Positions 1-37,412 of a stretch of 37,412 bases of DNA are shown here, in pieces. The notes below the pieces were generated by a model, which was not told the origin of the DNA, made no database searches, and saw nothing but the letters and a program-made list of their open reading frames with translations. The position numbers and the translations under genes are program-made. How positions within the stretch are numbered: position 1 is the stretch's first letter; each line of letters begins with the position of its first letter. This DNA comes from Rhynchopus sp. YZ270_cl-10. Taxonomy: Eukaryota. The stretch is from contig OZ037835.1 of assembly GCA_964035575.1 (NCBI GenBank), positions 2,232,001 to 2,269,412 on the forward strand, given 5' to 3'.

Positions 1-519
1 GATTACAATAAAGCTCCCTGAAGTGTAGCAGCCTTTAGTCACATTTAGCTACTGATTAGAAAAAATTCTGCTAAATATAGCAGGTTCGTGTTGTTGAGGA
101 TATTTTGCTCTGCAGCTAATGTTGACTGCTGCCACATAACAGACTGATTCTGTGCTTGTGAAGCTATTTGGCTCTGAGACACAATATCACTCATATGTGA
201 GAAGTAATCACGAAAAGTTACACCAGTGCTAATAATATGGTGGTTTTCTGGTCCACACAAAACACCAAAATCATGTAAATACTGATGCATGTTCAAAAAG
301 TTTTTCAAGCTCACTTTAATGTGCCCAGCTGGTATTTGAGAGATATTCTGCTGAAATAATTCAGCTGTGAAGAAAGCTCGGAAGTATATTTAATGGTATG
401 GGTGTGAAGCTAATTTGTTCAGGAAATAATATTTGGAAGAATGTTAGAATGTTAGAATACATGGCAGGATGAAGTCGTTTTAAAGATATGTAGCTCCGAC
501 ATACTTATAATTCGTATAT

Positions 520-1083
520 TTCAGTTTTGAATCCCTGTATCTCTGAAGGCAATGACTCATGTATGTTTGTGCACTTACTCATGCATGTAAACATAGACGG
601 CATCTTACATATGTGTGTGCTTGTGAGCGTACATAGCTCGACACGAATATCACGAACACAGTAACCAAACATAAAAGCACGTGACATGCTGGTGAGCATC
701 CCCCATTGTAATATCATATTGTTCCTCTACCATATGTTTCTCTTGCTCGACACATCTCTTATGACAGTAAGATCCGCACATATCTCCCACATCTCTCTAT
801 CTACCATCTCGAGGAGGCCCTTTATCCACCAATTTCCCACCACTTCCACCTTCTCGGCACTGATGAAGTGTTCTCTTTCTCGAGCATTCCCTCACCCAAA
901 AACACATGTAAATCTACAAAATAATCTCAAATCAGGACTCCCAAACTTCAAAAATTTTTCTGGGGGGGCACTGCCCCCCCAGACCCCCCGTGCTCCGCTC
1001 GCCTTCACGCTGCGCGTAAAGGCTCGCTCCGCTCTCCCTCGCGCCCCCACCCCGCTGCGCGGGGTGGGTGCGCTCGTTCGAAA
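520..1083. repeat. Dispersed repeat, diverged copy of ~4150-4570, ending in a GC-rich hairpin cluster
   Basis: Shared strings (gcacttactcatgcatgta, acacagtaacc, ctggtgagca, tctcgagcattccctcacccaaaa, aaatcaggact...tctgggggggcactgcccccccagacc) occur in the same order in both places. Boundaries are approximate. Confidence 0.85.
959..1073. other. Cluster of three GC-rich hairpins (second copy at 4447-4562)
   Basis: tctgggggggca-c-tgcccccccaga; gcctt(c)acgc-tgc-gcgt(a)aaggc; cccaccccgc-tgc-gcggggtggg. Confidence 0.85.
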
Positions 1084-2123
1084 GTCCATTAAAGCAACAG
1101 ATTTGATGTTTTGAGTAGTTGTGGTTAAATGTGGCGAAATTTCACGGCTATTTTATACATAGTACACGGTAGCATAGGGTATTTATATCCATTTTCAATT
1201 TTTAAATATCGCCAGATGCCCAGGACTGGCACACCCGGTACGCCACGTCGTTTTTGGGCCCCACTCTATCAGAGAATCATGTCAGATATGCAAGGTCTGT
1301 CTATTCCAAGTGACCCTGGGAAGCGACCGTTTACGACCCCTCAAACCCGTAATAACTGGATACCTACTGGCTGTATAAAACTGCCACACACATTTTAGGT
1401 ATTAAACACTTGTCAACCACACTGAACCCAAAACATCACCCCGTTTCTCGGCAGCAGTCTACCGGAGAATCACATCAGACTTGCTCGGACGACGCAAACT
1501 TGGCACTTGGGAGACTCCCCATTTACGACCCCGCAAACCCGTAATAATTAGATACAGAGAGGCACAAATAGTGGAAATTTTCTTTTTGACAAAATTTTAG
1601 GTGCTCTAACATGGAATCTGACCCCCATGTCCAGGTTATAAAAATGCTCTCTGAGTCCATTAAAGCAACAGATTTGATGTTTTGAGTAGTTGTGGTTAAA
1701 TGTGGCGAAATTTCACGGCTATTTTATACATAGTACACGGTAGCATAGGGTATTTATATCCATTTTCAATTTTTAAATATCGCCAGATGCCCAGGACTGG
1801 CACACCCGGTACGCCACGTCGTTTTTGGGCCCCACTCTATCAGAGAATCATGTCAGATATGCAAGGTCTGTCTATTCCAAGTGACCCTGGGAAGCGACCG
1901 TTTACGACCCCTCAAACCCGTAATAACTGGATACCTACTGGCTGTATAAAACTGCCACACACATTTTAGGTATTAAACACTTGTCAACCACACTGAACCC
2001 AAAACATCACCCCGTTTCTCGGCAGCAGTCTACCGGAGAATCACATCAGACTTGCTCGGACGACGCAAACTTGGCACTTGGGAGACTCCCCATTTACGAC
2101 CCCGCAAACCCGTAATAATTAGA
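1083..2123. repeat. 571-bp tandem duplication (~1.8 copies)
   Basis: Sequence from agtccattaaagcaacag recurs 571 bp later. The ORFs at 1129 and 1700 are identical. Confidence 0.95.
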
Positions 2124-2356
2124 AACCCGTAAACCCGCAAACCCGCAAACCCCGCAAACCCGCAAACCCGCAAACCCGCAAACCCGCAAACCCGCAAACC
2201 CGCAAACCCGCAAACCCGCAAACCCGCAAACCCGCAAACCCGCAAACCCGCAAACCCGCAAACCCGCAAACCCGCAAACCCGCAAACCCGCAAACCCGCA
2301 AACCCGCAAACCCGCAAACCCGCAAACCCGCAAACCCGCAAACCCGCAAACCCGCA
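2124..2356 (+). repeat. (AAACCCGC)n array, ~29 units
   Basis: Read directly; one AAACCCGT variant and one extra C. Confidence 0.98.
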
Positions 2357-4981
2357 CAAGAAGAAAGCTCGCTAATATGTGGTTTGGTTATACCTACTTT
2401 GTGTTGATGCGATTAAGGTATGAGTAATGATATGTAAACACGCAATGTAACCTAAAATTCACTGGAGAACCTGAATGGCACGGAAAAGCATGCATGAGGC
2501 ATGATGGGGTGGGTATGAGGCATTTTGCTCCGCCGTGAATTATTATGAATACTGCTGACATGAGTGATTAATATGTACAGAGTAATTGATTATAGTAACG
2601 TGTTATAAACTGTAGCAAGATGGTATAGTTTAGAGGTATTTCGCTCTGCAGCTTATTTATGGCAGGATTTGGGCTCTAATAACAACTGATTGCACTAAAT
2701 ACTGCTAAAAACAGCAGGTTTGTGTAGTTGAGAGGCTATTTGGCTCCGCAGAGAATATTGACTGCAATAAGCTGGTGTGGCCACAAACGCGAAAAGAGCT
2801 TGCTAAAATGGTGTGGTTGAGGCATTGGTGGTAGTAGTACAGAAAAGCTCACAAACGGAGGCATGGTCTGCGCGCAACGTTGGGATCTGACGCAATTTAT
2901 ACTAATATTTGTTCCTCTACGAATTTTTTAGATTTCTATGAAAATTGAAAGCTCTAACACTAACATTTGGCAGGAGGCTCTGGGTGAGAAGACATTTGAG
3001 TTTCCCCACGTACCACTTAACTGTGGAGATATTGGGTTCACAATTTGGGTATAGGATATAAAATCTACGACAGGATGTAGCTTCTAATATTATGCTAAAA
3101 ACAGCAGGTTCGTGTTATTGAATATTTGGATATTTTGCTCACGCAGCAAATATGCTGCCACATAACAGACTGGTGTGGTTGTGAACCTATTTGGCTCAAT
3201 ATCACTAATATGTGAGAAAAAAGCTCGCAACGTTTCACCATGTAAATAATATGGTGGATAAAAACTGATACATGCATTTTTAGGTTAAGAATATACCCTT
3301 TTCGCAGCGTAAATTGACCCCATCACAGCACGCACAGACTACGGAGAATCAAAAATCAAAATCTTTCAATGAATAATGTGGTTGAGTCTCAATGAGAGAC
3401 TATTTTATTTCTATGATATTAATACTGACATATTCGAATAGAGAAGATAGTTTGCTAAAGTGTTGGCGGATTTATTTCATTTGTGCATGGAAGAAAGGTT
3501 GCTAAAATGTAGGAGCAGGAGGGTGTGGTTGAGAGGCACTTTGCTCCACCGCTTATATTCACTGCTAATGTAGAACAGGCTGATTGTTATTAGGCTATTT
3601 AGATCCGCCGCTAATAATGACTGATTCTCAGAAAAATTATGTGTCGCAGGATGGTGTGGTTCAAAGGCTCCTCCGCTAATAATAACATAAAAATACGTCT
3701 GCAGTTCGCTTTTAGTGCCAGGTTTTTGACAGAACTTTTGCTCATAATATTCAGGAGTGAAGAAAGTCGGTAGATTATTTCACGGTGTGGGTGTGAAGAT
3801 AATTTGCTCTTCAGGTAATGGTAGATAATGGTACATGTGTATGTAAGAAGTCTTGGTAAAAATTGGCAGAGAGTTGTACCGACCGGTTTAGTCCAGAAAA
3901 ACTCTTCCATAATATTCCATTATAATAAAGCTCGCTGAAACATGACATCTCAGGTGTGGTTGAGAGACAGACTATTTGGCCACTACCAATAATGAGTACT
4001 ACCAGATAGCTATTGGTTAGAGCTGGTTTTGAACCTCATTTGGCCCCATATCATTTCTGAGTCTAATGTCTACAAATTATCTCGCTTTTTTGTGGCAGGT
4101 TTGTGTGGTTCAGCACCGCAAATGCTGACTTTCACATATTTCAATTTGGTGTAGTCTTAAAGCCATGTATCTATAAAGGCAATTACTCATAGATTTACCT
4201 GCACTTACTCATGCATGTACACGTAGAAGGACTCTTACATATGTTAATAGAGGGCGCTTGTGAGTATAAATAGCTCTGACACTACTAACGCGAACACAGT
4301 AACCTTACCTAAAGTACCTGACATCCTGGTGAGCACCCTCCTCGCTTCACTGATATGTTCTCTCTCTCGAGCATTCCCTCACCCAAAAATACATACAAAT
4401 CTACAAAAAAACTCCCAAATCAGGACTGCCTAACTTCAAAAATTTTTCTGGGGGGGCACTGCCCCCCCAGACCCCCCGTGCTCCACTCGCCTTCACGCTG
4501 CGCGTAAAGGCTCGCTCCGCTCTCCCTCGCGCCCCCACCACGCTGCGCGTGGTGGGTGCGCTCGGTCGAAATTTTGTACCCCTCAAACCCGTAATAATTA
4601 GATACCCAGAGGCAGAAATAGTGAAAAAAAATTATTTTGACCAAATTTTAGGTGCTCTAAAGTGGAATCTGACCCCCATGTCCAGGTTATAAAAATGCTC
4701 TATGAGTCCATTAAAGCAACAGATTTCACATTTTGAGTAGTTGTGGTTAAATGTGGCGTAATTTTACGGCTATTTTATACAGAATACATGGTAGTACAGG
4801 GTATTCGTACTCATTTTTAATTTTAAAATATTGCCAGAAAATGCTAACATCCAAACCCAGTACATTACGTCGTTTTTGGGCCCCAGTCTACCGGAGTGTC
4901 ATATCAGAAATACTGGGACCACGCGATCCAGCAATCCCGCAGCGTCGCCATTTTGTACCCCTCAAACCCGTAATAATTAGA
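2357..4981 (-). mobile_element. Putative non-autonomous Helitron-like unit (2.6 kb) between arrays
   Basis: The minus strand starts TCTAATTATTACGGG (4981) and ends CTTG (2357). It shares both end sequences and fragments of the 349-bp satellite (~3260-3360, ~4610-4700) with the other units. No credible ORF. Confidence 0.5.
2360..4140. repeat. Highly degenerate short tandem-like repeats (also 1-480, 24560-25060, 28791-29290)
   Basis: Recurrent motifs aaagctcgctaaaatgt, ggtgtggttgagagg and ttgctccgccgc..aatatt. Confidence 0.6.
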
Positions 4982-5101
4982 AACCCGCAAACCCGCAAAC
5001 CCGCAAACCCGCAAACCCGTAAACCCGCAAACCCGCAAACCCGCAAACCCGCAAACCCGCAAACCCGCAAACCCGCAAACCCGCAAACCCGCAAACCCGC
5101 A
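4982..5101 (+). repeat. (AAACCCGC)n array, 15 units
   Basis: Read directly; 120 bp, one AAACCCGT variant. Confidence 0.98.
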
Positions 5102-5309
5102 CGAGAAGTGAGCAACCATATGTGGCAGGCTGGTGTGATGTGTTACGGGCTGGTGTATCGAAAATGTTCCATTGTGTTATTCTTAGGGAATCTTGTTGGT
5201 GAGGTGAGTTTTTGGCATTTGAGTTCATGTTGCTAAAGTAGAGTTTATATTTATTGCGTGTGTGATAATTTATGAAAGTTTAGCAGTATTATCGTGTATG
5301 TGGCCGACT

Positions 5310-5560
5310 GCAGGTACCCTAAAGACTTCAGCTGGCCAAGTAACCTTTTGTATACTACGATTCATGGAGTTTACTACCACCATACGTCGAGGCAATTGCT
5401 CCGATGAAGCCACTACAGTAAACCATTTGAAAAAATATTTTTGGCCATTTTGGGATTTATGGACAGAAATTTCGACAAATCTGTCCATAAATTACGTTCT
5501 GTCCATAAAAGCCAGGATCCTGACCAAAAATCACTGTATTGAAAATACAGGGATTTTTGC
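5310..5560. repeat. Hairpin-bearing ~270-bp module, copy A
   Basis: Similar to 5650-5920 and 21560-21832; contains atttatggacaga...tctgtccataaat and the terminal hairpin with one mismatch. Confidence 0.9.
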
Positions 5561-5649
5561 CTGCATAATGCCCTTCCACACACCTGCATAACCTATTGCA
5601 GTATGTGTATTGATGTTTGCAGGTAACCTGTGGTTTGTGAGTTTTTATG

Positions 5650-5920
5650 CATTCCCTGTATAGGGCCTATAAGGGTACCCACAACCTCAGAGCCAAGTAA
5701 ATTAATGTCTACTACGTATTTTTGGGCCTACTACCACCATACTTCGACGCAATTACGCCGCTGAAGCCACTACAGTAAGCCATTTGAAAAAGTATTTTTG
5801 GCCATTTTGGGATTTATGGACAGAAATGTCGACAAATCTGTCCATAAATTACGTTCTGTCCATAAGAGCCAAAATCCCGACCAAAAATCCCTGTATTGAA
5901 AATACAGGGATTTTTGGCTG
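5650..5920. repeat. Hairpin-bearing ~270-bp module, copy B
   Basis: 13-bp inverted repeat at 5812-5824/5837-5849, a third arm at 5855-5865, and a perfect 17-bp stem ccaaaaatccctgtatt-gaa-aatacagggatttttgg at 5881-5917. Confidence 0.92.
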
Positions 5921-6229
5921 CATAAGGCAAAACCCCTAGCATGTACCTGACTGGTAAAATTCTCTCTATTGAGGGACATATTGTGGCTACTCTGTAGGGG
6001 TGTGTGTGGGTGTGTGTGGGGGGTTTGAGGAAAAATTGAAATATAAAATGTTCCTTTGTTTTTGTTCTCTCACATTTCATGCTTCATTTGTACTGTGTTC
6101 AAAACTAATAGGTATCCCCAAACCCACAATCCCAAAAAATTCCCACCAAACCCAACCCGCAAAAATATCCCCGATTGTTACCACTTCTTTCATTTTTCTT
6201 TTTTTATAATTATTACTTTTTTTGTATGT

Positions 6230-9200
6230 TCACAACTCCCAATCAACTTGATATAAAATCTCATTGGGAAATCCCCTATGCAATTGTTCCAAACCATTTT
6301 TGTGTGTTTCCAATTCACGTTCAGGAGACCCTGTACCAATATTAAAATGATCAGGGTTTGAAGTATGTAATAAAATAATCCTGTCTTTTGCAGGAATATT
6401 AGCAAGAACTTGTTCAGTAGACAAGTTGTTCCCCAAAAAGTGAAAAGATGAGGGCTTGTTATCTTGGTTCATTTTGACAATAGTTATTAGAACACATTTT
6501 AAGAGACTCACCAAGGCAAACTCAATCTGTTCTGCATAGTCTGATGTTGCGTACGTCCCATCAATCCTGCCAGTTATCCTGTTAATAAGGGCGTTGTAGG
6601 TGCCTACAATCGAGGATACGGTGTTAGCGTTTTCAGGTACAATAAGAGGATGATGTTTTATTGTAGTACTGTTCTGCACAACAAACAATTCCAATTCTCT
6701 TCTGAGTTGATTCCCTTGTCCTATCCTCTTTGTAATAGACTGGTCTACAGCATGGTAAAAGCAAGTACCATCCCCCAAAACCCTGGTAATGGAGAGCTTC
6801 GGCTTTTGTGCTGTTGTTGCTTCTGCTGATGTAGGGTTATTCTTCTTCCGCTTCTTAGGAGACTTATCTTCTGGGTCTCTCTTCCTCTTTTTGGCTACAT
6901 AGACAAGATCTTCAGCATCTTCAAACTGAATGCTCTCGCACTGCATTGGCATGGGGTCCCAGAATTTATGGTCGTCAGATGGTGGAGGCATCTTTGCTTG
7001 TTTGTGGGTCTGTTCAGAGTACTCTTTGTCAGTCATGACGTGGTAACTCTGTAGCATGGCCTCTTCTGCTTCAGTCAGCTGCATAAAGATGCCCTCGAGT
7101 CCACGGTCAGCAACAGATTTCAGCATGTCCTTGTACACAGGGTTTGACACTCTGTATGGCTCCACAATAGTTCTGGTTGATTTGGTCCATTTCTTCAGAG
7201 GCACTGCAACCTTGACATGCTCTGCCTTTGGGCATCTGCTCAGAGCAACGTACAACTGCCCATGTGCAAAGCACTGAGACTCTGTGAGGTCGAGTCCAAC
7301 CCTATCGAGGGTCTGTCCCTGAGACTTGTTAATTGTAGAGGCGAATGACAGTGCGACAGGAAACTGGACACGCTGCATGCTGAAACCAGCCTTCTTCTCG
7401 TCAGGAGTGTTCTTAACTCTGGGGATGTTCACTTCCGTTCCAACTCTTTTAGGGTCACCCACAATGATCCCCTGAATGTTGAGCTGTGTCACGCCAGTCA
7501 CAATAAACCTCGTTCCATTGCAGAGACCCTTTGGTGGGTTGAGGTTTTTAAGCAACATTAGAGGAGCACCAACCTTGACAGTGATGCAGTGGTCAGGTAT
7601 GCCTGTCTGCTGGTACGCATTCATCACGTCTGAGTCAATGGCAGATTCTCCCTCAACAGACTCCTCTGTGCATGTGTCCTTCCCTGTAAGCTGGAACTCA
7701 TGGAGTACTTCTTTTTGTTTCCCACACAGCCTCTTGAGACAAATGTTGTTCATTGCCTTCTGAGCTTTGTTAGTTGGTGCAAGGATCATGCCATTTCCAA
7801 CTACACCTTCTCCAATCAGAGGGAAGACGTGGGTGATTAAATCATCAGGTACAACATAATCCCCACAATCCTTTCGGTAGAGGTTTCTTGGGAGAGATAT
7901 GGAACCGTCTCTATCGTTGCACGACCCATCGCCAATGGTTCCCAGGTAGGTAGCCCAATTTTTGTCATCCTTCTGCCTCATTATCTCGACAAGGGACAGC
8001 ATAGTCATATTTTGGAATAGAGGAGAAGTATGCAGACAGTTTTTAAGCGTGGCACTCTTGTCTCCCTCAGTGACAGGAAGAATCTGCTTGAAGTCGCCAC
8101 CAAGAACCACAGTGATTCCACCAAACCACATGGCCTTTTCAGTAACCTTTCTGCAGGTTCTGTCGAGAAGTTCTATGTGGCCCCTGTTTGCCATCACCAC
8201 CTCATCAAAGACAATGAGATCCGTTGCGCGGATGAGATCTTCAATTTCTTTTGTCAGTTTGCAGACAGAGTGGTGGTCATCAGGGTACAGATCAAGAGGA
8301 AACTTGAATCTGTTGTGGGATGTTCTTCCTCCAGGCAGGAGCATTGCTGCAATACCAGAGCTTGCGACTGCAAGGGCAATGTTAGGACGATGTGTGTCAT
8401 CTTGCGCCGGAACCCCTCTGTGGCTTCTGCACCAACTGAGCATGGCCTGGTAGGTAAACGTTTTTCCAGTCCCTGCAGCACCCTGAAGCAGAAACATCTC
8501 GCCTTTGCCCTGAGTCACAGAGAGTTGAACACGCTGAACTGCTTCCATCTGTTTTGTATTGAGCTTAGGTTGAATCTTCTCCCACTCTTGCCACTGCTTT
8601 TCCATGTTGTAGATTTCATCCTTCATAACCCAAGACACTCCATCGTTCGCACTCCTCACAGCAGCTGTTGGTGTTGGGAGTCCAAAGACTTCTAGCTTTA
8701 CATCCGACCCACAAATGTTTCTCAACACATTCTGAATATCCAACAGTGCTTCATTTTCCTCCTGCTCAGATACCGTAGCCTCCCCATCCGGTGCAGTCTC
8801 TCCCTGCTTCAGAGGACGCTTGCACAGCTCCACCTTGTATGTCTTCCAGAGTTCTTTCATGTCATTAGGAGGAATAGCAAAGGAGTTGAGTAGAACAGCA
8901 AGGGTAAACCTGAGGCATCTTCCTGACACAGTGGTTTTGACTGCATCCACAAGTGTAAGCTTCACAAGTTCACCATCCTGAAGGAGCCCCATTTCATTTG
9001 CTGCATCCGTAAAGGACTCGCACTTTTTCCCTTCTACAGTCATCAGGTCATCAAAGCTAGTGGGTCCTTTTCTCACCATGAGGATAGTGCGCAGAGCCTG
9101 AAGCTCCTTATCCAAAACAGGGGTTCTGTACAGGCGACCAATAGCCAGAAGATGGGACTTTGCAGCTCGTGATCTGTCCGTTGTGACAAGCGACTCAGTC

Positions 9201-12200
9201 CTGGGGCAGTACACGTAGCTTTTCCTCAGGGTCCACTCTGCTTTATCTCTGGAGAAGGCAAAGTATTCAGGAACAGTGATGTAGTTCAGGGTTTGTATTC
9301 CCTGGTACTTGGAAGACGGGTCACGTTTTGCGTCACTATTTGCAGCAAACCAGGCTGTGAGTGTTGTGTCCGTGGCCTTGTCAAGAGCCTCTGCCTCCTT
9401 GCCAGGAAAGTAGTACAGCCTTTGCTGGCCTGCAAGATGAACATCAAGTCTGGTGACACTTGGGTCAATGTATCTCATCTTTGTTCCGAGAAGGTATCCA
9501 ATGGCCTCAAGTGACCCAATGTGTATGCCTGTCAGATAGCTCATGCACTCATCCGTTTTGTTTTTTTCCCCGTCTTTGGCTGAAACTGACACATTAGCAT
9601 ACTCATCGTCCTTGAACAGATACTTGAAGAGGTATCTGATGACAACTGGAGATCCAACAGCCTCTATGTTGAAGTGGCTCATGAACTGGGTGAGAAGAAC
9701 TATGTTGTAGGAAACAACATAGCGGTTGTCTCTACAGCTGGGGTGTACCTTCCCTTCTGTGGCCAGCTTTCTTGCCCGCTCTTGGTCTTTTTCCGCAACA
9801 GCGCTTGTTCTCCCATTTTCAGGCCGCATACCATAGCTGTACATTCCTGTCTCAGTTGCCAGGGTATCTTCCCGAAAGTTTTTAGGGTAGTGCTGTTTGC
9901 ACCGTGCGTTGCCGTCTGGGCCGGGCACCTTGCATCGTGCACTGGGCACAGTATCACACTTGGTGTGCATCATCTGCTCCGACACCAAGTTGTATAGCTC
10001 TTCTTGCGTTTCGGGATCAGGCAACTGGCAGGACACCGCCATGTCAAAAATGGTTGCAGACTTCGGCTTGTGCTCCTTGGAAACCCACAGAAGAAGATGC
10101 AAGTGGGGGAGTCCGCGCTTCTGGTACTCCACCACACGAACCATTGCCTGGTACGTCCCGAGTGCATTCTCTTTCAACTTTTTCTCAAGTTGATCCATCT
10201 TGAGGTTGAAGACTCGGTGCACAAGATCAGACCTGTCACAGGGTCTTTCTCCTGGACGCAGCTCCCTGAGAATCTCTGGCCAGTGTGGGTTGGCTGTCAT
10301 GGTCAGGAAATAATCGGGGCAGCCAAGACGGGCCTTCAACGCAAGTGAATCGTTGAGGTCTTGAATCCTAGCTCTCTTCCCACGCGGGTAGCTGGCATAG
10401 AGGGTGGTGGTGGCTGTTGTAGTGTCATTGGTCGCATCGTGTGTGGTGACGCGACGGTTTTCCACCACTGTAGTAACACGGGACTCTTCAAGGAATTCTT
10501 TTGTTGCATACTTCTTTACTATCTGCTGGCTGTGGTAAGATATGCGTTGCGTAATGGCACGGATGCCAAGCTGAAGGAAGAAGTATTCGGTCAGCTTGCG
10601 CCCTATCAGTGCAGGCCCTGGTTCCCCATCTGGGTTCTTCTCGGTCGCCCGTGAAAACAGGTGGAAGCAGCCATACTCCTGTGCTGACACACCACTGTAG
10701 GGGTTTGGCGTTGCTTCATCTTTTCGACTGTGTCTCCAACCTGTACTGTCCTTTGGACACACATGGATAAGGGGAAAACACAGTGGCTCAAACCTCGCAT
10801 CAAAATCCGATATCTTTCTGCTGTATCTATCGCTTCCTTCACCTTCACCTTCAGCTTCTCCCTGCATAATAACGCTGTACTGCTGCCGGCCCCAACCTGC
10901 TGCGTATTTGTGATCATCTGTTCCAGTACTGACAGTATATACAGCCCGCAATTCATCTTCTGCAGCGGCGTTTGCGTACTCCCGTCCCGTCTTCTCAGGT
11001 CCTCGCAGATCGTCAAAGTTAATGGCCACATGTGTGTTCTCTTCGGCACTGTCCATCAGAACTGAGGCTCTCCTGAACATCCTGACATAGCAATTGTCTT
11101 TCAGCATGGTCATGATGTCCTGGTAGAGAGTAGTGTCGCGTTCCAGTTCTGGGATCCTCTCCATCTCTTGCAAGCCTTTCAAGGCGCGGTCCTGCTCGTT
11201 GTATCCACCAACAAACCAGGTTTGGTTTCTTGTTTCCGCATCGTCAGACAGGCCCATAATTTTCTTCACCCCTTTTCCTTTTACAACTATGTTGTGTATT
11301 CCGCGTGTGTTGGAAAACAACTTGTGGGGGGTATGCAATGCCTTGGCCATCTGATGATAAGAATTCAGGCGGTATGAATTCTTGAGAAACATTTGATCCG
11401 AGAACAATCTTTTGTGGTTGTCGTTCTCAAATTCAATTGGCCCAGGGATGTCTCTCGCCTTGATCCTGTTGCAGCAAATTCCATATCTCCCTTCTCCTCG
11501 GACCTCACCAGAGAAGAGCTTTGCACCACATTTTCTACAGACAGAATTCATCCCCCCAATGTCAGCATAAGACACGCATCCATTTGTGTAGTCTTCAAGC
11601 TTCATTGCAGCTGAGTGGAGGCTTGGGTCAAGACTTCTCCCACACATTTCCGAAGTAGAAACCCTATTTTCGAATTCTGCAACTAATGCTTGACAGATGG
11701 GTCCGTTTGTTCTCAGCGTATCGGACCTCTTCTCGAGCCATCTTTCGCAGATGTCATTTGCACAGTTCTCTATTGATCCAAGAATGTACGGAGAAAGTCC
11801 TTGCATGCCATGACTTTTTTCTTCCTCAAGCAACTTGATTCTCTTCTTGTCGGAGTATGTGAGAGAATCAAGAGAACGGTTCCAGCGAGACTCTAACTCA
11901 GGATGTACAGCAAAGAGATCCCTGAACGAAGATTTATTAGTTATTGTTCTAATAGAAGCAATAACGTACGCAAGACGGCATTTTGCAACGTGCGTGATGT
12001 GCATGTACCTGAAGAGACAATGTGGATCATGTATTTTTGTTTTGTTGTATCTCTGTAAACACCACTCACAGACATCGTATTGAGTGTGTGGTGCAGAGCT
12101 TTCGTACTGGCTGCAGAAAAAATTTATATCTTCTAACTGCATTTGTGATGTTTCAGCCGAGAGACGCAAAGATTCACGCATGTCCGACAGGTATCTAGAC

Positions 12201-12289
12201 CATCCATTCGATGGGGGCTCTCTGGCGCAGTCATCCAAATCTCCATCTATCATATGACCATAGAGATCTTGATATCCCCCTTCCAACAT
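6230..12289 (-). CDS. Helitron Rep/helicase (HUH endonuclease + PIF1-family helicase) with C-terminal OTU-like cysteine protease, 2019 aa, intronless
   Basis: N-terminal CRKCGAKLFSGE...CC zinc motif. Rep motifs PDYFLTMTANPHWPE, VEYQKRGLPHLHLLLW and YLFKYLFK. Helicase motifs GAAGTGKT, VASSGIAA, LIVFDE, GGDFKQILPV, GLCNGTR, QFPVALSFASTINKSQGQT and HGQLYVALSR. OTU-like GDGTCFYHA...DHFN. Confidence 0.97.
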   Translation of the reverse strand: MLEGGYQDLYGHMIDGDLDDCAREPPSNGWSRYLSDMRESLRLSAETSQMQLEDINFFCSQYESSAPHTQYDVCEWCLQRYNKTKIHDPHCLFRYMHITHVAKCRLAYVIASIRTITNKSSFRDLFAVHPELESRWNRSLDSLTYSDKKRIKLLEEEKSHGMQGLSPYILGSIENCANDICERWLEKRSDTLRTNGPICQALVAEFENRVSTSEMCGRSLDPSLHSAAMKLEDYTNGCVSYADIGGMNSVCRKCGAKLFSGEVRGEGRYGICCNRIKARDIPGPIEFENDNHKRLFSDQMFLKNSYRLNSYHQMAKALHTPHKLFSNTRGIHNIVVKGKGVKKIMGLSDDAETRNQTWFVGGYNEQDRALKGLQEMERIPELERDTTLYQDIMTMLKDNCYVRMFRRASVLMDSAEENTHVAINFDDLRGPEKTGREYANAAAEDELRAVYTVSTGTDDHKYAAGWGRQQYSVIMQGEAEGEGEGSDRYSRKISDFDARFEPLCFPLIHVCPKDSTGWRHSRKDEATPNPYSGVSAQEYGCFHLFSRATEKNPDGEPGPALIGRKLTEYFFLQLGIRAITQRISYHSQQIVKKYATKEFLEESRVTTVVENRRVTTHDATNDTTTATTTLYASYPRGKRARIQDLNDSLALKARLGCPDYFLTMTANPHWPEILRELRPGERPCDRSDLVHRVFNLKMDQLEKKLKENALGTYQAMVRVVEYQKRGLPHLHLLLWVSKEHKPKSATIFDMAVSCQLPDPETQEELYNLVSEQMMHTKCDTVPSARCKVPGPDGNARCKQHYPKNFREDTLATETGMYSYGMRPENGRTSAVAEKDQERARKLATEGKVHPSCRDNRYVVSYNIVLLTQFMSHFNIEAVGSPVVIRYLFKYLFKDDEYANVSVSAKDGEKNKTDECMSYLTGIHIGSLEAIGYLLGTKMRYIDPSVTRLDVHLAGQQRLYYFPGKEAEALDKATDTTLTAWFAANSDAKRDPSSKYQGIQTLNYITVPEYFAFSRDKAEWTLRKSYVYCPRTESLVTTDRSRAAKSHLLAIGRLYRTPVLDKELQALRTILMVRKGPTSFDDLMTVEGKKCESFTDAANEMGLLQDGELVKLTLVDAVKTTVSGRCLRFTLAVLLNSFAIPPNDMKELWKTYKVELCKRPLKQGETAPDGEATVSEQEENEALLDIQNVLRNICGSDVKLEVFGLPTPTAAVRSANDGVSWVMKDEIYNMEKQWQEWEKIQPKLNTKQMEAVQRVQLSVTQGKGEMFLLQGAAGTGKTFTYQAMLSWCRSHRGVPAQDDTHRPNIALAVASSGIAAMLLPGGRTSHNRFKFPLDLYPDDHHSVCKLTKEIEDLIRATDLIVFDEVVMANRGHIELLDRTCRKVTEKAMWFGGITVVLGGDFKQILPVTEGDKSATLKNCLHTSPLFQNMTMLSLVEIMRQKDDKNWATYLGTIGDGSCNDRDGSISLPRNLYRKDCGDYVVPDDLITHVFPLIGEGVVGNGMILAPTNKAQKAMNNICLKRLCGKQKEVLHEFQLTGKDTCTEESVEGESAIDSDVMNAYQQTGIPDHCITVKVGAPLMLLKNLNPPKGLCNGTRFIVTGVTQLNIQGIIVGDPKRVGTEVNIPRVKNTPDEKKAGFSMQRVQFPVALSFASTINKSQGQTLDRVGLDLTESQCFAHGQLYVALSRCPKAEHVKVAVPLKKWTKSTRTIVEPYRVSNPVYKDMLKSVADRGLEGIFMQLTEAEEAMLQSYHVMTDKEYSEQTHKQAKMPPPSDDHKFWDPMPMQCESIQFEDAEDLVYVAKKRKRDPEDKSPKKRKKNNPTSAEATTAQKPKLSITRVLGDGTCFYHAVDQSITKRIGQGNQLRRELELFVVQNSTTIKHHPLIVPENANTVSSIVGTYNALINRITGRIDGTYATSDYAEQIEFALVSLLKCVLITIVKMNQDNKPSSFHFLGNNLSTEQVLANIPAKDRIILLHTSNPDHFNIGTGSPERELETHKNGLEQLHRGFPNEILYQVDWEL

Positions 12290-12607
12290 AGTTATGGTGT
12301 GTTATGTTTTTCTGTTTGTAATGACTGATGATGGATAAAAATGTTCTCAGAATTATTGGAAAAATAGGACATTCCTTTTTTGTTGTTGTATTATGTGATT
12401 TGATATTCTGTGTCTGACAAAATATACAAATATATTGGAAGAGTAGGAAAAATTCGGAAAACAAATAAATAACAAACAAAAAGTAACTGAGACAAAAAAA
12501 CCCGAAAACCCGCAAGCCCACAAAGACATATCCCCACTTATCGCTATTTTGTATTTTGTTTTCTTTTTTTATCCCTTATGTTAATGTTCACAACTCTATC
12601 ACACAAA

Positions 12608-13084
12608 TCATTGCATCAATAGACCTGTCACAGGCTCCCCCTTGAATAAGTATTTAAACAAATACTTAACAACAAGGACCCCGCGCACTTCCTCATTGTT
12701 TCTGTGGCGCCGATATTTCAGGAGAAGATTGTATTGAACCACCCACCTGTCGTTCATCAGATACTGACTGAAAGCTTTGTAGAGGTTTGGGTGTGCTAAT
12801 GGTCCCGGGAGTTGTACAATGTGATCCACATTTAAAGGGTTCTTCGGTGATGTTCTGTTGTCTTTCCAAAGAATTGCGTGAGCATGAGGCAGACCCCTCT
12901 TCTGGTACTCCATCACCACCACTATTGCAATGTGATCCCCAAGAACATTTTTTTCTCTGATATAATTTACAAGCTCCTTCACCTTGAGGTAGAAGATGCG
13001 GTGCACCAGATCCGGACGGTCAATAGCTGTCTCCCCTTCTAGCAGATTAGACTGAATCTCATACCACATTGGGTTGAACGTCAT
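12608..13084 (-). CDS. Stand-alone miniature Helitron Rep (HUH core only), 158 aa; may be a pseudogene
   Basis: MTFNPMWYEI, DRPDLVHRIF, EYQKRGLPHAHAILW and KYLFKYLFK are all in one frame from ATG to TGA. Confidence 0.8.
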   Translation of the reverse strand: MTFNPMWYEIQSNLLEGETAIDRPDLVHRIFYLKVKELVNYIREKNVLGDHIAIVVVMEYQKRGLPHAHAILWKDNRTSPKNPLNVDHIVQLPGPLAHPNLYKAFSQYLMNDRWVVQYNLLLKYRRHRNNEEVRGVLVVKYLFKYLFKGEPVTGLLMQ

Positions 13085-13357
13085 AGTTTGTTTGTGTGTT
13101 ATTCTTCCTTCTGCTGATAAATAAAAATGTACTTTGTTATTTCAGAAAAAAAAATTTTTTTCTATTTTTTTATTGTATCTGATATTTTGTGTCTGAAAAA
13201 ATATACAAATAAAACGGAAAAATTAAAAACAGAAGACAATGCTCGAGCGACACCTTTCTCTTTTATGGTGTCATAAAACGGGAGGGAAAAAGTAAAGATT
13301 GTTTGTTGTTTGTTGTTTGCTTCCACACCGCTTCTGTTTCAGATGAAAGTTTTTTTT

Positions 13358-13410
13358 AAGGCTGTCCTTACAAGCGTATGCCAAAACGCTCGCCTCATGG
13401 GTGTGGACTT
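13358..13410 (-). ncRNA. 53-nt conserved structured motif, copy 1 (copy 2 at 19748-19800, + strand)
   Basis: 46/53 identical to the other copy in inverted orientation, with compensatory changes in the central stem. Function unknown. Confidence 0.5.
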
Positions 13411-13545
13411 TTTTTTATAAAATATAAATTGAGTAGGGGAAAAAAAGCGGGGGAATGCGCAGAAGCACTATTTTTTACGGGGATCATTTTGTCAAATACT
13501 ACAACTACTAAAAAAATTTACTGTAAAAAATAATGATAAAAATTC

Positions 13546-14362
13546 CTAAAAATATTCTTCATCATCATCGTCATCATCTTCTGGAAGTGGGATGGGGGTG
13601 GTGACCTGGGGTGCGGTAACCTGGGGTGTGGTAACCTGGGGGGTGGTCACCAGGGGGCTTTTTTTCTTGTAATTCCTCCTGGGTTTTGGAGATTTTTCCT
13701 CGTGCACTTTGACGTGGTTATTAAGTGCAGATAAGGTTTCGCAAACCTTCTTGCACGTTTCACAAACCCATACTCCTCTCCTCGCTGGAGTACGAGTACG
13801 AGTTGGGGGGGCCTGAGGGGCCTCCGGTGTTGTGGGGGTCTCAAGTGTGGGCGTCTCAAGTGTGGGGGTCTCAGGTGTTATAGCCTCCTGAGACATCCTC
13901 GAATTGCGCTGTGATTATTATTTGTATCAGTTGAATAAAACCAAATAGTCATTATACCTTTGGTGTATCAACCCTCCTCCTCTTGTTTTGGTGGTTAACG
14001 ATGTGTTCAATCGCACGTTCATGCTGTGTTAAGAAGAATTTAAAAGTAATAACTGTAATATTACATACCAGTGATGTGTAGAAGCTGTGGGCTGAACGGA
14101 TCATGTTGTGAGCTTCTGTGAGTTGCCTGCACATTTCTTTAGTTTTCTCCATCTGGATATGTAGATCCGTGATCAGACCCGCAAGACTATCATCAACCGG
14201 CTCATTAAGCACATTGTTTCTGATAACGTCATCCGGGAGCTCATCATCCGGCTGTGAATTAGGCCCTTCTTCAGTTGGAGTAGGAAGGAGCATCGGGGCT
14301 TCCGCAAGGAGATTGGTGGACTGCAAATCATCACTCCACGGTGTCGGTTTCTTGGGGTCCAT
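13546..14362 (-). CDS. C2H2 zinc-finger protein, ~240 aa; exons 14362-14069, 14023-13958, 13908-13546
   Basis: Two predicted phase-0 GT-AG introns (14068-14024, 45 nt; 13957-13909, 49 nt). The second joins the two ORFs in frame; the first is in frame with no stop, so it is less certain. Features: coiled-coil-like segment, NKRRR basic patch, CETCKKVCETLSALNNHVKVH finger, TP repeats, acidic tail. Confidence 0.75.
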
Positions 14363-14644
14363 GTTGTTGTTTTTGTTTGTGTCGTAGGATTTTCTGGGGA
14401 GGGGAATGAATAAGAGAAATATATTAAGTAGGACCTACCAAAAAAATGGTATCTCCTGGGCTACAGACCACAAATCTAATTCATCTCCATCCATCTAATG
14501 CCTGAATTAAATTTGGTTAAAGGGTAAGGTGGCATTCCCTCCTACATACATCCCACACCGCAGGGAAACACCAATACATATACAACTACCCAGTCAACTC
14601 GTAAACCTGTGTAGTCAATTTTGCTGTTTTTACAGTGTTTTCTA

Positions 14645-14835
14645 TTGGTGAGTGAGTTTGTAGGAGTGCCGTCACCATAGGAATAGTAATCTGAACATAT
14701 ATTAGCAATATTTTGTTGTTGTTGAGTTTGCGGGTTTGCAGAATATACTGTGTATACTGTGTATACTGTGTTTTCTGTGTATACTGTGTATACTGTGTAT
14801 ACTGTGTATACTGTAGTTTTTTAGCAATATTATAT
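14645..14835 (-). repeat. Inverted, diverged copy of the 177-bp satellite unit in the strand-switch region
   Basis: tttgtaggagtgccgtcaccataggaat...aacatatattagcaatatttt is the reverse complement of the satellite core, followed by (atactgtgt)n. Confidence 0.88.
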
Positions 14836-15053
14836 TTACTATTACGGGTTTGCTATTGTATGGAAATATTATTGGGTGTGTCCAGGGGTAAACACTCAGC
14901 AGAGTAAGTGTATGTAAGCACACTCACAGAACAGACTGGCAAAGTGTATCTCTTTTTACCTCACACTCCCCTCTTGTTTTTGTAAACCACCCAGGCACCC
15001 TTCATCCTCCATACCCAAACACCACAGCCTAACACACATTTTTTGAACACAAC

Positions 15054-15722
15054 ATGAACACACTATTAGAAGGCAAAGTGATAGAAGCAAGAGACCCTGG
15101 AAACCGTGCCCAGCTTGTTGCATTCCATTTTTCAGAAACATGTGAAACGAAAGGACGAACAGCATATCTTCAAGGAACCCTTGGAAATAGGCCACTGAAT
15201 GTGTGCATACTATTTCACAGAGGGAAATGTAAGTCACAGAAGACGTGCCGTCAACTACATGTCAGTCCAGATGCTGTGGACAGACTTCGCGATGAAATGG
15301 CGGGCCAGTGCTGCGCACTTCATTCCGGAAAATGGGTCAGCAAAAAATGCGTCATGTTGAAGGGAAAGGACAATATAGCATTGCTCTCTGTGAGCAATTT
15401 CAGCAGTACAAGAGGTTTGGAGGAGCTTTTGCGCCGGGGGGACAAGATTATTGTACAAAAGAACAGGATTTGTGGGCTGAACAAATTGAAGAGATGCAAA
15501 TGGGGGGAGCGTTGTATCAACATCCATATATGCCGAGAACTTGACCTGGAGAACCTTGCATCATTCTGCCCTTACAGTACTTGCTCCAGCAGTGAATCCT
15601 ATGCAGACACCTGGCAGGAATGCAGCACATCGAGCAGCAAATCTAGTGTTGATACCCTATCTCCCTCAGCATCTGAAATAACCTTCATGGCACTGAACAG
15701 GTTTGCTGCACACTGGGTTTAA
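15054..15722 (+). CDS. Tandem CCCH zinc-finger protein, euglenozoan ZC3H-like putative RNA-binding protein, 222 aa
   Basis: Two C-x7-C-x5-C-x3-H motifs (CILFHRGKCKSQKTCRQLH, CGLNKLKRCKWGERCINIH), each preceded by a T[KR]G motif, with an intervening CCxxH and a Ser-rich tail. Confidence 0.85.
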   Translation: MNTLLEGKVIEARDPGNRAQLVAFHFSETCETKGRTAYLQGTLGNRPLNVCILFHRGKCKSQKTCRQLHVSPDAVDRLRDEMAGQCCALHSGKWVSKKCVMLKGKDNIALLSVSNFSSTRGLEELLRRGDKIIVQKNRICGLNKLKRCKWGERCINIHICRELDLENLASFCPYSTCSSSESYADTWQECSTSSSKSSVDTLSPSASEITFMALNRFAAHWV

Positions 15723-15917
15723 TAAATAAAAACCAAGACAAAAGAAAACAAAAATAAAGAACACTCCAAATTAAATAATATTGCAACCCATCCCAATTAT
15801 TACTTATCCCTCCATCTGTTTTTCTTGTATTCTTTAAGTTTTTATTGTCTTACTCAACGGACTAACACACATCACAGGCCACTACTACAAATATACTGTC
15901 AACACAACAAGAACACA

Positions 15918-17150
15918 ATGAGCTCAGTAGATTCTGTTCAGCAGTATTCTGTCATATCAACAGCAGGAGGCAGCATAGGAAACACAGACTCAGACTTTGA
16001 ACCCAGCGGTTGCTTCAACATCACTGACATTGCAGGACCCACCAATCCAGTGGAGCGAGGATACGCATCAGTTCTGCTGAATGGCTTACAACTTATACGT
16101 TGCAACCTCCCGCTCCCAGGGAAAGAAGAAACACTCACAGTGTCAGCTAATGAAGACATAAACATCACTGGGGAAAAGGGCGGGCTTGGCCTTGACGCTC
16201 TCTTTATCACAACTCATGATCCGCTTCCTGGGAGTGCATGGAATGCAACCCTGAAATGTACCTGTGAAGGCCGTGAGGACTTTGAAGTTGATCTTGGGAA
16301 CCTCGTGCAATCTCAAGATGCATCACACTCTGGCCACTACATTGCATACCACCCAACTACATTCACAGTGAAGGTTCAACACATGCCAATTGACAATGTG
16401 AAGCAAGGGTCCGCAGAGAGGCAACTTGTTAAAGAGGTCAGAGCTATTTTGGAAAACCCACGGCTGAATGTGTGCAGAGGTTCTCTGGGGTCTATTGTGC
16501 TGAGCAACAAAGCGAAGGAGAGTCCACTCTACGACAACGTTGTGGGGAAATGCTACGGTGGTGCCTGGCAGGAATTTCTCAGGGCCCATCCTGAGGACTT
16601 CTCTCTGTTCCACTATTCTGATGAGGATATTGTTGAAAATTGTCTTGCTCCACAGATAAAAAAGTCTGATGCACGTGTCTGCCTCTTTGGAACACCGCTC
16701 TCTTCAGTGCGCGAAATAGACAAGTCTAGAAGCAAAGTCCAACGTGAAGATGAGGAAAATCTTAAAAAGGCCCTGCTAGGAATGCTCTCTGAAGGCCCCA
16801 TGTCCCAGAAGGAGCTGTTGCAGAAGTTGAATGGATTTGAAGTGTTCACAAACTCTCTATTCCCAAGCCACTCTCTTCTCATGCGGTTTCTCTCCAGACA
16901 CGATAAAACATTTGTGTGGACAGCAGGGCCCGACCAGCCTACGCGTATTGGCCTGGCTTCTTCTGATAGAATTCTCTGCCACGAAAGTCAGAACTATATA
17001 AAACCTAGCACAAGTAGCACATCTCAGAAGCACAGCCTACCTCGTTTTCTTAATCAGCACATAGGGTTCAACATGAAGCCAACTTCTCAACAGCAGCCAG
17101 TGTACCGACATGATCCATACAGCACCGTGCCATTCTACTATTCCCAATAA
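15918..17150 (+). CDS. Hypothetical protein, ~410 aa, with two OST-HTH/LOTUS-like winged-helix segments and a C-terminal YRHDPY motif
   Basis: First ATG of the long ORF is at 15918. YGGAWQEFLRAHPEDFSLF and LLMRFLSRHDKTFVW resemble LOTUS-type repeats by eye. Ends VYRHDPYSTVPFYYSQ. Confidence 0.7.
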   Translation: MSSVDSVQQYSVISTAGGSIGNTDSDFEPSGCFNITDIAGPTNPVERGYASVLLNGLQLIRCNLPLPGKEETLTVSANEDINITGEKGGLGLDALFITTHDPLPGSAWNATLKCTCEGREDFEVDLGNLVQSQDASHSGHYIAYHPTTFTVKVQHMPIDNVKQGSAERQLVKEVRAILENPRLNVCRGSLGSIVLSNKAKESPLYDNVVGKCYGGAWQEFLRAHPEDFSLFHYSDEDIVENCLAPQIKKSDARVCLFGTPLSSVREIDKSRSKVQREDEENLKKALLGMLSEGPMSQKELLQKLNGFEVFTNSLFPSHSLLMRFLSRHDKTFVWTAGPDQPTRIGLASSDRILCHESQNYIKPSTSSTSQKHSLPRFLNQHIGFNMKPTSQQQPVYRHDPYSTVPFYYSQ

Positions 17151-17696
17151 TATGTAACTACACCAGTTCCGCAAACCCAGATGACCAGTCACCCATATGT
17201 GAACCCCTCTCCCTACCTACCCTCACATAAAAAAAAGAAGAAAAAAAAGAAACACTAATACAACCAAGTTTTCAAAGAAAGAAATCAAATAAAGAAGGAT
17301 GCAAAGAGAGAAAAAAAGAAATAAAGAGCTTGCACTGTTTCACAAAAATGAAGGAAAAAAGAAAAAAAGTGATATCTCCCCCACTCCCTCTGCTTAGACA
17401 TAGTTTTTTACCTTCCCCCCAGCCAAGAAACAACAACACATCACACCACAGCTCACCAGAGAACCACAACTTCATGTGTACAAGGGCAGTATACATTCAC
17501 ACTCTCTCGGTTTCTAGGCTTCTAGGGAAAGGTTCTAGGCACTCCCGTGGTGTTACTCACCCACAAACCCACGCAAACCCAAAAGGCATGAGGCAATGTC
17601 CTCAGAATCCTCCACTGACCCCCCCAGTCCTCTCATTTGCAAGTCTCCACACCTCTCACCACAGGAACACCTAAGACAACACACGGGGGGGTTGTA

Positions 17697-17756
17697 ATTT
17701 ATGGACAGATTTTACGGATATTCTGTCCATAAATTTGGTTCTGTCCATAAAAGCTC
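17697..17756. repeat. Partial copy C of the hairpin module (inverted-repeat triplet only), upstream of actin
   Basis: atttatggacaga-ttttacggatat-tctgtccataaat-ttggt-tctgtccataaaagc. Confidence 0.85.
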
Positions 17757-17997
17757 AATTTTTGCATTCGGAAAATTTTCCAGGATTTTGCCTTTTTTTT
17801 GGTGCACATGGTGTTTTCTCTTGGTTTTCTGGTTTCTCGCTGGGTTTGGAGGTCCCTGCTGTGTGTGTGGGTTGTGGCCCTGACCGTGAACCACCCACCC
17901 TACGTGGCCCACCCCCCAAACCCCCCCACCACAAGTATATACCCACAGACTCAAACCACAGAACAACACATACCCTTAAACACGTACAAACTTCAAC

Positions 17998-19171
17998 ATG
18001 GATGATGACCAGCAAGCAATCGTCTGTGACAATGGGTCTGGGATGGTGAAGGCAGGTTTCGCAGGAGACGATGCCCCGAGGTCCGTGTTTCCGTCCATTG
18101 TTGGAAGGCCAAAGACTGCTGCAGCAATGATGGGAACGGCAAAGAAGGAAGCCTATATTGGTGACGACGCACAGTCCAAGCGTGGTATTCTGCTGATCAA
18201 GTATCCGATTGAGCATGGTATCATCACAAACTGGGATGACATGGAAAAGATCTGGCACCACACCTTCTTCAACGAGCTCCGTGTTGCACCTGAGGATCAC
18301 CCTGTGCTTCTCACAGAAGCGCCCATGAACCCAAAGGCCAACCGTGAAAAGATGACACAGATCATGTTTGAGACGTTCAACAGCCCTGCAATGTACGTTG
18401 GGATCCAGGCGGTGCTGTCCCTGTACTCGTCTGGACGCACAACAGGAATTGTTCTTGACTCAGGAGATGGTGTGACCCACACAGTTCCCATCTACGAGGG
18501 GTACTCTCTGCCACACGCCGTGCTTCGTATTGACATGGCTGGAAGAGACATGACAGACTGGATGATTAAGCTTCTGACAGAACGTGGTAACAGCTTTGTC
18601 ACCTCTGCAGAGCGCGAGATTGTGCGTGATGTGAAAGAAAAGCTCGCCTACGTTGCCTTGGTATGCATATTTTTTACAGGAAAAAGAAAACCCAAAAACC
18701 CACCAGGACTTTGACGAGGAGATGTCCCTGGCCTCGTCATCATCGTCGTTGGAAAAGGACTACGAGCTTCCCGATGGACAGGTGATCACAGTGGGCTCAG
18801 AGAGATTCCGTTGCCCTGAGGCACTCTTCAAGCCACAGTTCATTGGGCTTGAGGCAAATGGCATCCATGAGACGGTGTACAACTCCATCATGAAGTGTGA
18901 CATCGATGTGCGTAAGGACTTGTACGCCAACATTGTTCTCTCAGGAGGAACTACCATGTACGAGGGGCTTGCAGACCGTCTTTCCAAGGAAGTCACAAAC
19001 CTGGCACCAAACAGCATGAAGATCAAGGTTGTTGCCCCACCGGAGAGAAAGTACTCTGTGTGGATTGGAGGGTCTATTCTCTCTTCCCTTTCCACCTTTG
19101 CGTCCATGTGGGTAAAGAAGGAGGAGTATGATGAGAGTGGCCCAGGGATTGTTCATAAGAAGTGCTTCTAG
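17998..19171 (+). CDS. ACT: Actin, 375 aa; exons 17998-18660 and 18707-19171
   Basis: Clear actin sequence ([19 protein letters not shown]...[15 protein letters not shown]...IVHKKCF). A 46-nt gtatgc...caccag intron (18661-18706) restores YVAL|DFDEEM. Confidence 0.98.
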
Positions 19172-19471
19172 TCATAAAAAACGACAAATGAATACAAAAA
19201 ATTTAAAATAAAAAATGCAAAATAAAAATCAAGACAAAACAAAAAAAACAAATACAAACTTTCGGGGTGTTGGGGATAGGGTTATTGCGAGAACTTGCCT
19301 GTAGTGTGGATTTTTTTTATTTGATTGTACTGTATATTCCGTCGTATGCGGCAAAAATTACAAATGATACAAACAAAAAAGCAAAATTTAATATATTTTT
19401 AACACAAATAAAACCAAAATAATAAAAGGAGACATGAATACAAAAGAAAATAAGACAGCAAACAAAAAAAA

Positions 19472-19892
19472 TGACGTCGTCCTGGGCTGGACGTTAAATT
19501 GCATCCGGGGGCCCTTTTGTGGCACTCCTCCTGAAACTCTATGAAGGTCTGACCTGAGGGTAAAAGGTGCTGGGTATGCTACCCTGGGTGCTGAAGGCAG
19601 GCACACAACATGTGTGGAGGGACCTGCAGAGCCCTAGCCAGTGAAGCCAAGGAGGCCCCCCTAGGAAACTAGGGAACGGATTGGAAGAGACCTCGCCGGT
19701 AGCCGGGAACCCTCCCTGGGCTAGTACAATGATGAAACTTCAATCTTAAGTCCACACCCATGTGGCGGCCGCTTTGGCATGCGTCTGTAAGGACAGCCTT
19801 GACTGATACTTTCTGTATTAGCACACGATTGCCTCCCTGAAGGCTGCGTAGCTACCTGAGTACAAAAAAAAAAAAAAAAAAAAAAAAAAAAA
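19472..19892 (+). ncRNA. GC-rich structured non-coding island ending in an A-tract (structured RNA or short retroposon); includes a C/D-box-like segment at 19724-19863
   Basis: Hairpins ccctag-GAAA-ctaggg (19659-19674), cacaca-aca-tgtgtg and gggta-tgc-taccc. ATGATGA at 19729 and CTGA at 19856 are closed by gtac/gtac. About 29 A follow at 19864-19892. Confidence 0.45.
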
Positions 19893-20199
19893 CACCAAAG
19901 CAGAAACAAAAGCAAAAAACAAAACCAAAAAGAGAAAAAATAAAAAAGGAACATACTATTTTCCCTGTTAAGCTTGAAACACCCATAAACCCCAACACAC
20001 ACTACACAGAAACAATAATACCTCTGTCCAACACATACTAACAATAACAGAAACTAATCTACCTCTTTCCAAGCCTCCATAGCATTCATCAATACCCTCT
20101 GCTACCTTCTCTCACAAACCTTTGCGCATAATATATAACATGCACAAAAGACAAGAAAACCTATACGGTTATTATAGAATATTTTCGGCAGTCTATATG

Positions 20200-20505
20200 T
20201 TGGAAACAACACTTTCTATGATGGCACTCCTACCAACCATAAGAGGCATGAGTATCAGGTATACATAGTATACACTGTATACACACCATACACTGTGTAT
20301 ACTTGTATACACAGCAAACACAGTACTGATCATGGCCTATATGTTCCAAACTACATGTTCTATGGTGACGGCACTCCTACAAAATCACTGACCAACCATA
20401 AGAGGCATTAGTTGCAGGTTTACACACTGTACACAGTATACACAGTATACACAGTGATGGTCATAGCCTATATGTTCTATGATGAGGACACTCCTACAAA
20501 CTCCA
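20200..20505 (+). repeat. Two degenerate copies of the 177-bp satellite unit upstream of Arf
   Basis: ctatggtgacggcactcctacaaa, ctgaccaaccataagaggca and acacagtat 9-mers. Confidence 0.8.
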
Positions 20506-20605
20506 ACCTCACTGAACTGAGCCCATACCAACCCCCTCCGCTCACTCCACCCACTCCACCCACATATTACTACAGTAACACAAAAGTGACACATATATTT
20601 TCACC

Positions 20606-21151
20606 ATGGGTAACATTACCTCTGCACTGACAACTCTCTTTGCAGGGAAGAAGAATGTGAAGATGCTGATGGTGGGGCTCGATGCTTCTGGCAAGACCAC
20701 TGTGCTGTACAAGCTGAAGTTAGGGGATTTGATCACATCCATACCGACGATCGGGTTCAATGTGGAGACAGTGGAGTACAAGAACCTCAAGTTCACTATG
20801 TGGGACGTTGGTGGCCAGGACAAGCTGAGACCGCTGTGGCGCCACTACTTTGAGGGGACTGATGGCATTATATTTGTTGTTGACAGCAACGACAGGGACA
20901 GAATTTCTCTTGCACGTGATGAGCTGCACAAGCTGGCAACAGATGATGCCCTCCGTGATGCAACACTTCTTGTGCTTGCAAACAAACAGGATCTTCCAAA
21001 GGCGATGACCCCAGCTGAAATGACTGACAAACTTGGGCTGCACTCTCTAAGGCTCCGGGAGTGGTACATCCAGGGAAGTTGCGCTGCAACTGGTGAAGGT
21101 TTGTATGAAGGACTTGACTGGCTGTCATCCTCCATGAAGTCAAGAAACTAG
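20606..21151 (+). CDS. ARF: ADP-ribosylation factor family small GTPase (Arf1-like), 181 aa, intronless
   Basis: Gly2 myristoylation site, [42 protein letters not shown]. Confidence 0.97.
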
Positions 21152-21559
21152 GGTTTTTTAAAGGATATAGGGAGGAAATACAAAAACTGAGACTGGGGAG
21201 GGACGACAAGACACATCTAGCCTGTCATGTCAATGTTTTCTTCAAATACAGAGATATGAAAACAAATGCTCCAACAAAAACAAAAAAGGAATGTTCAATC
21301 AAACCCAATGCACCCGTATTTTTGCTTTATCACTTGTCTAAAATCTATTCCTTTATTCCTTCCATAATCTTTTGCCAACATACCCACACGCCAACATCAG
21401 CTTCTACTTTCCAACATCATACTACAACATGCAAATATACAAGGTGAGGAATTCTGACCGCCCTGCTTAATAGAGACTGAGATACAGTAGTGTATCACAC
21501 ATGTTGGACTGGTGCACAAGGGTTCTGGGGGAACCCCACGTACTATGAGTTTACACAGT

Positions 21560-21832
21560 AATTCCCTGTGTATGACCCTGTAAGGGTACCCACAGACCTC
21601 AGTAGGCCAAGTAAATTGATGTCTACTATGTATTTTTGGGCCCACGACCACCATACTTTGACGCCATTGCTCCGATGAAGCCACTACAGTAAGCCATTTG
21701 AAAACATGTTTTTGGCCATTTTGGGATTTATGGACAGAAATGTTGACAAATCTGTCCATAAATTCCGTTCTGTCCATAAAAGCCAGGATCCTGGCCAAAA
21801 ATCCCTGTATTGAAAATACAGGGATTTTTGGC
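21560..21832. repeat. Hairpin-bearing ~270-bp module, copy D (same orientation as A and B)
   Basis: Colinear with 5650-5920; 18-bp stem at 21794-21832; palindrome gccaggatcctggc at 21782-21795. Confidence 0.92.
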
Positions 21833-21839
21833 TTTGCTC

Positions 21840-24130
21840 CACACAGTGTACACAGAGCACTACACAGTGTACACAGTATACACAGGACAAAATATTGCTA
21901 ATATATGTTAAGATTATTATTCCTATGGTGACGACACTCCTACAAACCCACTGACCAACCATAAAAGGCAAGGGTTGCTGGTACACACAGTATACACAGT
22001 GTAAACAGTGTACACAGTGTACACAGTGTAAACACTGTACACAGTGTACACAGTGTAAACACAGTACACAGTATACACAGCATACACAGGACAAAATATT
22101 GCTAATATATGTTAAGATTATTATTCCTATGGTGACGGCACTCCTACAAACCCACTGACCAACCATAAAAGGCAAGGGTTGCTGGTATACACAGTGTAAA
22201 CAGTGTACACAGTGTACACAGTGTACACACTGTACCCAGTATACACAGTTTTCACAGGACAAAATATTGCTAATATATGTTAAGATTATTATTCCTATGG
22301 TGACGGCACTCCTACAAACCCACTGACCAACCATAAAAGGCAAGGGTTGCTGGTACACACAGTGTAAACAGTGTAAACAGTGTACACAGTGTACACAGTG
22401 TAAACACTGTACACAGTATACACAGTATACACAGGACAAAATATTGCTAATATATGTTAAGATTATTATTCCTATGGTGACGGCACTCCTACAAACCCAC
22501 TGACCAACCATAAAAGGCAAGGGTTGCTGGTACACACAGTGTAAACAGTGTAAACAGTGTACACAGTGTGCACAGTGTAAACACTGTACACAGTATACAC
22601 AGTATACACAGGACAAAATATTGTTAATATATGTTAAGATTATTATTCCTATGGTGACGACACTCCCACAAACCCACTGACCAACCATAAAAGGCAAGGG
22701 TTGCTGGAAAACACAGTGTAAACAGTGTAAACAGTGTACACAGTGTACACACTATAAACACTGTACACAGTGTAGACAGTATACACAGGACAAAATATTG
22801 CTAATATATGTTAAGATTATTATTCCTATGGTGACGACACTCCTACAAACCCACTGACCAACCATAAAAGGCAAGGGTTGCTGGAAAACACAGTGTAAAC
22901 AGTGTAAACAGTGTACACAGTGTACACACTATAAACACTGTACACAGTGTAGACAGTATACACAGGACAAAATATTGCTAATATATGTTAAGATTATTAT
23001 TCCTATGGTGACGACACTCCTACAAACCCACTGACCAACCATAAAAGGCAAGGGTTGCTGGAAAACACAGTGTAAACAGTGTAAACAGTGTACACAGTGT
23101 ACACACTATAAACACTGTACACAGTATACACAGTATACACAGGACAAAATATTGCTAATATATGTTAAGATTAATATTCCTATGGTGACGGCACTCCTAC
23201 AAATCCACTGACCAAGCATAAAAGGCAAGGGTTGCTGGAAAACACAGTGTAAACAGTGTAAACAGTGTACACAGTGTACACACTATAAACACTGTACACA
23301 GTATACACAGTATACACAGGACAAAATATTGCTAATATATGTTAAGATTAATATTCCTATGGTGACGGCACTCCTACAAATCCACTGACCAAGCATAAAA
23401 GGCAAGGGTTGCTGGAAAACACAGTGTAAACAGTGTAAACAGTGTACACAGTGTACACAGTATACACAGGACAAAATATTGCTAATATATGTTAAGATTA
23501 TTATTCCTATGGTGACGACACTCCTACAAACCCACTGACCAACCATAAAAGGCAAGGGTTGCTGGTACACACAGTGTAAACAGTGTAAACAGTGTACACA
23601 GTGTACATAGTGTACACAGTGTACACAGTGTACACACTATAAACACTGTACACAGTATACACAGTTTTCACAGGACAAAATATTGCTAATATATGTTAAG
23701 ATTATTATTCCTATGGTGACGGCACTCCTACAAACCCACTGACCAACCATAAAAGGCAAGGGTTGCTGGAAAACACAGTGTAAACAGTGTAAACAGTGTA
23801 CACAGTGTACACAGTGTAAATGCTGTACACAGTATACACAGTATACACAGGACAAAATATTGCTAATATATGTTAAGATTATTATTCCTATGGTGACGGC
23901 ACTCCTACAAACCCACTGACCAACCATAAAAGGCAAGGGTTGCTGGTACACACAGTATACACAGTGTACACAGTGTATACAGTGTACACAGTGTAAACAC
24001 TGTACACAGTATACACAGCATACACAGGACAAAATATTGCTAATATATGTTAAGATTATTATTCCTATGGTGACGGCACTCCTACAAACCCACTGACCAA
24101 CCATAATAGCTATGGGTTGCAGGTTTTCAC
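21840..24130 (+). repeat. Tandem satellite, 13 units, modal period 177 bp, with internal 9-bp subrepeats
   Basis: ggacaaaatattg recurs at 21885, 22089, 22257, 22434, 22611, 22788, 22965, 23142, 23319, 23469, 23673, 23850 and 24027. Periods are 150, 168, 177 or 204. Confidence 0.97.
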
Positions 24131-24133
24131 AGT

Positions 24134-24330
24134 GACCCGCACGACCCCCACGACCCACATAACCCCCACGAGCCCCATGACCCCCACAACCCCCACGACC
24201 CCCACGACCCCCACGACCCCCACGACCCCCACGACCCCCACGACCCCCACGACCCGCACGACCCCCCCAACCCCCACGACCCCCATGACCCCCACAACCC
24301 GCAAACCCCCACAACCCCCATAACCCGCCA
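24134..24330 (+). repeat. (CCCCACGAC)n 9-bp minisatellite
   Basis: Read directly; about 20 imperfect units. Confidence 0.9.
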
Positions 24331-24374
24331 CCTTGCCATCCATTTGACCTGAAACCCGGTAATATATATAGTGT

Positions 24375-24558
24375 AACCCGCAAACCCGCAAACCCGCAAA
24401 CCCGCAAACCCGCAAACCCGCAAACCCGCAAACCCGCAAACCCGCAAACCCGCAAACCCGCAAACCCGCAAACCCGCAAACCCGCAAACCCGTAAACCCG
24501 CAAACCCGCAAACCCGCAAACCCGCAAACCCGCAAACCCGCAAACCCGCAAACCCGCA
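24375..24558 (+). repeat. (AAACCCGC)n array, 23 units
   Basis: 184 bp; variant T at 24493. Confidence 0.98.
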
Positions 24559-27500
24559 CTAGAAGAAAGCTCGCTAAAATGTGGCAGGATGGTGTGGTTG
24601 TGAGGTATATGGCTCCGCCGCGAATTAATGTTGAAAAGATTAGTATCATTCAGCAAATGCAGAAATGATGTGCCTATTCATTCATAGAAAACCTGAAATG
24701 ACACGGAAAAGTCGAAAAAATGAGGGAGGATGTAGTTTTGAGGCACGTTGCTACGCCGCGAATTATTGATACATGCTGCTGACATGACTGATACAGTAAA
24801 AGATTATCAGAAAAGGTCACTGAAATGTAGCAGGATTTACCCACTAAATATTTGGACAAAAACTGCTAAATTTAGCAGTTTAGCAGTGTGTTTAAGGAAG
24901 GATATTTTGCTCCGCCGCTAATATTGACACATAAGAGACTGTGGTTGTTAAGCTGTTTGGATCCGCCGCAAAATTACTCACAGGGATAAGAAAGCTCGCC
25001 AACATGTAGCAAGCTTGTCTGGTTGTGGTGTGGTTGCTCCGCCGCTATTAATTTTTCAGGTTTGCATGACTATAAGAAAGTTTGCACAGTTTGCACAATG
25101 TTATTTACTATCATCTCCGGGGAAGACTGCTACCAGTGTCAAAATAATGGTACTTGTGTGCTTGGCTATTTTCCACACATCTTAACGTAAGGAAGGCACG
25201 TTTATTTTGAGACTTCCCATGTTTGACAAAGTTGTGTGGCAAGCGATAATCGTTGTGCTTCCAATGAACAACGACACTGTTCTAAATACTGACTTGTGCT
25301 GGGAAGCCTGTCATCAATGTCAAAAATATGGTGGTTTTCTGTTTTCTAAAATCATGTAAAAACTGATACATGCATTTTAAGTCAAAAATACCCATTTCTC
25401 AGTGCAAATTGACCCCACCACAGCACGCACAGACTCCAGAGACCCAAAATCAAAATTTTTTTTTTTTGATTTTTTGTAGGCAAAAATTGCTTGGAAAATT
25501 TTTTGGTCAAAAATCCTGGTTTTTGGGGTATCATACATGTGTATGACCAATTTTCAGGTGGTCAAAAGTGGTGTCTGACCCCCATGTCCAGGTTATGGAA
25601 ATGTCCTATGAAGCCATTGCGAAGGAATTTGGTACTTTTGAGCATTGCACATTATGTACTGACCAAAAAACCCACACAATACCCCAAAAACACCAAAAAT
25701 CATGTAAAAACTGAAACATGAATTTTAGGTCAAAAATACCCATTTCTCAGCGCAAATTGACCCCATCACAGCACACACAGACTCCGGAGAGCCAAAATCA
25801 AAAATTTTTTTTTTCGATTTTTTGTAGGCAAAAATTGCTGGGAAAAATTTTTTGGTCAAAATCCTGGTTTTTGGGGTCTCATACGTGTGTATGACCAAAT
25901 TTTAGCTGCTCTAATGTGGTGTCTGACCCCCATGTTCAGGTTATGGAAATGTCCTATGAAGCGATTGTCGAAGGAATTTTGTACTTTTGAGCATTGCACA
26001 TTATGTACTGACCAAAAAACCCACCTAAAACCCCCAAAACACCAAAAATCATGTAAAAACTGATACATGCATTTTAGGTCAAAAATACCCATTTCTCAGC
26101 GCAAATTGACCCCATCACAGCACACACAGACTCCGGAGACCCAAAATCAAAAATATTTTTTTTCGATTTTTTGTAGGCAAAAATTGCTGGGAAAAATTTT
26201 TTGGTCAAAATCCTGGTTTTTGGGGTCTCACACATGTGTATTACCAAATTTTAGGTGGTCAAAAGTTGAGTCTGACCCCCATGTCCAGGTTATGGAAATG
26301 TCCTATGAAGCGATTGTCGAAGGAATTTTGTACTTTTGAGCATCAGAAATTAGGTACTGACCAAAAAACCCACCTAAAACCCCAAAAACACCAAAAATCA
26401 TGTAAAAACTGATACATGCATTTTAGGTCAAAAATACCCATTTCTCAGCGCAAATTGACCCCATCACAGCACACACAGACTCCGGAGAGCCAAAATCAAA
26501 AATTTTTTTTTTCGATTTTTTGTAGGCAAAAATTGCTGGGAAAAATTTTTTGGTCAAAATCCTGGTTTTTGGGGTCTCATACGTGTGTATGACCAAATTT
26601 TAGCTGCTCTAATGTGGTGTCTGACCCCCATGTTCAGGTTATGGAAATGTCCTATGAAGCGATTGTCGAAGGAATTTTGTACTTTTGAGCATTGCACATT
26701 ATGTACTGACCAAAAAACCCACCTAAAACCCCCAAAACACCAAAAATCATGTAAAAACTGATACATGCATTTTAGGTCAAAAATACCCATTTCTCAGCGC
26801 AAATTGACCCCATCACAGCACACACAGACTCCGGAGACCCAAAATCAAAAATATTTTTTTTCGATTTTTTGTAGGCAAAAATTGCTGGGAAAAATTTTTT
26901 GGTCAAAATCCTGGTTTTTGGGGTCTCACACATGTGTATTACCAAATTTTAGGTGGTCAAAAGTTGAGTCTGACCCCCATGTTCAGGTTATGGAAATGTC
27001 CTATGAAGCGATTGTCGAAGGAATTTTGTACTTTTGAGCATTGCACATTATGTACTGACCAAAAAACCCACCTAAAACCCCCAAAACACCAAAAATCATG
27101 TAAAAACTGATACATGCATTTTAGGTCAAAAATACCCATTTCTCAGCGCAAATTGACCCCATCACTGCACGCACAGACTCCGGAGAGCCAAAATCAAAAT
27201 TTTTTTTTTTCGATTTTTTGTAGGCAAAAATTGGTGGGAAAATTTTTTTTGGTCAAAAATCCTGGTTTTTGGGTCTCATACATGTGTATGACCAAATTTC
27301 AGGTGGTCAAAAGTGGAGTCTGACCCCCATGTCCAGGTTATGGAAATGTCCTATGAAGCCATTGCCGAAGGAATTTTGTACTTTTGAGCATCAGAAATTA
27401 GGTACTGACCAAAAAACCCACCTAAAACCCAAAAACACCAAAAATCATGTAAAAACTGATACATGCATTTTAGGTCAAAAATACCCATTTCTCAGCGCAA

Positions 27501-28366
27501 ATTGACCCCACCACAGCACGCACAGACTCCGGAGAGCCAAAATCAAAAAATTTTTTTTTCGATTTTTTGTAGGCAAAAATTGCTGGGAAAAATTTTTTGG
27601 TCAAAATCCTGGTTTTTGGGGTCTCATACATGTGTATGACCAAATTTTAGGTGGTCAAAAGTGGAGTCTGACCCCCATGTCCAGGTTATGGAAATGTCAT
27701 ATGAAGCCATTGCTGAAGGAATTTTGCACTTTTGCGCATCAACAATTATGTACTGGGCATTTTTCCCACACAAATTTGACCCAGTACTCAAGGTCAATTT
27801 GACCTTGGTTCTTCTCTCAGGGTCTTCTGACCAATTTTTAACATGTCTAAAATGGTATCTGACCCCCATGTCCAGGTCATAAAAACGCCCAATCAGTCCA
27901 TTAAAGCCACAGATTTGATGTTTTGAGTAGTTGTGGTTAAATGTGGCCCAATTTTCCCAGCCAAAAAATGACCCCAAAAATCACGAAAAAAAATATTTTA
28001 AAGCCGATACACTTACACACCTAAATTTGGCCCAATATGTCCAATGTGGTCCTCCAGGGTTGCAATGGCCTCATTTTATGGGCATACTGGCCATATTTCA
28101 TACTTATGTCACATTTTGAAATTTTCGTCACATACAATACACACACCTTAGAACCACAAAATATCGTCAATTCCTTCACAAAAATAGCCGTGAAATGCCG
28201 CACCCATTTTAGGTATCTTCAGAAAATGCTAACATCCAAACCCAGTACATTACGTCGTTTTTGGGCCCCAATCTACCGGAGTGTATTATCAGAAATACTG
28301 GGACCACGCGATCCAGCAATCCTGCAGCGTCGCCATTTTGTACCCCTCAAACCCGTAATAACTAGA
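24559..28366 (-). mobile_element. Putative non-autonomous Helitron-like unit, 3808 bp
   Basis: Minus strand reads TCTAGTTATTACGGG...CTTCTAG. Near-identical to 28791-32249 apart from one extra 349-bp monomer. Confidence 0.6.
25348..27757 (+). repeat. 349-bp satellite, ~7 monomers
   Basis: aaaatcatgtaaaaactga recurs about every 349 bp. Identical ORFs lie 698 bp apart (25856/26554, 26067/26765). Confidence 0.96.
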
Positions 28367-28790
28367 AACCCGCAAACCCGCAAACCCGCAAACCCGCAAA
28401 CCCGCAAACCCGCAAACCCGCAAACCCGCAAACCCGCAAACCCGCAAACCCGCAAACCCGCAAACCCGCAAACCCGCAAACCCGCAAACCCGCAAACCCG
28501 CAAACCCGCAAACCCGCAAACCCGCAAACCCGCAAACCCGCAAACCCGCAAACCCGCAAACCCGCAAACCCGCAAACCCGCAAACCCGCAAACCCGCAAA
28601 CCCGCAAACCCGCAAACCCGCAAACCCGCAAACCCGCAAACCCGCAAACCCGCAAACCCGCAAACCCGCAAACCCGCAAACCCGCAAACCCGCAAACCCG
28701 CAAACCCGCAAACCCGCAAACCCGTAAACCCGCAAACCCGCAAACCCGCAAACCCGCAAACCCGCAAACCCGCAAACCCGCAAACCCGCA
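28367..28790 (+). repeat. (AAACCCGC)n array, 53 units
   Basis: 424 bp; variant T at 28725. Confidence 0.98.
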
Positions 28791-31700
28791 CTAGAAGAAA
28801 GCTCGCTAAAATGTGGCAGGATGGTGTGGTTGTGAGGTATATGGCTCCGCCGCGAATTAATGTTGAAAAGATTAGTATCATTCAGCAAATGCAGAAATGA
28901 TGTGCCTATTCATTCATAGAAAACCTGAAATGACACGGAAAAGTCGAAAAAATGAGGGAGGATGTAGTTTTGAGGCACGTTGCTACGCCGCGAATTATTG
29001 ATACATGCTGCTGACATGACTGATACAGTAAAAGATTATCAGAAAAGGTCACTGAAATGTAGCAGGATTTACCCACTAAATATTTGGACAAAAACTGCTA
29101 AATTTAGCAGTTTAGCAGTGTGTTTAAGGAAGGATATTTTGCTCCGCCGCTAATATTGACACATAAGAGACTGTGGTTGTTAAGCTGTTTGGATCCGCCG
29201 CAAAATTACTCACAGGGATAAGAAAGCTCGCCAACATGTAGCAAGCTTGTCTGGTTGTGGTGTGGTTGCTCCGCCGCTATTAATTTTTCAGGTTTGCATG
29301 ACTATAAGAAAGTTTGCACAGTTTGCACAATGTTATTTACTATCATCTCCGGGGAAGACTGCTACCAGTGTCAAAATAATGGTACTTGTGTGCTTGGCTA
29401 TTTTCCACACATCTTAACGTAAGGAAGGCACGTTTATTTTGAGACTTCCCATGTTTGACAAAGTTGTGTGGCAAGCGATAATCGTTGTGCTTCCAATGAA
29501 CAACGACACTGTTCTAAATACTGACTTGTGCTGGGAAGCCTGTCATCAATGTCAAAAATATGGTGGTTTTCTGTTTTCTAAAATCATGTAAAAACTGATA
29601 CATGCATTTTAAGTCAAAAATACCCATTTCTCAGTGCAAATTGACCCCACCACAGCACGCACAGACTCCAGAGACCCAAAATCAAAATTTTTTTTTTTTG
29701 ATTTTTTGTAGGCAAAAATTGCTTGGAAAATTTTTTGGTCAAAAATCCTGGTTTTTGGGGTATCATACATGTGTATGACCAATTTTCAGGTGGTCAAAAG
29801 TGGTGTCTGACCCCCATGTCCAGGTTATGGAAATGTCCTATGAAGCCATTGCGAAGGAATTTGGTACTTTTGAGCATTGCACATTATGTACTGACCAAAA
29901 AACCCACACAATACCCCAAAAACACCAAAAATCATGTAAAAACTGAAACATGAATTTTAGGTCAAAAATACCCATTTCTCAGCGCAAATTGACCCCATCA
30001 CAGCACACACAGACTCCGGAGAGCCAAAATCAAAAATTTTTTTTTTCGATTTTTTGTAGGCAAAAATTGCTGGGAAAAATTTTTTGGTCAAAATCCTGGT
30101 TTTTGGGGTCTCATACGTGTGTATGACCAAATTTTAGCTGCTCTAATGTGGTGTCTGACCCCCATGTTCAGGTTATGGAAATGTCCTATGAAGCGATTGT
30201 CGAAGGAATTTTGTACTTTTGAGCATTGCACATTATGTACTGACCAAAAAACCCACCTAAAACCCCCAAAACACCAAAAATCATGTAAAAACTGATACAT
30301 GCATTTTAGGTCAAAAATACCCATTTCTCAGCGCAAATTGACCCCATCACAGCACACACAGACTCCGGAGACCCAAAATCAAAAATATTTTTTTTCGATT
30401 TTTTGTAGGCAAAAATTGCTGGGAAAAATTTTTTGGTCAAAATCCTGGTTTTTGGGGTCTCACACATGTGTATTACCAAATTTTAGGTGGTCAAAAGTTG
30501 AGTCTGACCCCCATGTTCAGGTTATGGAAATGTCCTATGAAGCGATTGTCGAAGGAATTTTGTACTTTTGAGCATCAGAAATTAGGTACTGACCAAAAAA
30601 CCCACCTAAAACCCCAAAAACACCAAAAATCATGTAAAAACTGATACATGCATTTTAGGTCAAAAATACCCATTTCTCAGCGCAAATTGACCCCATCACA
30701 GCACACACAGACTCCGGAGACCCAAAATCAAAAATATTTTTTTTCGATTTTTTGTAGGCAAAAATTGCTGGGAAAAATTTTTTGGTCAAAATCCTGGTTT
30801 TTGGGGTCTCACACATGTGTATTACCAAATTTTAGGTGGTCAAAAGTTGAGTCTGACCCCCATGTTCAGGTTATGGAAATGTCCTATGAAGCGATTGTCG
30901 AAGGAATTTTGTACTTTTGAGCATTGCACATTATGTACTGACCAAAAAACCCACCTAAAACCCCCAAAACACCAAAAATCATGTAAAAACTGATACATGC
31001 ATTTTAGGTCAAAAATACCCATTTCTCAGCGCAAATTGACCCCATCACTGCACGCACAGACTCCGGAGAGCCAAAATCAAAATTTTTTTTTTTCGATTTT
31101 TTGTAGGCAAAAATTGGTGGGAAAATTTTTTTTGGTCAAAAATCCTGGTTTTTGGGTCTCATACATGTGTATGACCAAATTTCAGGTGGTCAAAAGTGGA
31201 GTCTGACCCCCATGTCCAGGTTATGGAAATGTCCTATGAAGCCATTGCCGAAGGAATTTTGTACTTTTGAGCATCAGAAATTAGGTACTGACCAAAAAAC
31301 CCACCTAAAACCCAAAAACACCAAAAATCATGTAAAAACTGATACATGCATTTTAGGTCAAAAATACCCATTTCTCAGCGCAAATTGACCCCACCACAGC
31401 ACGCACAGACTCCGGAGAGCCAAAATCAAAAAATTTTTTTTTCGATTTTTTGTAGGCAAAAATTGCTGGGAAAAATTTTTTGGTCAAAATCCTGGTTTTT
31501 GGGGTCTCATACATGTGTATGACCAAATTTTAGGTGGTCAAAAGTGGAGTCTGACCCCCATGTCCAGGTTATGGAAATGTCATATGAAGCCATTGCTGAA
31601 GGAATTTTGCACTTTTGCGCATCAACAATTATGTACTGGGCATTTTTCCCACACAAATTTGACCCAGTACTCAAGGTCAATTTGACCTTGGTTCTTCTCT

Positions 31701-32249
31701 CAGGGTCTTCTGACCAATTTTTAACATGTCTAAAATGGTATCTGACCCCCATGTCCAGGTCATAAAAACGCCCAATCAGTCCATTAAAGCCACAGATTTG
31801 ATGTTTTGAGTAGTTGTGGTTAAATGTGGCCCAATTTTCCCAGCCAAAAAATGACCCCAAAAATCACGAAAAAAAATATTTTAAAGCCGATACACTTACA
31901 CACCTAAATTTGGCCCAATATGTCCAATGTGGTCCTCCAGGGTTGCAATGGCCTCATTTTATGGGCATACTGGCCATATTTCATACTTATGTCACATTTT
32001 GAAATTTTCGTCACATACAATACACACACCTTAGAACCACAAAATATCGTCAATTCCTTCACAAAAATAGCCGTGAAATGCCGCACCCATTTTAGGTATC
32101 TTCAGAAAATGCTAACATCCAAACCCAGTACATTACGTCGTTTTTGGGCCCCAATCTACCGGAGTGTATTATCAGAAATACTGGGACCACGCGATCCAGC
32201 AATCCTGCAGCGTCGCCATTTTGTACCCCTCAAACCCGTAATAACTAGA
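28791..32249 (-). mobile_element. Putative non-autonomous Helitron-like unit, 3459 bp
   Basis: Same ends as 24559-28366; length differs by exactly 349 bp. Confidence 0.6.
29580..31640 (+). repeat. 349-bp satellite, ~6 monomers
   Basis: Same monomer; identical ORFs at 30299 and 30648. Confidence 0.96.
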
Positions 32250-32497
32250 AACCCGCAAACCCGCAAACCCGCAAACCCGCAAACCCGCAAACCCGCAAAC
32301 CCGCAAACCCGCAAACCCGCAAACCCGCAAACCCGCAAACCCGCAAACCCGCAAACCCGCAAACCCGCAAACCCGCAAACCCGCAAACCCGCAAACCCGC
32401 AAACCCGCAAACCCGCAAACCCGCAAACCCGCAAACCCGCAAACCCGCAAACCCGCAAACCCGCAAACCCGCAAACCCGCAAACCCGCAAACCCGCA
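32250..32497 (+). repeat. (AAACCCGC)n array, 31 units
   Basis: 248 bp, read directly. Confidence 0.98.
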
Positions 32498-32707
32498 CAA
32501 GAAGAAAGCTCGCTAAAATGTAGGAGGCTGGTGTGGTTGTGAACAGAACTTATTTTTTATTGTCTGAAGGTTTTGCATTTTTACAAATGTGAATGCCGAA
32601 AAAATTGAATAGAAAAATGAATTAAACTTGGCTCACCCCTCATTTCTCTTTTCATAGCACTTTTGTACTCACACACCAAAAACAGGTGAACTATTTCTCA
32701 AAAAACT

Positions 32708-33989
32708 ATGAACACCATGAAGATTAAGCGGAAGCCAGTGCCTCCCGGAGATTTGTCTTCCACCTCAAGGTGATACAAATTTGTATAACTGTGTCCACCA
32801 GGAGGTCATCTCTGCCATTGAGGAGTCAGTTGGGGGAATAAAGATGAAGGTCAGTAAGGAAAGGAGGAATCAGCTGAAGCGGGACCTGAGGCTTACAGAG
32901 GCTGTATATGCAAAGGCCATGCATGAACGTGCAGCAAACCCTTCAGAAAACCCTGCAGTGGTGTGTTCCCCTGATGCTGATGGAAGCCCCATTGATGATA
33001 AAGAACACGAAATCAACAACCCGGCATGTGGAAGGTCTCTTGTAGTAACTCCCTGGACAAAGGATGAAGAAGAACAACCGATGGATTTCTATCCTTTTAC
33101 ATTTCCAGAGGGGGGATGGTATGTTAGCATTACATTATGGTTACAGTAATTATTGTACATTTTTAATTAAATAATACACTACAATTTATACAGGGAATAT
33201 ATCCACAACAACGTTCCAGAAGCTTCTCATCCACAAAAAAATGTAACAACTACAGTTTCTGAAAAAAATAGGTATGTTTTTTTCGTGGTCAACAACTTTA
33301 AAACCATTACCAATATTTTACAGGAACAATGAGAATAATATTCAACATGTTCTGAGCAGGTTCAACCTCGGACAAATTGACGTTACTGGTGATGGAACGT
33401 GTTTCTATCACGCCATACAGCAGCTCCTCACTGGAAAAAGAAATGATGGTCATGCTCTACGCAGAAGATTTGCAGAGTTCTTGCTCAGGAATGAGATTAT
33501 GATCCAGGAGCATCCCTTACTTTTTGATGATGAAGAGAAAAAAAAAAGGTATGTAGCATTTGTATTTGTGCAAACCCGCAAACCCGCAAACCTAAACTTT
33601 TCTACCACACCTGTAAACAAAACAGGAACTTTGATGACCTTCTTCAACGCGTCACAAATAATGCCGATGACAGTTATGCGCAGGAGGTAGAAGTAGCACT
33701 GATGTCTCTCATGCTTAGGTCTCTTATCACAGTAGTCACTTCTAGGACCTATGAGACAGAAGGATATTCTTGCTTTCATTTTTTGCCAAAGGGGCAATCT
33801 CCTGAAGATGTTCTTATGCAAATACCATCAGAAAAGAGACTGCTGATAGTGCAAACTTATCAACCTCCCCACTTCAACATTGGTACAGGAACTCCAGAAA
33901 ATGTACTGAAAGCACATAAAAAAGCCCTAATTTACCCCACATTTCCAGACAATCACCTTTCTGACTTTCAACCGGGTGATCTTGACTAA
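32708..33989 (+). CDS. Stand-alone OTU-like cysteine protease paralogous to the RepHel C-terminus; introns 33119-33193, 33272-33323, 33549-33625; 5' exon structure unresolved
   Basis: Three phase-2 gtatg...cag introns join the ORF pieces into ...VTGDGTCFYHAIQQ...EHPLL...YAQEVEVALMSL...FHFL...PPHFNIGTGTPE. This is colinear with RepHel VLGDGTCFYHAVDQ...HHPLI...YAEQIEFALVSL...FHFL...PDHFNIGTGSPE. The ATG at 32708 is not in frame by the obvious splice. Confidence 0.8.
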
Positions 33990-34739
33990 AAAAATTTTTT
34001 CCTTTTTTTCTTTACAGTAAATTACTGTAAAAGACTTTTATTTTTATTTTTATTTTTTTTTTCTTCCCAGCCGGAGAGAATCAGATTAAATCTCTTGTGA
34101 TGAAGAAATATTTGTTTGAACATGTTCATTGGATTGAAAAAAAATATGAGAAAAAAAAAACTGGGTAAGCTTAGCCCATCTAAAAAAAAGGATTTTATTT
34201 TTGTTTCTGTTTCACTGTTTTTTTAAACTGTTTTTGTGGAGTTCGTTTAGTTTTAAAAAAAATCAATTAGTTTGGAAATTGTAGCAGTTTTTATTTTTAC
34301 AGAGACTTTTTGACCGGTTTGATCAGCAGTTTTTGTTGTTTTTTTCTTCCCAGCCGGAGATACTCTCTTGTGATGAAGAAAATATTTTTGTCTTGGATTA
34401 AAAAAAATAAGGAAATATAGGGTTTGCGGGTTTTCGGGTTTGCGGAAGAGGTTAAAACATAGCTTTAAAAAAAGACTACACCTTGAAGAAGGCGCTCACT
34501 TTGGCGGGTGAGAGTATTGTCATGCCATAAAAATAAAAAGATCAAAAATGAGAAAAGGAAAAAGAAAAAGAAAAAGAAAAAACACACAAAATGACTGAAT
34601 AGCTCACGCACTTTTACTGTTTCTTTTTTCCTATCCTCATCACCACCACTTCCCACACAGAAACCTACACATACCTGATATTCAATTCATCCATACAAAT
34701 GAATTTTGTAATCTTGATCAGTGCACAGATTATGTACCT

Positions 34740-35260
34740 GGGAAAATTTTTTTGGTCAAAATCCTGGTTTTTGCGGTCTCACACGTGTGTATGACCAAAT
34801 TTTAGGTGGTCAAAAGTGGAGTCTGACCCCCATGTCCCGGTCATAAAAATTTCCTGTGAAGCCATTGACGAAGGAACTTTGCACTTTTGATCACTGCACA
34901 CTATGTACTGACCAAAAAACCCACACAAAACACCAAAAACACCAAAAATCATGAAAAAACTGATCCATGCATTTTAGGTCAAAAATACCCATTTCTCAGC
35001 GCAAATTGACCCCACCACAGCACGCACAGACTCCGGAGAGCCAAAATCAAAAAATTTTTTTTTCGATTTTTTGTAGGCAAAAATTGCTGGGAAAAATTTT
35101 TTGGTCAAAATCCTGGTTTTTGGGGTCTCATACATGTGTATGACCAAATTTTAGGTGGTCAAAAGTGGAGTCTGACCCCCATGTCCAGGTTATGGAAATG
35201 TCATATGAAGCCATTGCTGAAGGAATTTTGCACTTTTGCGCATCAACAATTATGTACTGG
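34740..35260 (+). repeat. 349-bp satellite, ~1.5 monomers
   Basis: Same monomer sequence; the first part is more diverged. Confidence 0.9.
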
Positions 35261-35870
35261 GCATTTTTCCCACACAAATTTGACCCAGTACTCAAGGTCA
35301 ATTTGACCTTGGTTCTTCTCTCAGGGTCTTCTGACCAATTTTTAACATGTCTAAAATGGTATCTGACCCCCATGTCCAGGTCATAAAAACGCCCAATCAG
35401 TCCATTAAAGCCACAGATTTGATGTTTTGAGTAGTTGTGGTTAAATGTGGCCCAATTTTCCCAGCCAAAAAATGACCCCAAAAATCACGAAAAAAAATAT
35501 TTTAAAGCCGATACACTTACACACCTAAATTTGGCCCAATATGTCCAATGTGGTCCTCCAGGGTTGCAATGGCCTCATTTTATGGGCATACTGGCCATAT
35601 TTCATACTTATGTCACATTTTGAAATTTTCGTCACATACAATACACACACCTTAGAACCACAAAATATCGTCAATTCCTTCACAAAAATAGCCGTGAAAT
35701 GCCGCACCCATTTTAGGTATCTTCAGAAAATGCTAACATCCAAACCCAGTACATTACGTCGTTTTTGGGCCCCAATCTACCGGAGTGTATTATCAGAAAT
35801 ACTGGGACCACGCGATCCAGCAATCCTGCAGCGTCGCCATTTTGTACCCCTCAAACCCGTAATAACTAGA

Positions 35871-37412
35871 AACCCGCAAACCCGCAAACCCGCAAACCCG
35901 CAAACCCGCAAACCCGCAAACCCGCAAACCCGCAAACCCGCAAACCCGCAAACCCGCAAACCCGCAAACCCGCAAACCCGCAAACCCGCAAACCCGCAAA
36001 CCCGCAAACCCGCAAACCCGCAAACCCGCAAACCCGCAAACCCGCAAACCCGCAAACCCGCAAACCCGCAAACCCGCAAACCCGCAAACCCGCAAACCCG
36101 CAAACCCGCAAACCCGCAAACCCGCAAACCCGCAAACCCGCAAACCCGCAAACCCGCAAACCCGCAAACCCGCAAACCCGCAAACCCGCAAACCCGCAAA
36201 CCCGCAAACCCGCAAACCCGCAAACCCGCAAACCCGCAAACCCGCAAACCCGCAAACCCGCAAACCCGCAAACCCGCAAACCCGCAAACCCGCAAACCCG
36301 CAAACCCGCAAACCCGCAAACCCGCAAACCCGCAAACCCGCAAACCCGCAAACCCGCAAACCCGCAAACCCGCAAACCCGCAAACCCGCAAACCCGCAAA
36401 CCCGCAAACCCGCAAACCCGCAAACCCGCAAACCCGCAAACCCGCAAACCCGCAAACCCGCAAACCCGCAAACCCGCAAACCCGCAAACCCGCAAACCCG
36501 CAAACCCGCAAACCCGCAAACCCGCAAACCCGCAAACCCGCAAACCCGCAAACCCGCAAACCCGCAAACCCGCAAACCCGCAAACCCGCAAACCCGCAAA
36601 CCCGCAAACCCGCAAACCCGCAAACCCGCAAACCCGCAAACCCGCAAACCCGCAAACCCGCAAACCCGCAAACCCGCAAACCCGCAAACCCGCAAACCCG
36701 CAAACCCGCAAACCCGCAAACCCGCAAACCCGCAAACCCGCAAACCCGCAAACCCGCAAACCCGCAAACCCGCAAACCCGCAAACCCGCAAACCCGCAAA
36801 CCCGCAAACCCGCAAACCCGCAAACCCGCAAACCCGCAAACCCGCAAACCCGCAAACCCGCAAACCCGCAAACCCGCAAACCCGCAAACCCGCAAACCCG
36901 CAAACCCGCAAACCCGCAAACCCGCAAACCCGCAAACCCGCAAACCCGCAAACCCGCAAACCCGCAAACCCGCAAACCCGCAAACCCGCAAACCCGCAAA
37001 CCCGCAAACCCGCAAACCCGCAAACCCGCAAACCCGCAAACCCGCAAACCCGCAAACCCGCAAACCCGCAAACCCGCAAACCCGCAAACCCGCAAACCCG
37101 CAAACCCGCAAACCCGCAAACCCGCAAACCCGCAAACCCGCAAACCCGCAAACCCGCAAACCCGCAAACCCGCAAACCCGCAAACCCGCAAACCCGCAAA
37201 CCCGCAAACCCGCAAACCCGCAAACCGCAAACCCGCAAACCCGCAAACCCCGCAAACCCGCAAACCCGCAAACCCGCAAACCCGCAAACCCGCAAACCCG
37301 CAAACCCGCAAACCCGCAAACCCGCAAACCCGCAAACCCGCAAACCCGCAAACCCGCAAACCCGCAAACCCGCAAACCCGCAAACCCGCAAACCCGCAAA
37401 CCCGCAAACCCC
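35871..37412 (+). repeat. Long (AAACCCGC)n array, ~190 units, runs off the window
   Basis: Read directly; two small indels near 37225-37250. Confidence 0.98.

Follow-up and report, generated by a model that had tools for sequence, protein, structure and literature searches.

How did a series of Helitron-like units come to stand in exact phase with a short G-rich tandem repeat? The stretch of diplonemid (marine flagellate) DNA analyzed here, 37,412 nucleotides long and referred to as the window, contains six (GCGGGTTT)n arrays that alternate with five complete units, all on one strand. The units have defined ends and a fixed junction with the arrays, and one of them encodes a RepHel that is intact, its HUH and tyrosine motifs included. 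We consider the locus to be, probably, a Helitron chain composed of a RepHel unit and non-coding partners carrying its ends. The transposase likely targets GCGGGTT|TGCGGG on the G-rich strand of (GCGGGTTT)n and inserts the units there with no duplication of the target. A repeat-targeting Helitron family is thus likely. An earlier note on this DNA had proposed the Helitron identity, the unit boundaries and the fixed-phase T|T junction, all of which stand; its designation of the repeat as telomere-like finds no support at the end of the window. Systems of this kind are not new, as Paramecium Helitrons flanked by telomeric repeats have already been published (PMC13085455).

The arrays, all on the minus strand, differ widely in length. 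Array A1 (2124..2356; 233 bp) has 29 units, one of which is 9 bp long, and is followed by A2 (4982..5101; 120 bp, 15 units), A3 (24375..24558; 184 bp, 23 units), A4 (28367..28790; 424 bp, 53 units) and A5 (32250..32497; 248 bp, 31 units). A6 (35871..37412; 1542 bp) has at least 192 units, is C-rich on the plus strand and extends beyond the window; its irregular units are confined to the final 200 bp. A 13-mer of (GCGGGTTT)n matched the window 325 times, versus 0.00 expected from 100 shuffles, and no tandem TTAGGG, TTTAGGG or TTGGGG arrays were found within it. Since array length ranges from 15 to more than 192 units between copies, the arrays are not a fixed internal microsatellite. The four array lengths that had been singled out as multiples of 8 (120, 184, 424 and 248) are correct, but they carry no independent weight because they follow from a phase common to all junctions. 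Neither does the right end of the window look telomeric: if base 37412 were a chromosome end, the G-rich strand would face inward, a polarity that is the reverse of a telomerase-made end.

GCGGGTT|TGCGGG is the site of 11 of the 11 array-unit junctions, and in silico removal of each complete unit left a continuous 8-mer array without duplication in five of five cases, although this check is blind to duplications of whole 8-mers. The units are therefore in exact array phase, as had been claimed. On the minus strand, five of the six 5′ junctions read GCGGGTT|TCTA[AG]TTATTACGGG (2123, 4981, 28366, 32249 and 35870) and the sixth, at 24374, reads GCGGGTT|ACACTATATATATTACCGGG. The base preceding the outer 5′ end is T in all six, and 5′ TC is present in five; the RepHel unit, U4, has AC in its window copy. 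The 24374 end had been described as lacking TC. Its first base is indeed A where T is expected, but the end is a copy of the family 5′ motif that has diverged; it lies exactly in array phase, and a single substitution separates it from TC. Among 40-mers of the window, its alignment score was attained only at the nine known motif copies, at the 24374 end itself and at one short repeat in U7 (33595-33596); 71 of 20000 random draws reached it. At the 3′ junctions, the units end in CTTG (2357, 32498), CTCG (5102) or CTAG (24559, 28791), with TGCGGG next in all five; only the two CTAG ends conform to CTRR, leaving three of five outside it. There are at least three distinct 5′ types and at least four distinct 3′ types; when types are compared over the final 60 nt, 34-47 positions agree. 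A 3′ hairpin approximately 11 nt before the end was not detected in any of the four end types (0 consensus pairs; z-scores +0.17 to +0.81). The folding tests agree with the original caveat on the missing hairpin; CTTG and CTCG had been noted there as non-canonical. The 5′ ends fold weakly and contain a near copy of the array repeat, and no subterminal or asymmetric inverted repeats with end palindromes were noticed by eye in the end sequences.

The exact phase is weaker evidence than had been stated: T|T sites occur twice per repeat unit and the window contains only about five distinct units, so that if T|T were all that the enzyme required, agreement in phase alone would have a chance near (1/2)^4. 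The orientation of the units matches that of the RepHel gene, as had been noted, but this too is weaker evidence than claimed; T is absent from the C strand, and uniform orientation is thereby forced. A test for empty sites is uninformative because an empty site has the appearance of plain array. The units can also be read on the plus strand, with ends CTAG, TTAG and CTGG; we rejected this reading, which has no 5′ TC, has no T past the 3′ end and opposes RepHel. Four internal copies of the 5′ motif had been overlooked (1331..1360, 1523..1552, 1902..1931 and 4573..4602, minus strand, with 5′ ends at 1360, 1552, 1931 and 4602). They are flanked by GTA|TC instead of array, with A at -1 in all four, so the 5′ motif is not confined to arrays. 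These copies fix the unit boundary at TC and represent two duplicated blocks, not four events.

U4 (5102..24374, minus strand; 19,273 bp, (A)C...CTCG) carries RepHel and cargo and is likely the autonomous unit. It is bounded by the family ends, which disposes of the possibility that these ends never accompany RepHel genes. The RepHel transposase ORF (6230..12289, minus strand) is intact and encodes 2019 aa from the first ATG. It comprises zinc-finger-like cysteines, the HUH motif EYQKRGLPHLH, the YLFKY tyrosines, a Pif1 helicase and a C-terminal OTU-like GDGxC...H. Pfam matches to Helitron_like_N and PIF1 were obtained, and the comparison with Helraiser structure 7LCC (E 5e-119) aligned the HUH motif and both catalytic tyrosines. 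An AP endonuclease family was absent among the 12 Pfam matches at E 0.01. In Rep motif 2, the residue that separates G from P is L (RGLPH) and not S (RGSPH), and it is described as diagnostic of Helitron class (PMC4067079). In a quick Rep tree, which contained no Paramecium or HLE2 sequences, RepHel fell in a branch of its own (13 of 92 rows; SH-aLRT 94). No targeting domain was recognized in the N-terminal part of RepHel: the Atlas matches were unnamed clusters, and Foldseek returned nothing at E 0.001 with a model of pLDDT 49.

The remainder of U4 is a mixture of cargo genes and repeats. One relic piece of Rep (12608..13141, minus strand) belongs to a second RepHel family; it is identical to P0010 at 116 of 159 positions and to the window RepHel at 73 of 150. 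A C2H2 zinc-finger ORF (13546..13896, minus strand; cluster of 4 variants) has a weak Pfam match under the curated cut-off, as does an ORF with a weak Torus match (15054..15722, plus strand; E 0.007). The plus strand also encodes a 410-aa ORF (15918..17150; cluster of 20 variants) with no Pfam or Atlas match and no known family, an intact actin gene (17998..19171) of two exons with a 46-bp GT-AG intron (18661-18706), and an intact Arf GTPase gene (20606..21151; 181 aa, cluster of 12 variants). Toward the 5′ end of U4 are 12 copies of a 177-bp satellite (22012..24120) and, directly inside that end, a G-rich 9-mer repeat (24134..24320, minus strand) that fits a G-quadruplex pattern. An Rfam search of the window gave no match.

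The partner units all lie on the minus strand. U1 (1..2123) is non-coding, begins with TC at 2123, has its 3′ end beyond the window, and contains a 469-bp exact duplication and three of the internal 5′ motifs. U2 (2357..4981; 2625 bp, TC...CTTG) is likewise non-coding and contains the fourth, at 4602. U5 (24559..28366; 3808 bp, TC...CTAG), also non-coding, has 6.9 copies of a 349-bp satellite; U6 (28791..32249; 3459 bp) is 98% identical to U5 and contains that satellite in 5.9 copies. U7 (32498..35870; 3373 bp, TC...CTTG) is 97.5% like U5/U6 over its 5′ 1133 bp and different in its 3′ part; OTU-like coding pieces inside it (33274..33989, plus strand) share 44% identity with the RepHel C-terminus over 50 aa. 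Apart from U5/U6 and the 5′ part of U7, the interiors of neighboring units are unrelated. A3 contains one variant repeat unit; the same variant occurs in A4, and in both arrays it lies 72 bp in, counted from the 3′ junctions of U5 and U6, respectively. U5 and U6 are therefore not independent insertions, and at least one of them was duplicated along with its array instead of being freshly inserted.

The family extends beyond this locus. The close RepHel cluster has 29 members, and the 15 listed sit on contigs of 13 distinct sizes; many of the variants are near full length at 95-98% identity on many contigs. The U4 cargo (Arf, actin and the 410-aa ORF) recurs on contigs that carry some of these 29 variants. 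Arf has 7 of 11 contig sizes in common with the close cluster; the corresponding figures are 2 of 12 for one other RepHel cluster and 2 of 5 for another. Equal contig size is only a proxy for the same unit. From this recurrence, we infer that U4 has taken up whole host genes and spread to many contigs.

In public sequencing runs X5 and X6, U2 contigs begin 11 bases inside the array with no branch at the terminus. In X1 and X5, U4-type 3′ ends that vary at 5 and 8 positions begin 7 bases inside it; the array side of these contigs is thus just 7-11 bases, less than the 31-base rule for bridging. X5 has no coverage of the U2 5′ junction, and one public run is possibly the source of the assembly. 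One X6 contig departs from the U4 sequence behind 5119, which we read as another interior behind the same end. No loose ends at unit termini were present among the 24 and 21 listed (146 and 38 further loose-end rows lie outside these), and none was listed for the termini in deep runs X1 and X4. Among assembled contigs, no circle-type joint of 3′ to 5′ end was listed for U2. Other sequence collections were also searched: a related-locus search of viral contigs gave 18 pattern matches, none confirmed as a relative, and four tandem 8-mers occurred in no viral contig; the 46 metagenome matches to the 18-base 5′ motif were all attributable to chance (no array, no blast match to the window). In prokaryotes, four tandem 8-mers occurred at 25 loci in runs of 4-10 units without RepHel, and their blast matches were confined to short stretches of the repeat.

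If RepHel works as Helraiser does (PMC4778049), it would make a nick at the 5′ TC, displace a single strand and stop at CTNG, after which the element would be joined to a target cut before a T. Because the repeat has no AT site, the enzyme would use a GGT(T/A)|T-type site; with this preference, the four internal motif copies flanked by GTA|TC would be explained as self-insertions of greater age. More speculatively, donor and target might be recognized by the same surface of the enzyme, as the 5′ end has a near copy of the repeat. The missing 3′ hairpin would make termination leaky, so that some copies would take along downstream repeat units, and the chain would then be lengthened by local duplication (U5/U6) and slippage. 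A broader version is tentative, and we find it rather doubtful: that (TTTGCGGG)n serves this diplonemid as its telomere (or centromere) repeat where Euglena has TTAGGG, and that a canonical-type, G-strand-specific Helitron carries its units by 3′ read-through, thereby builds and lengthens the compartment through rolling-circle transposition, and has moved working actin and Arf genes to about 20 or more sites.

The same missing hairpin lends itself to another explanation, in which the repeat is borne by the element. Here a 3′ tail would arise by read-through past the hairpin-less CTNG, with termination in the array at a nick-like site, and rolling-circle concatemers would make the chain with no prior host array. 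Helraiser with its hairpin deleted reads through and ends at CTTG among others (PMC4778049), the variant that U5 and U6 have in common at 72 bp fits co-transfer of at least 9 units, and the near repeat copy within the family 5′ end is also in keeping. We nevertheless regard this as unlikely, given that adjacent units differ in interiors and ends, unlike one concatemer, that array lengths vary widely with one above 1.5 kb, and that placing different elements side by side in one phase would still need targeting. Quite unlikely, too, is a history with no targeting enzyme, in which one ancient Helitron hit the repeat by chance and the element-plus-array block was amplified by unequal recombination or subtelomere-like exchange. 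The 98% identity of U5 and U6, their common array variant and the presence of their 5′ 1133 bp in U7 are as expected from such amplification; the internal satellites indicate heavy recombination, and slippage would keep array lengths at multiples of 8. Yet up to 26 positions in the final 60 nt vary between end types and the 5′ end of U4 has diverged strongly, while every junction base and the adjoining array remain intact, and an unbroken 2019-aa RepHel with many near-full-length 95-98% variants points to recent transposition. Finally, it is very unlikely that this is an ordinary genome-wide A|T Helitron with the window as a hotspot and a few copies at T|T because the array has no AT: the canonical A at -1 of the internal motifs, the use of non-AT sites by Helraiser in 46 of 1751 insertions, with TT among the commonest (PMC4778049), and run data compatible with low-depth single-copy flanks would allow it, but the 11 outer junctions of the window all border array, the X5 and X6 U2 contigs enter the array unbranched with no terminal loose end listed in X1 or X4, and the internal copies reduce to two duplicated blocks.

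A chain built by repeat-targeted Helitron insertion, the reading we prefer, has parallels in several known systems. TRAS/SART and HeT-A/TART form ordered element chains that lie at a simple terminal repeat or substitute for one, and use a reverse transcriptase and an endonuclease. The diplonemid chain resembles them but has a HUH nuclease and helicase. Lepidopteran Helitron-like elements, which Coates et al. described in 2010, reportedly disrupt (GAAA)n microsatellites and are likewise tied to a simple repeat. IS91 has no helicase domain. It is a HUH rolling-circle transposon that leaves no duplication, in common with the diplonemid units, and it is target-specific, as they probably are; it is bacterial, with a four-base target (PMC13181058). 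Its cleavage tetranucleotides CTTG and CTCG are both of the non-canonical diplonemid 3′ ends (PMC13181058), a match that may be coincidence.

Among eukaryotic Helitrons, the diplonemid family resembles canonical HLE1/Helraiser elements in the RepHel HUH motif, two tyrosines, Pif1, 5′ TC, CTAG (2 of 5), a T past the 3′ end and no duplication; it differs in using T|T in a G-rich repeat where HLE1 uses A|T in AT-rich DNA, and in its missing 3′ hairpin, CTTG/CTCG ends and own Rep branch (PMC4778049, PMC5876387). CTTG ends are on record for hairpin-less Helraiser and for maize (PMC4778049). With Helentron/Helitron2 (HLE2), DINE-1 and FoHeli it shares a TT target, internal satellites and an OTU-like protease motif, and FoHeli similarly has multiple 5′ termini, ascribed to self-insertion; unlike HLE2, it has L instead of the diagnostic S in Rep motif 2, no AP endonuclease and no subterminal inverted repeats that we noticed (PMC4067079, PMC5148889). 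Subtelomeric Helitrons of Hydractinia form decayed tandem arrays piled at chromosome ends; unlike the diplonemid units, the available description gives them no simple-repeat target (bioRxiv 10.1101/2024.11.21.624632).

The closest counterparts are the chromosome-end Helitrons of Paramecium aurelia, for which repeat-specific integration has been proposed (Arnaiz et al. 2026, PMC13085455). These also comprise autonomous and ORF-less elements in one orientation, with internal satellites and a simple repeat of variable length on both sides. Their right end is a stem-loop ending in CCAA on the C-rich strand, whereas the diplonemid units end in a hairpin-less CTNG on the G-rich strand; the diplonemid family further differs in its 6-kb ORF with canonical RGLPH, base-exact T|T junction and whole captured genes (PMC13085455). 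The Paramecium transposase is placed in a third Helitron clade, and its repeat is telomeric with the Helitrons at chromosome ends (PMC13085455). We found no paper on (GCGGGTTT)n as a telomere or on Helitron targeting in diplonemids. Nor did we find a diplonemid telomere repeat in the literature: a term search of PMC13598402 returned no matching passage, and PMC10161547, in the passages and supplements searched, refers a single time to Helitron-like ORFs and names no telomere repeat.

Few eukaryotic DNA transposons are target-specific, with Pokey, CryptonV and Dada as named examples (PMC8869645), and Paramecium provides the one clear case of a target-specific Helitron that we found in the literature. 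The diplonemid family looks like a second, independent case; it comes from a distant lineage and has a RepHel of canonical type. Its junction is exact to the base, its enzyme is intact, and it may include a mini-element of about 93 bp that would define the minimal ends, which together make Helitron target choice testable with short oligos. If the array is telomeric or centromeric, it would also offer a handle on diplonemid chromosome structure.

The G-rich 8-mer AAACCCGC (GCGGGTTT on the minus strand) forms six arrays in the window, of 29, 15, 23, 53, 31 and at least 192 units. Between them lie five complete Helitron-like units on the minus strand, namely U2 (2357-4981), U4 (5102-24374), which carries the RepHel transposase gene, U5 (24559-28366), U6 (28791-32249) and U7 (32498-35870); the incomplete U1, also on the minus strand, continues past the left window edge. 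An earlier note had described units set in fixed phase between the arrays, and all 11 junctions bear this out: on the minus strand, 5' junctions directly follow GCGGGTT in 6/6 units and 3' junctions directly precede TGCGGG in 5/5, and in silico deletion of single units regained an unbroken array each time (5/5). Five unit 5' ends start with TCTA[AG]TTATTACGGG. The U4 5' end (24374) was rightly said to lack TC, its first base being A instead of T, and is also a diverged version of the family motif; among window 40-mers, its alignment score was matched elsewhere by only nine known motif copies and one short U7 repeat. The 3' ends read CTAG (two), CTTG (two) and CTCG (one), and the reported absence of a 3' hairpin held, with 0 consensus pairs and folding z scores of +0.17 to +0.81 at unit 3' ends. 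The non-canonical CTTG (2357, 32498) and CTCG (5102) ends are, possibly by coincidence, the same tetranucleotides as those of the IS91 target and terIS cleavage (PMC13181058).

Array lengths in multiples of 8 add no separate evidence, since they follow from the junction phase common to all units. Orientation is uniform in all units, but we discount it as support because it is forced: Helitron 3' ends precede T, and the C-rich strand has no T. The T|T insertion point (between the two bases) is the same at all junctions, but it is weak evidence, being one of two such sites per repeat unit; under a plain T|T rule, five distinct units would thus share one phase with a chance of about 1 in 16. The main remaining support is strong: the elements differ in their ends and have unrelated interiors, yet every one of them lies in a repeat without an AT site. 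For Helraiser, non-AT sites are given for 46/1751 insertions, with AT-rich surroundings preferred (PMC4778049).

The RepHel ORF (6230-12289, minus strand; 2019 aa; Pfam Helitron_like_N and PIF1) matches the Helraiser transposase (PDB 7LCC) at E 5e-119, and in the alignment the HUH motif, the Walker A motif and the two catalytic tyrosines are all in place. Its motif 2 reads EYQKRGLPHLH, in which L is the mark of canonical Helitrons and S that of Helentrons (PMC4067079). The C-terminus has an OTU protease-like GDGxC...H pattern with no Pfam call there, but with one in the relative P0006. On the plus strand of U7 (33274-33989), OTU-like coding pieces related to this C-terminus are interrupted by a probable intron containing two to three 8-mer copies (33570-33596). 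No targeting domain was found in the N-terminal 550 residues of RepHel. A quick tree was built from 92 Rep regions (98 tried), with HLE2 (Helentron/Helitron2) and Paramecium sequences not among the rows. It places the 13 closest relatives in a single branch (SH-aLRT 94) separate from the Helitrons of plants, animals and fungi. The multi-copy RepHel families P0008, P0010 and P0011 (70, 34 and 5 members) fall in the same branch, some on the same contigs.

We consider it probable that RepHel prefers the G strand of the repeat, and that repeat targeting explains the arrangement. The Helraiser model comprises a 5' TC nick, helicase peeling, a 3' tetranucleotide cut, a circle and strand transfer without duplication; removing its hairpin is described as increasing read-through and producing CTTG ends (PMC4778049). 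RepHel would favour the G strand and cut before the third T, and the non-coding units U1, U2 and U5-U7 would borrow it. Leaky termination could take repeat units along, and duplication and slippage would lengthen the chain. That the repeat is instead a tail borne by the elements themselves seems unlikely.

Part of the RepHel region is present in nine public sequencing runs from six studies, of which four, one per study, were compared, all as assembled contigs. With 12 array bases added per side, U2 is matched by an X5 contig (2255 bp, one difference) and an X6 contig that begin at 2346, 11 bases within the array; X5 contigs did not reach the U2 5' junction. No loose end fell at the U2 termini among the 24 listed (a further 146 were unlisted). 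In X4, position 2375 is joined to 4925 through 17 other letters, which suggests a mini-unit of ~93 bp consisting of two ends only (2357-2375 and 4925-4981), with the 3' side still attached to the array; such a mini-element, if true, would define the minimal cis sequences. For the 3' end of U4, variant contigs carrying 5 and 8 differences begin 7 bases within the array (X1, X5), an X6 contig departs from U4 behind 5119, and no loose end fell at the terminus among the 21 listed (a further 38 were unlisted). These contigs support array-joined copies elsewhere without yielding a fraction: the array side is below the 31-base bridging threshold, rare flanks are lost in contigs, and one run is possibly the assembly source. 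That the repeat is instead a tail borne by the elements themselves seems unlikely.

A variant repeat unit is shared by U5 and U6, in both cases at exactly 72 bp from the 3' junction, and the two therefore were copied together with array. Amplification by recombination only, to which such joint copying is congenial, is nevertheless quite unlikely as a full account. The family 5' motif also occurs internally, in four GTA-flanked copies (1360, 1552, 1931 and 4602) at the heads of two duplicated blocks (192 bp and 379 bp). They bear out TC as the boundary of the element, count against array exclusivity and point to a preferred GGT(T/A)|T site instead of a strict requirement for the 8-mer; even so, an ordinary A|T Helitron family observed at a hotspot is very improbable. 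Multiple 5' termini in Fusarium Helitrons have been ascribed to self-insertion (PMC5148889). A GC-rich 215-bp block with strong palindromes (869-1083, 4356-4571) comes after the internal motif of U2 and has a second copy, 94% identical, in U1; it may be what is left of a small nested element.

The 8-mer fits the G-quadruplex pattern, 98% of its units are perfect, and no TTAGGG arrays occur within the window. The right end of the window is 1.5 kb of array, with irregular units confined to its final 200 bp, as is seen where contigs end. A telomerase-made right end is G-rich on the plus strand. Here that strand is C-rich, so either the contig breaks in a long internal array and a chromosome end, if there is one, would be to the left, or this is no telomeric array. 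The Euglena telomerase product is TTAGGG, in an account whose available text does not cover diplonemids (PMC3622300), and the published literature searched yielded no diplonemid telomere repeat. We hold it possible, while leaning against it, that the 8-mer is the host's telomere repeat. Short copies also occur within units in both orientations (14726-14738, 33570-33596, 34420-34446), so in this genome the 8-mer may double as a widespread short repeat or a protein-binding site.

U4 cargo comprises an intact two-exon actin gene (17998-19171), an intact Arf gene (20606-21151), a 410-aa ORF (15918-17150; 20 close variants in the protein collection, no match in Pfam or Atlas), a C2H2 ORF and a relic of a second RepHel family, a Rep fragment (12608-13141) just upstream of the intact gene and 73% identical to P0010. 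Satellites of 349 bp (25348-27755, 29580-31638, 34738-35277) and, in U4, 177 bp (22012-24120) lie within units; ~70 bp of the former also occur in the 5' block of U1 and U2, and an inverted solo copy of the latter lies near 14645-14827. The closest RepHel cluster has 29 members, of which the 15 listed fall on contigs of 13 distinct lengths (0.15 to 1.8 Mb). Contigs in common with these, labelled by size as a proxy from partial lists and possibly pooled assemblies, number 7/11 for Arf, 5/14 for the 410-aa ORF, 3/7 for actin, and 2/12 and 2/5 for two other RepHel clusters, and a common contig does not prove a common unit. Actin with the U4-type intron has 23 contig occurrences, and one other contig bears three copies whose intron differs, a pattern that fits capture from a host locus and subsequent spread. 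U4 is thus likely a dispersed unit carrying whole-gene cargo. Actin exon 1 is identical at 220-221/221 residues across U4-intron variants and Arf variants are 97-100% identical, so both may be functional multi-copy genes. Exon 1 identity is 98% to Diplonema papillatum, 99% to Rhynchopus euleeides (93% of query) and 90% to the euglenid Entosiphon; judged by actin, the host is a diplonemid.

The enzyme and 5' end of the family are of canonical type, but it lacks the A|T target and the 3' hairpin, two defining features, so we do not class it as a plain canonical Helitron; with Helentrons it has only the TT target and OTU-like motif in common. Among known systems, the Paramecium chromosome-end Helitrons come closest, being described with variable-length telomeric repeat flanks, fixed orientation, abundant satellites and many ORF-less derivatives (PMC13085455). 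They belong to a third clade and have a stem-loop and CCAA end, C-strand entry is proposed for them, and they are described as having captured no genes (PMC13085455). The present family works like them, but we do not place it among them. The arrangement in the window is real and likely marks an origin of repeat targeting independent of the Paramecium case, and the flanks of the P0008, P0010 and P0011 families could reveal whether the branch as a whole targets repeats.

Follow-up and report, generated by a model that had tools for sequence, protein, structure and literature searches.

Whether a diplonemid transposon can carry complete host genes, or whether a host locus has been invaded by repeats, is the question raised by a 19.3-kb block at positions 5101–24373 of the analyzed window (the whole stretch of 37,412 nucleotides, contig OZ037835.1 of Rhynchopus sp. 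YZ270_cl-10). The block is bounded on both sides by (AAACCCGC)n arrays, and the limits proposed for it in a first-pass annotation, made from the letters alone, coincide with the two array junctions. The reading favored here, with a probability of roughly 0.75, is a Helitron-like element that targets such arrays, belongs to a separate RepHel-OTU clade and carries full-length host genes as cargo. The features of the block and its surroundings are as follows:

4981–5100, plus strand: (AAACCCGC)n array forming the left flank, the likely target (TRF, regex)
5101–5145: left terminal segment with about 70% similarity to the neighboring units’ post-array ends
5313–5928: hairpin module of about 270 bp, two tandem copies with 13-bp stems (self-BLAST, hairpin scan)
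6230–12289, minus strand: RepHel transposase, 2019 aa, single intact ORF (Pfam PIF1, E 5.6e-49; Helitron_like_N, E 4.6e-32)
12608–13084, minus strand: mini-Rep, 158 aa, HUH and YLFKY kept, without helicase
13546–13896, minus strand: 116-aa single C2H2 finger protein (Pfam E 0.0009, below cut-off; 4-member cluster)
13952–14362, minus strand: 136-aa ORF of no known family, overlooked in the first-pass annotation
14363–15053: divergent strand switch with an inverted satellite-unit copy at 14645–14827
15054–15722, plus strand: CCCH-like protein, 222 aa (Torus E 0.007 only)
15918–17150, plus strand: 410-aa protein with C-terminal YRHDPY, predicted beta-sandwich and two LOTUS-like winged helices
17696–17754: partial hairpin module upstream of actin
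17998–19171, plus strand: actin, 375 aa spliced, exons 17998–18660 and 18707–19171, 46-nt GT-AG intron 18661–18706
20193–20456: degenerate satellite-unit copies preceding Arf (self-BLAST)
20606–21151, plus strand: Arf1-like GTPase, 181 aa (Pfam E 1e-73; Gly2, P-loop, DVGGQ and NKQD intact)
21561–21833: third hairpin module, direct repeat of the left pair (87–90%), 18-bp stem at 21794–21832
21841–24134: 177-bp satellite, about 12 copies (TRF, self-BLAST)
24134–24373: right terminal segment with about 65% similarity to the neighboring units’ pre-array ends, and a 9-bp minisatellite (TRF)
24374–24557, plus strand: (AAACCCGC)n array, right flank (TRF, regex)
24558–35869: three RepHel-less units of 3.4–3.8 kb between further arrays, with end motifs in common

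The divergent layout described in the first-pass annotation, with RepHel, mini-Rep and C2H2 genes on the minus strand and CCCH-like, LOTUS-like/HDPY, actin and Arf genes on the plus strand, was confirmed. The transposase contains Rep motifs at 660, 720 (HUH) and 886 (YxxxY) and a PIF1 helicase at 1242–1705. Its earlier designation as RepHel-OTU holds for the intact RepHel; the C-terminal OTU-like domain (about 1835–1985) lies below the Pfam cut-off (E 0.016), with motifs GDGTCF and DHFN present, and this tail is predicted to be a deubiquitinase. Neither DUF6570 nor an AP endonuclease domain was among the 13 Pfam matches. The closest named relatives are Helitron RepHels of plants, fungi and animals, at about 30% identity. 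In a quick tree of 31 rows, chosen among 120 listed plus one further and lacking HLE2 and Paramecium references, the block RepHel falls into a separate 10-row clade (SH-aLRT 100), and the OTU-type motif occurs in seven of the nine other rows. A RepHel-OTU clade is thereby defined, whose other members are so far found only in unnamed records. All seven motifs are kept in 10 of the 15 listed RepHel copies, the other five being partial, a pattern that fits a living family. Among the listed differences within the main family, 13 of 21 are synonymous (p 4e-4 versus 25%), a count resting on the 40 best-supported of 834 rows.

The mini-Rep is 45% (663–778) and 48% (854–895) identical to RepHel and belongs to a four-member cluster; the 116 nt upstream of it are 72% like the upstream region of RepHel. 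The exact sequence of the 136-aa ORF is absent from the protein collection searched. Run X8 contains a depth dip and a joint from 13319 to 14362 over the C2H2 region, and the part with mini-Rep, C2H2 and the 136-aa ORF seems to be carried by a subset of copies only.

The likeness of the first approximately 45 and last approximately 40 bases of the block to the ends of inter-array units exceeds chance (0–11 of 5000 controls per comparison). The left segment is identical to neighboring ends at 33/47 and 32/47 positions (0 of 5000 random controls each) and at 27/48 in a third case (11 of 5000), and the right segment at 29–30 of 46 positions (0–5 of 5000). As the ends are only 65–70% neighbor-like and the left motif is also present within the flank repeats, the end motif may be leftover target DNA. 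The three RepHel-less units, the last of which contains a spliced OTU-like gene, are likely non-autonomous relatives of the block. When the neighboring units are removed, the array rejoins in phase; a repeat target would hide duplication of whole array units. The arrays beside the block are C-rich and of single polarity, and the array is C-rich through to the right end of the window. The window contains no CCCTAA pair, and the literature searched gave no telomere motif for diplonemids.

Canonical Helitron termini were not detected. In the RepHel sense, the block opens with ACAC or CAC in place of 5′-TC, which occurs at the other five of five pre-array junctions; it terminates in CTCG with a fold of −2.7 kcal/mol in place of CTRR and a nearby hairpin, and the hairpin scan found no strong hairpin near either block end. 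Neighboring units terminate in CTAG or CTTG with weak folds, and in the plus-strand reading in CTAG/TTAG, the block not clearly so. The in-array junctions are T-T (minus) or C-A (plus), not A-T. Exact inverted matches of at least 11 between the two ends stem from internal palindromic modules and two low-complexity matches, none of them terminal.

It had been stated in the first-pass annotation that the repeats between the genes are those flanking the block. This was borne out for the block’s own inner ends (hairpin module and 177-bp satellite unit), but the self-BLAST list has no match between the gene region and the 349-bp satellite of the outer flanks. The left hairpin modules include a 17-bp stem with a 3-nt loop at 5881–5917, and their bin has a depth of about 2–3 times that of RepHel. 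The bin of the strand switch has a depth far above the rest in all four runs, and this region is likely to be a transcription start region. At the gathering score, positions 1–17990 gave no Rfam matches; 40 sub-threshold Rfam matches in 19200–24400, nearly all to miRNA models on the satellite, were taken as chance. Folding of the GC-rich stretch 19474–19864 was no better than that of shuffles (z 0.10), and the hairpin motif had no matches in the viral contig collection.

Among the cargo genes, actin and Arf are full-length, as had been reported (all Arf motifs being intact), but actin is not an uninterrupted ORF, since the intron splits its reading frame. The intron occupies the position used by other diplonemid actins. 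As actin retains this diplonemid intron, the cargo was likely captured as genomic DNA. The block actin is identical at 357 of 360 residues to a protein from a Rhynchopus euleeides transcript; resident-type actins are separate, with a different N-terminus and a different intron. The mean protein difference among copies is 0.0007 and 0 for actin, 0.012 for Arf, 0.024 for the 410-aa protein and 0.023 for RepHel, and the read-throughs of the actin intron vary among copies, unlike the actin protein. Near-invariance of actin, while other genes differ by 1–2%, points to purifying selection; actin is likely expressed and conserved by such selection, dosage being the probable reason. Late capture, or gene conversion involving resident actins, could also produce such invariance.

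The CCCH ORF and the 410-aa LOTUS-like/HDPY ORF are present on the plus strand as reported, the former with the Torus match and the latter with a predicted LOTUS-like fold. The model of the 410-aa protein (pLDDT 81.8) had its best structural matches to Egalitarian (Z 9.6, rmsd 11.9, 141 aligned), Marf1 LOTUS (Z 8.9, 2.4, 68) and TDRD5 (Z 8.5, 2.6, 75); LOTUS entries make up four of the five top rows (Z 8.1–9.6), with other winged helices near (Z 7–9.3). The WH_Egal profile matches five of 47 members of the 410-aa family, not the window protein; Foldseek matches were weak and partial, the best being Hikeshi, and no usable match was obtained in the ESM Atlas. Diplonemid homologues exist for both proteins, at 40–49% identity for the 410-aa protein and with a D. 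japonicum homologue at 42% for the CCCH-like protein. In a tree of 26 rows, the element copies of the 410-aa protein are placed on a long stem among homologues from diplonemids, without a well-supported sister. Both proteins are predicted to be mRNA regulators; that they and the OTU tail benefit the element itself is speculation.

Near-identical block proteins were found on 28 distinct ENA contigs (told apart by size, a proxy), 11 of which are of 1.27–1.79 Mb. At 90% identity, the clusters comprise 29 members for RepHel (97% identical), 17 and three for the CCCH-like protein (96–97%), 20 for the 410-aa protein, 12 for Arf (12 variants, 20 contig occurrences) and seven for exon 1 of element-type actin (24 contig occurrences). 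The copies are known from protein matches on contigs, only the window copy having been read as DNA; the lists cover 15 of 29 RepHel, 15 of 20 410-aa and 18 of 20 CCCH copies, and identity of contigs was judged by size match. On this basis, plus-strand cargo genes occur on nine of 13 RepHel contigs, with none listed on four; among 24 cargo contigs, 16 have at least two cargo genes, and some of these contigs are as short as 15.7, 42 and 59 kb. The p value of the RepHel/cargo overlap depends on the assumed contig total (0.07 if 50, 2.6e-4 if 100 and 6e-7 if 200). Some copies lie within one assembly, because both the 410-aa gene (contig size 171,985) and Arf (1,619,506) occur as two distinct full-length copies at a single contig size. 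None of the listed contigs spans the whole block.

Read depth, proposed earlier as a check, was similar in three runs for contigs over RepHel and over the CCCH and 410-aa genes; the depth comparison in run X1 gave 3227 versus 4316. In run X5, the depth is 7.8–10.3 for RepHel contigs, 9.0 for the 410-aa contig and 7.5, RepHel-like, for a contig over the left end (about 5101–5367, a span estimated from distance-to-end values). Single runs contain many intermediate-frequency variants, with 2038 variant contigs in one run. Multi-copy cargo on RepHel contigs and similar depth support the giant cargo-carrying Helitron proposed in the first-pass annotation, its movement by RepHel being inferential. 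In the viral contig collection, none of 25 pattern matches was confirmed as a relative, and the 80 loci kept from metagenome contigs are distant Helitrons (26–45% in the best segment), none of the block’s family.

If satellite-rich, subtelomere-like regions exchanged sequence through ectopic recombination or gene conversion, the block could spread with RepHel as a passenger in a segmental duplication also holding host genes. Such spread would fit both the missing canonical ends and the flanks, which are tandem higher-order repeats of 97–98% mutual identity (self-BLAST). It is nevertheless improbable, given the synonymous excess and mostly intact copies of RepHel, the arrest of the unit at array junctions, the end motifs common to units with unrelated interiors and the hairpin-module depth, which is expected of an element-specific part. 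Very unlikely is an integrating rolling-circle episome, in which the hairpin direct repeats at 5651–5919 and 21561–21833 would be origin or recombination sites releasing a circle of about 16 kb with RepHel and cargo. These repeats, with hairpins of 13 to 18 bp, do enclose all genes, and a 15,678-bp ENA contig holds the 410-aa gene and actin, but the repeat spacing is 15,910 or 16,272 bp, most copies are carried by long contigs, and no joint was listed from the left hairpin module in the stretch examined, which excluded the right module.

Hardly credible is a repeat invasion of one host locus, with the copies being alleles, haplotigs or one locus in several assemblies. The sequence is present in several samples, CCCH and 410-aa homologues each have a 2,213-bp Logan contig, and a 1,409,674-bp contig is common to a 410-aa homologue and actins, so the cargo order may partly be ancestral host synteny; capture of a host segment predicts synteny in relatives equally. 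Against such a locus stand the eleven chromosome-scale contigs of differing size, the paired copies on one contig, the variant contigs, the equal RepHel and cargo depth and the separate resident-type actins. Whereas the first-pass annotation linked this reading to plus-strand genes that are single-copy and syntenic in related species without RepHel, every plus-strand gene proved to be multi-copy, with 95–100% protein identity, on the same contig set as RepHel. The diplonemid intron and diplonemid homologues led to rejection of a viral source for the cargo; the comparison with large DNA viruses adds little, the cargo being host DNA, and no Pfam match to capsid, family B polymerase, packaging ATPase or integrase was obtained for the nine ORFs of the block that were scanned. 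Nor is the block an assembly chimera, a reading rejected since four runs cover 27–30 of 30 bins and many contigs have the genes in combination.

The Helitron-like element thus favored has the general features of Helitrons, namely, one RepHel with HUH Rep and PIF1 and a dispersed multi-copy family (28 contigs told apart by size, 29 RepHel variants). Its closest parallel is the telomere-inserting Helitrons of Paramecium. As described in bioRxiv 10.1101/2025.11.06.686955, those of Paramecium aurelia are flanked on either side by a short C-rich repeat of one polarity and have internal satellites, many ORF-less derivatives with common ends and a transposase under purifying selection. The block likewise lies between C-rich arrays of one polarity and has satellites, likely RepHel-less relatives with common ends and signs of purifying selection on its transposase. 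Unlike the Paramecium elements, which by that account carry no genes, it has four intact host genes, and its array is only possibly telomeric. The block resembles canonical Helitrons (HLE1) in Helitron_like_N and PIF1 without a DUF6570 or endonuclease match, a marker according to PMC11417382, and differs in the absence of 5′-TC, CTRR, terminal hairpin and A-T target. OTU is fused downstream in the block RepHel, whereas it lies upstream of RepHel in the Helitrons of the same text, whose section on captures does not include actin and Arf among the captured domains named. OTU association is shared with Helentron/Helitron2 (HLE2), and the T-T target is consistent with the neighboring units as read on the minus strand; unlike HLE2, the block has no DUF6570 or endonuclease match and no short inverted repeats at its extreme ends. 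Fungal Starship cargo transposons use a tyrosine recombinase; the block carries whole accessory genes as they do, but has an HUH-helicase enzyme and a far smaller size. Gene-capturing Helitrons of maize and Pleurotus HELPO1 are of 14–39 kb, with extra ORFs in autonomous copies, and what they are reported to have captured consists mostly of gene fragments or of genes whose origin is unclear (PMC6431247, PMC4289320); the block is similarly large with extra ORFs, but its cargo consists of recognizable housekeeping genes, one with an intron.

The element would be recently active, with rolling-circle transposition by its own RepHel placing copies of the entire unit in (AAACCCGC)n arrays. By analogy with Helitron biology, RepHel would nick one array junction, a strand would be peeled into a circle, and the circle would be pasted into another array without target duplication. 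The strand switch would launch two polycistronic transcripts, cut into mRNAs by the host spliced-leader machinery; polycistronic transcription and trans-splicing are described for Diplonema (PMC10161547). Captured genes would then need no promoter of their own, which would explain the survival of whole genes and not fragments. More tentatively, and with well under even confidence, a new diplonemid Helitron clade may target (AAACCCGC)n, possibly the telomere repeat of the lineage, with its own divergent polycistronic unit, and persist partly through about 25 working actin copies and mRNA-stabilizing proteins, as a selected gene-dosage vehicle.

No published description of this element was found in open-licence literature. 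Helitron captures are mostly fragments, and capture of full-length host genes is called exceptionally rare in PMC6431247; here, one Helitron-like family apparently has four whole host genes, including an intron-bearing actin near-invariant over about 24 copies. The block suggests a second case of Helitrons aiming at a short repeat array, and it makes testable whether trans-splicing genomes allow transposons functional cargo and whether selection on cargo sustains a transposon.

The block is 19,273 bp in length (positions 5101-24373) and is bounded on both sides by (AAACCCGC)n arrays. ORF calling recovered all ORFs described in the first-pass annotation and one that it had overlooked, the 136-aa ORF. 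The coordinates used below are as follows:

6230-12289, minus strand: RepHel, a rolling-circle Rep-helicase transposase with an OTU-like tail
12608-13084, minus strand: mini-Rep, a 158-aa Rep-only ORF
13952-14362, minus strand: 136-aa ORF
14363-15053: strand switch
15918-17150, plus strand: 410-aa protein, LOTUS-like/HDPY cargo

RepHel is encoded as a single 2019-aa frame with Pfam matches to Helitron_like_N and PIF1, and all Rep and helicase motifs are present. Its OTU tail falls under the Pfam cut-off (E 0.016); nonetheless, the Cys and His motifs are present, and the OTU-type Cys motif was also found in seven of the nine other sequences of the RepHel clade. All ORFs had been described as uninterrupted, which is true of mini-Rep, C2H2, CCCH-like, 410-aa and Arf, but actin is split by one 46-nt GT-AG intron, with a spliced product of 375 aa. 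Between actin and Arf (19474-19947), a GC-rich non-coding stretch of ~390 bp is followed by an A-rich tail, which together could be a retroposed insertion; the GC-rich stretch has no Rfam match, and its folding is not unusual. A 66-bp piece (19748-19813) matches 13345-13410 in inverted orientation.

Copies were counted in a protein collection clustered at 90% identity, all cluster members being from ENA. The clusters contain 29 members for RepHel, 17+3 for CCCH, 20 for 410-aa, 12 for Arf, and 4 each for mini-Rep and C2H2; element-type actin exon 1 is carried by seven sequences. Each listed member (15/29 RepHel, 15/20 410-aa, 18/20 CCCH) was labelled by the size of its longest contig, one contig per sequence, so that misses are weak evidence. 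The listed members have at least 28 distinct longest-contig sizes, 11 of them 1.27-1.79 Mb, and a same-sized contig is common to two different full-length 410-aa copies and, likewise, to two Arf copies. Among the members listed, a plus-strand gene is present on 9 of 13 RepHel contigs, and two or more cargo genes on 16 of 24 cargo contigs, including those of 15.7, 42 and 59 kb. The probability of the RepHel/cargo overlap arising by chance depends on the assumed total, being 0.07, 2.6e-4 and 6e-7 for 50, 100 and 200 contigs, respectively. A 15,678-bp ENA contig, near the gene-block size, contains the 410-aa gene and actin (P0017, P0040, P0316); it may represent either a circle or a haplotig.

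One motif is common to five array-to-unit junctions and another to five unit-to-array junctions, and the ends of the block are diverged versions of both. We consider the block to be a RepHel-mobilised, array-targeting cargo element, with a probability of about three in four. Spread by segmental duplication is unlikely, an excisable episome is improbable, and a single host locus is the most improbable of all.

Contigs assembled from four runs of four studies, one possibly the source of the window itself, were aligned to 5110-17990, the stretch covered by the depth values, which do not equal copy number; none of the listed contigs from these runs bridges the whole stretch. In run X5, depth is 7.8-10.3 for RepHel contigs, 9.0 for the 410-aa contig and 7.5 for the left-end contig. 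The corresponding values in run X1 are 3227 and 4316, with many intermediate-frequency variants, RepHel contigs diverged by 12-15% reaching only 60-108. Because depth falls at 13710-14569 in both runs and a joint in run X8 connects 13319 to 14362, it is likely that some copies lack the C2H2 and 136-aa ORFs.

With copies weighted by contig count, the average protein difference between them is 0.0007 in actin exon 1 (24 occurrences) and 0 over 128 exon 2 residues (27 occurrences). The values are higher in Arf (0.012), 410-aa (0.024) and eight long RepHels (0.023); segregating sites number 1/349 in actin, 13/181 in Arf and 45/409 in 410-aa. Purifying selection is the simplest reading of the near-invariant actin, gene conversion or late capture being the alternatives. 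Actin intron read-throughs vary between copies and are wholly unlike those of three resident-type actins (P0050-52), which have an additional Ser at position 2. In the 40 best-supported of 834 rows, 13 of 21 differences within the main RepHel family are synonymous, a count outside which stand six rows judged a diverged subfamily (5 non-synonymous, 1 synonymous). All seven motifs are kept in 10 of 15 listed RepHels.

A Diplonema papillatum protein shares 98% identity with actin exon 1; for the full-length actin, 357 of 360 residues agree with a protein of Rhynchopus euleeides. Named homologues of the CCCH-like and 410-aa proteins, among those looked up, are diplonemid only. Other diplonemid-type actin gene calls end, or run into an intron, at the same residue as the element actin; the position of the intron is thus ancestral, which makes capture of the cargo as DNA likely. 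A CCCH homologue and a 410-aa homologue are both recorded with a Logan contig of 2,213 bp (P0322/P0327), and a 410-aa homologue and actins with a contig of 1,409,674 bp (P0326/P0055/P0060). These are hints that cargo order is partly ancestral host synteny.

The block lacks the TC start and terminal hairpin of HLE1 (canonical Helitron) ends and reads CTCG in place of CTRR, and terminal inverted repeats were not found on it; its strong hairpins sit in a ~270-bp module directly repeated inside both ends. Accordingly, the block is Helitron-like in its probable mode of action and encodes the enzyme that defines the group, but fits neither canonical HLE1 nor HLE2 (Helentron/Helitron2). The neighbours, RepHel-less units between further arrays, show TC...CTNG within a T-T site when read on the minus strand or, in the plus-strand reading, have CTAG/TTAG as their end. 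In a quick tree, RepHel belongs to a separate, long-stemmed clade of 10 unnamed records; the Helitrons of plants, fungi and animals fall outside it. P0172, a RepHel at 40% identity with 70 cluster members on a different set of long ENA contigs, is a second abundant family of this clade. P0168 and P0301 represent a low-copy sister family (87% to the RepHel core), whose C-terminal domain has neither OTU motif nor Pfam match, and in P0171 an OTU motif lies near the N-terminus and a USP domain near the C-terminus. Judging from these proteins, the tail seems to have been exchanged within the RepHel-OTU clade.

The flanks (1-4980 and 24558-35869) are higher-order repeats of 2.6-3.8 kb units with a 349-bp satellite, separated by six (AAACCCGC)n arrays of single polarity, the last of at least 1.5 kb and reaching the window end. 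A 216-bp left-flank repeat (94% identical) contains a perfect 12-bp G/C hairpin at 959-983 and 4447-4471. A spliced stand-alone OTU-like gene in a RepHel-less inter-array unit (32700-33989, plus strand), with 38-47% identity to the RepHel OTU tail, is likely cargo of a non-autonomous relative.

Helitron capture of full-length host genes is described as exceptionally rare in a review (PMC6431247). The closest structural parallel is a Paramecium Helitron family in telomeric repeats, which is reported to have captured satellites and no genes, whereas the block holds genes (bioRxiv 10.1101/2025.11.06.686955). The D. papillatum genome paper mentions Helitron-like ORFs once, with no description, and searches of an open-licence literature library yielded no account of this element.

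The predicted 410-aa model (pLDDT 81.8) comprises a beta-sandwich and two winged helices, the best matches of which are mostly LOTUS domains, with a small margin over other winged helices. Its YRHDPY resembles the FRHDPY peptide, which is reported to bind trypanosome MKT1 (PMC3985637), and HDPY or DPY is retained in the seven homologues listed. Diplonema genes are reported to form polycistronic clusters with trans-spliced transcripts (PMC10161547); by analogy, the captured genes could be expressed from the strand switch of the element via polycistronic transcription and trans-splicing.
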